From NCBI GenBank assembly GCA_965220745.1, contig CBDCQT010000010.1:96001-160000 (forward strand): a DNA stretch of 64,000 bases, given 5' to 3'. Origin of the DNA: Alphaproteobacteria bacterium. GTDB taxonomy: Bacteria; Pseudomonadota; Alphaproteobacteria; UBA828. The notes under the pieces were generated by a model. The model saw only the letters and a program-made list of their open reading frames with translations, searched no databases and had not been told where the DNA came from. The translations under genes and the position numbers were made by a program. Every line of letters begins with the position of its first letter. Positions within the stretch are counted from its first letter, which is position 1. Shown here piece by piece: positions 1-64,000 of the stretch.

Positions 1-159
1 CCGGCGCTCGTGGGCGTAGTGCTCGACGTTGCCGCGCCACTGGGCGGCACGACCGCGTGGGGTCTCGCTTTCCTTTCAATGGGATCGATGGCGCTGCTCG
101 GCTACGTTTTTTTCCTGCTGGTACGCCGACGCCCGGCTCATGGGTCGACCTGGGGATAG
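1..159 (+). CDS. C-terminal end of a membrane transporter, probably MFS (partial)
   Basis: Frame 1 reads PALVGVVLDVAAPLGGTTAWGLAFLSMGSMALLGYVFFLLVRRRPAHGSTWG*, resembling the last two TM helices of an MFS protein; not in the ORF track. Confidence 0.6.
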   Translation, partial: PALVGVVLDVAAPLGGTTAWGLAFLSMGSMALLGYVFFLLVRRRPAHGSTWG

Positions 160-474
160 ATCGCGACCAAACGCGCCGCTCCAATCCGAACCAAGATTTC
201 GCGAAAGCGTGAGGCTCTATGTCGATTTGGACATACCATTTTATCTGTTCTATATGGCTTATTTACATGATAATGGAGTGTTCTGCCGCCGGTATCCCTG
301 TCCTCGCTGGGCCGGTCGCAGCGTAGTCGCGGCGCCGCGTCCGATCCCGGGCCGGCGGCGGACAAGGCCCCGGTGCCGCTGGCGGCCACTGTTTGCCTCC
401 TGGGCTCTCGGCGGTCCGGTGGCGCCGGGGCCGGCTTTACTTGCTGGGGACATCCACTGCGCCCGCGACTCCGC

Positions 475-861
475 TCAGGCGCCCCCTCCCAGTAGATGTG
501 CGTTGATCTGATCGAGCTGCTTGTCGAGCCCGGCGATCATCTTGTCCATGCCGTCGAGGGTCGCGCGGAGCGCCGCGATCTCCCCCTGAACCGCCGTGAC
601 AGAGCGTCCGAGAGTTGCGAACTCACGGGCGTCGGGAAGGGATTCGAGCGCGGTGGAGAGCTTGACCAGACCGCGCTCGACGGTCTCCATGCGCGCGCCC
701 AGGGCGCCGACGCCGGTGTCGCGCCTCTCCAGGTCGCTGACGCTCTTGGTGGTAACGGCGCCGGCGGATTCGAGCCGGCGCACGCGCACGAAGAGGCCGA
801 CGCAGGCGGCGACGATGGCGCCGACCACGCCGCGCGCGACCCACGTCTCGAGATCGCTCAT
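475..861 (-). CDS. Mu-like prophage DUF2730-type membrane-anchored coiled-coil protein
   Basis: MSDLETW..., N-terminal TM followed by coiled coil ending 'LESLPDAREF...QINAHLL'; ATGA overlap with the holin stop; typical position after lysis genes in Mu-like phages. Confidence 0.7.
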   Translation of the reverse strand: MSDLETWVARGVVGAIVAACVGLFVRVRRLESAGAVTTKSVSDLERRDTGVGALGARMETVERGLVKLSTALESLPDAREFATLGRSVTAVQGEIAALRATLDGMDKMIAGLDKQLDQINAHLLGGGA

Positions 862-1388
862 CGACCGGCCGCCCCGCCCTCGCGCGAACGCCGCTTCTCG
901 ATCTGACGGGCGCCGAACCACCAGAGCATCGCGGCGGTGAAGAGATAGAGCACGGTCTCGACGATGCGGGGCCGGAGGCTTACGGCCGCGAGATCGGAGG
1001 CGCCGAGCAGGAAGTAGATCGCGCCCACGAGGGCGAAGAGGCTCCAGGTGAGCGCCGGCCGCGTGAGGCCCCGCACCACGTCGACGAGCTGCATGGCCCA
1101 GCCCTCGCCGGGTTTGGACCAGCGCCGGGCGGCTTCGCGGTAGGAAGCCTCCATGGCCTCCCACTCGGCCCGCTCGCGGGTGGCCTGAGCCTCGATGGCG
1201 GCATGGGCGGCCGCACCCTCTGCCTCGGCCTTGGCGAGCTCGATGTCGAGACGGCGCAGGTCCAGCTCCTGGGCGTGCCGCTGGCGCGACTGGAAGAAGT
1301 CGACCACGGCCGACAGCGCCGTGCCGAGCAGCCCGGTTGCGCCGCCGGTGAGCACCGAGACGCCGAAGTTGAAAAGCGTTTCAAGCAT
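858..1388 (-). CDS. Holin-like protein (3TM / GTA-holin type)
   Basis: N-terminal hydrophobic segment, charged middle, 'VRGLTRPALTW' and C-terminal 'WWFGARQIEKRR' motifs; GGAG RBS. Confidence 0.7.
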   Translation of the reverse strand: MLETLFNFGVSVLTGGATGLLGTALSAVVDFFQSRQRHAQELDLRRLDIELAKAEAEGAAAHAAIEAQATRERAEWEAMEASYREAARRWSKPGEGWAMQLVDVVRGLTRPALTWSLFALVGAIYFLLGASDLAAVSLRPRIVETVLYLFTAAMLWWFGARQIEKRRSREGGAAGR

Positions 1389-1854
1389 GGGACTCTCCTA
1401 TGCGCCCTACCGCTTCGCTACTTGAGGGCGGGTTGATCTCCAGTTCGAAGGGTTGGTCCGCGGCCCAGTCCATGAGGTGGCGGAAGGCCGTGCGCGAGGC
1501 GAGCACCGCCACCTGCTGGCGCCCCTTCACGCTCAACCGCCCCCGGCGGAGACCGGGGAGCAGGCAGCCCTGGGTGTGGGTATGCCAGCCGCGCTCGACG
1601 TCGCCGCCGAGATTGCCGGCGTGGAAGAGGATGTAGCTGCGGCCCGGTACCTGAGTCACCAGCAGGCAGCGCCGGTGGCGCGGCGAAAGGTGCGGCACCA
1701 CCTCGTAGAGCCCGGCCGGGATGCAGGAGCGGTTGCGCCGGTTGCCGCGCCAGGGCGGTTCCATGATCCAGGTGGGCGAGAGGCCGGGGCCGCTCAGGAC
1801 CCCGAGTGTGCCCTGGTCGCTTTCGTGCCGCCGTGTGAGGGTCGCCCGTTGCAT
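1381..1854 (-). CDS. DUF5675-family protein, putative phage endolysin/peptidoglycan enzyme
   Basis: 'TLGVL...MEPPWRGNRRNRSCIPAGLY...VPGRSYILFHAGN...TQGCLLPG' pattern; lies next to a holin; start at ATG 1854. Confidence 0.75.
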   Translation of the reverse strand: MQRATLTRRHESDQGTLGVLSGPGLSPTWIMEPPWRGNRRNRSCIPAGLYEVVPHLSPRHRRCLLVTQVPGRSYILFHAGNLGGDVERGWHTHTQGCLLPGLRRGRLSVKGRQQVAVLASRTAFRHLMDWAADQPFELEINPPSSSEAVGRIGESHA

Positions 1855-1906
1855 GGGGCGATCATGGCGGGGTGCGCCCCGCCCGTGCACCGCACCATGG
1901 TCCGGG
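1852..1906 (-). promoter_or_regulatory. Putative Mor/C-activated late promoter, copy 1 (lysis operon)
   Basis: Minus strand CCCGGACCATGGTGCGGTGCAC-N18-CATGAT-N6-ATG; same spacing as the copies at 19861 and 21323. Confidence 0.75.
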
Positions 1907-1937
1907 TTCTACCGACCGCGTGCGCGTCGCCTTGCGG

Positions 1938-2480
1938 TCAGTCTACCAACCACTTCTTGCGCCAGAACTCGATCGCGTTGAGCGCCATGGTCGGGCCGAT
2001 AAGGTCGGGTGAGGCGCCGAGCGCCATGCGGCGCGGCGGGGGCGTGTCCGCGCCTTCCCAGGGTAACGGGCCCTCCCAGACGATCTTGTTCTCGATCGCG
2101 TAGAGCGCACAGTCGGGCCGCGCGGCGGGGTAAGCCTTCGCAACAGCCTCGCGGCACTGCTTGAGCGCCCGGTGCTCGTATTGGACATCCCTGATCGGCC
2201 CGGCCCAGATGTGGTCGAGGAGATGGCAGCCGCCTGTCGCGCAATAGACGTACCAGCCGCCCCGCCCGTTGCGGTCGAGCGCGAGCACGGCGTAGCCGCC
2301 GGGCCGCGCATGGCGCAGGTAGTCGCCCCACCACGCCGTGAACCAGGCGGGCGCACCGGCATGCAGCGCATCCGCGGAGGCTGCGGTGGCGCGAATCTTG
2401 TGGCCCTCGACGTGCGTGATCGGCGTGCAGGCGGCGAGCGCGACGGCCGCCAGAACGCCGATCAGAGCTGCGCGGCGCAT
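1938..2480 (-). CDS. Lipoprotein of unknown function, translationally coupled to the repressor
   Basis: MRRAALIGVLAAVALAAC lipobox; TGATG overlap with the repressor stop. Confidence 0.7.
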   Translation of the reverse strand: MRRAALIGVLAAVALAACTPITHVEGHKIRATAASADALHAGAPAWFTAWWGDYLRHARPGGYAVLALDRNGRGGWYVYCATGGCHLLDHIWAGPIRDVQYEHRALKQCREAVAKAYPAARPDCALYAIENKIVWEGPLPWEGADTPPPRRMALGASPDLIGPTMALNAIEFWRKKWLVD

Positions 2481-3382
2481 CACTCGAAGGTGCGAGAGGC
2501 CCAGCGCACCTCGCCGATCACCTCCGCCTCCCGCGGCCACGGCACCGGCTGCCAGGACGGGTGATCGCTCGCGAGGAACCATTGCCGGCCGCGCCGCTCC
2601 AGCCGCTTCACGACCAGGCCCTCGCCGGTGGTGACCACGAAGATGCGCCCGGAACGGCGGCGGGTGCGGTCGCGGTCCACCAGGATCTTGGAGCCGGCCG
2701 GCAGCGTGGGCTCCATCGACTCGCCCCGCACCGAAATCACCACGCAGCGCGTCGGGTCGATGCCTTGGCCATCGAGCCAGTCACGGCGGAACCAGACCGG
2801 ACCCTTGACCGGTGCATCGTCGAGATTGACCGTGCCGCCGCCTGCCGCCGCTGCGACCTCGCGCGTCCCCACCGAGCGCGCGCCGGGCGGCACGCCGTTC
2901 TCGTTCGCTGCAGCGACCGGCCGGGCGTCGGAGTCGGTGAAGCCCGCCACAGGGGGCGCGCCCAGCTCCTCCGGGATCGGGTCGCCGCCAGCGTCTGCGA
3001 CGAGCCCCACCAGCGCCCGGACCGGCCCCTCCAGGCTGAATATCGGCACCGCCGGCGGGGCTGCCGGCAATGCACCGCCCCACTCCGTACCCGTCAATTC
3101 CGACAGTGCTCCCGCTCCCCCCAGGCCGACCTCGTCGTCCTCATCGTTGGCGCGCGCATCGGCAGGCGGACCGATCGAAAGTGTGAGCCCGAGCGCAGCA
3201 CAGATCTCGGCCGCGCGGTCCACCGAGGGCGCCTGTTGGCGGGTCGGGTCCAGAATTCCCCGCAGCGTCCAGGGCCGGAGCCCGCGGGCCGCCTCGAAGC
3301 GCCGCGCGCCCACGCCGGCGGCCGCCAGCGCCTCGCGCACGGCACGGCGGATCTGCTCGCTCGGTCGAGTCGATTCGTTCAT
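2480..3382 (-). CDS. CI-like phage repressor (N-terminal HTH plus S24 peptidase)
   Basis: 'VRGESMEPTL' catalytic Ser, 'VVKRL' Lys, 'AAAGGG' cleavage-site region, 'EVIGEVRW' C-terminus; divergent from a small cro-like gene. Confidence 0.9.
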   Translation of the reverse strand: MNESTRPSEQIRRAVREALAAAGVGARRFEAARGLRPWTLRGILDPTRQQAPSVDRAAEICAALGLTLSIGPPADARANDEDDEVGLGGAGALSELTGTEWGGALPAAPPAVPIFSLEGPVRALVGLVADAGGDPIPEELGAPPVAGFTDSDARPVAAANENGVPPGARSVGTREVAAAAGGGTVNLDDAPVKGPVWFRRDWLDGQGIDPTRCVVISVRGESMEPTLPAGSKILVDRDRTRRRSGRIFVVTTGEGLVVKRLERRGRQWFLASDHPSWQPVPWPREAEVIGEVRWASRTFE

Positions 3383-3456
3383 GTGCACAATATAGCACAA
3401 ACGGTTGTGCATAAAAGTGCTTGATATCGTCATGTGTGATCGTGCATATATGTCTT
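3383..3456. promoter_or_regulatory. cI/cro divergent promoter-operator region
   Basis: AT-rich; palindrome GCACAA-ACGG-TTGTGC (3395-3410) and repeated GTGCA half-sites; CTTGAT...CATATA-N6-ATG rightward and TATATT-N6-ATG leftward. Confidence 0.7.
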
Positions 3457-3708
3457 ATGGTGCACAGTGACCAACTGCTCGTTACCCTCATCCACGCCTT
3501 TGCGGACGCCCGCAGCCTCTCCGTCTCCTACGCGTCGCGCCTCTTGACCGGCAGCGGCGACACGGTCGACCGCGTCACCGCCGGCGCGAGCATCACCGCG
3601 CGCCGTGCCGAGACCATCCTCCGCCGCGCCTCGCAGAACTGGCCCGCCGATCGCGCCTGGCCGGCGGACATTCCCCGCCCCGCGCCCGCGCCGAAAACCA
3701 ATAAGTAA
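3457..3708 (+). CDS. Cro/Ner-like small phage regulator
   Basis: 83 aa, divergent from cI; 'SQNWPADRAWPADIPRP' C-terminus as in alphaproteobacterial Mu-like phage Cro-like proteins. Confidence 0.7.
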   Translation: MVHSDQLLVTLIHAFADARSLSVSYASRLLTGSGDTVDRVTAGASITARRAETILRRASQNWPADRAWPADIPRPAPAPKTNK

Positions 3709-3730
3709 TGGATTTGAAAGGGAGAACCCA

Positions 3731-4276
3731 ATGGCCGGAACCCATGCGCCACCAGTGACCTCTATGGAGGACATCGTCGCCTTCGCCCGGAGCTTCGCCG
3801 CTGCGCGGGCGACGACCGAGGCGCTGGCCGAAGACATCAAGGCGTTGCAACGCAAGGCCCTGGCTGGCCGGCTTCGTGCGCTGCGTAACCGCATTGCCGA
3901 GCAGTCGGCATCCGAAGACGCGCTGCGCACCGCAATCCTGGCCCGGCCGGACCTCTTCGTCAGCCCGCGCACGATTACGGTGGACGGCATCAGGCTCGGG
4001 CTCCGCAAGCAGCCCGGCGCCATTTCGCTGGACGACGAGGCGCTGACCATCGAGCGGCTGCGCGCGCGCTTTCCAGACCAAGCCGAGGCGCTGATCCGGG
4101 TCAAGGAGACGCTCGACCGCAGCGCGCTCCGCAAGCTCCCTGCGGGCGAGCTCGCGCAGATCGGCGTCACCATCGCGAAGGCGTCCGACGAAGTGACCAT
4201 TGTCGCCGCGCAAGGCGATCTCGACCGCATCGTCGCCGCCTTGCTGGACGACCACGCACCGGCGGAGGCGGCATGA
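3731..4276 (+). CDS. Mu Gam-like host-nuclease inhibitor (DNA end protection)
   Basis: Coiled-coil N-terminus, then 'PDLFVSPRTITVDGIRLGLRKQPG...LIRVKETLDRSAL...IGV'; GGGAGA RBS. Confidence 0.75.
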   Translation: MAGTHAPPVTSMEDIVAFARSFAAARATTEALAEDIKALQRKALAGRLRALRNRIAEQSASEDALRTAILARPDLFVSPRTITVDGIRLGLRKQPGAISLDDEALTIERLRARFPDQAEALIRVKETLDRSALRKLPAGELAQIGVTIAKASDEVTIVAAQGDLDRIVAALLDDHAPAEAA

Positions 4277-4902
4277 GGAGCGGACGCCAGCGCACCATGC
4301 GGCGGGAGGAGGCGCGGCCGGCGGCAGTGCCGGGCGCCCGCGCCCGCGCCGAGCGGCTGTGGGACGAAACGATCGTGCAGCCCTACGCAGCCGAGAGCGA
4401 TGCGAGCGAATCAAACGGCGCTCCCCTCCCTTCCGGGCCGGCGACGCGCAAGCTGCGGGCGCTCTGGCACAGCGCGTACCACCTGGGCCTGATCCACGAC
4501 CGCTCGGACGACGCGCTCGGTGCTTGGCTCCGTCGCCTCGCGCACCTCGATGGGAACGCCTGCGCCGAACCGGCCCGCCTCGACCGCCCCATCCAGGCAC
4601 TCAAGGCCTGGCTCGCGCGCGGCGCCGGGGTGGACTGGCGGCCGCACGTCTCCCTCGGGCAGGACGGGCGGGTGCGGGAGACGCGCCGCCCGCGGGCGCG
4701 CGTTCTGGAGGCGCAGTGGCGCCTGCTGCATCGCCAGGGGCGGGTGCGGATCGGAAGTGACGCGGCTCTCGGCGCCTACGCCGCCCGCCTTGTCGGCCTG
4801 GGCCGCACTGATTCGCATCTCGCTCTCAGCAACGCTCAGACCGATGCCCTGATCCGCCACTTCGGCAAGTGCATCCGCGCGGCGAGCGAACGCCATGACT
4901 GA
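4273..4902 (+). CDS. Mu GemA/gp16 (DUF1018)-like protein
   Basis: 'RKLRALWHSAYHLGLIHDRSDDALGAWLRR...IQALKAWLAR'; overlaps gam (ATGA) and mor. Confidence 0.75.
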   Translation: MRSGRQRTMRREEARPAAVPGARARAERLWDETIVQPYAAESDASESNGAPLPSGPATRKLRALWHSAYHLGLIHDRSDDALGAWLRRLAHLDGNACAEPARLDRPIQALKAWLARGAGVDWRPHVSLGQDGRVRETRRPRARVLEAQWRLLHRQGRVRIGSDAALGAYAARLVGLGRTDSHLALSNAQTDALIRHFGKCIRAASERHD

Positions 4903-5242
4903 TGCCGCGCCTCTCCCCGGCGTGCTGGAGGAGATTGCGGATATCGCGGGCAGGCCGACGGCGATCGCGATGGCGCTGGCCTGGGGCGGGCGGGAGGTTC
5001 ACATCCCCAAACCGCGCTATCTGGCGCGACACCCCGACCACCCCCTCGCCCGCCTGCTGGAGGCCGAGGGGACCGCGTTCCAGGTCGCCGACTATCTCGG
5101 CGGTTCCGGCGTCTACCTGCCGCGGGCGCGCCGTGCCTGCGCCGTCCACCTCGCCGCCGCCGGCGCGACCGCCGTCGAGATCGCGGCGCGCCTCTCCCTC
5201 TCCCCCAGCGCGGCGCGGCGCTACATCAGGGGCGTGTCCTGA
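4895..5242 (+). CDS. Mor/C-family phage transcription activator
   Basis: 'LPGVLEEIADIAGRPTAIAMALAWGGREVHIPK...YLGGSGVYLP' plus C-terminal HTH 'AVEIAARLSLSPSAARRY'; follows gemA as in Mu. Confidence 0.8.
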   Translation: MTDAAPLPGVLEEIADIAGRPTAIAMALAWGGREVHIPKPRYLARHPDHPLARLLEAEGTAFQVADYLGGSGVYLPRARRACAVHLAAAGATAVEIAARLSLSPSAARRYIRGVS

Positions 5243-5456
5243 GGCAGCCGCCGCGCGCATGAGTGCTATGCTTGAGAGGTAGCCCGTCCGGCGTTGCACA
5301 TTAGTCGCGTCATAACCACATCACGGGTGGCGGCGCAGTGCCCACATTCCCGCGTGGGAGCGGGCCGTGCCGCCACAGAGTCAACAAGGGCCACGCACCA
5401 GCGAGAGGTCCATCGAGCGGCAGCCACCGCAGCCCGGTCAGAAAAGGAACGTCGTC

Positions 5457-5951
5457 ATGTCCCAGACATTGCACCCCACGAAGATCGACATTGCCGACAA
5501 CACGCGTGCCGCGATGGTCGCGCTGCTCAACGCCCGCCTGGCTGACGCGGTGGACCTCGCCACCCAGATGAAGCAGGCCCATTGGAACGTGAAGGGCCCC
5601 TCCTTCATCGCGCTGCACGAGCTCTTCGACGCGATCCACGTGGCGGTTCAGGGCCATGTCGACAACCTCGCGGAGCGCATTACGGTGCTGGGCGGCACCG
5701 CGCGGGGAACTGCGGCCGTGGCCGCGGCGGCCTCAGGGCTCCCCGCCTATCCGCTGGAGATCACGGCGGGCACCGACCACGTGGAGGCCGTGAGCGTGGC
5801 GCTGGCCACCTTCGGCAAGGGCATCCGCGCCGCCATCGCCGAAGCGGGCGATGCCGGTGATGCCGACACCGAGGACCTGTTCGTCGAGGTCTCGCGCGAC
5901 ATCGACAAGAACCTCTGGCTGGTCGAGGCCCACGCCCAGGCGCAACGCTAG
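5457..5951 (+). CDS. dps: DNA starvation/stationary-phase protection protein Dps
   Basis: 'KQAHWNVKGPSFIALHELFD...DNLAERI...DKNLWLVEAH'. Confidence 0.95.
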   Translation: MSQTLHPTKIDIADNTRAAMVALLNARLADAVDLATQMKQAHWNVKGPSFIALHELFDAIHVAVQGHVDNLAERITVLGGTARGTAAVAAAASGLPAYPLEITAGTDHVEAVSVALATFGKGIRAAIAEAGDAGDADTEDLFVEVSRDIDKNLWLVEAHAQAQR

Positions 5952-6021
5952 AGCACGACCTGATGGGATCGCATCCGCTCGTTGCGCGGCACGCTTCTTG
6001 CATGCAGCGTGACCCGAGAAC

Positions 6022-6068
6022 CCCCCACCTCACCCCGGCCCTCTCCGCCCCCAGGGGCGGAGAGGGAG
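6022..6068. repeat. REP-like palindromic element (CCTCACCCCGGCCCTCTCC...GGAGAGGG)
   Basis: Hairpin CCCTCTCCGCCCC-CA-GGGGCGGAGAGGG; the left part recurs at about 12412-12434. Confidence 0.65.
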
Positions 6069-6328
6069 AGTAAGCCGGCGCCGCCTGGAATCCCGCCTGT
6101 CTCACTTATCTCACTTATCCCACTGGTCTCACCGAATCCCGGCGAATCCCGCCTGAACTTTTGGCGTGCCCGTCTCACGCGGGAGAGCGCGATGCCGCGT
6201 GGGACGCGACTCTCTTTCCTCGCTGACGCTGCCGGTAGCGATCCCGCTGCCAGCGAAGAGCGGTTGACTTGGCGCCGCCCGATGCGTCAGGATTTTACCC
6301 AGAGTGAAATCAGGGGGCGCCTCGGGAG

Positions 6329-6949
6329 ATGGCCAAGAGTTCGGCGAAGGCACAGTCGGCGGAGGCGGATGCCCCCTTGGGAAAGCGGCTGCGCGACCGC
6401 CGCCAGCAGCTCGGGCTGACCCTCAAGCAGGTCGCCGACGGGGCCGGGCTTTCGGTCGGCTTCATCTCCCAGATTGAACGAGGACTAAACGCGCCCTCGC
6501 TTTCGTCGCTTGCCGCCATCTCCGGCGTGCTGGGCACGCACGTCACCGAGTTTCTCGCCCCGCCGCGCCCCGATGCGCCGTTTACGCTGATGGGAGAGCG
6601 GCCGAGCTTCACCATTGAGAAGCTCGCGCTCCGCTACGAGCGCATTTCGGCGTCCTTCCCCGGCAGCGTTCTCAACTGCGTCATCATCCACAAGCCGCCG
6701 GGTCATCGCTCCGAATGGATACGGCACGAGGGCGAGGAGCTGTTCTACATCCTGGAAGGAGCCATCACGGTGGAGACCGAGGACGAGAGCACCGTGCTCG
6801 AGGCCGGCTCCTCCATCCATTTCAAGTCCACGCGGCGGCATTCGAGCTGGAACCACGGCACGTCGACGGCCGTGATTCTGCACGTCTGCACATCGGACAT
6901 TTTTGGGGACCACAACAGGCGGCCACAGGCGGCCGAGATCGAAGAGTGA
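6329..6949 (+). CDS. XRE-family regulator with cupin domain
   Basis: HTH 'LTLKQVADGAGLSVGFISQIERG', cupin 'HEGEELFYILEG...IHFKSTRRHSSWN'. Confidence 0.92.
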   Translation: MAKSSAKAQSAEADAPLGKRLRDRRQQLGLTLKQVADGAGLSVGFISQIERGLNAPSLSSLAAISGVLGTHVTEFLAPPRPDAPFTLMGERPSFTIEKLALRYERISASFPGSVLNCVIIHKPPGHRSEWIRHEGEELFYILEGAITVETEDESTVLEAGSSIHFKSTRRHSSWNHGTSTAVILHVCTSDIFGDHNRRPQAAEIEE

Positions 6950-6997
6950 GACTAGTGACCCGTTCGAGAAGTTTCTATTTGTCCACGCCGCCCCTCA

Positions 6998-7106
6998 CGT
7001 CATGGCCGGGCTTGTCCCGGCCATCCACGTGTTTTTCGTGCGGCAGGGGCAAAGAACGTGGATGCCCGGAACACCCCCGGACTTGATCCGGGGGCCGGGC
7101 ATGACG
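6998..7106. repeat. Alphaproteobacterial REP-like nested palindrome (GTCATGGCCGGGCTTGTCCCGGCCATCCACG...CGTGGATGCCCGG...CCGGGCATGAC)
   Basis: Inverted termini CGTCATG/CATGACG with internal hairpins; extra CCCCCGGACTTGATCCGGGGG hairpin in the right arm. Confidence 0.75.
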
Positions 7107-7198
7107 ACGTGAGAGAGAGGCGCGGTTGTTGAGATCGCTCTCCGGCATGACCGTATGCGAATTAACTTCAAAAGCAGGAGACAAGGGAGAACCATGAC

Positions 7199-8791
7199 AT
7201 GAGAACACTACTGAAGTTGCTGTCGGCAGCCTCGCTGGTGGCGGCCCTGGGGGCAATTCCCCAGATCGTCCAGGCCGGCGGTGTGTTGCGTCTGGACGAG
7301 GTCGCGGTCGGCGAGCTCGACCCGGCCAAGGCGACCGACTACGCCGACTCCATCCTGATGTTCAACGTCTACGACACCCTCGTCATCCCGCAGCAGGGCG
7401 CGCCCGGCCACGATCCGCATCTGGCCGCGAGCTGGTCCGGCGAGGGGACGAGCTTCACCTTCACGCTGCGCGATGACGTGACGTTCCAGAGCGGCAATCC
7501 ACTCACCGCCGAGGACGTGGTCTTCTCGCTCGACCGCATGAAGACCATCGGCCAGGGACTTTCCTACCTGTTCGTGAGCGTGGAAGGCGCCGAGGCGGTG
7601 GACTCGCACACCGTGCGCTTCACGCTCTCCGAGCCCTACGCGCCCTTCGTCTCGTCGCTGGTGCGCCTCCCCATCGTCGACAAGCAGCTCGTCATGGCCA
7701 ATCTCGGCGAGGGCGAGGGCGAGATGGGCGACTGGGGCCAGGCCTTCCTTTCCCAGAACGGGGGCGGGACGGGTGCCTATCGGGTGGTCTCGCACAACCC
7801 GCAGGAAGAGACGGTGATGGAGAAGAACGCCGGCTACTTCCTGCCCATCGCCGAGGCGGCGCCGGATACGGCGCGCCTTCGCTACGGGCTCGAGGCGGCG
7901 ACGGTGCGCACGCTCATCGCCCAGGGCGAGCACGACATCTCCTCGCAGTGGGTGCCGCCGGAGGTTCTGGGGGCGCTTGCCGGGGAGGGTGCGCAGCTCC
8001 TCACCGAGGGCGGCGTGACCGGCTTTTACATGAAGCTGAACACGACCAAGCCGCCGCTCGACGACGTGAACTGCCGTCTCGCGCTGGCCAAGGCCTTCGA
8101 CTACGAAGGCGGGGTCAAGATCATCGCGGTCACCGACGAGGTCTCGCAGGGGACGCTCTCCACGGGCGCGATCCCGGCCGCGATGCTGGGCGCCAACCCG
8201 CGCGAGAAGGCGCAGACGCGCGATCTCGATGCGGCGCGGCAGCATCTGGCTGACTGCAAGTACTCGCCGGACGAGTTCACCCTGGAGCTCACCTGGATCG
8301 GCGAGGTGCCGCTGGAAGAGCGCTTCGCGCTGCTCATGCAGGCGAACTTCGCGGAGATCGGCATCAACTCCGAAATCCGCAGGATCCCGTGGGCGCTGTT
8401 CGCCGAGCAGGTGTCGAACTCGGAGACCACGCCGAACGTGTCGCAGGTCTACGTCACCGCGGTGACCGGCGATACCGATACGCTGCTCTACGGCATGTAC
8501 CACTCCAGCGCAGCCGGGACGTGGCAGTCGCCCGAACACCTCAATGACCCCGAGGTGGACCGCCTGCTGGATGCCGGGCGCACAGGAGCGACGCCGGAGG
8601 CGCGGCAGGAGGCCTACTCCGCACTCAACGACAGGCTGATCGCGATCTCGCCCACCATCTACGCGCACGATTCGCAGTCGGTCTTCGCGGCGTCCAACCG
8701 GGTCAAGGTGCCGGCGCTGAGCGATCCGGCGATGGCCTTCGGCCTCGACGGATTCGGCTTCAGCTTCCGCCTCATGGAAATGACCGAGTAA
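7199..8791 (+). CDS. ABC transporter substrate-binding protein (peptide/nickel, family 5)
   Basis: Signal peptide, 'LDPA...YDTLV...FTFTLRDDVTFQSGNPLTAEDVVFSLDR', 'GTGAYR'. Confidence 0.95.
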   Translation: MRTLLKLLSAASLVAALGAIPQIVQAGGVLRLDEVAVGELDPAKATDYADSILMFNVYDTLVIPQQGAPGHDPHLAASWSGEGTSFTFTLRDDVTFQSGNPLTAEDVVFSLDRMKTIGQGLSYLFVSVEGAEAVDSHTVRFTLSEPYAPFVSSLVRLPIVDKQLVMANLGEGEGEMGDWGQAFLSQNGGGTGAYRVVSHNPQEETVMEKNAGYFLPIAEAAPDTARLRYGLEAATVRTLIAQGEHDISSQWVPPEVLGALAGEGAQLLTEGGVTGFYMKLNTTKPPLDDVNCRLALAKAFDYEGGVKIIAVTDEVSQGTLSTGAIPAAMLGANPREKAQTRDLDAARQHLADCKYSPDEFTLELTWIGEVPLEERFALLMQANFAEIGINSEIRRIPWALFAEQVSNSETTPNVSQVYVTAVTGDTDTLLYGMYHSSAAGTWQSPEHLNDPEVDRLLDAGRTGATPEARQEAYSALNDRLIAISPTIYAHDSQSVFAASNRVKVPALSDPAMAFGLDGFGFSFRLMEMTE

Positions 8792-8796
8792 CGGTC

Positions 8797-8839
8797 AACG
8801 ACGGGGCGGGCATGCTGTCGACCTGCCCGCCCCGTCGTT
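8797..8839 (+). terminator. Intercistronic stem-loop after the binding-protein gene
   Basis: Perfect 16-bp stem AACGACGGGGCGGGCA / TGCCCGCCCCGTCGTT. Confidence 0.65.
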
Positions 8840-8851
8840 TAGAGTGGGGGC

Positions 8852-9877
8852 GTGACGCCGACGATCCTCATTTTTGTACGACGCGTCGGGATCTCCTGCA
8901 TCGTCCTGCTGGGGGTCTCGATGCTGATCTTCGCGATCGCCCGGGTCATCCCGGGCGATCCCGCGCGCATTGCGCTCGGGCCGAGCGCCACCGCAGAGCA
9001 GGTCGCCAAGCTGCGCGCGGAGCTCCGCCTCGACGAGCCGATCACGACCCAGTACGGGCACTTCCTGAGCGAGCTCGCGCAGGGCGACCTCGGCATCTCG
9101 CTCTACACCAACCGGCCCGTGGTGGTGGACATCGCGCAGTTTCTGCCGGCCACGCTGGAGCTGATCTTCGTTGCCGGCGCGATGATGATCGTGATCGGGC
9201 TTCCGCTCGGCATCGCGTCCGCCCGCTGGCGAGGCACCTGGATCGACAACGCCATCCGAATGATCGCCCTGCTCGGGGTCTCGGCGCCGAGCTTCGTCTG
9301 GGCCGTGATTCTGATGCTGCTGTTCGCGTACTTCCTGCCGCTCTTCCCCATCGCCGGCCGCATCTCCGACACCTTTGCCATCGAGCAGGTCACCGGCTTC
9401 CTGTTCCTCGACACGCTGATCGCCGGCAACCTCGCGGCCTTCGGCAACGCCGCCTGGCACGTCATCCTGCCTGCCTTCGCGCTCGCGCTCTCGGGCATCG
9501 GGCAGACCGCGCGGCTCACGCGCGCCAACATGGTGGAGACCTACGACAAGCCCTACGTCGAGATGGCGCGCTCCTACGGCGTGCCGGACCGCCGCATCGC
9601 CAACCGATACGCCTTCAAGCCCTCGCTGATTCCGTCGCTCACGATCATCGGGCTCGACTTCGCGGCCATGCTCGGCAACGCATTTCTGGTGGAGGCGGTG
9701 TTCGCCTGGCCCGGCCTCTCGCGCTACGGCGTCTCGGTGATCCTGCGCAAGGACCTGGATGCCATCGTCGGCACGGTGCTCATCATCTCGGCGACCTTCC
9801 TGATCATGAACCTGATCGTCGATGTGCTGGTCACCATCATCAACCCGCGCATCCGCTATTCGAGGACCGCGTCGTGA
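8852..9877 (+). CDS. ABC transporter permease (DppB/OppB-like)
   Basis: 'IPGDPARIALG', 'GDLGISL', 'PATLEL', EAA-like 'YVEMARSYG'. Confidence 0.93.
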   Translation: MTPTILIFVRRVGISCIVLLGVSMLIFAIARVIPGDPARIALGPSATAEQVAKLRAELRLDEPITTQYGHFLSELAQGDLGISLYTNRPVVVDIAQFLPATLELIFVAGAMMIVIGLPLGIASARWRGTWIDNAIRMIALLGVSAPSFVWAVILMLLFAYFLPLFPIAGRISDTFAIEQVTGFLFLDTLIAGNLAAFGNAAWHVILPAFALALSGIGQTARLTRANMVETYDKPYVEMARSYGVPDRRIANRYAFKPSLIPSLTIIGLDFAAMLGNAFLVEAVFAWPGLSRYGVSVILRKDLDAIVGTVLIISATFLIMNLIVDVLVTIINPRIRYSRTAS

Positions 9878-10707
9878 GGCGAGCGTTCGCGATACTGGCC
9901 TCGAATCCGCTCTCGCTGCTCGGGCTGATCCTGATCGGCATCATCCTGATCTGCGCCATCTTCGCGGACTTCATTGCGCCCTTCCCGGAGCATCGCGGCG
10001 CGGTGGTCGACTTCGCGAACTTCAATCAGGCGCCGCGTTGGCCGCACCTGATGGGGACCGACCTGGTCGGCCGCGATCTTTTCAGCCGTGTCATCTACGC
10101 CTACCGGATCTCGCTGATCCTGGGCGTGGTGGTGCTCGGCATCGCCGTTCCCGTGGGCGTCACGGTCGGGCTGATCGCCGGCTACTTCGGACGCTACACC
10201 GAGTTCGCGCTGATGCGCGTGACCGATGTCTTCCTCTCGATCCCGCCGCTGGTCCTCGCCATGTCGATCATGGGCGTGCTGGAGCCGACGCTAATCAACG
10301 GAATGCTGGCGGTCACCGCGATGTGGTGGCCGTGGTACGCCAGGCTCGTCTACAACATGACGCGAGGGGAGAAGGAGGAGGGCTACGTGCTCGCGGCCGA
10401 GCTGATCGGCGCCTCGCGCCTGCACGTGATGTTCCGCGAGGTTCTGCCCAACTGCTTCCCCTCCATCGTCACCAAGATGACGCTCGATCTCGGCTTTATC
10501 ATCCTGATCGCGTCGTCGCTCTCCTTCCTCGGCCTCGGCGTGCAGCCGCCGACACCGGACCTCGGCTCGATGGTGGCCGACGGCGCGAAGTACCTGCCCG
10601 ATTCCTGGTGGCTCACCATCTTTCCGAGCCTTGCGATCCTGATTGCGGTGTTCGGCTTCAACCTCATCGGCGACGCCTTGCGCGAGCTCTTTGGGGCCGA
10701 TCAATGA
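9874..10707 (+). CDS. ABC transporter permease (DppC/OppC-like)
   Basis: 'HLMGTDLVGRDLFSRVIY', 'SLSFLGLGVQPPTPDLG'; GTGA overlap start. Confidence 0.93.
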   Translation: MRRAFAILASNPLSLLGLILIGIILICAIFADFIAPFPEHRGAVVDFANFNQAPRWPHLMGTDLVGRDLFSRVIYAYRISLILGVVVLGIAVPVGVTVGLIAGYFGRYTEFALMRVTDVFLSIPPLVLAMSIMGVLEPTLINGMLAVTAMWWPWYARLVYNMTRGEKEEGYVLAAELIGASRLHVMFREVLPNCFPSIVTKMTLDLGFIILIASSLSFLGLGVQPPTPDLGSMVADGAKYLPDSWWLTIFPSLAILIAVFGFNLIGDALRELFGADQ

Positions 10708-11582
10708 CCGTGCCGACGCTGGACATCCGCGACCTCTGGCTGGGCTTCAGAACCTACGAGGCCTATGTCGAGGTGCTGCACGGGATCTCGCTCACCATCC
10801 AGCCGGGCGAGCGGGTGGCGCTGGTGGGCGAATCCGGCTCGGGCAAGTCGGTCACCGCGCGCATCGTCCTCGGCCTGCTGCAACTGCTGCGCTCGGCGCG
10901 GATTTCCGGGAACGTCGTCTTCGAGGGGCGCGATCTCGACCGGCTGTCGGCGCGAGAGCGCCAGCGGCTGCGCGGCACCCGCATGACCATGGTGTTCCAG
11001 GACCCGACCTCGTCGCTCAACCCGGTCTATCGGATCGGCACCCAGTTCCACGAAGTGCTGAGACGGGCAGAGCCCAAAATCAACGAGCACGCGGCCAGGG
11101 AGCGCGCGGCGCAGATGCTGCTGGAGGTCTCCATCGACGACCCGGACCGGGTGTTCGAGTCCTATCCCTTCCAGCTTTCGGGCGGCATGAACCAGCGGGT
11201 GATGATCGCGATGGCGCTCGCCAACGAGCCTGCGCTGCTCATCGCCGACGAGCCCGGCACCGCGCTCGACGTGACCGTGCAGGCCCAGACGCTCAAGCTG
11301 ATGCGCGAACTGGTTGAGCATCACCACACGTCGGTGCTGTTCATCTCCCACAACCTCGGTGTGGTGCGTGAATTCGCGGACCGGGTCTACGTGATCTACA
11401 AGGGCCGGATCGTCGAGCAAGGGCCCTGCGCTTCAGTTTTCGAGCGCCCCGGCCACGCCTACACGCGTGCGCTCATGGCGGCGGTGCCGCGTATCACCGG
11501 CGGCGGGCTGCCGGACATCGGCGACGAGCCGCGCGACTTCTCGCAGCCCCTGGTCGTCCACGAGAGCGGAGGCTACGCATGA
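10704..11582 (+). CDS. ABC transporter ATP-binding protein (DppD-like)
   Basis: Walker A GESGSGKS, 'LSGGMNQR', 'LLIADEP'. Confidence 0.95.
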   Translation: MTVPTLDIRDLWLGFRTYEAYVEVLHGISLTIQPGERVALVGESGSGKSVTARIVLGLLQLLRSARISGNVVFEGRDLDRLSARERQRLRGTRMTMVFQDPTSSLNPVYRIGTQFHEVLRRAEPKINEHAARERAAQMLLEVSIDDPDRVFESYPFQLSGGMNQRVMIAMALANEPALLIADEPGTALDVTVQAQTLKLMRELVEHHHTSVLFISHNLGVVREFADRVYVIYKGRIVEQGPCASVFERPGHAYTRALMAAVPRITGGGLPDIGDEPRDFSQPLVVHESGGYA

Positions 11583-12391
11583 GCCCGCCGCTGCTCGAAG
11601 TGCACGGCGCGAGCAAGGTGTTCCGGCTGGAGGATCGCGAGGTCCCTGCCCTGCTCGATGTCTCGTTCGATGTCCGGGAGGGCGAGTGTCTCGCCATCGT
11701 GGGCGAATCCGGTGCCGGCAAGACCACGGTCGCCAACCTGATCCTCGGTGTCTATCCGCCGACCGCCGGCGCCATCCTGATGCACGGCGAGCCTTTGCCC
11801 GCCCGCCGGCGCCGCGAGCACCGGCGCGCCATCCAGCTGGTGCAGCAGAACCCGCTTTCCACGCTCAACCCGAAACGCACCGTCGGCGCCTCGCTCCGCC
11901 TTGCGCTGGATGTGCACCGCATCGGCGAGCGGCGCGAGCGGCCTGAGATCGTGGCGACGCTGCTGGAAGAGGTGGGCCTACCCGGCGACTTCGCGCGGCG
12001 CTATCCCGCAGCGCTCTCCGGCGGGCAGCGGCAGCGGGTCGCGGTCGCCCGCGCGCTGGCCTGCCGCTCGGAGCTGGTGGTGCTGGACGAGCCCACCTCC
12101 TCGCTAGACGTGCTGGTGCAGGCGCGCGTGCTGCGGCTGCTGGAGGAGCTGAAGCCGCGGCGCGGGCTCACCTATCTCTTCATCACCCACGATCTCTCAG
12201 TGGTGCGCAACTTCGCCGATCGTGTCGCGGTGTTCGAGAAGGGCCGCCTGCTGGAAATCGGCGTGACTGAGGCGCTGTTCGCAGAACCCGAGCACCCCTA
12301 CACGCGGCGCCTCATCAGCGCCGTGCCGGTGATCTCCCGCGAGGAGGAGATGGTCCGCGACCGGCTCGCAGAAGGAAGGCTCGACGCATGA
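11579..12391 (+). CDS. ABC transporter ATP-binding protein (DppF-like)
   Basis: GESGAGKT, LSGGQRQR, VLDEPTS, HPYT. Confidence 0.95.
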   Translation: MSPPLLEVHGASKVFRLEDREVPALLDVSFDVREGECLAIVGESGAGKTTVANLILGVYPPTAGAILMHGEPLPARRRREHRRAIQLVQQNPLSTLNPKRTVGASLRLALDVHRIGERRERPEIVATLLEEVGLPGDFARRYPAALSGGQRQRVAVARALACRSELVVLDEPTSSLDVLVQARVLRLLEELKPRRGLTYLFITHDLSVVRNFADRVAVFEKGRLLEIGVTEALFAEPEHPYTRRLISAVPVISREEEMVRDRLAEGRLDA

Positions 12392-12470
12392 ACCCGTCGA
12401 TGACTGTCGCCCCCTCCTCACCCCGGCCCTCTCCTCCCCTCGATTTCCCTTGCCCCGAGGAAGTCCGCTG

Positions 12471-14543
12471 ATGACCAAGACCATCCGCGTCGCCACCGAT
12501 GTCGGCGGCACGTTCACCGATCTTCTGGTTCTCGAATCCGACGACGCCAATGGCACGTCGACCGTCCGCAGCGCCAAGGCCGACACCACCCCCGGCGGCT
12601 ACGAGGAGGGCGTGTTCGACGTGATGGCCAAGGGTGGCGTCGCTGCGGACGCGATCGACTTCCTCGCCCACGGCACCACGGTGGTCATCAACGCGCTGAC
12701 CGAGCGCACCGGCGTCAAGGTCGGGCTGGTTACCACGCAGGGCTTTCGCGACACGCTGGAGATCGCGCGCGGCAACCGACCCGACTTCTTCAACCTGCAT
12801 TATCAGAAGCCCGCGCCCTTCGTGCCGCGCAGCCTGCGCCGCGAGCTGCCGGGCCGTATGGACTACCACGGGCAGGAAATGCAGCCTCTTGACCTCCGCC
12901 CCTTGCCGGAGATCGTCGCCGACTTCCAGGCGGAAGGCGTGGAGGCGGTCGCGGTCTGCTTCATCCACGCCTACGCCAATCCGGCGCACGAGCAGGCGGC
13001 GCTCGCGGAACTCGAGCGGCTCTGGCCGGAGGTCTCCGCCATCTCCTCCCACCAGATCACGCGCGAATGGCGGGAATATGAGCGCACCAGCACCGCCGTG
13101 CTCTCGGCCTACGTGCAGCCGGTAGCGGAGCGCTACCTGCAGCGCCTCGATGCCGGCCTCGCGGAGCGCGATTTCGGCGGCGGGCTCTACATCATGCAGT
13201 CCAACTGCGGCGTCGATTCGGTGGACACGGTCTCGCGCATCCCGATCACGATGGTGGAATCGGGGCCGGCCTCGGGCGTCTGGGGCGCGGCCGAGCTTGG
13301 CCGCCTGATCGGCGAGCCCAACGTGCTCGCGCTCGACATCGGCGGCACCACCGCCAAGTGCTCGCTGATCGAGGACGCGCGCGTGCGCATCAAGACCGAC
13401 TACTGGATCGGGCGGAGCCGCGCCACGGCCGGCTATCCGATCATGGTGCCGGTGGTCGATCTGGTGGAGATCGGCAACGGCGGCGGCTCCATCGCCTGGG
13501 TCGACGACTTCGGCAAGCTGCGGGTGGGGCCGCGCTCCGCAGGCGCCATGCCGGGCCCGGCGGCCTACGGGCGCGGCGGGATGGAAGCGACCACGACCGA
13601 CGCCAACCTCTGGCTCGGCCGCATCAACCGCGACTACTTCTGCGGCGGGGCGGTGGAGGCCGACATGGACGCGGTGCAGAAGGCCATCGAGGCGGTGGGC
13701 GCCCGGCTCGGCGTGGACGCCGACGAGGCCGCCCGCGGCATCGTGCGCATCGCCAACAACAACATGGTCAACGCGCTCAAGCTGGTCTCGGTCAACCGGG
13801 GCTTCGATCCGCGCGACTTCACCCTGATCGCCTTCGGCGGCGGCGGCGCGATGCACGCGGTGGCGCTGGCGCAGGAGCTGGGCGTGACCAAGGTGGTGGT
13901 GCCGGCCGATGCCTCGGTGTTCTCCGCCTGGGGCATGATGATGTCCGACCTGCGCCGCGACGACGTGGTGACGCTGCTCGTGGATCTCGACGCCGAACAC
14001 GCGGACGCCATCGAGGCTGCGTTCGCCGAGACCGAGGAGCGCGCCCGCGACCGCTTCGCCTCGGAAGGCGTCGATGCCGGCGCGGTCCGGCTCTCGCGCT
14101 TCGGCCGCTTCCGCTACCAGAACCAGGAGCACACCACCGAGGTGCCCCTGGGCGCGGACCCGGTGACGGCGGAGCGCGTCGCCGCCATCGAGGCCGACTT
14201 CCACGAGACCTACGAGCGCGAATACACTTACAGGCTGGATGCGCCGGTGGAGATGGTGGGCTTCCACGTCGTTGCCAGGGTCGAGATCGGCAAGCTCACC
14301 ATGACGCGGCGCGAGGTCACGGGACGGGCGCTCGACGAGGCACGGAAGGGGAACCGCCCCGTCGATTACGCGCTCGAAGGCGTGCGCGAGGCGGCCATCT
14401 ACGACGGCGAGAGGCTGGAGCCTGGCATGGCCTTCGACGGGCCGGCCATCGTCGAGGATCCGGGGACGACCGTGGTGGTGCATCCGGGCAACCACGCCGA
14501 GGTCGACGACTTCGGTAACATTCGCATTCACATCCGCAACTGA
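12471..14543 (+). CDS. Hydantoinase/5-oxoprolinase family, A subunit
   Basis: 'DVGGTFTD', 'HGTTVVINAL', 'ESGPASG', 'DIGGTT', 'GPRSAGAMPGPAAYGRGG'. Confidence 0.93.
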   Translation: MTKTIRVATDVGGTFTDLLVLESDDANGTSTVRSAKADTTPGGYEEGVFDVMAKGGVAADAIDFLAHGTTVVINALTERTGVKVGLVTTQGFRDTLEIARGNRPDFFNLHYQKPAPFVPRSLRRELPGRMDYHGQEMQPLDLRPLPEIVADFQAEGVEAVAVCFIHAYANPAHEQAALAELERLWPEVSAISSHQITREWREYERTSTAVLSAYVQPVAERYLQRLDAGLAERDFGGGLYIMQSNCGVDSVDTVSRIPITMVESGPASGVWGAAELGRLIGEPNVLALDIGGTTAKCSLIEDARVRIKTDYWIGRSRATAGYPIMVPVVDLVEIGNGGGSIAWVDDFGKLRVGPRSAGAMPGPAAYGRGGMEATTTDANLWLGRINRDYFCGGAVEADMDAVQKAIEAVGARLGVDADEAARGIVRIANNNMVNALKLVSVNRGFDPRDFTLIAFGGGGAMHAVALAQELGVTKVVVPADASVFSAWGMMMSDLRRDDVVTLLVDLDAEHADAIEAAFAETEERARDRFASEGVDAGAVRLSRFGRFRYQNQEHTTEVPLGADPVTAERVAAIEADFHETYEREYTYRLDAPVEMVGFHVVARVEIGKLTMTRREVTGRALDEARKGNRPVDYALEGVREAAIYDGERLEPGMAFDGPAIVEDPGTTVVVHPGNHAEVDDFGNIRIHIRN

Positions 14544-14562
14544 GCGAGACGGCGGCAGCACG

Positions 14563-16230
14563 ATGAACGCGATGACCAACGATCCGATCACCCTCGAGAT
14601 CATCCAGAACTCGCTGCAGAGCGCAGCCGACGAGATGTTCGCCGCCATGAGGAAGACGGCGATGAGTTCGATCATCTACGAGGTGCTCGACATGGGCACC
14701 GGAATTACCGACGCCAGGGGCGAGATCGCCTGCTCCGGCGCCGGCATCCCGGCCTTCGTCGGCGTGCTCGACAAGGCGGTGGCGGTGATCGTGGAGAAGT
14801 TCGACGAGCCCGGCGCCATCGAGCCCGGCGACGTCTTCGTCACCAACGACCCCTACTACGGCGGGGTGACGCACCTGAACGACATCGTGGTCGCGATGCC
14901 GGTCTTCGCCGACGGCCGGATCATCGCCTGGACCTCGAACATCGCGCACAACTCCGACGTGGGCGGCATGGCGCCGGGCTCGCTCACAGGCGAGGCGACG
15001 GAGATCTTCCAGGAAGGACTCAGGCTGCCGGCCATCAAGATGATCTCCAGGGGCGAGCCGATCCGGCCGGTGTTCGAGATCATCAAGGTCAACTCGCGCA
15101 TGCCCGACGTGCTCGAAGGCGACGTCTGGGCGGCGATCGCGTCCGTCCGTATCGGCACCGCGCGGCTCACGGAGATCGCCGAAAAATATGGCGCCGCCAC
15201 CTTCGAGCAGGCGATGACGGCCTTCATGGAATACGGCGAGTGGGTCTCCCGCGCGGCGCTCACGACGCTGCCCAAGGGCACCTTCTCGCTCGCGGAAGAG
15301 CAGGACGACGGCCAGGTGTACAACGTCGAGATCGCCATCCGGGACGAGGAGTTCGTGGTCGATCTCAGGAACAACCCCGACCAGGCAACCAACCCGGTCA
15401 ACACCAGCCGGGACGGGGTGATGGTGGCGGCGCAGATGATCTTCAAGTCGCTGACCGACCCCTATTCGCCGTGCAACGCGGGCTCCTTCCGCCCGATCCG
15501 CCTGCTGACGCGCGAGGGCTCGGTGTTCCACGCCGAGGAGCCGGCGCCCATCGGCTTCTATTACGAGATCGACCTGCGCGCCTACGATCTGATGTGGCGC
15601 TGCCTCGCCCAGCACATGCCGGAGCGCCTGGCGGCGGGGCATTTCGCCTCGGTGTGCGGCACCTTCATCGGCGGCATCCACCCGGATACCGGCCGCCAGT
15701 ACACGATCATCGAGCCGCAGCTCGGCGGCTGGGGCGGCCGCGAGGGCCGCGACGGCAACAATGCGATGTTCTGCGGCTTCCACGGCGAGACCTTCAACTG
15801 CCCGGCTGAGGTCAACGAAGCCCGCAACGGCCTCTACGTCGACCAGATGGCGCTCAACCTGGAGCCCGGCGGCGAGGGCCAGTACACCGGCGGGCGCGGC
15901 ATCGTCATGGACTATCGCGTGCGCGCCAACGACGGATTCCTGACAGTCGGCTACACGCGCTCCAAGTTCCCCGCCTGGGCGCTCGACGGCGGCAACGAGG
16001 GCTCGCCCAACTACGTCGAGTTCATTCCGAACGAGGGCGAGCGCCAGCGCTTCGCCTTCGTCTCCGGCCTCAAGACGCAGCGGGACGACGTGATCCGCGT
16101 GGTGACCGGCAACGGCGGCGGATTCGGCGACCCGAAGAAGCGCGATCCTGCGCGCGTGCGCCGGGACGTGCGGAACGGCCTGATCAGCGCCGAGCGCGCG
16201 CGGGAGGTCTACGGCGTGACGATTGAGTAA
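14563..16230 (+). CDS. Hydantoinase B/oxoprolinase family subunit
   Basis: 'DPITLEII', 'NDPYYGGVTHLND', 'HNSDVGG', 'EIFQEGLRLP', 'GGGFGDP'. Confidence 0.93.
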   Translation: MNAMTNDPITLEIIQNSLQSAADEMFAAMRKTAMSSIIYEVLDMGTGITDARGEIACSGAGIPAFVGVLDKAVAVIVEKFDEPGAIEPGDVFVTNDPYYGGVTHLNDIVVAMPVFADGRIIAWTSNIAHNSDVGGMAPGSLTGEATEIFQEGLRLPAIKMISRGEPIRPVFEIIKVNSRMPDVLEGDVWAAIASVRIGTARLTEIAEKYGAATFEQAMTAFMEYGEWVSRAALTTLPKGTFSLAEEQDDGQVYNVEIAIRDEEFVVDLRNNPDQATNPVNTSRDGVMVAAQMIFKSLTDPYSPCNAGSFRPIRLLTREGSVFHAEEPAPIGFYYEIDLRAYDLMWRCLAQHMPERLAAGHFASVCGTFIGGIHPDTGRQYTIIEPQLGGWGGREGRDGNNAMFCGFHGETFNCPAEVNEARNGLYVDQMALNLEPGGEGQYTGGRGIVMDYRVRANDGFLTVGYTRSKFPAWALDGGNEGSPNYVEFIPNEGERQRFAFVSGLKTQRDDVIRVVTGNGGGFGDPKKRDPARVRRDVRNGLISAERAREVYGVTIE

Positions 16231-16265
16231 TTCGAGACAGTCGATTCGGACAACGGGAGGACCGC

Positions 16266-17075
16266 ATGAAGGCCAACGCCCCCCTCAAGCTGATGTACCT
16301 CAACCCGGTCGGCACCGATGCCTACGATGCCGTCTTCGCCGACATGGCACGCACCTACAAGCAGCCCGGCACGGAGGTGCACATCACCTGCCTTGCGGAT
16401 CCGGGCGGCAGCTTCACCCACATCGAATACCGCGCCTACGAGACCATCGTCTCGCGCGGGATCATCCGGGCGACGCGGCAGGCGGCGCGCGAGGGCTTCG
16501 ATGCGCTCGCCATCGGCTGCTTCTACGACACCGGGCTGCACGATGCCCGCGAGATTTCGGGCGAGATGATCGTGACCGCGCCCTGCCTCGCCTCCTGCGA
16601 GATCGCGGCGAGCCTCGCCAACCGCTTCGGCATCATCGTCGGCCGGCGCAAGTGGGTGAACCAGATGAACGCGGTTGCGCGCGAACACGGCTACGGCGAG
16701 CGCCTCAGCGGCTTCTACCACGTGGAGCTCGGGGTCAACGACTTCCAGACCGATCACGCGGAGACCGAGCGCCGGCTGGTCGCGGCGGGGCGCAAGGCGG
16801 TGGAAGAGGACTACGCCGAGGCGCTCATCCTCGGCTGCACGCTGGAGATCGGATTCTACCGCGAGGTGGAAAGGGCGGTCGGTGTCCCCGTCATCGACCC
16901 CTCCATCGCGGCTATGAAGCGCGCCGAGTACGCCGCGAACCTCAAGCGCCAGTGCGGCTGGGTGCCGAGCCGCATGTGGTCCTGCGAGGCGCCGCCGGAG
17001 GAGGAGATCGCGCGCTTCGGCGGCTTCGACGATGGCGATGCCTTCGCCCAGCGTCTCGTCGTTGAGGCGGAGTGA
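16266..17075 (+). CDS. Asp/Glu/hydantoin racemase family protein
   Basis: 'LNPVGT', catalytic Cys pair 'IGCFYDTG' and 'LGCT', 'VPVIDP'. Confidence 0.9.
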   Translation: MKANAPLKLMYLNPVGTDAYDAVFADMARTYKQPGTEVHITCLADPGGSFTHIEYRAYETIVSRGIIRATRQAAREGFDALAIGCFYDTGLHDAREISGEMIVTAPCLASCEIAASLANRFGIIVGRRKWVNQMNAVAREHGYGERLSGFYHVELGVNDFQTDHAETERRLVAAGRKAVEEDYAEALILGCTLEIGFYREVERAVGVPVIDPSIAAMKRAEYAANLKRQCGWVPSRMWSCEAPPEEEIARFGGFDDGDAFAQRLVVEAE

Positions 17076-17195
17076 CGGATGGATGGCGTAACAATCGCGT
17101 GTGATACGCCGATAAGACGACCCTTCCCAGGTGCAGGAGGCGTTTGGAGGCGCCATACTTGACCCGCTGAGGCAATCGAGCGGCATGATCCGGTC

Positions 17196-18290
17196 ATGCG
17201 TGGACTGATCTTCGGTGTCGTCGCGCTGCTCGCGGCCAGCTTGCTCCCCCTTTCCGCGACGCAGGCGGCATTCAAGCTGGAAGGCAGGCCCAAGGTCGCG
17301 ATGCTCCATCTCGGCACCGTCAACGACGGCGGCTGGTCGGAGGCGCTCGACCGCGCACGGGTCAAGACCGAGGAGGCGCTGAGGCTCAAGATCGCTGTCA
17401 GCCAGCGGGTGCCCGAGGAGTGGGCGATCATCCTGCAGCTCGTCGATCGCTATGTGCGCGAGGGCTACAACATCATCATCGGCACCTCCTGGGGCCACAG
17501 CGACGCCTTGCGCGAGGCCGCGCGCAGGTACCCCAACGTGGCCTTCCTGAACTGCGCCGGTGCGACCACGGCGCCCAATCTGGAGAGCTTCTACGCCCGC
17601 ACGTATCAGGGCTGGTACCTGGCCGGGATCATCGCCGGTCATCTGACCCGGACCGAGAAAATCGGCGCCCTCGGCGGCTATCGGCTGGGTCCCGTGACCT
17701 GGGACCTCAACGCCTTCTTGCGCGGGGCCCAGTCGGTCAATCCCGCCGTCGAGATGATTGGCATCTACGTCAACACCTGGTTCGACCCGAGCAAGGAAAC
17801 GCAGGCGGCCGAGAGCCTGCTGGCGCAGGGAGTCGACGTGCTGGGATCGAACCTGAGCGCGCCGGGGCCGCACCGCGCCTTCGAGGATCGCGGCAAGTGG
17901 TCGATCGGCTTTCAGATCGACATGTCCGAGGAGGCGCCGAAGGGCGTCGCGGCCTCGATGGTCTACACGTGGGAGGCGTACCTGATTCCCACCATTCAGG
18001 CGATCGTCGAAGGCACCTGGACGCCCGAGAGGCCGAGCTGGTGGAGGGGCATCGAGACCGGCGTCTTCGACGTGGAGCCCATCGCGGCGTGGGTGCCACG
18101 CGCGGCGGTGGCGGACGTCGAGCGGGCGCGCGCGAAGATGATCGCGGGCGAGCTCGATCCCTTCGAGGGACCGCTCTACCGCAACAACGGCACGCTCGCG
18201 GTGCCGGAAGGCAAGGTTCCCTCCGACCGAGAGCTGTGGGGGATGGACTACCTGATCGAGGGCGCCGTCGACATCTCACTTGCGGAGTGA
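17196..18290 (+). CDS. BMP-family ABC substrate-binding protein (nucleoside/purine type)
   Basis: 'DGGWS', 'IIIGTSWG', 'NTWFDPSKE', signal peptide. Confidence 0.88.
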   Translation: MRGLIFGVVALLAASLLPLSATQAAFKLEGRPKVAMLHLGTVNDGGWSEALDRARVKTEEALRLKIAVSQRVPEEWAIILQLVDRYVREGYNIIIGTSWGHSDALREAARRYPNVAFLNCAGATTAPNLESFYARTYQGWYLAGIIAGHLTRTEKIGALGGYRLGPVTWDLNAFLRGAQSVNPAVEMIGIYVNTWFDPSKETQAAESLLAQGVDVLGSNLSAPGPHRAFEDRGKWSIGFQIDMSEEAPKGVAASMVYTWEAYLIPTIQAIVEGTWTPERPSWWRGIETGVFDVEPIAAWVPRAAVADVERARAKMIAGELDPFEGPLYRNNGTLAVPEGKVPSDRELWGMDYLIEGAVDISLAE

Positions 18291-18329
18291 AGCGGTCAGA
18301 CGACCGAGAGGTACCTCGCGGACCCGTCG

Positions 18330-18515
18330 TCAGGCGGCCTCTCCCTCCTGCACGGGATCGAAGTCGGCCTTGGGCGCCCGGCAATCGGGGCAGCACCAGT
18401 CATCCGGGAGGTCCGCGAACGGCGTGTCCGGCGGCGTCTCGCGCTGCGCTTCGCCCTTGGCGGGATCGTAGACGTAGCCGCACCAGCGGCACCGATAGCG
18501 CGTCATGGGAGACAT
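18330..18515 (-). CDS. Rubredoxin
   Basis: 'YRCRWCGYVYDP...TPFADLPDDWCCPDCRAPKADF'. Confidence 0.92.
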   Translation of the reverse strand: MSPMTRYRCRWCGYVYDPAKGEAQRETPPDTPFADLPDDWCCPDCRAPKADFDPVQEGEAA

Positions 18516-18585
18516 CGCCGCGGCATGGCCGTGGGAGAAACGCGCGGCCGGCCCGTCTCGGACCGGCCGCAAGTCGTCAACTTGA

Positions 18586-19755
18586 CTAGTGAATGCCGAG
18601 CTTCTCCGCAGCCATCTGCGTTCCCTTGATGCGGGACTCGATCTTCTGGAACGCCACGTCGCGGGCGTAATCGGGCGAGCCGTGGTTGGGCTTCACGTCG
18701 ATGCTGAAGGGCGAGAAGCCGCAGTCGTCGGTAGACGCAATCTGCTCCTTCGGCAGGTGATTGGCGGCCGCGATGAGCTGCTCGCACACCTCTTCGGGCG
18801 ATTCCACCCGCGGGTTCTGCGGGTTGATGACGCCGATGTAGGCCATCTGCGTGACGCCGTTGGCGTCGGTGCGGATGCTCGCCGCGATGTCCTTGTAGAC
18901 CTGCTCCTGGTTCCGCTCGCTCTTGAACTGGATCATGAAATAGCCGGCATTGAGCTGGAACATGCTCGGCAGCAGGTCGTTGTAGGGCACGTCGGCGCTG
19001 TGCACCGAATCGCAGTCGCCGCCCGGGCAGGTGTGGATGCCGATGTTCACCCGCTCCTCCGCCGTGAAGCGGTCGAGCACCGCGTTGATCAGATCGATGA
19101 AGTGGGGAAGCATCTGGCGGCCGGTCCAGGGATTGCGCGAATCGTTGCGGCAGGAGAGCCGGCCCTCGGTGAAGTCGATGGAGACCCGTACCGCGCCGGC
19201 AGCGAAGGCCTCGCGCACGTCCTTCTCGCACTCGTCGATCAGGTCGGCCTCGAACGCCTCGCGCGAGTAGCCCTCGATCTCCTCGTCGAGGGGGTAGAGC
19301 AGCGCGAGCATCGAGGGCGCGATCACCGCCTGCTTCATCGGCTTGGTCGCGGACTTGATCGAGAGCTTGAGGGAATCGGCCGCGAAGCTCTTGTAGCGGA
19401 ACGGGCCGCCGGTGAGACGCGGCAGCTGGCGATGGTGGCCATCGGCGAAGATGGCGAAGTACTGGCCGCCGCCCGCAAGATGGTCGGCGAGGCCCGTTCC
19501 CGCCAGGGTGTCGGTGATGGGATAGGTGGCGAAGCTCGACCAGCGTTGCTCTCCGTCGGAGACGATAGGCGAGCCGGCGGCCTCCATGCGCGAAATCGAA
19601 TCGCGCACCGCCTCCTCCTGCTCGGCCTCGAGATCGGCTTTCGAAATGTCGCCCGCATCGTAGGCGGCGTAGGCGGCCTGAAGCTTGGACGGGCGGGGCA
19701 GCGAGCCCACGGGTTCGGTCGGAATTCCGGTGGCAGTACGGGGATCGTAGGTCAT
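18586..19755 (-). CDS. Cobalamin-independent methionine synthase II family (single-domain MetE-like)
   Basis: 'TEPVGSLPRP', 'SDGEQR', Zn-site 'IHTCPGG', 'DDCGFS'. Confidence 0.88.
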   Translation of the reverse strand: MTYDPRTATGIPTEPVGSLPRPSKLQAAYAAYDAGDISKADLEAEQEEAVRDSISRMEAAGSPIVSDGEQRWSSFATYPITDTLAGTGLADHLAGGGQYFAIFADGHHRQLPRLTGGPFRYKSFAADSLKLSIKSATKPMKQAVIAPSMLALLYPLDEEIEGYSREAFEADLIDECEKDVREAFAAGAVRVSIDFTEGRLSCRNDSRNPWTGRQMLPHFIDLINAVLDRFTAEERVNIGIHTCPGGDCDSVHSADVPYNDLLPSMFQLNAGYFMIQFKSERNQEQVYKDIAASIRTDANGVTQMAYIGVINPQNPRVESPEEVCEQLIAAANHLPKEQIASTDDCGFSPFSIDVKPNHGSPDYARDVAFQKIESRIKGTQMAAEKLGIH

Positions 19756-19860
19756 CGGTCATCTCCCGGTATTCGTTGATGCTTGCCGCCATCGTCCCAT
19801 AGGAGCGGTGCTGCGTTCAACGCATAGGCAGCGCGACGGGACTCGCGCCCGATCGCGTGC

Positions 19861-19915
19861 CCCGCACCTTGGTGCGATGGTCGTTGGCGCCGGGTGCCGT
19901 CATGGTAAGGGCATG
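19861..19915 (+). promoter_or_regulatory. Putative Mor/C-activated late promoter, copy 2 (terminase)
   Basis: CCCGCACCTTGGTGCG-N24-CATGGT-N6-ATG; same 55-nt geometry as copies 1 and 3. Confidence 0.72.
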
Positions 19916-21289
19916 GTTGGCCCTGCTTCTAGCGAATCGCTCCACCTCTCCCTCCTCCCCTATCAGGCCCGCTGGGTGTCGGACCCGGCAGGTTTCAAGG
20001 TGATCGAAAAGGCGCGGCGCATCGGCATCTCCTGGGCCGAGGCCTACGACGCGGTAATGCACGCGGGCTCGAAATGGGGCGGCAACGTCTATTACCAGGC
20101 CTACAACCTGGAGATGACCCGGGGCTTCATCGAGGACTGCGCCGGCTGGGCAGAGAGGTTGCAGAGCAGGGCCGGTGCGCTCGGCGAGACCTTGATGGTG
20201 GAGGATGGGCGTGCCGTGCGGGCCTTCCGCATCGCCTTCGGCTCAGGCAACGAAATCCTCGCCATGACTTCGGCGCCGCGCGCCTTCCGCTCCAAGGGCC
20301 GGCCCGGCGATCTTGCCATCGTCGACGAAGCGGCCTTCGTCGACGACCTCGGCGAAGTGCTGAAGGCGGCGCTCGCCTTCCGCGTCTGGGGCGGGCGGGC
20401 GCACGTCATCAGCACCCACAACGGCGAGGCCAACCCCTTCGCGACGCTCTGCCGCGAGATCGACGAGGGCGCGCGGCCGGGCACGCTGCACCGCACCACG
20501 CTCAAGGAGGCGCTGGCGCAGGGTCTCTTTCGCCGCATCGTCGAGGGGCAGGGCCGCCCCTGGTCGGCCGCCGCCGAGGCCGAATGGGAGGGCGCGCTCA
20601 GGGCCGAATACGGCAGCCATTCGGGCGAAGAACTCGACTGCATCCCCGCCGCCGGTGGCGGGGCCTGGCTCGCGTGGGAGGCGATCCGCGCCTGCGAAGA
20701 CCCCACCGCAGGCGATCCCGCCGCCTTCGCCGGCGGCGGCGCCACCGTCGGCGTGGACGTGGCGCGGCGGCGTGACCTCTGGGTCGCAGCGGTACTCGAG
20801 CAGGTGGGCGACGTGCTCTGGCTGCGCGAGCTGGCGGTCCGCCAGGGCATCCCCTTCAGCCAGCAGCGGGCGATCGTGGGCGACCTTGCGGCGCGCTATC
20901 GGCCGGTGCGCATCGCCGTGGACCAGACCGGCATGGGAGAGGCCGTGGTGGAGCAGCTGCAGGAAGACCTGGGCCGGACCGCGGTCGAGGGTGTGCTGAT
21001 GTCCGGGCCGCGCAGGCTCGATGTGGCAACGGCGCTGCGCGAGGCGGTGGAGGATCGCCGCCTCCGCATCCCACCCGACGCGGAGCTTAGGCGCGATCTC
21101 CATGCCGTCCGCGCCGAGGCCGGGCCGACCGGGGCGCCGCGGCTGCTTGCCGAACGCTCGGGCACCGACGGCCACGCCGACCGATTCTGGGCTCTGGCGC
21201 TGGCCTGCACCGCCGCCCGCGACGGCAGTGCGACCATTGGGGGTGCCAGCGCCGGCCCGCGCGCTGCTTCGCTTGCGGGGTTCTACTGA
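19913..21289 (+). CDS. Mu gp28-like terminase large subunit
   Basis: 'LLPYQARW', 'EKARRIGISWAEA', Walker B 'IVDEAAF', 'ISTHNG..NPF', RNase H-like 'GVDVARRRDL', 'DQTGMG', 'GHADRFWALALA'. Confidence 0.92.
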   Translation: MVGPASSESLHLSLLPYQARWVSDPAGFKVIEKARRIGISWAEAYDAVMHAGSKWGGNVYYQAYNLEMTRGFIEDCAGWAERLQSRAGALGETLMVEDGRAVRAFRIAFGSGNEILAMTSAPRAFRSKGRPGDLAIVDEAAFVDDLGEVLKAALAFRVWGGRAHVISTHNGEANPFATLCREIDEGARPGTLHRTTLKEALAQGLFRRIVEGQGRPWSAAAEAEWEGALRAEYGSHSGEELDCIPAAGGGAWLAWEAIRACEDPTAGDPAAFAGGGATVGVDVARRRDLWVAAVLEQVGDVLWLRELAVRQGIPFSQQRAIVGDLAARYRPVRIAVDQTGMGEAVVEQLQEDLGRTAVEGVLMSGPRRLDVATALREAVEDRRLRIPPDAELRRDLHAVRAEAGPTGAPRLLAERSGTDGHADRFWALALACTAARDGSATIGGASAGPRAASLAGFY

Positions 21290-21322
21290 CCGGCAGAAGG
21301 CGACCGAGGCGGGCGAAGAGGC

Positions 21323-21377
21323 CCCGCACCATGGTCCGGTGCACAGGCCGGGCCGGAGTCCCGATGATCGGGGCATG
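21323..21377 (+). promoter_or_regulatory. Putative Mor/C-activated late promoter, copy 3 (portal)
   Basis: CCCGCACCATGGTCCGGTGCAC-N18-GATGAT-N6-ATG. Confidence 0.75.
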
Positions 21378-21427
21378 ATGATTGCCCGATCCTCCGCGTC
21401 TCTACCGGCCAACCGGAGCCTCGTCTG

Positions 21428-22666
21428 ATGGCGGCGGCCCTCGCGACCCGGCTCCGCCGGCTGCTCTCTCCCTCCCGTGCTGGCACGCCGGCAGGGCCGC
21501 CCTCTGGCGAGGTCGCCGCAGCCAGCATCGCTGGCCGCCTCCAGCCCTATATCGGTGAGCTGCCGCTCAACCCGCGCCAGCCCTCGCGCTATGCCGAACG
21601 CTACCGCGACGAGGGCGCGGCACTCCGCATCTACCGCGACATCCTGCGGGACGAGCGCTGCCAGGCTGCGCTCGACCAGCGCCTCGATGCCGCCATCGCG
21701 CGGCCCTGGACGGTCGAGCCCGGCGGCGACGGCCCGGACGATCGTGCCGCGGCCGACGACCTCGCCCGCCAGCTCGATGGCGTCGGCTTCGATGCCGTCA
21801 GCCGCCAGCTCCTGCACGGGGTCTGGTACGGCTACGCCATCGCCGAGGCGCTCTGGGCCCGCGCGGGCGACCGCGTCGTGCTCGACCGCCTCGTGGTGCG
21901 CGCGCCCGACCGCTTCCGCTGGTCGGCGGAGGGCCAGCCCCTGCTCCGCACCGACGCCCACCCCCTGGGCGAGCCGCTGCCGGAAGCAAAATTCGTGATC
22001 CTTCGCCGCCCCGGCGAGCACGGCGACCTGCCCCACGGGCCGGGCCTCGCGCGCTGGTGCTTCTGGCCGGTCTGGCTCAAGCGCCACGGGCTCAAGTTCT
22101 GGTCCGTCGCGCTCGAAAAGTTCGGCGCTCCCGGCGTCAAGGGCACCTATCCCAGGAACGCGAGCGCCGAGCAGAAGGCCGACCTGCTCGACCTGGTGCA
22201 GTCCTTCGCCACCAGCCTCGGCGTCATCCTGCCCGAGGGCCAGGAGATCGAGATCGTCGAGAGCGCGCGCCGCGCCGGCGGCGACTTCCAGGCCTTCGTC
22301 GCCTATCTCGACCGTGCCATCGCGACCACGATCCTCGGGCAGTCCGCCACCACCGACATGGGGCCCTGGCGCGGCACCGCCGAAGTGCAGCGCGACGTGC
22401 GCGACGAGACCGTCGCCGCCGACTGCCGCCTGCTCGACGACGCGCTGGGCGGCACCGTCGCCCGCTGGCTCACTGCCTGGAACTTTCCGGGTGCGGCGAC
22501 GCCCCGCATCCGCCGCGACGCATCACCGCCGGAGGACCTCGACGCCCGCGCCCGCCGCGAGGCCGTCATCGCCAGCACCAGCGGCCTGCGTCCCACCCGA
22601 TCCCACATCGAACGCACCTATGGCGGGAAGTGGGAGGCGGCGCCGCCTGCATCTGGGGCGGCGTAA
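21428..22666 (+). CDS. Mu gp29-like portal protein (DUF935)
   Basis: 'IYRDILRD...QR', 'YGYAIAEALW', 'GLARWCFWPVWLKRHGLKFWSVALEKFGAP', 'ILGQSATT', 'WNFPG'. Confidence 0.92.
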   Translation: MAAALATRLRRLLSPSRAGTPAGPPSGEVAAASIAGRLQPYIGELPLNPRQPSRYAERYRDEGAALRIYRDILRDERCQAALDQRLDAAIARPWTVEPGGDGPDDRAAADDLARQLDGVGFDAVSRQLLHGVWYGYAIAEALWARAGDRVVLDRLVVRAPDRFRWSAEGQPLLRTDAHPLGEPLPEAKFVILRRPGEHGDLPHGPGLARWCFWPVWLKRHGLKFWSVALEKFGAPGVKGTYPRNASAEQKADLLDLVQSFATSLGVILPEGQEIEIVESARRAGGDFQAFVAYLDRAIATTILGQSATTDMGPWRGTAEVQRDVRDETVAADCRLLDDALGGTVARWLTAWNFPGAATPRIRRDASPPEDLDARARREAVIASTSGLRPTRSHIERTYGGKWEAAPPASGAA

Positions 22667-22687
22667 GGAGATAGCGCCGGGGCTGGC

Positions 22688-22731
22688 TCAAGCCTCGGCG
22701 TATTCGAGCAGGAGGTCCTTGGCTTCGACCG
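22688..22731 (-). repeat. Duplicate of the last 44 bp of pyc (direct repeat with 23202-23245)
   Basis: 42/44 identical; both differences are synonymous in the pyc frame. Confidence 0.92.
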
Positions 22732-22772
22732 TTGTTAAGCGTCGAATTTTGACCCCTCAGAGTTCAGCCCTC

Positions 22773-22841
22773 TCAACGGATTCCCGCGCCGATCGCCATC
22801 AGATCGGCGACCGCCATGGCCTTCCATTCAAGTTCGTGCAC
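22773..22841 (-). pseudogene. Truncated RelE/ParE-type toxin N-terminus
   Basis: GTG overlapping the antitoxin end gives MHELEWKAMAVADLMAIGAGIR*; resembles the RelE/ParE start 'LEWxxxAxADL' and then stops; coordinates approximate. Confidence 0.55.
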
Positions 22842-23127
22842 GGCGCTTCCCGTCGATGAGCGCCTGCGTGCCGGTCATAACTTGTTCATGCGGAACCGCG
22901 GGGCGCGGATCGTCCAGGGCTTCCCGTACCTTGGCGCGGAACCACGCGTCATAGGCTTCGGGATCGGCGGTCAGTCCCGCCGGCAAACCGCCCTCCGCAG
23001 CAACACGGGTCAACAGGATGCGCACGGCATCGGAGAGTGTCAGGCCGACGCCGGCCAGCGTGTCGGCCGCTTTCGCCTTGAGCCGATCGTCCACACGGAC
23101 ATGGAGCATCGAAGTCTGAGCTGGCAT
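22828..23127 (-). CDS. RelB/DinJ-family antitoxin
   Basis: 'MLHVRVDDRLKAKAADTLAGVGLTLSDAVRILLTRVAAEGGLP...YDAWFRAKVREALDDPRP'. Confidence 0.88.
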   Translation of the reverse strand: MPAQTSMLHVRVDDRLKAKAADTLAGVGLTLSDAVRILLTRVAAEGGLPAGLTADPEAYDAWFRAKVREALDDPRPAVPHEQVMTGTQALIDGKRRART

Positions 23128-23201
23128 GGGACATCCTCCGTCGCTGCCAACGGTATGCATCTCAATTGAGATGCGTCAAGCGAAACGACGGAGGCCCAAG
23201 A

Positions 23202-26200
23202 TCAAGCCTCGGCGTATTCGAGGAGGAGGTCCTTGGCCTCGACCGATTGCCCGGCCGCCACGTGCAGGGCCGCGACGGTGCCGTCGCGCTCGGCGTGGAG
23301 GGCGGTCTCCATCTTCATGGCTTCGACGGTCATCAGCAGGTCGCCGGCCACGACGTGGCGCCCGCTCGCCACCGCGACCGAGGCCACCACGCCCGGCATC
23401 GGGGCCGAGACGTGCCGCGGGTTAGCGGGATCGGCCTTGGGCCGGCGCACCACGCTCGCAGAGGCCTCGCGGTTCTCCACCTTGACCGTGCGGGGCTGGC
23501 CGTTCAGCTCGAAGAAGACGCGCACCGCGCCCTCCTCGTCGGTCTCGCCGACGGCGAGGCAGCGGATGACCAGGGTGTGCCCGCGCTCGATCTCGACCGA
23601 GACCTCGCGCCTGGGCGCAAGCCCGTAGAAGTACACGTCGGTCGGCAGCGCGGAGACCGGCCCGTAAAGCTCGTTGCGCGCCGCGTAATCCGTGAACACC
23701 TTGGGGTAGAAGAGCCAGGAATAGAGGTCCTCGTCCGAGAGCGACCAGCCGGTCTCCTCCTCCGCCCGCGCGCGCTCGGCCTCCAGGTCGGCGGGCGGGA
23801 GCACGGCGCCGGGGCGCCCTTCGATGGGCGCCTCGCCCTTCAGGATCTTGCTCGAAAGCGGCTCGGGGAAGCCGCCCGGCATACGGCCAAGCTCGCCCCG
23901 GAAGAGCCCGACCACCGATTCCGGGAAGGCGATCTCGCGATCCAGGTCCTCGACATCGGCCCGCGTGAGGCCGCCGGAGACCATCACCAGCGCCATGTCG
24001 CCCACCACCTTGGAGGTGGGCGTCACCTTGACGATGTCGCCGAACATCCGGTTGACCTCGGCGTAGGCTTCGGCCACCTCGTGCCAGCGCTCGGCTAGGC
24101 CGAGGGAGCGCGCCTGCTCGCGCAGGTTGGTGAACTGCCCGCCCGGCATCTCGTGCAGGTAGACCTCCGACGCCGGCGCCCGCATGTCGGTCTCGAACGC
24201 GGCGTACTGCGCGCGCACCACCTCCCAGTAGTCGGAAATCTCGCGTACGTGGGCCGGGTCGAGGCCGGTCTCGCGCGGCTGGCCGCGCAGCGCCTCCACC
24301 ACCGAGCCGAGGCAGGGCTGGGAGGTGAAGCCGGAGAGGCTGTCCATGGCGAGGTCCACCGCGTCGACGCCCGCGTCGACCGCCGTCAACACGCTGGCGG
24401 CTGCAATGCCGGAGGTGTCGTGGGTGTGGAAGTGGACCGGAAGCCCGGTCTCCTCCTTCAACGCATGGACCAGCTCGCGGGCGGCGGCGGGCTTGACCAG
24501 CCCCGCCATGTCCTTGATGCCGAGGATGTGGGTGCCGGCATCGCGCAGCTCGCGGGCCATGCGGCGGTAATACTCGATGTCGTAGCGGCTGCGGCTCTCG
24601 TCGTGGAGGTCGCCCGTGTAGCAGATCGCCGCCTCGCAGAGCCGCCCGGTCTCCAGCACCGCGTCGACCGCAACCCGCATGTTCTCGACCGAGTTCAGCG
24701 GATCGAAGATGCGGAAGACGTCGATGCCCGAGTCCGCGGCGCGGGCCACGAAGCCCCGGACCACGTTGTCCGGGTAGTTGGTGTAGCCCACGCCGTTGGA
24801 GGCACGCAGCAGCATCTGCAGCAGGATGTTCGGGACCTGCGTGCGCAAGCGCTCCAGTCGCTCCCACGGGCACTCGTTGAGGAAGCGCAGCGCTACGTCG
24901 AAGGTGGCGCCGCCCCAGCATTCCAGCGAGAAGAGCTGCGGCAGGTTGTAGGCATAGGCATCGGCGATCTGGCAGAGGTCGTAGGTGCGCATCCGGGTCG
25001 CCAGCAGCGACTGGTGCGCGTCCCGCATGGTGGTGTCGGTGACCAGCGTGCGCTCCTGCGCCAGCATCCAGGCCACGACCGCTTCGGGCCCCTCGGCATC
25101 GAGCTGCGCCTTCGCGCCGGCCGCGGGCTCCTTGGCGTGGAGCGGCGGCGGGCTGGGATTGCGGGCATGGGCCGGCGGCGCAGGCCGATCCTTCACCTCC
25201 GGGTGGCCGTTGACCGTGGTCTCGGCGATGTAGCGCAGCAGGCGGCTCGCACGATCGCGCGGGCGGGCGAAGGTGAGCAGCTCCGGGTTGTCGTCGATGA
25301 AGCGGGTGGTCACCTGGCCCTGACGAAAGGCCTCGTCGCCGACCAGGCGTTCGAGAAAGTCGATGTTGGTGGCGACCCCCCTAATGCGGAACTCCTGGAG
25401 CGCGCGCCGCATGCGGTCGATGGCGCCTTCGCGCGAGGAGGCCCAGGCGGTGACCTTCTCCAGCAGCGAATCGTAGTGGCGGGTGATGACCGCGCCGGTG
25501 TACGCGGTGCCGCCATCGAGGCGGATGCCGAAGCCGGTGGCGGCGCGGTAGGCGGTGATGCGCCCGTAGTCGGGGATGAAGCGGTCGAGCGGATCCTCGG
25601 TGGTGATCCGGCACTGCACCGCGTGGCCGCGCAGTGCGATCTCGTCCTGCGGCGGGCAGGCGTCGTCCGGCTCCTCCCCTATGGCGCCGCCTTCGGCAAC
25701 GCGGATCTGGGCCCGCACCAGGTCGACGCCGGTCACCTGCTCGGTGACGGTGTGCTCGACCTGGATGCGCGGATTGACCTCGATGAAGTGAAAGCCATTG
25801 GTGTCGAGATCGTGCAGGAACTCCACCGTGCCCGCGTTAAGGTAGTCGGCGGTGCGGGCGATGGCGAGCGCATGGCCGGTGAGCTCGTCGCGCTGCGCGG
25901 CCGTGAGGCCGGGGGCCGGCGCGCACTCCACGATCTTCTGGTTGCGCCGTTGCACGGAGCAATCGCGCTCGAAGAGGTGGACGATCCGGCCGTGACCGTC
26001 CGCCAGAATCTGGACCTCCAGGTGCCGGGCCCGGCGGATGAAGCGCTCGAAATAGACGTCGTCCTTGCCGAAGGCGGCGTCCGCCTCGCGCCGTGCGGCG
26101 AGCAGAGCGGCCTCGAACTCGTCCTCGGCCTCGACCGTGCGCATGCCGCGCCCGCCGCCACCCCAGCTCGCCTTGAGTATCCCGGGGAATCCCACGTCTC

Positions 26201-26654
26201 TTGCCAGCGCGAGCGCTGCTGCAGGCTCCACAGGCAGCGCGTCGGTCGCGGGCACCGTGGGCACGCCGGCCTGGGCCGCGATGGCGCGCGCGGAGACCTT
26301 GTCGCCGAGCAGGCGCAGCGTCTCCGGCCGGGGGCCGATGAAGGCGATCTCCGCCTCGGCGCAGGCCTCCGCGAACTCGGGCGATTCGGAGAGGAAGCCG
26401 TAGCCGGGGTGGATGGCATCGCTGCGGGTCTCGACCGCGACGCGGATGATGTCGTCCACCGCCAGGTAGGCGGTGACGGGGCCGCGATTTTCGCCGATGC
26501 GGTACGATTGGTCGGCCTTGAAGCGGTGGAGCGAGAGGTGGTCTTCCTCTGCGTAGACCGCGACCGTGGCCTTGCCCATCTCGTAGGCGGCGCGCAGGAC
26601 GCGAATGGCGATCTCGCCCCGGTTCGCCACCAGCACTCGTTCGAAGCCGCTCAT
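23202..26654 (-). CDS. pyc: Pyruvate carboxylase
   Basis: 1150 aa; 'VANRGEIAIR', 'GGGGRGMR', 'RDAHQSLLATR', 'HEMPGGQ', biotin site 'EAMKME'. Confidence 0.97.
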   Translation of the reverse strand: MSGFERVLVANRGEIAIRVLRAAYEMGKATVAVYAEEDHLSLHRFKADQSYRIGENRGPVTAYLAVDDIIRVAVETRSDAIHPGYGFLSESPEFAEACAEAEIAFIGPRPETLRLLGDKVSARAIAAQAGVPTVPATDALPVEPAAALALARDVGFPGILKASWGGGGRGMRTVEAEDEFEAALLAARREADAAFGKDDVYFERFIRRARHLEVQILADGHGRIVHLFERDCSVQRRNQKIVECAPAPGLTAAQRDELTGHALAIARTADYLNAGTVEFLHDLDTNGFHFIEVNPRIQVEHTVTEQVTGVDLVRAQIRVAEGGAIGEEPDDACPPQDEIALRGHAVQCRITTEDPLDRFIPDYGRITAYRAATGFGIRLDGGTAYTGAVITRHYDSLLEKVTAWASSREGAIDRMRRALQEFRIRGVATNIDFLERLVGDEAFRQGQVTTRFIDDNPELLTFARPRDRASRLLRYIAETTVNGHPEVKDRPAPPAHARNPSPPPLHAKEPAAGAKAQLDAEGPEAVVAWMLAQERTLVTDTTMRDAHQSLLATRMRTYDLCQIADAYAYNLPQLFSLECWGGATFDVALRFLNECPWERLERLRTQVPNILLQMLLRASNGVGYTNYPDNVVRGFVARAADSGIDVFRIFDPLNSVENMRVAVDAVLETGRLCEAAICYTGDLHDESRSRYDIEYYRRMARELRDAGTHILGIKDMAGLVKPAAARELVHALKEETGLPVHFHTHDTSGIAAASVLTAVDAGVDAVDLAMDSLSGFTSQPCLGSVVEALRGQPRETGLDPAHVREISDYWEVVRAQYAAFETDMRAPASEVYLHEMPGGQFTNLREQARSLGLAERWHEVAEAYAEVNRMFGDIVKVTPTSKVVGDMALVMVSGGLTRADVEDLDREIAFPESVVGLFRGELGRMPGGFPEPLSSKILKGEAPIEGRPGAVLPPADLEAERARAEEETGWSLSDEDLYSWLFYPKVFTDYAARNELYGPVSALPTDVYFYGLAPRREVSVEIERGHTLVIRCLAVGETDEEGAVRVFFELNGQPRTVKVENREASASVVRRPKADPANPRHVSAPMPGVVASVAVASGRHVVAGDLLMTVEAMKMETALHAERDGTVAALHVAAGQSVEAKDLLLEYAEA

Positions 26655-26705
26655 CGATCCGCTCGCTCACCCGACCGCCGGGTGCGGGCGTTCTACACGG
26701 ATGTC

Positions 26706-27884
26706 CTAGTCTGTGGAAGACGGTGGCGCGGGCACACCGTTGGCAACGCCCATCTCGCGCAGCACGGCTCCCGTCGCCTCGACGAAGCGGGTCATGGTGT
26801 CGGCGCGGAAGGCGCCGATGCAGCCGACGCGAAAACTCTCCACCCGCGCGAGCTTGCCGGGATAGATCACGAAACCCCGTGCCGCGAGCCGGTCGTAGAA
26901 CGTCTGGAATTGCCAGGCGGGATCGGCGGGCGCCCGGAAGGTCACGATGATCGGCGCCTGCACGGCGTCCTCCAGCAGCGTCTCGAAGCCGAGGCCGCGC
27001 ATGCCGTCCACCAGGGTACGGCAGGTCTCCCAATAGCGGGCGAAGCGGCCGGCGACGCCGCCCTCGTCATCGAGCGCATCGAGCGCCCGGTCGAGCGCGG
27101 CGAGGACATGGGTGGGCGGCGTGAAGCGCCACTGGCCGTTGGCCTGCAGACCCGCCCACTGGGCGTGGAGGTCGAGGCTCACGGCATGGGCGTTCTCGGC
27201 GCAACCCGCGAGGTGGTCGGCGCGCACGATGACGAAGCCGACGCCGGGCACCCCTTCGAGGCACTTGTTGGCGGAGGCGGCGAGGCTCGCGACCGGGAGG
27301 CGCGCGAGGTCGATGGGGATGCCGCCGAAGGAGCTCATGGCGTCCACGTGCAGGCGGCGCCCGGCGCCGCTCACGGCATCGGCGAGCTCGGAGAGCGGGT
27401 TGAGGATGCCGGTGGTGGTTTCGCAGTGGACCAGCGCGACATCGGTGACGGCGGGCTCGGCCTCAAGCCGCTCGGCCAGCGCCGCCGCCCTCCTGGGCGG
27501 CTCGGTCTCGCCGGTCTCCAGCACGCTGTGGGCGCGGCCCGCGCGGCGGCAGATCTCCGCCATGCGCCGGCCGTAGGCGCCGTTGACGAGGATCAGCAGA
27601 TGGCCGTCGCGCGGCACCAGGGTGCCGAGCTGGGCTTCCACCGCGAAGGTGCCACTGCCCTGCATCGGCACGCAGGTGAAGGCCTCGCCCGCGTTGGCGA
27701 GCGCGAGCAGGCGCCGACGCACGCGCGCCGTGAGAGCGATGAACGCGGGGTCGCGCGAGCCCCAGTCGCGGTCCATGGCCGCGCGGGTCTCGGGCCGGGT
27801 GGTGAGCGGGCCGGGGGTGAGGAGGACGGACTCGGCGCCTACGCCGGCTCCGCGGTCAGCGGGCGGCGGCGCGGCTGAGGGCAT
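26706..27884 (-). CDS. phnW: 2-aminoethylphosphonate-pyruvate transaminase
   Basis: 'LLTPGPLTT', 'MQGSGTFAVEA', 'VHCETTTGILNP', 'DAMSSFG', 'SANKCLEGVPG', 'QWRFTPPTH', 'IYPGKL'; start uncertain. Confidence 0.9.
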   Translation of the reverse strand: MPSAAPPPADRGAGVGAESVLLTPGPLTTRPETRAAMDRDWGSRDPAFIALTARVRRRLLALANAGEAFTCVPMQGSGTFAVEAQLGTLVPRDGHLLILVNGAYGRRMAEICRRAGRAHSVLETGETEPPRRAAALAERLEAEPAVTDVALVHCETTTGILNPLSELADAVSGAGRRLHVDAMSSFGGIPIDLARLPVASLAASANKCLEGVPGVGFVIVRADHLAGCAENAHAVSLDLHAQWAGLQANGQWRFTPPTHVLAALDRALDALDDEGGVAGRFARYWETCRTLVDGMRGLGFETLLEDAVQAPIIVTFRAPADPAWQFQTFYDRLAARGFVIYPGKLARVESFRVGCIGAFRADTMTRFVEATGAVLREMGVANGVPAPPSSTD

Positions 27885-29523
27885 CCAGGGCCTCGGGCGT
27901 GTCCACGTCGATGGTCACGGAGTGATCGGGGCTCTCGACCTCGTACACCGCGTCCGCGTGGTCGCCGATCAGGTGGCGCGCGCCAACATCGCCGGAGAGG
28001 TTGCGGATCTCGCCGAAGAAGCGCGCCGCCCACAACACGGGATTGCCGCGCTTGCCGCGATAGGTGGGGACGCCGATGGCGCGGCCTTCCAGCGGGTTGA
28101 AGCCCGCGATCAGGCGGTCGATCAGGTCCGCCGAGGTGCGCGGCATGTCGCCGAGGCAGACCACGGCGCCGTCGATTTCCGGGGCTCGCGCTGGGTCGAG
28201 CGCGTCGACGCCGCACTGGAGCGAGCTGCTCATGCCCTCGGCGTAGTCGGGATTGTGGGCGAAGGTCACGTCGAGCCCGGCGAGCGCCGCCTGCACGCGC
28301 TCCGCCTCGTGGCCGGTCACGACAACCACCGGCGCGGCCCTGGAGGCGAGAGCGGCCGCAGCGACGCGGCGCACCATCGGCTCGCCATCGACCTCGATCA
28401 GGAGCTTGTTGAGCGCGCCCATGCGCCGCGACTGCCCGGCCGCGAGCACCACCGCCGCGATGCGTGGCGGCGCCGCGGGGGCCACCGCCTCATCCTTGCG
28501 ATCCGCGCTCCTGGGCGAGGCGCGGTTGCGGGGCAAGGGCCGGCTCGGGATCTCCATCAGCAGGCCGCCCGCCCCCATGCGCATGATATCGGAGGCGGTA
28601 ACCTCGACGCCCGCGAAGATGCGCTGCAGCACCCAGTCGAAGCCGTTGAGCTTGAGCGAGCGGGCGCAGCCGGGCAGCCCGAGCACCCGCGTCTCGCCGA
28701 GGCGGGCGAGGAGGAGGAGATTGCCGGGATCGACGGGCATGCCGAAATGGTCGATGGCGCCGCCGGCTTCCACGACCGCTGCCGGCACCACGTCGCGCCG
28801 GTCGACGATGGCGGACGCGCCCGCGATGAGGATGATGTCGCATCCTTTCCCGTGAAGCTGACCCACCGCCTCCGCCACCTCGACGCGGCTGTGGGCGCAG
28901 CGGACCTCGGCGGCGAGCGCGCCGTCGAGCTGGGCGAGGCGCGTGGCGACCGCGCCCGTGGTGGAATCGAGCACGCTCTCCCGCGTCCCCGGCAGGCGGG
29001 TCTGGATCAGCCCGACCGTGCGCGCCTTGAGGGGCGCGAGGCCCAGCATCGGCCCGCCGTCCGCCGCGATCTCGATGCAGCGATCGACCACCGCGCGCGA
29101 GGCCGCGAAGGGGATGACCTTGACGGTCGCCACCATCTGGCCCGCCTCGACCAGGGCGTGTGGGGCGACGGTGCCGAGGGTCATGGCCTCGTCGAGGAGA
29201 TTGAGCCGGTCCACCCGCGCATCGTCGATCACGGCGAGGCCGTGGCCTTCGGCGAAGATGTTGCAGCGTCCGGTGAAGGCGTCGCCCAGCGTGAGCCCCG
29301 GCCCGGCGACCGCACGCGCGACGGCTTGCGCCGCCTCGTCCTCGCCCACGTCGTCGGGCTCCAGCCGGGCGCCGGAGACGGTCTCGATTTTCGCTGCCAG
29401 CAGCACCCGGACGTCATCGGCGGAGAGCACGCGCCCCTTCTTGAAGGCGCCGCCTGGCAGACGCACGCTGTGAGCGAGGATCAGCCCTTCGGCCTTTGCG
29501 ACCGGCACGTCGCCGAAGATCAT
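27856..29523 (-). CDS. Molybdopterin-binding domain / Moco cytidylyltransferase (MocA-like) fusion
   Basis: 'GMPVDPGNLL', 'LPGCARS', 'LAAGQSRRMG..NKL', 'LGDMP', 'GNPVLW', 'DVDTPEAL'. Confidence 0.88.
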   Translation of the reverse strand: MIFGDVPVAKAEGLILAHSVRLPGGAFKKGRVLSADDVRVLLAAKIETVSGARLEPDDVGEDEAAQAVARAVAGPGLTLGDAFTGRCNIFAEGHGLAVIDDARVDRLNLLDEAMTLGTVAPHALVEAGQMVATVKVIPFAASRAVVDRCIEIAADGGPMLGLAPLKARTVGLIQTRLPGTRESVLDSTTGAVATRLAQLDGALAAEVRCAHSRVEVAEAVGQLHGKGCDIILIAGASAIVDRRDVVPAAVVEAGGAIDHFGMPVDPGNLLLLARLGETRVLGLPGCARSLKLNGFDWVLQRIFAGVEVTASDIMRMGAGGLLMEIPSRPLPRNRASPRSADRKDEAVAPAAPPRIAAVVLAAGQSRRMGALNKLLIEVDGEPMVRRVAAAALASRAAPVVVVTGHEAERVQAALAGLDVTFAHNPDYAEGMSSSLQCGVDALDPARAPEIDGAVVCLGDMPRTSADLIDRLIAGFNPLEGRAIGVPTYRGKRGNPVLWAARFFGEIRNLSGDVGARHLIGDHADAVYEVESPDHSVTIDVDTPEALDALSRAAAR

Positions 29524-29533
29524 GGGGCGACGG

Positions 29534-30244
29534 TCACTTGGCGTTGCCTCCGCGCGGCTGGCGGCGCACCTGCGTGACCTCGGCCATGATGGAGACCGCG
29601 ATCTCGGCCGGCGAGCGCGCGCCGATGGCAAGGCCGATGGGCGCGTGGATGCGCCCGAGCTCGTCGTCGGAGAAGCCCTTCTCGCGCAGGCGCTCCAGCC
29701 GCTTGCCGTGGGTCCGCCGGCTGCCCAGCGCGCCGATGTAGAAGACCGGCGCGCGCACCGCGACCTCCAGCGCCGGGTCGTCGATCTTGGGGTCGTGGGT
29801 AAGCGTCACCACGGCGGTGCGGTGATCGGGCACGAGCCGGTTCAGCGCGTCGTCGGGCCACTCGGTCGAGACCTCGATGGCGGGGAAGCGCGCGGCATCG
29901 GCGAAGGCGCGGCGCGGATCGCAGACGATCACGGAGTAGCCAGCGGCCTCGGCCATGCCTGCCAAGGCCTGCGTGATGTGGACCGCGCCGACGATGACCA
30001 TGCGGGCCGGCGGGTTGTGGACGTGGACGAACCAGGTCTCGCCGCCGACCTCCACCTGCTGGCTCTTGTCGGCACGGAGCGCGGCGCGGGCTTCGTCTGC
30101 CACCGCATCGGGCAGCGCATCGCCCGCCGTCTCGCCATCGGCGTAGACCAGCGCCTGCGCACCATTGGTGAGCGCCGTGACCAGGGCGACCGCGCGGTCC
30201 GCGGCGCGATCGCCGTTCAGCTGGTCGAGGATCGTGCGTTGCAT
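29534..30244 (-). CDS. XdhC/CoxI-family Moco chaperone, C-terminal Rossmann part
   Basis: 'IVGAVHI', 'DPR', 'LTHDPKIDDPAL', 'YIGALGSRRT', 'PIGLAIGARSPAEIAVSI'. Confidence 0.9.
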   Translation of the reverse strand: MQRTILDQLNGDRAADRAVALVTALTNGAQALVYADGETAGDALPDAVADEARAALRADKSQQVEVGGETWFVHVHNPPARMVIVGAVHITQALAGMAEAAGYSVIVCDPRRAFADAARFPAIEVSTEWPDDALNRLVPDHRTAVVTLTHDPKIDDPALEVAVRAPVFYIGALGSRRTHGKRLERLREKGFSDDELGRIHAPIGLAIGARSPAEIAVSIMAEVTQVRRQPRGGNAK

Positions 30245-30254
30245 CGCTGCCCGC

Positions 30255-30587
30255 TCACTCGACCTTCTCGACCAGCACGCGAACGGTGCCGCCGCAAGCC
30301 AGGCCCACTTCCCACGCCTGCTCGTTGGAGACGCCGAATTCGAGCACGCTGGGCGCGCCCGAACCCATGACCTTGCGCGCCTCCTCGATTACCGCGCCCT
30401 CGATGCAGCCGCCGGAGACGGAGCCTTCAAAATGGCCGTCGCCGTCGGCGACGAGCTGGCTGCCGACCGGGCGGGGCGAGGAGCCCCAGGTGGCGATGAC
30501 GGTGGCGAGCGCCACCTGCTTGCCCTCGTCGCGCCAGCGGGCGGCGGTGCCCAGAATGTCTTCCTGTGCGGCCTGCTGCGAACTCAT
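30255..30587 (-). CDS. XdhC/CoxI-family, N-terminal part
   Basis: 'ATVIATWGSSPRPVG', 'GSVSGGCIEG', 'VGLACGG'. Confidence 0.9.
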   Translation of the reverse strand: MSSQQAAQEDILGTAARWRDEGKQVALATVIATWGSSPRPVGSQLVADGDGHFEGSVSGGCIEGAVIEEARKVMGSGAPSVLEFGVSNEQAWEVGLACGGTVRVLVEKVE

Positions 30588-30635
30588 CGCTGCTCTCCCC
30601 TGCTGCGCCGATTACGGGCGGCGGGCGCCTGCGCC

Positions 30636-31562
30636 TCACTCCGCGACGGCGGTCATCCCGGTGCCGACATCCGCAAGGATACGCTGCGTCTCGCCGCCGC
30701 GCGCCTTGTCGATATCGTCCTGGTACTTCAGGAGGACGCCGAGGGTCTGATCGACGATCGCGGGATCGAGACTCTCCTGCGCGAGCGTGGAGAGCGCGCG
30801 CAGCCAGTCGATGCTCTCGGCGACGCCCGGCGCCTTGAAGAAATCGACCTCGCGGAGCTGCTGCACGAAGGCCACCACCTCGTGGGTCAGGCGCGGGTCG
30901 GCATCGGGCACGCGCACGCGCAGGATCTCGCGCTCGCGCTGGGCATCCGGGTAGTCGATCCAGTGATAGAGGCAGCGCCGCTTGAGCGCGTCGTGAATCT
31001 CGCGGGTGCGGTTGGAGGTGATGAGCACGATGGGGGGCTCTGCCGCGCGGATGGTGCCGATCTCCGGGATCGTGATCTGGTAGTCGGCGAGCACCTCCAG
31101 CAGGAAGGCCTCGAAGGGCTCGTCGGCGCGGTCGAGCTCGTCGATCAGCAGCACCGGCGGGCCTGCATCGTGCGGGCGGAGCGCCTCCAACAGCGGCCGG
31201 CTGATGAGGAAGCGCTCGGAGAAGATATCGCCGGCGAGGGTCTGGCGGTCGCGGTCGCCCATCGCCTCCGACAGGCGAATTTCGATCATCTGCCGCGCGT
31301 AGTTCCATTCGTAGACGGCGGACGAGACGTCGAGCCCCTCGTAGCACTGGAGGCGCAGGAGCGAGCGCCCGAGGCGCTCGGCCAGCACGGCAGCCAGCGC
31401 GGTCTTGCCGACGCCGGCCTCGCCCTCCAGGAACAGCGGGCGGCTCAGGCGGAACGCGATGAACAGGCTGGTCGCCAGGTTGCGATCCGCCACGTAGTCG
31501 CCGCCGGAGAGCAGCGCGAGCGTCTCGTCGACGGAGTCGGGGATCGCCACGCCGTCACTCAT
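30636..31562 (-). CDS. coxD: CoxD-like MoxR AAA+ ATPase
   Basis: 'LEGEAGVGKT', 'RLQCYEGLD', 'LIDELDRADEPFEA', 'TSNRTREIHDALKRRC'. Confidence 0.85.
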   Translation of the reverse strand: MSDGVAIPDSVDETLALLSGGDYVADRNLATSLFIAFRLSRPLFLEGEAGVGKTALAAVLAERLGRSLLRLQCYEGLDVSSAVYEWNYARQMIEIRLSEAMGDRDRQTLAGDIFSERFLISRPLLEALRPHDAGPPVLLIDELDRADEPFEAFLLEVLADYQITIPEIGTIRAAEPPIVLITSNRTREIHDALKRRCLYHWIDYPDAQREREILRVRVPDADPRLTHEVVAFVQQLREVDFFKAPGVAESIDWLRALSTLAQESLDPAIVDQTLGVLLKYQDDIDKARGGETQRILADVGTGMTAVAE

Positions 31563-32031
31563 TCTGGGAACTTTCCTCGGAAAGACGCTCGATCAGATCG
31601 GCGATCGCCTCCGGCTTGTCAAGGCGAAAGGCCGGCCGGCGGCCGTCTTCGGCCAGCACCCGCAGCCCTGCGTCGGCCTCGCCTTCGGGGCCAGGCTCGA
31701 CCGTGAGCCGGGGAGTGGCGTGATCCTCGAAACCGAGCGCCAGCACCACGTCCGCATCGTCTGCGAGTGCCGCGAGGGCGGCGGCGCGCGGGGGTGCCGG
31801 CGGGTCGTTGCGGTGCACGCGGGCCCAGCGCCGGCCCGAGACCACGACCACATCGCGGGCGCCGGCGGCGGCGTGCTCGTAGCTGTCCTTGCCCGGCTCG
31901 TCGATGGCGAGCGGGCCGGGGCTCGCCGCGATCACGGCGACGCTGCGGCCGCGGGCCGCTAGAGTCTCGATCAGCTGCGTCGCCATCGCGTCCCGCTGCT
32001 CCGCAGGGCCGGCAATCGTCACCACCACCAC
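31555..32031 (-). CDS. MobB-like molybdopterin-guanine dinucleotide biosynthesis protein (divergent)
   Basis: 'IDEPGKDSYEHAAAGARDVVVVSGRRWA'; Walker A degenerate. Confidence 0.65.
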   Translation of the reverse strand: MVVVTIAGPAEQRDAMATQLIETLAARGRSVAVIAASPGPLAIDEPGKDSYEHAAAGARDVVVVSGRRWARVHRNDPPAPPRAAALAALADDADVVLALGFEDHATPRLTVEPGPEGEADAGLRVLAEDGRRPAFRLDKPEAIADLIERLSEESSQNE

Positions 32032-32038
32032 GCGCGGC

Positions 32039-32743
32039 TCAGATCACGCCGGTGAACACGAGGATGAGCACCACGGCGACGACCACCACCGCCGCCGCCC
32101 ACGCCGCAGTGGGGAGCCCCTTGCGCTGCGTTGCCGGCGGGAGCGGCGGCCCCGCATCCGCCGCCGGGGCGCTCTCCGCCGGCGCATCGGCGGGCGACGC
32201 AGAAGGCTCGGGCGCGGGCGATGCCGGGGCGGGATCGGGCCGTGGTGCGGACTCGGTGGGCGCGGCCTCTTGGGCGGCTTCGGCGGCGGCCTCCGGTTCC
32301 TCGCCGCCGCCGAGCTTCTCGGCGAGGCTGTCGAAGAACTGCTTGGCGAGCTTCTTCGCGGTGGAGTCGATGAGGCGCGAGCCGATCTGCGCGAGCTTGC
32401 CGCCGACCTTGGCGTCGCACTCGTACTGCAGGACTGTGCCGCCGTTCTCCTCCACCAGCCGAACCTTGGCCTCGCCCGAGGCGAAGCCGGCGGTGCCGCC
32501 CTGCCCCTGGCCGGAGAGCGTGTAGCCGTTGGGCGGATCGATGTCGGAGAGAGTGACACCGCCCTTGAAGGTCGCCTTGACCGGGCCGACCTTGATGGCA
32601 AGCGTCGCGCTCATCTCGGTGTCGGAGGTCTTCTCGATCTCCTGACAGCCGGGCAGGCATTCCCTCAGGACCTCGGGGTCGTTGAGCGCGCGCCACACCG
32701 TCTCCCGGTCGGTCGGGACCCGGAACTCGCCGTTCATCTTCAT
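32039..32743 (-). CDS. coxG: CoxG-family (SRPBCC) protein with Pro/Ala linker and C-terminal membrane anchor
   Basis: 'VWRALNDPEVLRECLPGC', 'KVGPVKATFKG', 'GGKLAQIGSRLID'. Confidence 0.88.
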   Translation of the reverse strand: MKMNGEFRVPTDRETVWRALNDPEVLRECLPGCQEIEKTSDTEMSATLAIKVGPVKATFKGGVTLSDIDPPNGYTLSGQGQGGTAGFASGEAKVRLVEENGGTVLQYECDAKVGGKLAQIGSRLIDSTAKKLAKQFFDSLAEKLGGGEEPEAAAEAAQEAAPTESAPRPDPAPASPAPEPSASPADAPAESAPAADAGPPLPPATQRKGLPTAAWAAAVVVVAVVLILVFTGVI

Positions 32744-32781
32744 GGCCGCGTTGCTCCCTGCCGTGCCGGCGCTGAGCGCCG

Positions 32782-34476
32782 CTAAACGTAGTAGATGACC
32801 AGGCAGGCGCCAAGCAGCACCAGGATCCAGAGCGCGGCAGCGCCGGTCGGCCAGGTCCGCGCCAGCACCCCGCCCGGCCTGTGCTGCTGCGCGATCAGGA
32901 AGAACAGGCGATCGAGGCCGCGCGTGGACTGCTCACGGATGAACGCGCTGAGGGCGGTCGCCGCACCTTCGATGCGGCGGGCCGTGCCCGGCAGCAGGCG
33001 CCGGTAGAGCCAGTCGCTGTCGATGTTCGCCGAGCGCAACTCGGGTGGATAGAGCCCGATCAGGTTGAGGAAGGCGAAGGCCAGGGCCGAGAAGAAGAGA
33101 AGCTGGACCTGCACCAGCACGTGGCTCCCGGTATAGGGCACGTAGTCCACCGCGTAAGGCAGAAGCGAATAAAGCCAAGCAGGATAGCAGCCGATGACGA
33201 TGCAGAGGATCGCCGCCATCGCCATGGCAATGCGCATGTTGAGCGGCGGCTCGCGGGTGCGGATGCCGCTGTCGTGCGCGAAGAAGGCGAAGTAGGGGAT
33301 CTTGATGCCGGCATGGTGGAAGACGCCGGCGGACGCGAAGAGCAGCAGGATCCAGACGATCCAGTAGCCCTCCGCCGCCGCCGCGCTCATCACCATCGAC
33401 TTGCTGACGAAGCCTGAGAAGAGCGGGAAGGCGGAGATCGAGGCCGCGCCTACGATGCAGAGCCCGGTGGTCTGGGGCATCGACTTGTAGAGCCCGCCGA
33501 GCTCCGAGCCGTTGATCTTGCCGGTCTGATGCAGCACCGCGCCCATCGACATGAGCAGCAGGCCCTTGAAGATCACGTCGTTGAAGGCGTGGGAGACGGC
33601 GCCGTTGAGCGCGAGCGACGTGCCGATGCCGATGCCCACCACCATGAAGCCGATCTGGTTGATCATGCTGTAGGCGAGGACGCGGCGGAGGTCGTTCTCG
33701 ATCACGGCGTAGAAGATGGGGAACGCGGTCATCGCCGTGCCGATGGGGATCAGCACCTCGGTGCCGGCGTAGCCGCGCGCGAGCGCGTAGACCGCGAGCT
33801 TGGTGGTGAACGCGCTCAGGAACACCATCCCGGTCGGTGTGGATTCCGGGTACGCGTCGGTGAGCCAGGTGTGCACCAAGGGGAAGCCGCACTTGATGCC
33901 GAAGGCGACGAAGATCAGCACGCCGCCGAGGCTGTCGATGCCGATGTGGCCGAATGCGGCCGACCCGGTGTCGCCGATCACGACGATCGCGCCGCCCAGC
34001 AGCAGCAGGCCGGAGACCAGCTGGAAGACGAGATAGCGCATGGCGGCGCGGACCGCGCGCGGCTCGCGCCGGGCGAGGATCAGCAGCACGGAGCCGAGCG
34101 TCGCCCCCTCCCAGAAGATGACGAGGGTGATGAGGTCGCCGGCGAATACCGTGCCGAGCGCGGAGCCGGCGTAGAGCAGCATGCCCGCCTGCTGCAGGCG
34201 GTCGCGGACGTGGAAGGCGAAGACGGCGCCGAGGAAGGCCGCAATATGGAAGAGGAGGCCGAAGAGCAGGCTGAGCGAATCAGCGCGGAGCAGCGTGAGG
34301 CGCGTATCGAGCAACGGGACCTCGAGCGCGCCGCCGCCCTGCCACACGAACCAGAGATTGATGCCGCCGAGCAGCGGCACCGCCGGCACGAGCAGACGGC
34401 GCAAGCCCCCCGGCAGCAGCAGGACCAGCGCCGCCGCGACCAGGAAGACGAAGGCGGGCGGAATGCTACTCGTCAT
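32782..34476 (-). CDS. mrpD: Mrp Na+/H+ antiporter subunit D-like
   Basis: Polytopic; 'HTWLTDAYPES', 'ENDLRRVLAYSMINQIG', 'SGFVSK'. Confidence 0.85.
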   Translation of the reverse strand: MTSSIPPAFVFLVAAALVLLLPGGLRRLLVPAVPLLGGINLWFVWQGGGALEVPLLDTRLTLLRADSLSLLFGLLFHIAAFLGAVFAFHVRDRLQQAGMLLYAGSALGTVFAGDLITLVIFWEGATLGSVLLILARREPRAVRAAMRYLVFQLVSGLLLLGGAIVVIGDTGSAAFGHIGIDSLGGVLIFVAFGIKCGFPLVHTWLTDAYPESTPTGMVFLSAFTTKLAVYALARGYAGTEVLIPIGTAMTAFPIFYAVIENDLRRVLAYSMINQIGFMVVGIGIGTSLALNGAVSHAFNDVIFKGLLLMSMGAVLHQTGKINGSELGGLYKSMPQTTGLCIVGAASISAFPLFSGFVSKSMVMSAAAAEGYWIVWILLLFASAGVFHHAGIKIPYFAFFAHDSGIRTREPPLNMRIAMAMAAILCIVIGCYPAWLYSLLPYAVDYVPYTGSHVLVQVQLLFFSALAFAFLNLIGLYPPELRSANIDSDWLYRRLLPGTARRIEGAATALSAFIREQSTRGLDRLFFLIAQQHRPGGVLARTWPTGAAALWILVLLGACLVIYYV

Positions 34477-34708
34477 AGTAGTCCTCGCGCCGCATAACCA
34501 GCCGGCGCAGCTCCTTCGCGGCGAGCACGAGCACCACGCAGGCGATGAAGCCGAAGAACCCGTAGAAGCCGAACCAACCCTCCCAGAAGAACTCCTCGTG
34601 CCGGTGGAAGCCCGCGTCGATCACCAGCACGCCCGCGCAGAGGGCCGCGAAGAACCAGATGAGCCGCATCACGTTGCGGCGTTCGTCGAGCCAGTATTTC
34701 TTCTTCAT
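34466..34708 (-). CDS. Small membrane protein of mrp-type operons
   Basis: Two TM segments, 'GFYGFFGF...LRRLVMRREDYYDE'; overlaps the next gene. Confidence 0.75.
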   Translation of the reverse strand: MKKKYWLDERRNVMRLIWFFAALCAGVLVIDAGFHRHEEFFWEGWFGFYGFFGFIACVVLVLAAKELRRLVMRREDYYDE

Positions 34709-34717
34709 GGCGTTGCC

Positions 34718-36181
34718 TTACCGGATGGCCCCAAGCGGCTCCACGAGCGTGAGCAGGGCTTGCGGGTAGAAGAAGAGCGCGGCCGTGCCGAGCGCCGCCA
34801 CGAGCGTCGCCGCGAGGATCGGCCAGGGCGCCTCGGCCCGGCCGGCCGCCACTGGCATCGGCGTGGCCGGGAAGAAGGCGCGAACGAGGATGGGCACGAA
34901 GTAGAGCGCGTTGAGCAAGGAGCTTGCGAGCAGCACCGCGATCACCGCGATGTGGCTGCCGTCGTCCGCGCCGGTCACCAGGTACCACTTGCTCCAGAGC
35001 GCGGCGAATGGCGGCAGGCCGATCAGGCCCAGCGCGCCCACGGCGAACGCGCCCATGGTGACGGGCATGCGGTAGCCGATGCCGTCCAGCTCGCTCACCA
35101 GCCGCTTGTGGGCAGCGGTGTAGATCGCGCCCGCGCAGAAGAAGAGCGTGATCTTGCCGAAGGCGTGGGTGGCGATGTGCATGGCACCGCCCACGACGCC
35201 GGCGCTGGTCGCGAGCGCGCCCCCCAGCACCACGTAGGAGAGCTGGCTCACGGTGGAATAGGCGAGGCGGCGCTTCAGGTCGTCCTGGCGCAGCGCGATC
35301 AGCGAGGCGATCACGATGGTCGCGGCGGCAACCGCGATGAGCCATTCGCTGCCCGCCATACCGCGCAGGAAATCGACGCCGAAGATGTAGACGATGACCT
35401 TGAGCACCGTGAACACGCCGGCCTTGACCACGGCGACCGCGTGCAGGAGCGCGCTCACCGGCGTCGGCGCGACCATCGCCGCCGGCAGCCAGGCGTGGAG
35501 CGGCATGAGCGCCGCCTTGCCGATGCCGAACATGTAGAGCACCAGCAGCACGGCGGCGGTGCGCTCGCTCACCGCACCCGCGAGGATCCCGCCCATCTTG
35601 AAGTCGAGCGTCCCGGCCTCGACCCAGGTCCAGAGGATCGCGAAGAGCTGCAGCACGATCGAGGTGGAGAGCAGGATGCCGAGGTACGTGCGGCCGGCGC
35701 GGCGCGCCTCCTCCGTGCCGCTGTGGGTCACCAGCGGATAGGTGGAGAGCGTCAGCGCCTCGTAGAAGAGGAACAGCGTGAACATGTTTCCGGCGAAGGC
35801 GACGCCGATGGCGCTCGCGAGCGCGGCCGCGAAGCAGACGTAGTAGCGGGTGCGGTGGCCCTCGTTGTTGGCGCGGACGTAGCCGATGGAATAGACGGTC
35901 GTCGCGATCCAGAGGAAGGACGCGATCAGCGCGAACAGCATGCCGAGGGGCTCGAGCGTGAAGGCGATGGGGAGCCCGCGCACAATGTCGAAGAGCGCGA
36001 CGCGTGGCGCCTCGCCCCCTGCCACCGCCGGTGCCAGCGAGAGCACGAGGCCGAAGAGCGCGACGGCGGTGACGACGGAGACCGCCTCCTGCAGCAGGGG
36101 CCTGCGCGCGGTCGCCCAGATCAGGAACGCGCCGGCGACGGGCACCGCGAGGGCTGCGAGGATTTGCGCGGCGTGGCTCAT
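34718..36181 (-). CDS. mrpD: Mrp antiporter subunit D-like
   Basis: 'KAALMPLHAWLPAAMVAPTPVSALLHAVAVVKAG', 'LKRRLAYSTVSQLSY'; ATGA overlap start at 36181. Confidence 0.85.
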   Translation of the reverse strand: MSHAAQILAALAVPVAGAFLIWATARRPLLQEAVSVVTAVALFGLVLSLAPAVAGGEAPRVALFDIVRGLPIAFTLEPLGMLFALIASFLWIATTVYSIGYVRANNEGHRTRYYVCFAAALASAIGVAFAGNMFTLFLFYEALTLSTYPLVTHSGTEEARRAGRTYLGILLSTSIVLQLFAILWTWVEAGTLDFKMGGILAGAVSERTAAVLLVLYMFGIGKAALMPLHAWLPAAMVAPTPVSALLHAVAVVKAGVFTVLKVIVYIFGVDFLRGMAGSEWLIAVAAATIVIASLIALRQDDLKRRLAYSTVSQLSYVVLGGALATSAGVVGGAMHIATHAFGKITLFFCAGAIYTAAHKRLVSELDGIGYRMPVTMGAFAVGALGLIGLPPFAALWSKWYLVTGADDGSHIAVIAVLLASSLLNALYFVPILVRAFFPATPMPVAAGRAEAPWPILAATLVAALGTAALFFYPQALLTLVEPLGAIR

Positions 36182-37659
36182 GGCGCGCCCGCCAGCAGCA
36201 CGGTCGCCGCACGCTCGGCGATGACGACGGTGAGGTCCGTGTGGAGCCCGAAGTAGACCGAGCCCCCGATCAGCGCCCAGGTCGAGAGCTGCATGGCCCA
36301 GGGCGCCTCGCGCACCGGCTCGGCATCGGGCGGGGCCGGGCGGAAGTACGCGGCCTCGACCACGCGGCCCACGTAGGCGAGCGCGATCAGCGAGCCAGCG
36401 AGCACGAAGAGCGCGACCGGCCAGAGCCCTTCCTCGAACGCCGCCTGCACCAGGTACCACTTGCTGACGAAGCCGGAGGTGATGGGGACGCCGACCAGGC
36501 CGAGGCCGCCGATCACGACGGCCGCCATGGTGAACGGCATGCGCCGGCCGAGGCCGTGCAGCGCGCTCAGATCGGTCGCGCCCAGGCGATAGGCGATGGT
36601 GCCGGCGGCGAGAAAGAGCCCGCCCTTCATCAGCGCGTGGTTGAAGACGTGGACCAGTGCGCCGGTGATGCCGGTCACCGAGGCGAGCCCGATGCCGACG
36701 CCGAGATAGCCGATCTGGCCCACGCTGGAGAACGCGAGCAGGCGCTTCAGGTCGCTCTGGAAGACGGCGACCAGCGAGCCCGCGAGTACGGCGATGAGCG
36801 AGAGCGCCAGTAGTATCTCGGTGAGCGGCAGGGTCTCGAAGGCGAAGTGGACGCCGAACACGGTGAAGACAAAGCGGAGCAGCATGTAGGCGCCGACCTT
36901 GGTCGCGGTCGCGGCGAGGAACGCGCTCACCATCGAGGGCGCGTAGGCATAGGCGTTGGGCAGCCAGACGTGGAAGGGGAAGAGCGCGAGCTTGATCAGC
37001 ACGCCGACGGTGATGAAGGCGAAGGCGGCGAGCACCGCCGGCGTCTCGCCGAGCGCCGGCACGCGCACGGCAAGGTCCGCGATGTTGAGGGTCCCGGTCT
37101 TGGCGTAGAGGAAGCCGATGCCGATCAGGATCAGCGAGGCGCCGATGGTGCCGATGATGAGGTACTGGTAGGAGGCCGTGAGCGCCCGCCGGCGCTTGCC
37201 TTGCGCGATGAGCACGTAGCTCGCGAGCGAGGAGATTTCGAGAAAGACGTAGATGTTGAAGACGTCGCCCGTCGCGGTGATGCCGAGCAGGCCGGTGAGC
37301 GCCAGCAGAAAGATCGCGTAGAAGAGATGCCGGCGCTCGGGCCGGACCTCCTGCTCCACGCTCGCCCGCGCGTAAGGCATCATCAGCGCGGCGGTGCCCG
37401 CGAGGATCAGCAGGACGAAGGCGTTGACGCCATCTAGCCGGTACTCGATGCCGATGGGCGGCGCCCAGCCGCCGAGGCGGTAGGAGATCGTGCCGCCGCT
37501 CGTCACCTGGTCGAGCAGCAGCGCCGCGATGGCGAGCAGCCCCCAGCAGATGACGGTGGTGAAGGCCCAGGCGTAGTTCCCGCGCCGCAGCAGCACGCAG
37601 ACCGGCGCCGCGATCAGCGGCACAGCCACCTGGAGCACCGGCAGATGAGTCGCGATCAT
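36178..37659 (-). CDS. mrpD: Mrp antiporter subunit D-like
   Basis: 'GWAPPIGIE', 'FNIYVFLEI', 'KLALFPFHVWLPNAY', 'HALMKGGLF'. Confidence 0.87.
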   Translation of the reverse strand: MIATHLPVLQVAVPLIAAPVCVLLRRGNYAWAFTTVICWGLLAIAALLLDQVTSGGTISYRLGGWAPPIGIEYRLDGVNAFVLLILAGTAALMMPYARASVEQEVRPERRHLFYAIFLLALTGLLGITATGDVFNIYVFLEISSLASYVLIAQGKRRRALTASYQYLIIGTIGASLILIGIGFLYAKTGTLNIADLAVRVPALGETPAVLAAFAFITVGVLIKLALFPFHVWLPNAYAYAPSMVSAFLAATATKVGAYMLLRFVFTVFGVHFAFETLPLTEILLALSLIAVLAGSLVAVFQSDLKRLLAFSSVGQIGYLGVGIGLASVTGITGALVHVFNHALMKGGLFLAAGTIAYRLGATDLSALHGLGRRMPFTMAAVVIGGLGLVGVPITSGFVSKWYLVQAAFEEGLWPVALFVLAGSLIALAYVGRVVEAAYFRPAPPDAEPVREAPWAMQLSTWALIGGSVYFGLHTDLTVVIAERAATVLLAGAP

Positions 37660-38006
37660 CGCCGATCCTGCTCGTCGATCTCGTCCTCTTCGACGGTCCC
37701 GTAGTCACGCTTGATCGCCACAGTGAGCGCGAGCCCGACCGCGAGAGTCGAGACGGCCACGACGATGGCGGTCAGGATCAGCACGTGGGGGAGCGGGTTG
37801 GAATAGACCGTGTGGGCGGCATCGATGATCGGCGCGGTGCCGCCTTCGACCTTCCCCGCCGTGATGTAGATCAGGAAGATCGCGGACTGGAAGATGCCAA
37901 GGCCGATCAGCTTCTTGATGAGGTTGGAGGGCGCAATGATGGCGTAAAGGCCGATCATCGCCAGCACGATCGCGGCCCAGTAGTTGACGTGTGAGAGGGC
38001 CTCCAC
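37656..38006 (-). CDS. mrpC: Mrp antiporter subunit C
   Basis: 'NLIKKLIGL', 'NPLPHVLILTAIVV'. Confidence 0.9.
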   Translation of the reverse strand: MEALSHVNYWAAIVLAMIGLYAIIAPSNLIKKLIGLGIFQSAIFLIYITAGKVEGGTAPIIDAAHTVYSNPLPHVLILTAIVVAVSTLAVGLALTVAIKRDYGTVEEDEIDEQDRR

Positions 38007-38007
38007 C

Positions 38008-38421
38008 TCAGCGCCACTCGGCCAGGACGGAGAAGATGATGGTCATCACGGAAGCGACCGCGATGCCGACGCCGATCTCTATGATGATGATGCCGACGTG
38101 ATTGCCATGCGTGGCATCGGCGGAGAGCGCGCCGTATTCCAGGAAGCCCCCGCCGCCAATCATGCTGGCGACGCCGACGCCCGCGTAGAGCAGCACCCCG
38201 AGGCAGGCGAGCACCACGAGGAGGCGCGGGGGCGCCACGGCGCGCACCGCCTCCGTCCCGAAGACGAGGCCGTAGAGAACGAGGCCGGCCCCGAAGATCA
38301 CGCCCGCCTGAAAGCCGCCCCCCGGCCCGTAGTCGCCGTGCATCTGCACGTAGAGCGCAAACAGCAGGATTGGGGGAATCAGCAGCTTCGAGATCACGCG
38401 CAGGACGAGATGCTCCGTCAT
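38008..38421 (-). CDS. mrpB: Mrp antiporter subunit B
   Basis: 'HGDYGPGGGFQAG'. Confidence 0.9.
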   Translation of the reverse strand: MTEHLVLRVISKLLIPPILLFALYVQMHGDYGPGGGFQAGVIFGAGLVLYGLVFGTEAVRAVAPPRLLVVLACLGVLLYAGVGVASMIGGGGFLEYGALSADATHGNHVGIIIIEIGVGIAVASVMTIIFSVLAEWR

Positions 38422-38990
38422 TCGCGGTCCCCCGCGTCGGCATCATCGCTGTCTTCGGCACGGCGGCGGCGGCGCGTGATGCCCAGCATCAGCAGAACAC
38501 CGATGCCTGCGGTGAAGATCACCGTGACCTCGCCCAGCGTGTCGAAGCCCCGATAGGAGGCCAGCACCGCGGTGACGATGTTGGGAACGCCGGTCTCCGC
38601 CTCGCCCTGCTCGATATAGTGGGGCCCGACATGCTGCTGCGCGGGCGCTTGCGGGTCGCCGAAGGCCGGTAGATCGAGTGTGCCGTAGATCAGCAGCCCG
38701 CCGACGGCGAGCGAGGCCAGGATCGGGAGCCACGGCCGGCGATGCGCGATCCTCTCGTGCCGGCCGGTGGCGGCGATGGCGAGCAGCATGAAGACGGTGG
38801 TCACGCCGGCGCCGACAGCGGCCTCGGTGAAAGCCACGTCGACGGCGTCGAGCACGACCCAGAGCGCGGCCATAACCAGGCTGTAGATGCCGAGCACGAG
38901 CGCGGCCGCCAGCAGATTGCGCAGCGAGACCACGACGAGCGCGGCTGCGACCAGCAGGACCAGAAGCAGAATATCGACGTAGATATCTAT
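38418..38990 (-). CDS. Mrp subunit B-like N-terminal module (DUF4040 type)
   Basis: 'DAVDVAFTEAAVGAG', 'NIVTAVLASYRGFDTLGE'; the first TM helix requires an upstream ATA start at 38990. Confidence 0.8.
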   Translation of the reverse strand: MDIYVDILLLVLLVAAALVVVSLRNLLAAALVLGIYSLVMAALWVVLDAVDVAFTEAAVGAGVTTVFMLLAIAATGRHERIAHRRPWLPILASLAVGGLLIYGTLDLPAFGDPQAPAQQHVGPHYIEQGEAETGVPNIVTAVLASYRGFDTLGEVTVIFTAGIGVLLMLGITRRRRRAEDSDDADAGDRE

Positions 38991-39304
38991 GGCGCGGGGT
39001 CCTTTGGCTTCCGGGTCCAGGGCCGGATTCCGTCAAGTAGCGCCGCGTGGGCCAGCGCGTGCGAGGCGGTCGGCGCGGTGAACACCAGGAATACGAAGAT
39101 CAGCACGAGCTTGAGCGCGTTGAGCGAGAGGCCGGCCTGAAACATGAACCCGAGCAGAATGAAGCCCGCGCCGGCTGTATCGGCAACGCTCGACGCATGG
39201 AGCCGCGTGAAGACGTCCGGCATGCGTACCAGCCCGAGCCCGCCGACCAGGATGAAGGCCGCGCCGATGCCGATGCTGATCCAGCTCAGGATATCGACGA
39301 TCAC
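38987..39304 (-). CDS. mrpG: Mrp antiporter subunit G
   Basis: 'GLVRMPDVFTRLHA', 'TAPTASHALA'. Confidence 0.9.
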   Translation of the reverse strand: MIVDILSWISIGIGAAFILVGGLGLVRMPDVFTRLHASSVADTAGAGFILLGFMFQAGLSLNALKLVLIFVFLVFTAPTASHALAHAALLDGIRPWTRKPKDPAP

Positions 39305-39603
39305 GGCGCGCCCTCCGTGCCCCCGGCGCTCTCCGCGTCCTCCGCGTCACGCGCGCGCCTGCGCTTGATGTAGCGCAGCACTGCGATGGTGCCGATGAAG
39401 TTGATCAGCGCGTAGACAAGCGCGATGTCCAGAAACTCCGGCCGGCCCATGAGGAAGCCCACGGCTGCGATCAGCAGCACGGTCATGGTGCCGATCGCGT
39501 TCACGGCGACCACCCGGTCGTAGACCGTGGGCCCCAGGTACGCACGGATCAGCGCCAGGAGGACGGTCACCACGAGCGCGGCGACGGCGGCGAGGGACAT
39601 CAT
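39301..39603 (-). CDS. mrpF: Mrp antiporter subunit F
   Basis: 'GPTVYDRVVA', 'LDIALVYALINFIGT'. Confidence 0.9.
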   Translation of the reverse strand: MMSLAAVAALVVTVLLALIRAYLGPTVYDRVVAVNAIGTMTVLLIAAVGFLMGRPEFLDIALVYALINFIGTIAVLRYIKRRRARDAEDAESAGGTEGAP

Positions 39604-40076
39604 GACTCGCCCTCCACCGCCGTGACGCGCCGGTCCATGCCGCCCTGCTTCAGCTCGTCCATGCCGCGCCGGGTGAGCGCGTGGACCTCGATGCCGTCTT
39701 CGGTCACGGACGTGGAGAGCGTGCCGGGCGTGAGCGTGATGGAGTTGGCGTAGATCACCTTGCCGAGGTCCGACTTCTGGCTCGACGGCACGGTCTCCAG
39801 CACCGGGTCGATGCGCAGGCGGGGCGACAGCACGATGCGAGTGACCGTCAACGCCGAAAGCAGGATCTGGATCGTCAGCCAGCACCAGTAGAGGGGGATG
39901 CGATAGCCGAGATGGATGGGGTGCCCCTCGTGGTCCACCACGTCCATGCGCAACGCCACCGCCACCGCAAACGCCGTGCAGGCGGCGCCGATGGCGAGCA
40001 GAAAGGGCGTGTAATGACCGGACAGTGCGAGCCAGAGCCCGTAAAGGCCGACGAACAGACTGAGCGCGTGACGCAC
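39600..40076 (-). CDS. mrpE: Mrp antiporter subunit E
   Basis: 'WLALSG', 'YANSITLTPGT', 'VHAL'. Confidence 0.9.
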   Translation of the reverse strand: MRHALSLFVGLYGLWLALSGHYTPFLLAIGAACTAFAVAVALRMDVVDHEGHPIHLGYRIPLYWCWLTIQILLSALTVTRIVLSPRLRIDPVLETVPSSQKSDLGKVIYANSITLTPGTLSTSVTEDGIEVHALTRRGMDELKQGGMDRRVTAVEGES

Positions 40077-40444
40077 GCGAATCCCTCGTGCGGAGCCGGG
40101 AGCGCCCGGATTATGCCCCTAGGGCGGCAGCCCGCAACAAGGAATGGCCCCAACCGTTGCTCGGCAGGTCGGTGCGCTAGCTCCAGTCCCGATTCTCGGA
40201 GACGTGAGCCCCCTCCGCCCAACCGGGCCGCAACGCGGCCCGGACGGCGCGACCGCGCCGCGCGCACAGCGCGTAGCCAAGCGAGCGGAGCGAGCGTCCG
40301 TTCCTATGGGTTCTTGACTATTCCACGCTGTTCCAATATAGAGTGTAATAACAGCGGTTTAGGTAGAACATTGGTCTCTTGCGTTCCAGTCCGTTTTCAC
40401 CCATTCTTGGTCTAGTCGTGGGACGTAATGTGGGTGGAAAGATC

Positions 40445-41641
40445 ATGGGATTGTATGGTGCCGCCGCCTCGAATGCCGCCAGACCAGGACGCCTCAACGC
40501 CGCCTTCGTCCGAACCGTCAGTCGACCGGGCGTCTATGGCGATCAACACGGCCTGAGGCTGCGAGTCTACAAGTCGCGAAAACGGGCGTCGATCTCCAAG
40601 CAATGGATCTGGCGCGGAACCGTCAATGGAACCCGCCGCGATATCGGGCTCGGCGGCTTCCCCTACGTCACCCTGGCCGAAGCACGGCAGACCGCCTTCG
40701 AGTACCGCAAGATCTCGAAGGCCGGCGGCGATCCGAAGGCCCTCAGGCGCAGGCCCGAAGTGCCAACCTTCGCGCAGGCAGCCGAGACCGTGATCGCCAT
40801 CCACCGCGAAGGCTGGAAGGACAGCGGCAAGAGCGAGATGCAGTGGAGGGCAAGCCTCAGGGACTACGCCATGCCGAAGCTCGGCCGCAAGGGCGTCGAC
40901 GAGATTACGACCGCAGACGTGATGGCGGTGCTCATTCCGCACTGGCACACCAAGACCGAGACCATGCGCCGCGTGCGCCAGCGCATCGGGGCGGTGATGA
41001 AGTGGGCCGTGGCGCAGGGCCATCGGGGCGACAATCCCGCCGGCGATGCCATCGCCGCGGCACTGCCCAAGGGCGGCAGCGTGCGCCAGCATCAGCGCGC
41101 CTTGCCCTTCCGGGAGGTCGGGGCCGCGCTCGCCAGGGTGAGGACATCGGATGCGTACCGTTCTGCGGTGCTCGCCTTCGAGTTTCTGGTGCTGACGGCA
41201 TGCCGGTCCGGGGAGGTACGGTTCGCGACATGGGACGAGATCGATTTCGCATCGGCGACGTGGACGATACCGGCGCAGCGGATGAAGGCGAGGCGTGAGC
41301 ATCGTGTTCCGCTGTCTGCGCGAGCGCTGGAGATTCTTCGCGAGGCGCGCGCGTTGGCAGACGGCTCCGAACTGATCTTTCCGTCGCAGCGCGCTCGCGC
41401 GATCCACGGCGGCACGGTCTCCAGGCTCATCCGGGAGCTAGGGATCGATGCGGTGCCGCACGGGTTCCGGTCGTCCTTTCGGGACTGGGCGGCGGAGTGC
41501 ACCGATGTGCCTCGCGAGGTTTGCGAGCTCGCCCTTGCGCATGTGAACTCTGACCGGGTGGAGGCCGCCTATCGGCGGACTGACCTCTTTGACCGCAGGC
41601 GGGCGCTCATGGAGCAATGGTCGGAATTCGTCGTCGGGTGA
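40445..41641 (+). CDS. P4-like tyrosine integrase with arm-binding domain
   Basis: 'GLGGFPYVTLAEAR', 'LTACRSGE', 'HRVPLS', 'HGFRSSFRDW', 'LAH...AAYRR'. Confidence 0.95.
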   Translation: MGLYGAAASNAARPGRLNAAFVRTVSRPGVYGDQHGLRLRVYKSRKRASISKQWIWRGTVNGTRRDIGLGGFPYVTLAEARQTAFEYRKISKAGGDPKALRRRPEVPTFAQAAETVIAIHREGWKDSGKSEMQWRASLRDYAMPKLGRKGVDEITTADVMAVLIPHWHTKTETMRRVRQRIGAVMKWAVAQGHRGDNPAGDAIAAALPKGGSVRQHQRALPFREVGAALARVRTSDAYRSAVLAFEFLVLTACRSGEVRFATWDEIDFASATWTIPAQRMKARREHRVPLSARALEILREARALADGSELIFPSQRARAIHGGTVSRLIRELGIDAVPHGFRSSFRDWAAECTDVPREVCELALAHVNSDRVEAAYRRTDLFDRRRALMEQWSEFVVG

Positions 41642-41691
41642 TTGGTCGAGGAGCGACAAGTGCACTCATGCCGCGGCAGACGCCAAAGCGG

Positions 41692-41870
41692 TTACAGGGT
41701 CGCGGGTGTGTCGATGCCGGCTGCATTGGCCGCTGCGGCGAGCGCACGGTCCGACCGGGCCAACGGAAGTCTCATGCGCAGCGCGAGTTCCAAGTAGGTG
41801 GCGTCATAGACGGACAGGTCATAGCGATCGGCAAGAGCAAGCGCCGAACCCCAAACTCGCGACAGTGACA
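41692..41870 (-). pseudogene. VapC/PIN-domain toxin C-terminal fragment
   Basis: Hand translation SRVWGSALALADRYDLSVYDATYLELALRMRLPLARSDRALAAAA; in-frame stop upstream and no N-terminal half. Confidence 0.75.
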
Positions 41871-42463
41871 ACTGGATCCTTGGCGTCTGGATTTGAAAAT
41901 TACTACGAGGCCTTCTCAGGCCTCAGAGAACAGTGATTCGACTTTTGCAGTCGCGATCGAAGCACACCCCTCGATCTGTACCGGAAGGCATGCAATGAGG
42001 TGTTTGTGGAGTGCCTGACGTTTCGTTTCAGGCGCAGAAGGCCGAGGTGGTCACCATCAGCACCCGATTGACCCGACTCTTTAGACCGCGGTAAGTTCCC
42101 CTCAGACGCGAAACAAGCGTCTTTGCCGGGGTGCCCGCTTCTCCAAAATGCGATTCGAGGCTGTTGCGGACGTGCTGCTGCAGCACCATGCACAGCATGG
42201 GGGCAGGTGGCCTTCCGTTCCAGTGGCGGCTCGACAATGACCGCAGAATCAGTCCGCATTTCCGGTATCGGCTATACCCCAATCACGAGCAGCATAACAT
42301 TGCGGAGGCCGATCCTGGTCGCCGACAGGGAGGACGACCGGACCTATGCCGAGCGAGTATTCGACGAGGCGAAGCGGCTGATCGAAGAGTACGGCTTCAG
42401 GCTCCAGGTTGCGCCGGGATGAAGCGGAGAGCGTTTCAATGATCAGCACGAAAGGAGAGAGCA

Positions 42464-42976
42464 ATGCCACGTATCGTCAATTTCCCTCCTGAATTGCTCA
42501 TGGAACATGAAGACTGGCACCATGGAGGTCGCACCGTCAGGCAGGGGGCATCAGGCTCAGGCGAAGAGTTCCTGAACTGGCACAGCCGCTATATCGAGCT
42601 GTTCAAGGCTTGGGTGGATGCGCTGCCCGAGCATGAACGGCCAGACCCCACGACTATTGCGCCATGGACAGAGATCCCTGCTATTCTGAAGACGGTCGCG
42701 CTCGGATGGGCGAAATGGCACTCAGATGCCGAACAGCGCCTGCAGAACATGGCTAATTTCGGCACGCATGATGAGCTGGGGAGGTTTATCGAAGGTGGGC
42801 TGCACAATCGATATCTTCATGGTGCAGCGGCCCAAGCGTTCGGAGAACTTGACATAGCAGACCCAGCGAAGGCACCAAGCAGTACTTACTTCTGGCAGAT
42901 GCACGGGCTCATCGAGCGCTGGAGTCAAGAATGGCTGAGAACTCAGGGCAGCCTCAGCGTAACAACGGAGAGCTAG
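42464..42976 (+). CDS. Small tyrosinase-like (type-3 dicopper) protein
   Basis: 'HEDWH', 'FLNWHSRYI', 'HNRYLH', 'FWQMHGLIERW'; AAGGAG RBS. Confidence 0.7.
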   Translation: MPRIVNFPPELLMEHEDWHHGGRTVRQGASGSGEEFLNWHSRYIELFKAWVDALPEHERPDPTTIAPWTEIPAILKTVALGWAKWHSDAEQRLQNMANFGTHDELGRFIEGGLHNRYLHGAAAQAFGELDIADPAKAPSSTYFWQMHGLIERWSQEWLRTQGSLSVTTES

Positions 42977-43091
42977 TGTGCCGAGCAGCAGGGCGGTCAG
43001 CTACGTTGCGGCGGCGCTGGCCACCCCTTAGCGGGCCAATGAGCAATACCAGATTTCAAACTGACCCGCGATCCAGTTTGAGGGAAAGCCC

Positions 43092-43280
43092 ATGAGCTAC
43101 AAAGTCAGCATCGCTGAGCTTCAGACTCTCATCCGTACAACCCAGAGTGGTGAGAATCAAACGGCCTCCGCCGTTGCCATAGTCGGTACCGCAATAGCCG
43201 AGCGCCTTGAGGCGATCGAAAGGCAGCTAATGCAGTTACGCCAGGAACATATGCAGCCAAAGGGACCACCAGGAAGGTAA
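43092..43280 (+). CDS. Small hypothetical protein
   Basis: GAGGG RBS, 62 aa, helical/coiled-coil composition. Confidence 0.5.
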   Translation: MSYKVSIAELQTLIRTTQSGENQTASAVAIVGTAIAERLEAIERQLMQLRQEHMQPKGPPGR

Positions 43281-43324
43281 TGAGAAAGGCGGATTAGCCG
43301 CAGACGTGCGGGGCGTTTCGCCTT

Positions 43325-43730
43325 TAAGACCGCGCCGCTCGACAGCCCGTTGTCGGCAGTCAGCTCTCCGTAACGCAGCCGCTTCCCAATCGCGTCATCG
43401 GCGACAGCCCCATGACGATGACGTCGCGCTCCCGCATGTTGTGCCGGCCCGCGAATTCCCGAACGTAACGGTCCATGTGCTGAGGGCTGATCTTGTGGAA
43501 TGTGCCGACGTAGTCCCGCTTCAACATGCTCCAGAGGCTCTCGACCCCGTTGGTCGATACGCCATCGTGCCGGAAGTGTTCGCCCATTGTGGTTCACGCT
43601 TTCGCGGTTGGGAATGCTTCGGTAGGGCGTGCCCTCATCCGTGTCCTCATCCGTGTAGATGGTGGCCCCTGTCGCAGCGTGGGCGCCGATGAATGCGGTC
43701 AAGGTCTCTCTGTCCGCCGCCTCGATCGCT
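43325..43730 (-). pseudogene. IS1595 (ISXO2-like) transposase C-terminal remnant, frameshifted
   Basis: 'ATIYTDE...ESVNH', 'STNGVESLWSMLKR...GTFHKISPQHMDRYVREFAGRHN', 'KRLRYGEL' spread over different frames. Confidence 0.82.
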
Positions 43731-43744
43731 GGCAGCGCAGATAT

Positions 43745-43864
43745 CTGCCGGCGCGCGCGTGCTGATTGCGAAGTTCCCCGATCTCGGTTTCGCCGATACC
43801 GGCGCGCTCGGCGAGCAGACGCTCGATCACCTGCGGCCGGGCGCGGAAGGACGCGGCCTGCTTC
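43745..43864 (-). repeat. Diverged fragment of traA (matches about 53925-54044)
   Basis: KQAASFRARPQVIERLLAERAGIGETEIGELRNQH versus KQAASFRARPQVFERLLAERAGIGEGELEKLRNQH. Confidence 0.85.
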
Positions 43865-44474
43865 CTGCGCCGGGGATGGCGTAGTTCGTCATCCAGCGCA
43901 CACAGGACCGGTCCGAGCCCGAGACTATGAGGCGGTGAAGCACCGCGATGAAGACGGCCCGCTCGACCTCGAAGCAGAAGCCGCGCCCGGCAATAAGCGC
44001 GGACACCGCAACCCGACAGCCGGTCTCCTCCCACAGCCGACCGAACAGCAAAGGCGCGCCGATGCGGCGCACCTCGAAGCGCGCATCGCCCTCCTCGATG
44101 GCACGCAGCATCAGGGAGCGTTCGCCGAAGCGGCCGATGGAGGCGATCAGCCTGTCCAGCGCGCCCGAGGCGAGAACCGCTTCCTTGCGCCCGAGATTGC
44201 GGATGATGCGCTGCTTGGTGCGTTCCTTCTTGCAAAATCTGGCCGCATTTGACCGCAGTTCTGAATTTATCTGACCGCGATTCTGATTTTATTTGACCGC
44301 CGTTCTGGCGACATCTGACCGCGATTCCGGCGGGACTTGACCGTCGGAGGCCGGGTCCGAGGCCCGGTCCGATCGCCCTGCGGGCGCCACCGACATCCAT
44401 GTTTCCGGACGCGCCGATCCTCTCCCGGCTCAGCCTCATCGATCCACCGATCGACTCGAGGAGGCGGGCCCCCA

Positions 44475-46073
44475 ATGAAGAGGATCGACACCATGAGCAT
44501 CAGGGACATCCTTCGGCACCATCACGACCTGGGCTTGCCCCGGGCGGAGATCGCTGTGGCCGTGAGCGTGAGTGCGGGCACGGTATCGAACGTTCTGGAG
44601 CGCGCGCAGGCGGCGGGTCTGTCGTGGCCGTTGCCGTCCGATCTCGACGATGACGGGCTGCGCGCGCGCCTGTATCCGCCGGCGCCGCGCGAGAGCGGAT
44701 ATGCGCAGCCGGACTGGGATGATGTGCTCCGTGAGCTTCGAGCCAAGCGCAAGCGGCGCCGGGTGCGCGCGACACGGCGCACGCTCTGGGAGGAGTACCG
44801 CGACGAGGCCCAGGCCCAGGGCGGGAAGGCGTACAGCTACAGCCAGTTCTGCGCGCGCCTGAAGGCGCACCAGGGCAGCTGCGGCGGCTCGGCGCAGATG
44901 CACTTCGACTACGAGCCCGGGCTGTACGGGATGGCGGACTTCTCCGGCAAGACGCTGGCCCTTCGCACCGGACGCGGCGAGACCGACGTTGAGATCTTCG
45001 TCGCGGTCCTGGCGCATTCCAACCTGATCTACGCCGAGGCGGTCCCCGACCAGACGGTGCGCCACTGGACGATGGCCCACCGGCGCGCGCTCGAGTACTT
45101 CGGCGGCAGCCCCCGCCGGTGGATCATCGACAACCTCAAATCAGGCGTGGACGATCCCGACCGCGACGATATCCGGCTCAACCCCTCCTACCGGGAGTTC
45201 GCGCGCCACTACGAGATCGCGGTGCTGCCAGCGCGCAAGTACCGGGCCACCGACAAGGGGCTGGTCGAGAGCTGCGTCAAGGCCGTCCAGACGCGCATCC
45301 TGCTGACGCTGCGCCACCAGACCTTCTTCTCCCTCGACACCATGAACGCGGCTATCCGCCGCGAGCTCGACCGCCTCAACGATGCCCCCATGGCCAAGTA
45401 CGGCGAGAGCCGCCGCGCGCTCTTCGAGGCGAGCGAGCGGGCGGCCCTGACCGCGCTGCCGGCTCGCCCCTGGGAGTGGGGAGATTGGATCGAGCGCAAG
45501 GTCGGACAGAACTGTCACATCCGCTTCGAGAAGAATCACTACTCCGCTCCGGAGCGCTACATCGGCCGCCAGGTCGACGTCCGCGTCAGCGAACGCATGG
45601 TCGAGGTGTTCCTCGAGCGCGAGGGCGAGCGCATCGCCGTCCACCGCCGCAAGAGCGGGCGCAACCAGTACGCCACCACCCCCGAGCACATGCCCGAGCA
45701 CCACCGGGCGGTCTGCGATATCCGCCGCCCCGACTACGGCGACATCCTGCTCGGCCAGGCGCGTCGCATCGGAGCCAATGCCCTGGCCTGGGCCGAGCGG
45801 TGCTACGCCTCGCGCGACTTCCCGGAACAGGCCTTCGCCACCGTAAAGGGCATGATCCGCCTCGCCGACGATCACGGTGCCGAGCGCCTCGACGCAGTCT
45901 GTGCCGAGGCCCTCGACCTCAACCGCCTCGCCTCGGGCTTCCTCAGGGAGCGTCTCAAGAACGGCGACGGCGAGCCCGGTCCGCCGCGCCCCGAGCACGA
46001 CGAGACCATCCCCAGCCACGGCAACATCCGCGGTGGCGAGTACTACGGAAACAACGGAGGAGCGACACCATGA
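44475..46073 (+). CDS. istA: IS21 transposase IstA
   Basis: 'LWEEY', 'YSYSQFC', 'DFSG', 'DNLKSGV', 'DKGLVE', 'YSAP'. Confidence 0.93.
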   Translation: MKRIDTMSIRDILRHHHDLGLPRAEIAVAVSVSAGTVSNVLERAQAAGLSWPLPSDLDDDGLRARLYPPAPRESGYAQPDWDDVLRELRAKRKRRRVRATRRTLWEEYRDEAQAQGGKAYSYSQFCARLKAHQGSCGGSAQMHFDYEPGLYGMADFSGKTLALRTGRGETDVEIFVAVLAHSNLIYAEAVPDQTVRHWTMAHRRALEYFGGSPRRWIIDNLKSGVDDPDRDDIRLNPSYREFARHYEIAVLPARKYRATDKGLVESCVKAVQTRILLTLRHQTFFSLDTMNAAIRRELDRLNDAPMAKYGESRRALFEASERAALTALPARPWEWGDWIERKVGQNCHIRFEKNHYSAPERYIGRQVDVRVSERMVEVFLEREGERIAVHRRKSGRNQYATTPEHMPEHHRAVCDIRRPDYGDILLGQARRIGANALAWAERCYASRDFPEQAFATVKGMIRLADDHGAERLDAVCAEALDLNRLASGFLRERLKNGDGEPGPPRPEHDETIPSHGNIRGGEYYGNNGGATP

Positions 46074-46840
46074 CCCTGCGACAACCCAACATCGACCGCC
46101 TGCTGCAGCTCGGTCTCAGCGGCATGGCCGAGGCCCTGGAGGAACAGCGCGACATCGCCGACGTCGACCAGCTCGGCTTCGACGACCGCCTCGCCCTGAT
46201 GATCGAGCGCGAGGCCGAGCACCGCGATCACAAGAGCTATCTCGGCCATCTGCGCCAGGCCCAACTGCGCATCCGCGCCGACGTCCAGGACGTCGACTGC
46301 CGCGCAGGGCGTGGCATCGCCCGGACCACGCTCACCCAGCTCGCCGCCGGCGACTGGATCCGCCAGGGCCACAATCTGATCCTGGGTGGGCCAACGGGAT
46401 CGGGAAAGACGTTTGTCGCTTGCGCGCTCGCCCACCAGGCCTGCCGCCAGCACCAGTCCGTCCTCTATCGCCGCGTGCCCGAGCTGGTCGCTGCCCTCAT
46501 CCGCGCCCGCGACAAAGGCACGCTCGAGCGCTTGATGGGCCGCCTGGGCAGGGTCTCGCTGCTGGTCCTCGATGACTGGGGGCTGCAGGGCTTCTCGGCC
46601 GAGGGCCGGCGCGACCTGCTCGAGATCGTCGAGGCGCGCCACGGACGCAAGTCCATCCTCATCGCCAGCCAGATCCCCGTGGACGGCTGGCCGAAGGTGA
46701 TCGGAGAGCCAACCATCGCGGACGCGGTCCTCGACCGCATCGTTCACAACGCCTATCGCATCGAGCTCAAGGGAGAGTCCCAGCGCAAGCGCAACAAGCC
46801 CCCGCCACTCGACGGCGGCGGCAACAGAGCCCCGGCCTGA
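46070..46840 (+). CDS. istB: IS21 helper ATPase IstB
   Basis: 'GPTGSGKT', 'LLVLDDWG', 'IADAVLDRIVHNAYRIELKGES'. Confidence 0.95.
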   Translation: MTLRQPNIDRLLQLGLSGMAEALEEQRDIADVDQLGFDDRLALMIEREAEHRDHKSYLGHLRQAQLRIRADVQDVDCRAGRGIARTTLTQLAAGDWIRQGHNLILGGPTGSGKTFVACALAHQACRQHQSVLYRRVPELVAALIRARDKGTLERLMGRLGRVSLLVLDDWGLQGFSAEGRRDLLEIVEARHGRKSILIASQIPVDGWPKVIGEPTIADAVLDRIVHNAYRIELKGESQRKRNKPPPLDGGGNRAPA

Positions 46841-47400
46841 AGGCCGGGGTCCATGGGCGCCTGCGGCGCCTTCCGGGTTGCAAGGGTGGAGGTGCGCGGC
46901 GGCATGCTGTGTGTGAGAGCTTGCCGCCGCGCCCCGCAGGCCGTTTGCATGCCAAAGAGGCCTCGCATACGCTCGGCTCGGGCTGGCCAAAGGCCAGCCC
47001 CCAACATCACCAAGGGGAGGGGCACACCGCCAAATCCGGGAGAGACAGCGCGCTGGCGCGCGCCCGCAGCACGGTCAAGTGTTGCCAGAACCCCGGTCAA
47101 ATAAAATCAGAACCCCGGTCAGATAGAATCAGAACCGGCGGTCAAATGAACCGGAATCCGCATTCCTTCTCGCGGACGCTCTCTACCAGATAGAGGTAGG
47201 TGTAGCCGTTGACGGTCTTTTCGCAGACGAACATGGGCTTAGCATTGCCGATTCGCGCCGCATCACAACCTGAATATCGATCCAAGGCCAAGGATTTAGC
47301 ACCACATTATTCAGCAGCCAAAACACGGCTATTGAAAACAACGAACCTTTCTAAACGCGCTCCTGCTTAGTCCAAACCTGCTGTTTAAGTCGGGTCAAAC

Positions 47401-48234
47401 TCATCGTCCCATTGCCTTTTTTAGCTCTGCTTCTCTAACCTCAAGAGGATAATGATAGCCATCCTCGGCGGCTCTACCTGTGACTTGACGCAACAGCCCC
47501 ATGGTGGTTTCAAAAGCGCTGTCGCTATCTTTCTTAACATATAGGAAAATAGGCACACTAAACACTGCTATTCCGTCCTCATCCGTAGGAAACACCCGCA
47601 CCGCACTAGATAAATATTTCTCGCTTGCGAACCGAGATCGGAGACCAAGTGACAGCGCGCCCTCATACTCGCTTACTGCCTCCGCAAGATATTGGTAGGT
47701 CCCTACACCGGACAGTGTTAACTCCTCCACTCCCTCCTCACTCGCTTCTACTATTCGCCAAAGGGCATTTCTCTTCAACTCACTTGCTGGTCCATAAACC
47801 TTGATCGACCAATCGTTTCCCCCGACATCCGTCCAGTTTGTTACTGCTCCCGCAAGTATCGTTCCCGCCATTTCTGAACTTAATTGGCCAACACCGGCTT
47901 CCTTATTCACAAAAAAAGGCAACGTCTCCGTATGTGAGTAAATTCGCGCGTACTCCTGCACCTCTGTGGGAATGCCGTGGTGAATAATCACCTCCGCAGC
48001 GCCCTGACTCAGCATGTCTGGCAATTTATCGTCGCTAAAACAATGTATGATATTATACCCAGATTCTTCGAGAGTTGGCACCACTGGATGTATTATCGAG
48101 TCCAACAGCACAACCGGTTCGTCGACACCCAACACCTCCGGAACGCTGTACGGAAATGCAAGTTGATCTTGAGCATGCACTGCCGACCACCACATGGTGG
48201 CTGCGGCCAGCGCCATCCCAATAGTGCGCGACAT
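47401..48234 (-). CDS. Secreted protein with PstS-like periplasmic-binding-protein segment
   Basis: Signal peptide 'MSRTIGMALAAATMWWSAVHA'; 'FFVNKE...ILAGAVTNWTDVGGNDWSIKVYG'; AT-richer than host. Confidence 0.55.
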   Translation of the reverse strand: MSRTIGMALAAATMWWSAVHAQDQLAFPYSVPEVLGVDEPVVLLDSIIHPVVPTLEESGYNIIHCFSDDKLPDMLSQGAAEVIIHHGIPTEVQEYARIYSHTETLPFFVNKEAGVGQLSSEMAGTILAGAVTNWTDVGGNDWSIKVYGPASELKRNALWRIVEASEEGVEELTLSGVGTYQYLAEAVSEYEGALSLGLRSRFASEKYLSSAVRVFPTDEDGIAVFSVPIFLYVKKDSDSAFETTMGLLRQVTGRAAEDGYHYPLEVREAELKKAMGR

Positions 48235-48237
48235 AGC

Positions 48238-49617
48238 TTACCACTCCTTCTTTAGCCATTCCTCAAAGAGCTCTCTGAGCGACGATCCCCCAATAGCTAG
48301 ATCAATGGGCGTGGACTTGAACCACGCGCCCGGCTGCAAAAAATGTCGAAATGCCGGTGACAGAGCAATTTTGTCAAACGCGTGGGCCATCTTCGAATCA
48401 CCGTTGACCGCCCTTAGTAAACTACTGCCACTCTCAGCCATAAATCCACCTTTCGCCATGAATAATCTATATGTATCCATTTTCTGTGGTGGTGTACTCC
48501 AGCGTATTTCCTGCTCCATAGAGCCAATCATGCGAAGCGATAGGAGTCGCCTGAGGTCCGCCATCACTTCCTCTACTGTGTCTGAACTATAGCCACAACC
48601 TATACGTTTCTCACTAAGGATAACCGTTTTGATTTTGAAGTCGAGAAATTCCTGAAACGAGTGACTCTGGTGTAACCACAGCAGCTCGCTGGCCGTCTTC
48701 TTCTGTAGCAGGTCGTCAATCCTATTGATCTCGTCTCGTGCGTCAAATGCGTAATCTGAATTGTGTTCCGAGAGCACCGACTTGATGCGGGCCGTATAAA
48801 TCAGGCGAGGGATCGTCTTTCGAATTGATTCAGAGCCACCACTTGAAGTACACGTGCTCAGGAGCTCCACAGCGGATATTAACCGATCTTGAAAATCGTT
48901 TGTCCAATCAAGCTTGCCGTTCTTTAATGTTACTGACGATTCTACATAAGTAGTTACTACATAAGAGACAGGGTCATGATCGTTGCCGGTGATATGACAG
49001 CTATTGGGCAAAGAAACAAACATATTGAATAAATCTTCGGCGTACGTCCTTTGAAAGGAGATAAAATCACTCCAACTCCCACCGACGGACAAAACGCGGC
49101 TGGCACGCACCATTAGTACTGGCACTTCTTTCCGACCTGGATATGCTATGTAAGCTTCGGCCAAGGTTGTCGTATTCGGCAGGTGGGCATCCTCCGAAAT
49201 TAGCGCCTCAACGGATTGGCGAATTTTGATAACATAGCGGTATCTGTCAATAAAATCACTCAGCATCAGAGCAAGTCCAGCTCCTAAACCCGCTACAAGA
49301 ATAGCTGATATAAAGGATGCTGTCAAGACGTGGCGATCCAGAGAAGCAATTATCCCGCTTATCCAAAATTTGACCAATGAGAAGTTTACAATGGCTAAAT
49401 GTCTCAAGATTGCGGAGAAGACTGCAAGGGAAATACCTCCCCCCAAAACAGCCTTAACAGTTGTGAGCGGGTCAGGGTGGTAAAAGTAGAACAATAAGAA
49501 GAGGGCAAAGATTAAAACCATTAGAAGCGCGCAGGCGAAGAGAATAATGTGAAATAGGCTTTTTCGTACAGCCGGCCGGTGTGCAAGCGCGCGAGAGAAA
49601 GTTTTGAGCTGAACCAT
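48238..49617 (-). CDS. Hypothetical membrane protein (three N-terminal TM segments plus soluble domain)
   Basis: 459-aa ORF in AT-rich DNA, 3 nt upstream of the next gene. Confidence 0.7.
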   Translation of the reverse strand: MVQLKTFSRALAHRPAVRKSLFHIILFACALLMVLIFALFLLFYFYHPDPLTTVKAVLGGGISLAVFSAILRHLAIVNFSLVKFWISGIIASLDRHVLTASFISAILVAGLGAGLALMLSDFIDRYRYVIKIRQSVEALISEDAHLPNTTTLAEAYIAYPGRKEVPVLMVRASRVLSVGGSWSDFISFQRTYAEDLFNMFVSLPNSCHITGNDHDPVSYVVTTYVESSVTLKNGKLDWTNDFQDRLISAVELLSTCTSSGGSESIRKTIPRLIYTARIKSVLSEHNSDYAFDARDEINRIDDLLQKKTASELLWLHQSHSFQEFLDFKIKTVILSEKRIGCGYSSDTVEEVMADLRRLLSLRMIGSMEQEIRWSTPPQKMDTYRLFMAKGGFMAESGSSLLRAVNGDSKMAHAFDKIALSPAFRHFLQPGAWFKSTPIDLAIGGSSLRELFEEWLKKEW

Positions 49618-49779
49618 TAGTCGGCCTTCATGGATAAGGTGTATCGGCCGGACAACGGGTTAGAGACCAAGCGCTCGGTGGGGTGTTGTTTCTATGCATC
49701 AAGTCTGTCGCTATTCTGTTCCAAATATAGGGCACTAGTGACCCGAATCTGTAGGTCGGGGCACAAATGCCGCTCCACG

Positions 49780-50783
49780 CTAAGGCTGAAGCGCTTGACC
49801 CCGGTGGGATTTCATCGCGGATCTGGTGCACTTGAAGGGCTTGGGATTCTCGTTGTGCGTTTCGATGAAAGGCCGGATGTCAGCCTCCAACTGGTAGGTC
49901 GAGCGGTGCACCCCGTGTTGTGACGGCTTGCGCGTCAGCTCGGCGAACCAGCGCTGTACCCTATTGAGCCACGATGCGGATGTCGGCGTAAAGTGGACAT
50001 GCCAGTGCGGACGCCGGGCCAGCCACGCCTTGACCCCTGCGGACTCGTGGGTGGCGTCGTTGTCAATGAGGATGTGGATGTCCAACCCGTCCGGGACATT
50101 GCGGTCGATCACTTTGAGGAAGTCGAGGAACTCCCTGGCCTGGTGGCGCCTATGGCACTTGCCCATGGCTGAGCCGGTGGTGTCGTCCAGCGCCGCGAAC
50201 AGCGAGGTCGTGCCGTTGCGCTTGTAGTCATGGGTGCGCCACTTAGGGATGCACGGCAGTATCGGCAGGACCGACTGAGCGCGGTCGAGGGCGCGGATAT
50301 GGCTCGTCTCGTCAAAGCAAAGCACCAACGCACGATCCGGCGGCGACATGTAGAGGCCGACGATGTCGCGGACTTTCTCCACGAAGTGCGGATCGGCCGA
50401 CAGCTTGAAGGTCTCGACCCGGTGCGCTGCAAACCGAAGGCGCGCCAGATCGACGTGTGCGACAGCGCTGCCTCCTTCGCCATCGAGCGCAGCGACCAGT
50501 GCGTCGCATCCACCGGCGTCGAGGTGAGCGTTCGCTTGGTCACTTCCGCCACCTTGTCGTCCTCGATGTTCCGCGGGCGTTCCGGACTGGGCTTGTCCGA
50601 AAGTCCCTCGATGCGGTCCTTGATGAAACGCCTTCGCCACTTGCCGACGGTGTGCTCGAGCACGCCGATCTCGGCGGCCACCGCCTTGTTGCCAAGCCCG
50701 TCCGCACAGCGCAGGATCATGCGGCAGCGATCCGACATGCAGCGCGCCACACAGTGACACCGAACCTGCGCTCCCAGAAACAA
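49780..50783 (-). pseudogene. IS630-family transposase, frameshifted
   Basis: N-part 'GKWRRRF...ATHWSLRSMA' and C-part 'FKLSADPHFVEKVRDIVGLY...THDYKRNGTTSLFAAL...HFTPTSASWLN' in different frames, with degenerate residues. Confidence 0.85.
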
Positions 50784-51037
50784 CCGTTGGTAATCGCTCA
50801 GGCCAAGGTCGCCAGCGGCCGCCCCGTGCTGCTCTGCATCGCGATGCCCTCTATTGCCCGATTCGGAGGATCAGCTTCCAATGAACCTTACTTCAGCGCC
50901 GGGTGAATAGCTCTCTGGCGGGCCAGCTACCTTGCGGATGACGAAACTGCTACGGTGGCCGAGATGGCGCATTGCTTCCTCTTAGTGTATCCGAGCAAAG
51001 CGCTCCACCATCAGCTTCCAAGATTGGTGTCCTGCCC

Positions 51038-51643
51038 ATGCCGATCGTCCGTCAGACCCCTCACGCCTCAATGTTCAACCGACACGCGGAGTTGCCCTAT
51101 ATGCTCCGCCTGCAGGATTTCGACCTCGTCATGCGGGACATCTATGACTTCTTTTTCGATGTGAACACGCATCTGTCCGACCGAGGATTGAAACGCTTCG
51201 ATGACATGCTAAGGCCTGCGGCGATGTCGGGGCTCATCTCAGACATGGTCGCAGCCAGCATGGCGCGTCACTCCCGCGTACTGGTCGAGAATCGGTACCA
51301 CAACGGACACCCGGACCTCATCGTCAATGGCGTTTATCCCGACGACGCTGTCAAGGCCGGAGAACAAGGCGTTGAAGTTAAGAGCACGCGCAAGCCAGGC
51401 GGAGCGGTCGACACCCATGGCGCGCGTGAACAGTGGATGTGCGTATTTGTCTATAGCGTAGACAACGAAACGGAACCAGCCGCCGCACGTGCGCCCATGA
51501 AGTTTACCGAGATCTACCTGGGCCACGTCGCCGTTGGTGATTTTCGTAGAAATCCTCGTGGGGAACTCGGAACGCGTACCGCTACGCTCGACAAGCATGG
51601 CATTAGGAAGCTCCGCAGCAGCTGGGTGTATCTGGACACCTGA
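51038..51643 (+). CDS. Putative type II restriction endonuclease (PD-(D/E)xK)
   Basis: 'GHPDLI...GVEVKS' motif; convergent with and overlapping a DNA methyltransferase; start uncertain (50972 or 51038). Confidence 0.65.
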   Translation: MPIVRQTPHASMFNRHAELPYMLRLQDFDLVMRDIYDFFFDVNTHLSDRGLKRFDDMLRPAAMSGLISDMVAASMARHSRVLVENRYHNGHPDLIVNGVYPDDAVKAGEQGVEVKSTRKPGGAVDTHGAREQWMCVFVYSVDNETEPAAARAPMKFTEIYLGHVAVGDFRRNPRGELGTRTATLDKHGIRKLRSSWVYLDT

Positions 51644-52763
51644 GCGCTTCCAGCTTCGGTATCGCCGTCACAGCAATTCTGACGTACTCGGGCGAAAGCT
51701 CGACGCCGATGCTTTTGAAGCCAAGATGATTCGCTGCTGCGAGCGTGGAACCGGACCCAGCGAAAGGATCGAGTATCACGCCCGTTTCAATAGGCAACGC
51801 GGCTCGAACTAACTGGCGAAGGAATGCCTGAGGTTTCAGGGAGGGGTGGGGTGCCAGTCGTCTTTCCGCCGGCCGTGTCGGATGGGAACTGATCACGTCC
51901 CCGAAGGGACGCCGTTTCGATTGGCGACGGAGTCCGCCCGTGCCCCACTTTCGCAGGTTGTCCTGTACTCGTCCCTCTAGCGGATTGCGGAATAGCAGCC
52001 AGGGCTCAGCCATCGAGCGTGGCATGACGGTGACATCGGAAAACTCCTCATGCGCATTCTTCGGACGGTCGCCGCCGCGCATGGTCATCACGAGGCGGAC
52101 GATCATTCCACGACTCTCCAGGCCGGAATCCGCAAGCGCGGAAGCGACAATGTGCGACACGAGCGGGTTCGTGGCAACGAACACGTGTGCTCCAGGTACC
52201 AGTACGCGAGAAACGCTTTTTCCGAAACAACTAAAGAACTCTCTCATGCGCTCAAGGTCGGTCGTGCTCAGCGTCGTAAAGCGCGGGAGCGGAGACCGCG
52301 TGTGGCCGTCGAAGGAAGGGGGAATCCGCCAGACTCCGCCCTTGCCTTCTCGAAGTTTGCGCTGCTCGGCTTCCGTATACTCCACCAAGCCATAAGGAGG
52401 GTCGGTGACAACCGCATGGATACTGTTTCTCTCGCGGCGGTCCATCCAGTCAAAACAATCATCCTGATAAAGCGATGCCCTGCCGCAAATCAAAGCGGGG
52501 CCGGCTTCCGTGTCCGCTTTCTCTACCTCAGCGCTGGTGGGTGTCCGTTGCTCTCCTCTAAGCCGGTAGCGACCATGTCGCGTCCGCTCGAACATGTCTG
52601 GACGCAGCCTCAGGTACGAGCGCACGGACGAAGCGGGAACGGCGCCGATTCTGGCTTCGACCGCTTCCTTGATTTCTGAAACGCTTGCATCGCCTGCTAC
52701 GGAGACGAGGCAATCAACGATCGCATCGCGCACGGTACCGGGAGAGTGCTTCGTTCTGATCAT
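51603..52763 (-). CDS. N4/N6 DNA methyltransferase (beta class) with N-terminal HTH-like domain
   Basis: Motif IV 'VTDPPYG' before motif I 'LDPFAGSGST', 'HPSLKP'; N-terminal 'SVSEIKEAVE...SSVRSYL'. Confidence 0.9.
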   Translation of the reverse strand: MIRTKHSPGTVRDAIVDCLVSVAGDASVSEIKEAVEARIGAVPASSVRSYLRLRPDMFERTRHGRYRLRGEQRTPTSAEVEKADTEAGPALICGRASLYQDDCFDWMDRRERNSIHAVVTDPPYGLVEYTEAEQRKLREGKGGVWRIPPSFDGHTRSPLPRFTTLSTTDLERMREFFSCFGKSVSRVLVPGAHVFVATNPLVSHIVASALADSGLESRGMIVRLVMTMRGGDRPKNAHEEFSDVTVMPRSMAEPWLLFRNPLEGRVQDNLRKWGTGGLRRQSKRRPFGDVISSHPTRPAERRLAPHPSLKPQAFLRQLVRAALPIETGVILDPFAGSGSTLAAANHLGFKSIGVELSPEYVRIAVTAIPKLEALRCPDTPSCCGAS

Positions 52764-52965
52764 CGGTCCTACAATGCAAAGCGCCTGTACGATAGACGTC
52801 CAGACGTCTTCTTGCAATGCCGTTCCGCAGCAGATTGACTGCTCACCTCTTAAACTCGGTGATTCGGTTCGCGGCTGATTCGTCTTGGTCAGGTACGGGA
52901 TCGGAAGGTTCGCGGTGAAGGCACCGCAATCGCGGTCGCAGTTGGCAGGACCTGATACGTACAGC

Positions 52966-55900
52966 CTACATGCTGAGCCCGCGACTCCTTCGCATGTGCC
53001 TGCCGAGCTTGCGGTCGCGCTCCTTAGCTTTCTCGCGCAGCTCGCGCAGCTTATCGGGATCGTCGAGGATGTGGGCGAAGCCCTGCCGGTCGCCTTCGAC
53101 CGTCGGCCGGGGTGGATTTCGAGGCCGGCGGTCATCGTCCAGCCGATGCGCGAAGCCCTGCTCCTGCCTTGGCGTCGGCTCGGGCCGGGGCTGCTGCGCC
53201 TTCGGCTTCCTGACGCGCGTGCGGTTCTCGCGTAGCCGGCTACGGAGCTGCTCGACCGTCAACTCCGCGCGGCCCCTGCCGACCGTTACGGTGTCGAGAT
53301 ATGCGCCGTACCTCTCGTCGTTGGCAAGGACGGCCTTACCGGTGTCCGCCAGCAGCTCGGCCGTTTCGCGCCACCGGGGCCAGGCGTCGAGACGGACGAC
53401 GGGAACGCCGCGCTCGCGGGCATCACGTTCGAGCACCTTGTAAACCTCCACATGCCGTTCGGCCGCCGCCAGATAGCCCTCGGCGATCTCGCGCGCCGCG
53501 GTCTCGTCGTCATGGTAGTCGAGGAGCCCGCCGATGACGCTGCGCGCGCGTTCGGAGAGATCGGAATGTTCAGCAAGTGAACGAACCCGGCCGATCAACG
53601 CGTCGTACCCGTCCATCAGCGGCAGCGGAAGGTCGGGCTTCTCGGCACGCGCGACGAGGTCGTTCCAGTCGCGTTGCAGCTCCCTGTAGAGCGTCCGCCA
53701 GTCGGGCGGATCATCGCGCTCCGGGCCGGGTGCGGCCGCCTCTGGCGTTCGGGACGGCAGGGCTTCTTCGGGAGCGGGCCCGGCGGCAGGGGCGGCGATC
53801 CCGGCTGCGACAACCTCGGTTGATACAGCCTCGGCGACCCCCGCTTCTTCGCGCGGTGCGTCTTGGCGCTTTGCGTCCTGGCGCGCCCGGTGGGCGGCCC
53901 TGGCCGTTATGGAGCGGAGGTAGCTGCCGGCGCGAGTGTGCTGATTGCGAAGCTTCTCGAGCTCGCCTTCGCCGATACCGGCGCGCTCGGCGAGCAGGCG
54001 CTCGAACACCTGCGGCCGCGCGCGGAAGGATGCGGCCTGCTTCATCAGCGCGCGGTGGCGGTCGAGGGTCTCGCGGAATTCCGGGCTGAGCGCCACCGCT
54101 TCGCCTTCGGCGCGTGCGCGCTCGCGCAGCTCGTCCCACGCCGCCATCACCTCGTTGCTTTCCGCTGCGAAGGCGTCGACGGCCGCGCCGTGGCGCCAGC
54201 CGTTGACCGCATGGCGGATGTCACGGGCGATGCGCACGATGGCGTTGTCGTTCGCCGCCGCCGTTGCCATCACCGCCTCTCCCTGCCGTTCGCCGCGTTC
54301 CGCGCTCCGCGACCGGCTTGCCTCGTCTCCGATGCCGCTGCGCCCGAGCTGCGCGCCGGGCTGCGTTCCAAGCTGCGCTTCATTCCGCGCAGCGAGCTGA
54401 GCCCGTTCCCTCGCATCCCGCCATGCACCGTCCGCGATGTAGTCGAGCGCGGCTTCCTTGGGCTGTGAGCGCGACCATCGCTCCGCCAGATACGCACGGA
54501 CGTCCCTGTCCGTGACGGGCATGTCCGCCTCGTCCTCGGGCCGGTGCTCTGCGATGTCGAAGACGATGGGCGCGCGGTTGACGTAGACGTCGATCCCCTC
54601 GCGGTGGCGGGTCGCGGCGGGATAGACGGTCTCGCGGGAGGGCCGGTCGTCGATCAGGAGGAAGGCACGGTCCACGGTCAGCCCCTGGGCCGAGGCGATG
54701 GTCATGGCGTAGCCGTAGTCGAGGCGGATGTTGTCGTGCCAGTCGCGGATCTCGTCATGGCGGAACATCACTCGCCGCCCGTCGTCGGTACGCGCCGTGA
54801 TGAACACCGATGGCTCGTCTTCCGTTCTCCCTTCGAACTCTTCGCTTGCATGACCCGCCTCAAGGCCATCCTCACCTGCCTCCGAGCCGCGCCCCGTACG
54901 CTCCCCGGCTTGCCGGTTTCGGGCCTTGCGCGAGACCGCCGCGTGCTCCCCGTGGCGCACCTCGATGTCCTCCACAGTGACCACGGTGCCGTTGAAGAGC
55001 TGCCTCTCCCACTGCGTGGCGCCGATGCGGAGACGATCGCCGACGGCGATCTCCAGCGGCTCCGTCACGCGGCCGTCCAGGTCCCGGCTCACCTCGATCA
55101 CGGCCCGCTTGGCGTCGGGCGTCTGCGCGAGCATCCGCTCCCGCATCAGCCACGAGAGCGCCCGCGCTTCGGCGCGCGTGCGTGCGAGCACCACGGCGGA
55201 TTTGTCGGGCTCGGCCATCGTGTGCCGCGTCCAGTCGTCCACCAGACGCCTGAGCGTCTTCTCCTCGTCGTAGCAAAGGTGAAGCCGGCCCCGGAGGCGC
55301 CACGCCTCGATGGCCTGTTCCGCGTCGCCGTCCCTGAGCGCCTCGGATACCGCCACCTGCCAGGGCGTGAACACGGGTTTCTTCTCCATGGCCTCGTAGT
55401 CGGCGACGATCGCATCGCGTTCCTCCCGTGAGGTCAGTCCGGCCCGGAAGCGCGCCAGCTCCGGCGTTTCCTTGTGGGCATGAACCAGCACGTCCTCGAG
55501 GTCCGCCTTCTGGCGCCGGATGCGGTCGACGCGGACGCTGCCGGCGACGTCGCGGATCAGCCGCAGTCCCGGTCCCGCCTCCACCGGCTGCTGCTGCCGG
55601 GTGTCGCCCGCGAACACCACCTTGGCCCCGTGGCGCTCCGAGAGCTGGAGAATGTGATGCGCCTGGCGCGTCGACAGCATCCCCGCCTCGTCAACCACGA
55701 TCAGGGTGTTGCGGCCGATCTCCAGCTGCCCCTTGGCGGCGAGCTTGAGAAGCTTGTCCACGCAGTAGGGTCGTGCATCGCAGTCGTCGCCCAGTGCGAC
55801 CGCCGTCCGCCAGGCGACCGCCGTCGGCACGATCTCGTAGCCGTGCTCCCTGTGCAGGTCGGTGATAGGCCGGAGCGTGGTGGTCTTGCCCGAGCCCGCC

Positions 55901-57306
55901 GCGCCTTCGATCACCGCCACGCGTCCACCGTGGACGGTGGCGTGCCGGATTGCCAGGGACTGCTCCTGGCTCAGCGGATAGCTCCGGTCCAGCAGCGTCT
56001 CGACCTTCAGCGCCACCGCCTCTTCCGGCAACCCGTGGCCGGCGTCCGACGCCATGGAGGACGCCATGTCCTTGACCGCCTGTTCCAGGCCGAGGTTGTG
56101 CCGGGTGGAATAGACCTCGGTGTGCACCATGCCGGCGCGGGATTCCGCTGTCGGCTTCTTCGGCTCCAACCGCTCGATCTCCGGGTTGCGGCGCAGCCGC
56201 TCGATGGCGGTCTTCAGCGCTTCCGGCCCGATCAGGCCCGCCGCCGCATTGGCCGCCGCCTCCACCATGTCCGGGCGCCGGAATACCGCCTCCTCCCGGG
56301 CCAGGTGGGCGGGAAGATCGTCGAGCCGGTCCGTCAGCTCACGTATCGCCTCACGGCCGGTCTCCACCTTGTTGCCCGTGACTGAAGCGATCAGCCCCTC
56401 CCGCTCACAAAATCCCTGCGCTTCGTCGCGCCAGCGCCCGTGACGCACCTCGGGATCGTTGTCGTGGGACTTGCCGGCCCTGGTCAGCTTGTTGACGCCC
56501 GCCATGCGCGAGGCGTTGCCGAGCGTCGGGATACCCAGCTCCCCGGCCTTCGCGACGATCGTCTTGCGCCGCTTCGACCAGAAGACCTGCAGGTCCTCCG
56601 GCATGCCCTCGATACGGGTGAACGCGCCGTCGGGACCGTACTGTTCGATGTTCACGCCGAGGCGCTCGCGCAGGTTCCAGGCGAGCGCATTGCGGTAGAC
56701 GGCGCCCGCAGCCTTGGCCCAGCTGTAGACCGGGTACTGGTGCATGGCCCTCCACTTGCCGTCCTCATGGGTGCGGGCCGCATTGAAGATGAGGCAGTGC
56801 GTATGAAGCTGCGGATCGTTCTCCCGGCTGGTGCCGTGCTGGAACATCGCCGCGGCGATATCGGCGGGCAGGACCCTGATCTGCCCTTCCCGGTCCCGGA
56901 TCCGCGTCCAGGCGCAGTGACGGAACACCGTCTCTTCCAGCGCGACCCGGGCGGCGTCGTTGTGCGCGTCCTCGATGCGGGAGCGAAGCTCGGGATCGGC
57001 GATGGCCCAGAGCGCGGAGATGCTCTTGTCGGCGGAGAAGGTCATGTCCAGGCCAGGCGAGCGCGTCTCGCTGCCCGCGTTCCTGGTGAGCCTGGTGGAG
57101 CCGTCCGGCGCGAAGCCGTTGTAGAGCCTCTGGAAGTCGCTGCTGTCGACCCTGCCGCCGTTCTCGAGGCCGAGCAGGCCCTTGGGGTTGAACCACACCC
57201 CGTCCGGCTCCTCGCCCGCCGTGTAGTACTCGTTGGGATGACGGAACGAGCGCTGGCTCTCCAGGTAGTACGAGGCCGAGGCGGCCTGGGCGAGGGTGGC
57301 TACCAT
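52966..57306 (-). CDS. traA: MobF (TrwC/TraA) relaxase-helicase
   Basis: 'SYY...EYY', 'DMTFSADKSIS', 'HGTSRENDPQLHTH', helicase 'GAAGSGKTT', 'VDEAGM', 'GDTRQ', 'YAMTIASAQGLT'. Confidence 0.93.
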   Translation of the reverse strand: MVATLAQAASASYYLESQRSFRHPNEYYTAGEEPDGVWFNPKGLLGLENGGRVDSSDFQRLYNGFAPDGSTRLTRNAGSETRSPGLDMTFSADKSISALWAIADPELRSRIEDAHNDAARVALEETVFRHCAWTRIRDREGQIRVLPADIAAAMFQHGTSRENDPQLHTHCLIFNAARTHEDGKWRAMHQYPVYSWAKAAGAVYRNALAWNLRERLGVNIEQYGPDGAFTRIEGMPEDLQVFWSKRRKTIVAKAGELGIPTLGNASRMAGVNKLTRAGKSHDNDPEVRHGRWRDEAQGFCEREGLIASVTGNKVETGREAIRELTDRLDDLPAHLAREEAVFRRPDMVEAAANAAAGLIGPEALKTAIERLRRNPEIERLEPKKPTAESRAGMVHTEVYSTRHNLGLEQAVKDMASSMASDAGHGLPEEAVALKVETLLDRSYPLSQEQSLAIRHATVHGGRVAVIEGAAGSGKTTTLRPITDLHREHGYEIVPTAVAWRTAVALGDDCDARPYCVDKLLKLAAKGQLEIGRNTLIVVDEAGMLSTRQAHHILQLSERHGAKVVFAGDTRQQQPVEAGPGLRLIRDVAGSVRVDRIRRQKADLEDVLVHAHKETPELARFRAGLTSREERDAIVADYEAMEKKPVFTPWQVAVSEALRDGDAEQAIEAWRLRGRLHLCYDEEKTLRRLVDDWTRHTMAEPDKSAVVLARTRAEARALSWLMRERMLAQTPDAKRAVIEVSRDLDGRVTEPLEIAVGDRLRIGATQWERQLFNGTVVTVEDIEVRHGEHAAVSRKARNRQAGERTGRGSEAGEDGLEAGHASEEFEGRTEDEPSVFITARTDDGRRVMFRHDEIRDWHDNIRLDYGYAMTIASAQGLTVDRAFLLIDDRPSRETVYPAATRHREGIDVYVNRAPIVFDIAEHRPEDEADMPVTDRDVRAYLAERWSRSQPKEAALDYIADGAWRDARERAQLAARNEAQLGTQPGAQLGRSGIGDEASRSRSAERGERQGEAVMATAAANDNAIVRIARDIRHAVNGWRHGAAVDAFAAESNEVMAAWDELRERARAEGEAVALSPEFRETLDRHRALMKQAASFRARPQVFERLLAERAGIGEGELEKLRNQHTRAGSYLRSITARAAHRARQDAKRQDAPREEAGVAEAVSTEVVAAGIAAPAAGPAPEEALPSRTPEAAAPGPERDDPPDWRTLYRELQRDWNDLVARAEKPDLPLPLMDGYDALIGRVRSLAEHSDLSERARSVIGGLLDYHDDETAAREIAEGYLAAAERHVEVYKVLERDARERGVPVVRLDAWPRWRETAELLADTGKAVLANDERYGAYLDTVTVGRGRAELTVEQLRSRLRENRTRVRKPKAQQPRPEPTPRQEQGFAHRLDDDRRPRNPPRPTVEGDRQGFAHILDDPDKLRELREKAKERDRKLGRHMRRSRGLSM

Positions 57307-57472
57307 CGTGCGGCGTCCCTGCCCGGAAGATACTTGGCGATCTTACTTGCGCGCAGCGCCGCCGCCGCTAGAGCGAATGAGGGAATCCTCATAGGATTCG
57401 GATCGCTATTCAATGGGCTCGGGACATCCATCCGCGGCCGACTGTATCACCCGTCATACTTCTCGGCAACCA

Positions 57473-57498
57473 GCACTTTAGTGCATAGGTGTGAGAAG
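57473..57498 (+). promoter_or_regulatory. Candidate oriT nic site
   Basis: GCAC-TTTA-GTGC hairpin followed by ATAGGTGT|GAG, resembling the MOBF inverted-repeat-plus-nic layout; lies between divergent traA and a small mob-like gene. Confidence 0.55.
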
Positions 57499-57692
57499 TC
57501 TACATCGCCTAAACACGACGAACAACAGGCGGATATACATCATAGCGGTCATCCTGCGTTAGGCATAACGGGAAACAGACCGAGAATCGGATGCAGAAGC
57601 AGAACGTTACGGTCTTCTTGTTGACACGGTGGGGGCCAAGGCCGATCATTCGAGCTCGTCCAGGTGAGAAACGACGTGAGGAGGAAGCGATC

Positions 57693-57998
57693 ATGGTGGC
57701 GCGGCGCTTCAACGAATCGGATATCGACTTCGAGGCCATCGATGCGGACCTGGCGAAGCTGACGCCGCCGAAGCTGACGTTGAAGGACGTCCTGGACCGC
57801 TTGCGAGAGCGCATGCTCGAGCAACGGGCCAAGGGCGTGACCGTGGCGCAGATGCACGAAGTGCTCAAGGCGCGGGGCATAGAGCTGGGTGAGCGCAGTC
57901 TCAAGATCTTCCTCGACAAGGGGGAGCTGCCGGGCCGCAAGGCTGCGGCGGTGGCGGCGAAGATGGGTGGCGGTGACCCGGAGGGGGATGCCTTCTGA
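57693..57998 (+). CDS. Small mobilization/relaxosome accessory-like protein
   Basis: GAGGAGG RBS; divergent from traA; 'RAKGVTVAQMHEVLKARGIEL' HTH-like segment. Confidence 0.6.
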   Translation: MVARRFNESDIDFEAIDADLAKLTPPKLTLKDVLDRLRERMLEQRAKGVTVAQMHEVLKARGIELGERSLKIFLDKGELPGRKAAAVAAKMGGGDPEGDAF

Positions 57999-58176
57999 GC
58001 CGGCATCGGGCGAAGGCGCGCAGGCGCCGAGCAGAGGCCGGGGCGAGCAGTCTTGCGAAGACGCGGAGCGTCGAGCCCGAGGCGGGCCGAACCCGGAGCG
58101 GCGATGCGTCGTGCGAAGCACGGGCCGAGCGCGGGTCGGCGAGCCGTGGGCCGTCGGCCGGTATTCCAATTCAGGG

Positions 58177-58398
58177 GGAGCAAGCGAGCGAGCGGCGAAG
58201 CCGCGTATGCGGCGAGCCGGTCGCGAAGCGGCGGGTCGAACGGGGGAAGGGGCGTCCGAGGGAGCGAGGCCGCGTAGCGGCGAGCGCGAGCCGGCGATGC
58301 CATTCGCAGAATGGTGAGCCGTGGCCCGGTGCGATGTGCGGGAGCAAGCGAGCGAACGGGCGAAGCCGCGTATGCGGCGAGCCGGACGCGAAGCGGCG
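58177..58398. repeat. Imperfect direct repeat of about 57 bp (58177-58232 and 58341-58398)
   Basis: GGAGCAAGCGAGCGA..GGCGAAGCCGCGTATGCGGCGAGCCGG.CGCGAAGCGGCG occurs twice. Confidence 0.85.
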
Positions 58399-58569
58399 AC
58401 GGGCGGATCGCGGTTCGAGCGGAGAGCGGGAGCGCAAGCGGCGATGGCGCGAAGCGCCTGTGCCGGACGCCTGGCGTCGTTGCGCGACACTGGGCACGGA
58501 GCAAAAAGGGGGAAGAGCCGGCCCTTGCCGAGGCGCGGACCGGCTCTTCCGGGAAGGGAGGTGCCGCCG

Positions 58570-59493
58570 TCAAGCGGCGACGCGATAGACCGGAATACCG
58601 AGCTGCCGGGCCTTGTCGACGAGGTTGCCGGTGATGCCGCTACCGGGGAACGCGATGACGCCCTTGGGCAGCAGGTTGAGCAGCTCGTCGTTCCGCCTGA
58701 ACGGCGCGGCCTTGCCGTGCGCGCTCCAGTCCGGGCGGCAGATCACCTGGTTGACGCCTCTGGCTTCGGCCCAGCTCGCGGCGATCTTCTCGACGCCCGG
58801 GCCGCCGCCGTGCAGCAGGACCATGTCGCCGTACTTCTCGCGGGTGCGGTCCAGCGTGGTCCAGACCGCGTCCGCGTCCGCGACGGTCTTGCCGCCGGTG
58901 ATCGCCACCAGGGTGCCGTCCGGCAGATGCGCCTGGGTCTCGCGGTCCTTGCGGGCGCGCCTGAAGTCGCGGGCGTCGATGGCGGCTGAGGTCAGCGTTC
59001 CGGTCCGGCTGGCGTGCGATCCGTGGCGGGGACGCCAGACGTCGCCGGTGTGGACGCGGTAGGCGTCTGCGGCGACGTCGCGCATCTTCTCGAACGCGTC
59101 GCGCCGGTCGCCGAGGTTCTGCGCGCGATCGGTCAGGGTCTGCAGCTCCCATGCCTTCACTTCGGAGCCGTCCTGGGCGGTCTCGAGGTCCTTCATCTCG
59201 GGCACGATGCGGTCGACGGTCCGGTCGAGGCGGGTGACCTGGGAATGCAGGCAGTTGACGAAGCCCCACAGCAGCGCCTCGCGCTCGTCGGCCATCTGCG
59301 TGCCGTCGACGGTGACGCCGTCCACGATGATGCGGATGGCCTCGCCCAGCGCGTGCGTGGCGTCGTCTTCGTCCCAGACGACGCGGCTGTCGAGCTCGCC
59401 GCGCTCAGGGCTGGCGCCGTAGAGTGCCATGCTCTCGCAAACGGCGGCGGTGGCAGAAGCGGTAGCGGTCTGTGTGGCGATGGTGTCGATCAT
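58570..59493 (-). CDS. DUF2493 / YspA-SLOG domain protein
   Basis: 'VAITGG', 'VLLHGG.PGVEKIAASWA', 'PDW..HGKAAPFRRND', 'FPGSGIT'. Confidence 0.82.
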   Translation of the reverse strand: MIDTIATQTATASATAAVCESMALYGASPERGELDSRVVWDEDDATHALGEAIRIIVDGVTVDGTQMADEREALLWGFVNCLHSQVTRLDRTVDRIVPEMKDLETAQDGSEVKAWELQTLTDRAQNLGDRRDAFEKMRDVAADAYRVHTGDVWRPRHGSHASRTGTLTSAAIDARDFRRARKDRETQAHLPDGTLVAITGGKTVADADAVWTTLDRTREKYGDMVLLHGGGPGVEKIAASWAEARGVNQVICRPDWSAHGKAAPFRRNDELLNLLPKGVIAFPGSGITGNLVDKARQLGIPVYRVAA

Positions 59494-60043
59494 GACGATC
59501 TCCCTTTCTCATCCTTCCGGATGTTCATCCTCCGGGACCCTGTGCCCCGTCGTGATGTCCTTTCGGGACACGTGCGCGCAGCGGAAGCACCTGGCCCTAG
59601 ATGGCCTTGGGCGCGAGTGGGTGCGGAAAGTCGGCGATTTCGGTGCGGAAGTTCGCGTCGGCGGTGCCTGGGAGGCCCGGCGCGCCGCCTCGCCGCTTGG
59701 CCGCGTTTCGAGTTGGCCTGCTCAAGAACTCTAGCGCCGGGCCGACACGGCGGCCCCGCGTCAGGGGCCGGCGTGCCCCACGCGAGGCGGTTCGGGGTTA
59801 CACGCAAGCGAACTTCACGGTCGCCGACTTTCACGGCGCGCCTTAGGCCATCTTGGGCCAGGCCGGAGCGCAGCGGAGGACCCGCAGGGTTGCTGGAGCG
59901 AGCACACGTGGCACGATGGGACATCACGCAAGAGGAGCAGTCCTTTCTCCGCCCCAAAGCGGCGGAAGCCGCTTCGCGTCCTTGCGGACGCGGCCGCCGC
60001 GAGGCGGTTTCCATGCGAGCCGTGGGGCGGGAACGGCGCCGGC

Positions 60044-60280
60044 TCAGAGCAGGGGATGGGTCTCGACCCAGCGCTCGGCGGTCTCGCGCAGCCTGCTGCG
60101 CTCGGTGACGCGCTTCCAGCCGCGCCAATCCTCTGCGAGCCAGATCAGGTAGTGGAACCGGCCCGGATTGAGGATGTCCTCGTCCTTGAAGATGTCGCCG
60201 ATGTACCGGCCGTCGCGGTAGATGCGCACCTCGTCCGGAGCTGCCAGCTTGAAGGCGAGGTCGGTTCTGAAGCGTCCCAT
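60044..60280 (-). CDS. Small hypothetical protein
   Basis: GGGAG RBS; MGRFRTDLAF..., 78 aa with protein-like composition. Confidence 0.6.
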   Translation of the reverse strand: MGRFRTDLAFKLAAPDEVRIYRDGRYIGDIFKDEDILNPGRFHYLIWLAEDWRGWKRVTERSRLRETAERWVETHPLL

Positions 60281-60333
60281 CGGATTGCTCCCCATTGTCG
60301 GTTGCGGCGGGTTCTCTCTCTCCCGCACTTCGC

Positions 60334-61332
60334 TCACCCCGATGCATGCCGCCCTCCGTCTCCCGGCAAGCCGAGGACCGGGGCGAGGCGCGCGCGAAGC
60401 GCCGCGGCGCCGAGAGCGACGAGCTCGTCGTTGAAGTCGCCTCCCTGGGGAGCCAGGATCGACGAGGCGACGCCCGCACGTGCGCAGCGCCGGGCGAGGC
60501 GTTCGGCGGCGCGCTCGCCTTCCGGATCGTTGTCTCGCGCGATGACGAGCCGGGCCGTGCCGGGAGGAGGCGCGAATGCGCCGAGGCTCCCGGCGGAGAG
60601 TGCGGCAGCCGCGACGGTGCCGGGCAGCGCGGTGACGATGGAGAGAACCGTCTCGATGCCCTCGCCGACCAGCAGCGTGGCGGCGGCGGGGTCGCCGAAG
60701 CGGACGGCGAGGCCGTGGACGCGGCCGAGCGCTTTGCGCGGGCGCGGCAGATCGGCCTTGGCCGGCTCGCGCGGATCCAGCCACGTCCGGTGCACCCCCG
60801 TGACGGTGCTCTCATCGGCGGTGAGGGCGGCGACCAGCGCGGGGAGCCGGCGCGCGCCGGCTTCGTCGCGGTGGAGCAGCCGGGGATGGAAACGGAGCGC
60901 GGGGAAGCGGCAGCGGTGGATCGCCCTGGCGCGGAGATAGGCTTCGGCATGGGTGCCGTCGATGGCGCGGCAGCGCTGCCAGAGGCGGCGCGCCGCCTCG
61001 GTCCGGTCGTAGCTGTCGGGGCCGGCCGGGGCTGGCATGGGCGGCATGGAGAGGAATGCGCGCGCCTCGGCGAGGGCGGCGCGCAGCGAGCCCGCGCCGG
61101 AGGCGAAGCGGACGAGGTCGAGCAGGTCGCCGTGCTCGCCGGAGCTTGCATCGGTCCACTTCCCGGGCGTGCCGGGAGGCGCGAGGCGGACGAAGAGCGA
61201 GCGGCCTCTGGCGCCGCGGATGTCGCCGGCGATCCAGTAGCGGCCGCTCCTGCGGCCCTGCGGCAGGTATCGCCGGCAGACCTCCTCGGCGCGACCGGCG
61301 AGGGCGGCGGAGACGCGGGCGGCCGCGCTCAC
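60334..61332 (-). CDS. Toprim-domain primase-like protein of conjugative elements
   Basis: 'GKWTD...GDLLDL', 'AEAYLRAR', 'GVHRTWL', 'VGEGIET', 'IARDND..G', 'GDFND'. Confidence 0.88.
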   Translation of the reverse strand: MSAAARVSAALAGRAEEVCRRYLPQGRRSGRYWIAGDIRGARGRSLFVRLAPPGTPGKWTDASSGEHGDLLDLVRFASGAGSLRAALAEARAFLSMPPMPAPAGPDSYDRTEAARRLWQRCRAIDGTHAEAYLRARAIHRCRFPALRFHPRLLHRDEAGARRLPALVAALTADESTVTGVHRTWLDPREPAKADLPRPRKALGRVHGLAVRFGDPAAATLLVGEGIETVLSIVTALPGTVAAAALSAGSLGAFAPPPGTARLVIARDNDPEGERAAERLARRCARAGVASSILAPQGGDFNDELVALGAAALRARLAPVLGLPGDGGRHASG

Positions 61333-61705
61333 GATGCATACTTACGGTGAGAACGGGGACTGGCATCGCCGGCACGGGGAGCGGGGATGGAGCGCATGAG
61401 GGACCTCTCCGGATGCTGCGTGGGACGCGCCCCGGTCCCGGCCGCCGCCCGGCCTCTCGCCGGTGCCGGGACGGCGGGCGATGCGCGTAGCGCGAGCCTT
61501 GCCGCCCGGCCGGGGGCTCGGGCAAGGCAGCATAAAAAACGGCCGGTCCCGCGCGGGAGGAACGCGGAACCGGCCGGGACCGGCGGGAGGGAGGGGCCCG
61601 CCGAGGCGCCGTGCGAGGCGCAAACTTGACGAATTGGGATGACTGGGAAGCGTAAGGTCCGCAGGGCGTTACCACTGCAGACCTTACAAATCCGGCGACT
61701 TCCCC

Positions 61706-62164
61706 TTAGAACGGGATCGTTCCGTCGTCGACGGGATCGGCGGAAGCGGCCTCGGCGGCCGGCGTCGCCTCGGCGTCGGACGCGGGCGCGCCGTTGCCGT
61801 TCGAGGTGGCAGGCCGCTCGAGGAACTGGATCCTGCCGCCGGGGACGAGGAGGATCTCGGTCGAGAAGCGGTCGGAGTCCTCGCCGTCCTTGCGCCACTT
61901 CCTGGTCTGCAGCTTGCCCGCGACGTAGACGAGACGGCCCTTCTTCGCGTGCTTCTCCAGCATGTCGATCAGTCCGTCCTGGAACGTGACGACGCGGTGC
62001 CACTCTGTCTTGTCGACGCGTTGGCCACCAGCGTTCCGGTCTATGTAACTTTCGTCGGTCGCCACGCTCATGTTGGCGACGCGTCCGCCGGACGCCAGGT
62101 GGTTGATGGTCGCATCGGCGCCCAGGCGGCCGATGAGCTGCGCGGAGTTGAGTCCAAACGACAT
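61706..62164 (-). CDS. ssb: Single-stranded DNA-binding protein
   Basis: 'LIGRLGAD', 'TEWHRVV', 'KGRLVYVAGKLQTRKW', acidic tail 'DDGTIPF'. Confidence 0.93.
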   Translation of the reverse strand: MSFGLNSAQLIGRLGADATINHLASGGRVANMSVATDESYIDRNAGGQRVDKTEWHRVVTFQDGLIDMLEKHAKKGRLVYVAGKLQTRKWRKDGEDSDRFSTEILLVPGGRIQFLERPATSNGNGAPASDAEATPAAEAASADPVDDGTIPF

Positions 62165-62798
62165 TGTCCGTCTCCTTCTCTTCCGGATTGCTGACGATGG
62201 TTGCCGAGCGGGTCGGAGCCTCTCCCGGCCCCTTCCCTGCTCGCCTTCTCCAAGCTCTTCCCTGACTCTCGTCTGCCGTCTGCCCCGGTGCCCGCGGGGA
62301 CACACCGGGCGTGCCGGTCGCACGGACGCCCGCGCAGGATGCCGCGATGGCTGGCAGCCGCCGGATGCGGCAGATACGGCGCCAGGATCGGAGGAGCGGG
62401 TGGCAAGGATCGCACCCTCGCGGCGCGAAGCGCTGCACACGAACACGGGGTGGGGCGCGGTCTCGGTGGCCGATTCCGGTTCCCCCCAGCAGCAGCCCCG
62501 TCACCGCGAATAGACCGGCCGCCCGGCCCGGCTATGGTGCCCGGAAACTGAGGGACGGATCAGCCATGGCGACGGTGACCGGGGACGATCGGACGGAAGC
62601 GGGTCGCGACCGGGATGGCCCGGCGGAGGACGGCGCATAGGCGGGCCGGGCCCGGCGGCACCGGGAGCGCGCGGCACACTATAATTGTGCCGAGCTTCGA
62701 GTCGGCAGAGGGGAGATGGGTAAGCGGTGCGAGCGCCCCACCTACCATATATTTAAGGGGTGCGGTTTGCTGACCGTTTCGCCGAGGAGGGTCAGCGG

Positions 62799-63278
62799 AT
62801 GCAGGATATTGAGCGAAGCGACGGCGCCGATTGGGATTGGCCGAACACCCCGCCCGCTGAGCCGGGCTTGGAGCCGGAAGCATCCGCTGAGCCGCAGGCA
62901 CGGTCGCAGCGCTGGAGCGCCGATGAGAAGGCGCGGATCGTGCGCGAGAGCTTCTGGCCCGGGGAACGGGTGAGCGATGTCGCCGAGCGCTACGGCTTGT
63001 CGAGCAGGCAGTTGTCGTCGTGGCGCACCCTTGCCCGCGAGGGCAAGCTGACGCTGCCGTCGTCGGCGGGGCCGGAGCCCGAGCCGGTCGCCGTGGCCTC
63101 CAAGCCTGAGCGCGAGCCGGCCTTCGCCACACTCGCGGTGGACCCGGCGGCGGAGCCGGACCCAGGTGCGGCTGGTTCGGTTTCGATCGAGGCGCGCGGC
63201 GTGACGGTGCGCCTGGACGGCGACATCGGTGCGGGCCGGATCGCGGAGATCGCGTCGGTGCTGAGGGCGCTGCGATGA
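62799..63278 (+). CDS. tnpA: IS66 TnpA
   Basis: 'RWSADEKARIVRESF.PG..VSDVAERYGL...LSSWR'. Confidence 0.88.
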   Translation: MQDIERSDGADWDWPNTPPAEPGLEPEASAEPQARSQRWSADEKARIVRESFWPGERVSDVAERYGLSSRQLSSWRTLAREGKLTLPSSAGPEPEPVAVASKPEREPAFATLAVDPAAEPDPGAAGSVSIEARGVTVRLDGDIGAGRIAEIASVLRALR

Positions 63279-63628
63279 TCGTCGCGGGCTCGAGCTTGAA
63301 GGTCGTGGTGGCGACGCGGCCGGTTGACTTCCGCAAGGGCCACGACGGGCTGGTGGCGTTGGTCGAGCACGAGCTCGGCCTCGATCCGTATTCGGGCATC
63401 GTCTTCGTCTTCCGCCCCAAGCGCGTCGACCGGATCAAGGTTCTCTGGTGGGACGGCACGGGACTGGTGCTCGCATCGAAGCGCCTGGAGCAGGGCCGGT
63501 TCGCCTGGCCGGCGGTTCGCGACGGGGTGATCCGCCTTTCGCGGGCGCAGTTCGAGGCGTTGTTCGAGGGCCTCGATTGGCGCCGGGTGTGGGGTCCACG
63601 GGTACGCCGGCCGCTGGCGGCGGCGTGA
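63275..63628 (+). CDS. tnpB: IS66 TnpB accessory protein
   Basis: 'PVDFRKGHDGL', 'KVLWWDGTGLVLASKRLE.GRF.WP'. Confidence 0.93.
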   Translation: MIVAGSSLKVVVATRPVDFRKGHDGLVALVEHELGLDPYSGIVFVFRPKRVDRIKVLWWDGTGLVLASKRLEQGRFAWPAVRDGVIRLSRAQFEALFEGLDWRRVWGPRVRRPLAAA

Positions 63629-63704
63629 TGCGGGGGGCTGTCCGAGCCCCTTTTGCGCTCTCTTTATCTTGACTAACTAACTGATTCGATGATAGGATTC
63701 TGCC

Positions 63705-64000
63705 ATGGAACCGAGCCCCGGCACGGTCGATCTCGCGTCGCTTGCACCGCCCCTGCGGGCGCTGTTCGCAGGCCAGCAAGCGGCTCTCGAGACGCTGCGC
63801 GCCGAGAACGCGGCGCTGAGCGATCGCAACCGCCGTCTCGAAGAGCAAGGCCCGGAGGGGATTGTCGAGGACCTGCGCAGCCGCGTGGCCTCGCTCACCG
63901 AGCAGAACCGGCGCCTCGAACATCTGCTCAACGAGTTGCGCCGGGCGATGTTCGGCAAGAAGTCCGAGAAGCTCCATCCCGACCAGCTCCTGCTCGCCTT
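63705..64000 (+). CDS. tnpC: IS66 transposase TnpC N-terminus (partial)
   Basis: Hand translation MEPSPGT..., coiled coil, 'LRRAMFGKKSEKL..DQL'. Confidence 0.88.
   Translation, partial: MEPSPGTVDLASLAPPLRALFAGQQAALETLRAENAALSDRNRRLEEQGPEGIVEDLRSRVASLTEQNRRLEHLLNELRRAMFGKKSEKLHPDQLLLA

Follow-up and report, generated by a model that had tools for sequence, protein, structure and literature searches.

A scattered Mu-type phage gene set that looks like a domesticated, Mor-controlled, gene-transfer-agent-like system

We propose that the window analysed here, a 64-kb stretch of the source genome (G000), holds part of what is probably a domesticated, Mor-controlled and vertically inherited Mu-type particle system resembling a gene transfer agent (GTA), which, judged from its genes, looks like a new and independently evolved one. 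In the model, the window would carry two modules, out of four or more on the chromosome, of a Mu-type siphophage that an ancestor of most of the genus captured and stripped of its transposition and replication genes, the modules having been vertically inherited since. The comparison covers 21 genomes of the genus, namely G000 and 20 sister species, all metagenome-assembled genomes (MAGs) by title, and gene coordinates are given as positions within the window. The first module (block A) and the gene adjoining it are composed as follows.

475..855, minus strand: DUF2730 protein (Mu gp25-region family), last gene of the lysis-position operon (PF10805, E 7e-5, 23.3 bits, slightly below the cut-off of 24.9)
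858..1388, minus strand: 176-aa membrane protein, holin/spanin candidate (phrog_6637, E 1.2e-21, a family without assigned function)
1381..1854, minus strand: DUF5675 protein, endolysin candidate from its position (PF18925, E 6.7e-25)
1885..1905, minus strand: Mor-type box of the lysis operon, exact match to CCGGACCATGGTGCGGTGCAC, with the ATG at 1854 exactly 31 nt downstream
1938..2480, minus strand: lipoprotein-like gene of no family, seen in the sequence, its ATG overlapping the repressor stop (TGATG)
2480..3433, minus strand: CI/LexA-type repressor with S24 self-cleaving domain (Peptidase_S24, PF00717, E 1.7e-16)
3383..3465, no strand: divergent control region, AT-rich, in which the word GTGCA(C/T)A recurs, seen in the sequence
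3466..3708, plus strand: small ORF, placed in the Cro/Ner position
3731..4276, plus strand: Gam, DNA-end binding protein (PF07352, 29.5 bits against a cut-off of 28.3)
4273..4902, plus strand: GemA (PF06252, E 2.8e-17)
4895..5242, plus strand: Mor/C-family activator (PF08765, 27.7 bits against a cut-off of 24.9) with a C-terminal HTH (HTH_23, 26.3 bits)
5367..5951, plus strand: Dps/ferritin gene (PF00210)

An earlier note on this DNA had read block A as lysis genes (475-1854), a cI/cro switch and gam-gemA-mor. The last three are borne out by their family matches, and so is the repressor; the cro-like ORF has no family match in the Pfam search, and the genes read as lysis genes are present, their role being assigned from position. 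The DUF2730 and 176-aa proteins are 77-97% and 84-100% identical, respectively, in 8 of the 9 species compared, the latter with dN/dS of 0.18-0.20. The AF2 model of the DUF5675 protein has pLDDT 86 and its top fold hint is the L,D-carboxypeptidase Csd6 with a probability of only 0.44; the PDB sequence search gave no match and the fold search of the model gave 0 matches at E<=0.001. The model no more than hints at a His/Cys site of the YkuD/Csd6 kind. The idea of a LAS peptidase, which came from HxxxxxxD/HxH-like residues, found no support in the fold search. In an intact prophage of the sister species G002 the DUF5675 gene lies between mor and gp27. The lipoprotein-like gene, with neither a Pfam nor a PHROG match, is found in all nine species at 58-81% identity, and the repressor, at 72-98% in the same nine, retains the GESMEP serine and the VKRL lysine; the control region beside it is the putative operator.

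The small ORF is 75-96% identical in 9/9 species (dN/dS 0.21-0.33). It is followed immediately by gam, which thus stands at the expected place of MuA/MuB, an order also read from the coordinates of the G011, G004, G003 and G002 sets. Gam shares 35% identity with its counterpart in phage YPCBV-1, and the gene has dN/dS of 0.29-0.36. The mor gene is the single match to the Mor/C family in the entire G000 genome, with 76-99% identity in 14/20 species and dN/dS of 0.20-0.24, while against PDB sequences at E<=1 it gave chance-level matches, none of them to Mor or C. The dps gene adjoins mor in all nine species compared, lying in G003 between mor and the lysis genes, and is possibly a passenger of the element. 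Left of the window there are host genes, for an MFS transporter and an E1 dehydrogenase. The second module (block B) is composed as follows.

19862..19882, plus strand: weaker Mor-type box of the terminase gene, five mismatches, dyad GCACCTTGGTGC kept
19913..21289, plus strand: large terminase (TerL), Mu gp28 type (Terminase_6C, E 1.5e-20)
21324..21344, plus strand: Mor-type box of the portal gene, dyad flipped, two mismatches
21375..21428, plus strand: 17-codon leaderless upstream ORF, starting 31 nt past the box, its TGA overlapping the portal ATG
21428..22666, plus strand: Mu-type portal, 412 aa (Portal_Mu, PF06074, E 7e-89), the sole copy in the genome

That the Mu-type genes stand in separate modules among host genes (475-5242 and 19913-22666), the second with a gp28 terminase and a gp29 portal, was claimed before and holds. 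The 14.67 kb that separate mor from the terminase ATG are occupied by metabolic and other genes (Dps, an HTH-cupin regulator, a peptide ABC transporter, hydantoinase A/B, a racemase, a Bmp-type binding protein and a weak MetE-like gene), and the pyruvate carboxylase gene (pyc) lies to the right of the portal. The Mu blocks have high GC, as had been stated, but resemble the host in this only roughly, being at 70-75%, slightly above the 66-69% of the contigs. MuA is missing from the window, again as stated, yet a gene with rve and Mu-transposase-C domains does exist at 44337-46073; since an IstB gene comes next, it belongs to an IS21-family element and is not MuA. TerL is 36% identical to that of the Mu-like phage YPCBV-1 across 477 residues and 79-98% identical in 9/9 species (dN/dS 0.21-0.27). 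The portal, 84-96% identical and free of stops in 14/20 species, ends about 100 residues earlier at its C-terminus than the portal of a related intact prophage (506 aa).

The modules are tied together by the box CCGGACCATGGTGCGGTGCAC, which in exact or diverged form precedes the four Mu operons and nine genes for the Mu-gp27 small terminase. Downstream of it comes a -10-like hexamer; for the lysis operon, the terminase and gp27, this is followed by an ATG, the presumed base +1. With the ATG as +1, the dyad would be at -43.5, matching the Mor-dependent promoter of Mu, where, as described in PMC4390567, Mor binds inverted repeats centred at -43.5; the activator-dependent promoters of Mu are described there and in PMC2582627 as having a dyad at about -43.5, a -10 hexamer and no -35. 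The geometry here, two inverted 5-bp repeats near -43.5 and no -35, fits if the conserved ATG is the transcription start. After the terminase dyad there are 18 nt, CATGGT, 6 nt and then the ATG at 19913. The lysis-operon box is present at the orthologous position in G004 and G003, the dyad box precedes TerL in 8/9 other species, and the portal box and the layout of the mini-ORF behind it are conserved in 9/9.

The dyad CGSACCWTGGTSCG has 7 strand-matches in the window (<=1 mismatch; sites at 1891-1904, 19863-19876 and 21325-21338) against 0.48 expected, and 0/100 shuffles reached 7, in agreement with the earlier proposal of a common promoter for the late modules; genome-wide, the dyad is found before every Mu-derived operon and before the dispersed small-terminase genes. 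In G000 there are 37 boxes with <=1 mismatch and 0 for the reversed pattern; the ATG follows exactly 31 nt after the box in 29 of the 37, and 31 combine an A at -11 with a T at -7. For the 12-mer dyad, 44 occurrences were counted in G000 against 4.5 expected, those within the module regions all lying before the four operons. It is noted that 37 of the 43 boxes with <=2 mismatches share the downstream sequence of a repeat; because most boxes ride on this repeat family, their copy number is not the number of independent promoters, and, as the shared sequence indicates, most box copies have spread as part of the repeat. The box-bearing repeat belongs to no known RNA family, since Rfam gave no family at gathering score over window 1-24000, and only a tRNA, near one gp27 cassette. 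At this tRNA locus, three species have the cassette and two lack it.

The rest of the set lies elsewhere in the genome. The search for capsid and tail genes outside the window found a 15-gene head-tail operon 86 kb upstream (G000, contig C10:1-9787, running on into C13:1-5046), which encodes a protease, a scaffold/cement protein, a Mu-T-type capsid protein, a Phage_tail_S protein, a tail terminator, a major tail protein, a 269-aa tape measure, a DUF1833 protein, a GpJ-like tip protein and a collar fibre. The gp27 genes number 10 in G000, dispersed across five contigs, and 1-18 per genome in the genus. The Mu-type portal, the gp27/gp28 terminase and the I/T head genes are thus present (PF06074, E 7e-89; PF11985, E 4e-26; phrog_976; phrog_1005). 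By contrast, the Mu F (gp30) profile PF04233 has no match in G000, the same profile being positive in 5 genomes as a control; MuA is absent from G000, where all 3 matches to Mu-transposase-C (PF09299) belong to the IS21-type element; and the G000 set retains no replication, transposition or integration module. The lack of Mu F, the portal short by about 100 residues, the 269-aa tape measure and a 100-nt repeat lying in frame within the G000 protease gene are features that sit awkwardly with a working particle.

The spacing of the modules is 15 kb and 86 kb in G000 and 76 kb and 1.66 Mb in G011, while in G003 they are on different contigs; host genes stand between modules on one contig in G000 and 7 other species. 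Given modules that lie on different replicons or at distances of between 15 kb and over 1 Mb, and given the lack of replication and transposition genes, no particle could carry the system. A particle unable to carry its own gene set would be GTA-like, or at least a DNA-filled particle like PBSX.

Since all genomes are metagenome-assembled by title, it could be asked whether phage and host DNA were fused by assembly or binning. We regard this as hardly credible: the junctions mor-dps, metE-like-TerL and portal-pyc recur in independent assemblies, including the one-contig 6.17-Mb chromosome of G004, and a DNA contig of run X1, perhaps the source sample, spans window 1-5499 without a difference. 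The split layout in independent assemblies is therefore not a misassembly. In a metatranscriptome-labelled run, short contigs of relatives (91-97% identical) cover 485-808, 1006-1337, 2380-2764 and 3965-4276; as they reveal neither starts, strand nor level, and may be carried-over DNA, they are not taken as expression.

The distribution over the genus is consistent with vertical inheritance. The box and gp27 are each present in 18 of the 21 genomes, the portal is present in 19, one of these matches being weak, and the capsid gene in 17; G012, G016 and G017 have none of the four. A match was found in 220 of 234 gene-by-species cells. The portal or its remnant adjoins pyc in 13/20 species, and block A lies 16-23 kb from the portal on one contig in 7/20. 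Gene order varies between species (G002, G003, G011), with genes and boxes remaining intact and boxes at orthologous sites across species. The Mu genes have dN/dS of 0.07-0.68 and dS of 0.19-0.99, the host genes 0.06-0.17 and 0.30-0.86, respectively; the capsid, terminator and tail-tube genes are strongly constrained (dN/dS 0.07-0.26) and several tail genes less so (0.5-0.68). Identity ranks follow those of pyc: the portal gives a Spearman coefficient of 0.76 and the capsid gene one of 0.92 (n=13, the relatives not being independent). Partial losses also occur: G013 has portal fragments only, the portal of G020 is broken, and G018 lacks the capsid gene. The three G013 portal copies (51-52% identity) were considered as an intact reference phage and set aside, the locus being a TerL-portal pair with no obvious head module; YPCBV-1 and the G002 prophage serve as references instead.

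If the modules were inert remnants of a decaying Mu-like prophage split by rearrangements, the loss of transposase and Mu F, the absence of pieces in some species and the repeat insertion in the G000 protease gene would be readily explained. Such a reading would, however, require near-clonal species, against which dS of ~0.2-1.0 argues: at this divergence the capsid, portal and terminase frames are open in every full-length copy, nearly all gene-by-species cells are matched, dN/dS is far under 1 and the promoters are kept at orthologous sites. We thus consider decay very improbable. The earlier note had preferred a domesticated set to a decaying prophage, and this preference is supported: the modules occur in most close relatives with their host flanks kept, dN/dS stays well below 1 with host-like dS, identity ranks follow those of pyc, and none of the computable refutation tests named in that note went against it.

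Based on our model, the CI/LexA-type repressor, self-cleaving through its S24 domain, would silence the divergent early operon of the small ORF, gam, gemA and mor. Upon induction, probably by DNA damage, Mor would be made and would bind the dyad GSACCATGGTSC, the centre of which lies about 43.5 bp upstream of the start, the architecture being seen while binding and starts are predicted. Mor would then switch on the lysis operon, the large terminase, the portal (through the coupled mini-ORF), the single 15-kb head-tail operon and the dispersed gp27 genes, with the lysis, terminase and gp27 messages leaderless. Short-tailed capsids would be assembled, filled with host DNA by the headful and released by lysis. 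It is possible, if rather unlikely, that the gp27 cassettes (Mor box, leaderless gp27 and flanking 100-nt repeats) are mobile packaging-start modules, which would provide many headful start points per chromosome (10-18 places), so that the whole genome is packaged and transferred; the ~30 short box-bearing repeats would then be deletion derivatives of these cassettes.

Two other readings assign the same genes a different purpose. It is unlikely, in our estimate, that the set makes a PBSX-like killer or defective particle, SOS-induced and filled with host DNA, for killing, lysis or the release of public goods with no productive delivery. Its gene content would be identical to that of a GTA, the repressor-based S24 control is phage-like rather than host-integrated, and the missing Mu F and shortened portal could hamper ejection; purifying selection on gam, which protects DNA ends (dN/dS as given above), and the keeping of the full tail-tip and fibre set speak against it. 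As far as the genes go, the present evidence does not separate this reading from true transfer.

In the other reading, which we hold to be quite unlikely, the parts are kept against related Mu-type phages and not for particles of their own. The Mor/C of an invader would fire the boxes, the gp27 proteins and perhaps the portal and terminase would misdirect the packaging of the invader, with the lysis genes bringing about the death of the cell, in a satellite- or abortive-infection-like manner. Intact Mu-type prophages do occur in the genus, such as that at C1:186-212 kb of G002 with MuA, gp27, Mu F and a sheath; gp27 is amplified and box-bearing, at 1-18 copies per genome; and the tRNA-locus cassette is in three species and missing in two. 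However, most species retain their own mor and repressor, the intact G002 prophage has no box at <=3 mismatches, and a whole constrained head-tail operon (dN/dS 0.07-0.26) is kept, which would be needless for interference alone.

To our knowledge, independent GTA lineages number no more than a handful, and we know of no described GTA whose sampling of DNA depends on a transposing pac/TerS element, which is what the mobile gp27 cassettes, if true, would amount to. At the level of titles and abstracts, the literature searched describes no GTA derived from a transposable Mu-type phage. With activator and binding box both still identifiable, the complete regulon can be deduced from the sequence; an intact relative in a sister species allows direct comparison, and the species differ in their stage of scattering and loss. 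The system therefore offers tests of how a selfish transposing phage turns into a host-owned device, and raises the question whether amplified small-terminase genes control which DNA gets packaged, in apparently uncultured hosts (MAGs) in which gene exchange is otherwise difficult to study.

Among the closest known systems is the RcGTA of Rhodobacter capsulatus and alphaproteobacterial relatives, a multi-locus gene transfer agent (PMC5026251). Like it, the G000 set, as known here from genes, has phage-derived head, tail, packaging and lysis-position genes at several loci, no replication or integration genes, vertical inheritance, purifying selection and a gene set that its particle could not carry. 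RcGTA has a short tail, and the G000 set a short tape measure. The two differ in origin, the capsid, portal, terminase and regulator here being Mu-type (PF06074, PF11985, PF08765, phrog_1005) and GTA_TIM (PF13547) having no match in G000 while positive in Caulobacter as a control. They differ also in control, which in RcGTA is by host CtrA/GafA and quorum sensing and here apparently still phage-like, by the S24 repressor and then Mor, and in the amplified small terminase (1-18 copies per genome). In PBSX of Bacillus, a conserved phage-like particle under repressor control can be induced by damage, packages host DNA and is unable to propagate, and the G000 set is like it in these traits as far as they are proposed from its genes; PBSX, however, is a single contiguous cluster from a different phage lineage and kills rather than transfers.

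With Mu and the Mu-like siphophages, which we take to be those of the B3, D3112 and RcapMu type, the set shares Gam, GemA, Mor, the gp25 region, gp27, gp28, gp29, the protease/scaffold I, the T-type capsid and a G-type morphogenesis protein; its predicted promoters would, with the ATG as the start, have the dyad at ~-43.5, a -10 hexamer and no -35, as in Mu. By contrast with Mu, it has no MuA/MuB (MuA by PF09299, with gam straight after the small ORF) and no Mu F, is not contiguous as a single genome between two ends, has one Mor/C-family protein where Mu uses Mor and then C in a cascade, has predicted leaderless starts in 3/4 operons and the gp27 genes, and occupies a fixed chromosomal position common to several species. 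The intact G002 prophage has the same divergent layout, with the repressor and the head-tail arm on one strand and a ner-like ORF, gam, gemA, mor, lysis genes, gp27, TerL and portal on the other, its proteins being 36-80% identical to those of the domesticated set. Only the prophage has the 846-aa MuA, Mu F, the 506-aa portal, a contractile sheath and a Dam methylase, and it lacks the box; where the domesticated set has the small ORF directly before gam, the prophage has 6.2 kb including that MuA.

Pfam scans bore out the gene calls made in the earlier note for both blocks of Mu-derived genes in the window, i.e., block A, containing the lysis-position genes, the repressor, gam, gemA and mor, and block B, containing the large terminase (TerL) and the portal. 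Block A is split over both strands, and the features are as follows.

475-855, minus strand: DUF2730 protein (Pfam), block A
858-1388, minus strand: 176-aa membrane protein, block A
1381-1854, minus strand: DUF5675 protein (Pfam), block A
1938-2480, minus strand: lipoprotein-like ORF, block A
2480-3433, minus strand: repressor with Peptidase_S24 domain (Pfam), block A
5' of gam, plus strand: small ORF, block A
3731-4276, plus strand: Gam (Pfam), block A
4273-4902, plus strand: GemA (Pfam), block A
4895-5242, plus strand: Mor-family activator (Pfam), block A
19913-21289: large terminase (TerL), block B
21428-22666: Mu-type portal (Pfam, E 7e-89), block B

The lysis role of the DUF5675 protein is putative, from its operon position. 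As the earlier note had also stated, ordinary host genes lie among the Mu modules: the genes between the blocks encode Dps, an HTH-cupin regulator, a peptide ABC transporter, hydantoinase A/B, a racemase, a Bmp-type binding protein and a MetE-like protein, and both blocks are also flanked by host genes. The Dps gene (5367-5951) adjoins mor in 9 of 9 species examined, and in the more distant sister species G003 it sits within a string of phage-derived genes, with mor on one side and the lysis genes on the other; it may be a passenger of the element. Note also that at 22688-23245 the 3' end of pyc (the pyruvate carboxylase gene) is directly repeated over 44 bp with 95% identity, and that between the two copies lies a 470-bp insert with a single RelB/PaaA2-type antitoxin-like gene on the minus strand (22828-23160), beside which no toxin gene was seen.

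The gene at 44337-46073, with rve and Mu-transposase-C domains, was considered as MuA and rejected, because the neighbouring IstB and the three genome copies place it in an IS21-type element. This IS21-family element (44337-46840, IstA then IstB) has at least three copies in the source genome (G000), two others lying at about 185380 on the window's contig (C10) and at about 1320 on contig C1. To its right is a low-GC island (47000-53000; 49-59% vs 67% GC).

The capsid and tail genes, which the earlier note had found absent from the window, are present elsewhere in G000. When the proteins of the Mu-like phage YPCBV-1 were searched against the whole genome, head genes were found at the start of the contig that holds the window, which lies 86 kb further downstream. 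With Pfam and PHROGs, and the near-identical species G011 as guide, a head-tail operon of 15 genes was delineated at G000:C10:9787-1 and then C13:1-5046. Its genes, numbered here for listing, are:

Genes 1-3: protease; scaffold/cement protein; Mu-T-type capsid protein
Genes 4-7: 326-aa protein of unknown function; Phage_tail_S; tail terminator; major tail protein
Genes 8-10: DUF6631; tape measure of only 269 aa; Gp80-like protein
Genes 11-13: 359-aa protein of unknown function; DUF1833; DUF6950-like protein
Genes 14-15: 1217-aa GpJ-like tip protein; collar fibre

The small terminase, Mu gp27 (PF11985), occurs at ten places on five contigs, while the Mu portal and Mor are single-copy. Neither Mu F nor the RcGTA-type GTA_TIM protein has a match anywhere in G000.

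The dyad noticed in the earlier note belongs to a box of 21 nt, CCGGACCATGGTGCGGTGCAC, with 37 copies in G000 at no more than one mismatch, the reversed pattern giving 0 copies at the same threshold. An ATG follows exactly 31 nt after the box in 29 of the 37 copies, and A at −11 with T at −7 relative to the ATG (consensus CAnnAT) is present in 31 of 37. The 12-mer dyad occurs 44 times genome-wide against 4.5 expected, and within the module regions only at the four operon starts. The genome-wide scan that the earlier note had suggested thus places sites before all four Mu operons and nine gp27 genes:

Lysis operon: DUF5675 ATG at 1854
Terminase: weaker box, ATG at 19913
Portal: ATG opening a 17-codon mini-ORF, the stop of which overlaps the portal ATG
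Head-tail operon: leader of 157 nt
gp27: boxes at nine genes

Every Mu operon has a box, in line with the proposal of one regulon, but most box copies ride on a repeat family, so that the copy number does not count independent promoters. Of 43 boxes in G000 at up to two mismatches, 37 are followed, past the ATG, by a common repeat sequence, and 12 share one on the upstream side. The repeat-borne boxes are those of the gp27 cassettes and of about 30 short derivatives, while the four Mu operons have theirs in unique sequence outside the repeat family. A 100-nt repeat, with 46 BLAST matches in G000 and many copies in every sister genome, borders the gp27 cassettes. G011 and G006 share with G000 a cassette beside a tRNA gene (G000:C3:15501-17500), while in G008 and G004 that locus holds a single 100-nt repeat and no cassette; therefore, cassettes have been gained or lost. 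G003 has only 8 distinct boxes; two of them precede gp27 genes, three precede the portal, the lysis genes and the head-tail operon, respectively, and another lies by a protease-like fragment. In G000, one further copy of the 100-nt repeat (G000:C10:9152-9261) lies within the protease/scaffold gene with the frame kept open, the product being 385 aa in G000 vs 360 aa in G011, which is without the repeat there.

The survey of conservation covered 20 further species of the genus, each represented by a single genome; as the species are relatives, the counts are non-independent trials. The modules recur in most of them. The portal is 84-96% identical over at least 391 residues, with no stop, in 14 of 20; G002 has a partial copy (residues 4-370), G020 a broken one, G013 fragments and G016 a weak 45% partial match, with no match in G012 and G017 or among 20 genomes of other genera. 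The capsid protein is full-length at 90-99% identity in 15 of 20, the G004 match starts at residue 52, and none was found in G012, G016, G017 and G018. Mor (76-99% identical) is present in 14 species, and gp27 (1-18 copies) and the box (7-50 copies) each in 17. G012, G016 and G017 are without portal (the weak G016 match aside), capsid, Mor, gp27 and box. Among nine species, 220 of 234 gene-by-species cells were matched, at least 8 of the 14 blanks falling on contigs outside those examined or on a contig end.

It might be supposed that a misassembly had joined the two blocks. This is ruled out, because block A lies 16-23 kb from the portal on the same contig in 7 of the 20 species, including the one-contig chromosome of G004. 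The portal or its remnant adjoins pyc in 13 of 20. The arrangement differs in three species: in G011, 1.66 Mb separates the portal from block A; G003 has its portal on a separate contig, with lysis, gp27 and TerL genes after mor and dps and the head-tail operon after the repressor; and in G002 TerL has the repressor arm on one side and the protease gene on the other. In all three the genes and boxes are still intact. Separately, pairs of terminase and portal genes, with 51-61% identity to the portal of the window, are present three per genome, at G013:C9:185004-188258 and two more places in G013 and also at loci L029, L030 and L045; the one locus looked at showed no head module next to its pair.

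Nei-Gojobori dN/dS values between G000 and G004, G003 and G002, which are crude at 90% GC3, are as follows.

Capsid: 0.07-0.16
Tail terminator: 0.13-0.20
Mor: 0.20-0.24
Portal: 0.20-0.23
Terminase: 0.21-0.27
Other Mu-derived genes: up to 0.68
Host genes (dps, MetE-like, pyc, hisD, SDR): 0.06-0.17, leaving out the G003 SDR match (30% identity) as not orthologous

The Mu-derived genes, at 0.07-0.68, thus all lie below 1, and their dS is host-like (0.19-0.99 vs 0.30-0.86). Across 13 relatives, species whose pyc is closer to that of G000 also tend to have a closer portal and capsid (Spearman 0.76 and 0.92, respectively).

Besides the domesticated set, i.e., the dispersed Mu-derived modules without transposase, G002 has at C1:186-212 kb a Mu-like prophage that appears intact, with an 846-aa MuA, a GcrA-like gene, a Dam methylase, gp27, TerL, a 506-aa portal, Mu F and a tail sheath. 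The region G002:C1:186001-222000 has the appearance of an intact Mu-like myophage prophage with an unusual divergent two-arm layout. Since the domesticated set has the same layout, this layout is native to the lineage. In the domesticated set (G000 and four other species with coordinates read) gam directly follows the small ORF, a place at which 6.2 kb of sequence, MuA among it, is found in the prophage. The domesticated portal is also shorter, by about 100 residues.

These findings are consistent with a phage that would have been captured before most of the genus diverged and disabled for transposition. Selection has apparently maintained its structural, packaging, lysis-position and regulatory genes even as they became scattered. 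The function needing all these parts would be the making of tailed, DNA-filled particles. Because the parts lie far apart, such particles could not propagate the system, and particles unable to carry their own system are what defines a gene transfer agent (GTA)-like agent, as the earlier note had proposed; they would be filled with host DNA and may deliver it. There are weak hints of expression of the domesticated set. Neither a Mu-derived GTA nor multi-copy gp27 was found in a full-text literature search at the level of listings and abstracts.

Finally, Mor is predicted to bind the box, and transcription to start at the ATG. If the start is at the A of the ATG, the messages would be leaderless and the dyad would be centred at −43.5. 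This would be the same position as in the Mu middle promoter, where, according to the account in PMC4390567, Mor binds two inverted 5-bp repeats centred at −43.5. The Mu late promoters, as described in PMC2582627, likewise have a −10 hexamer and no −35 element.
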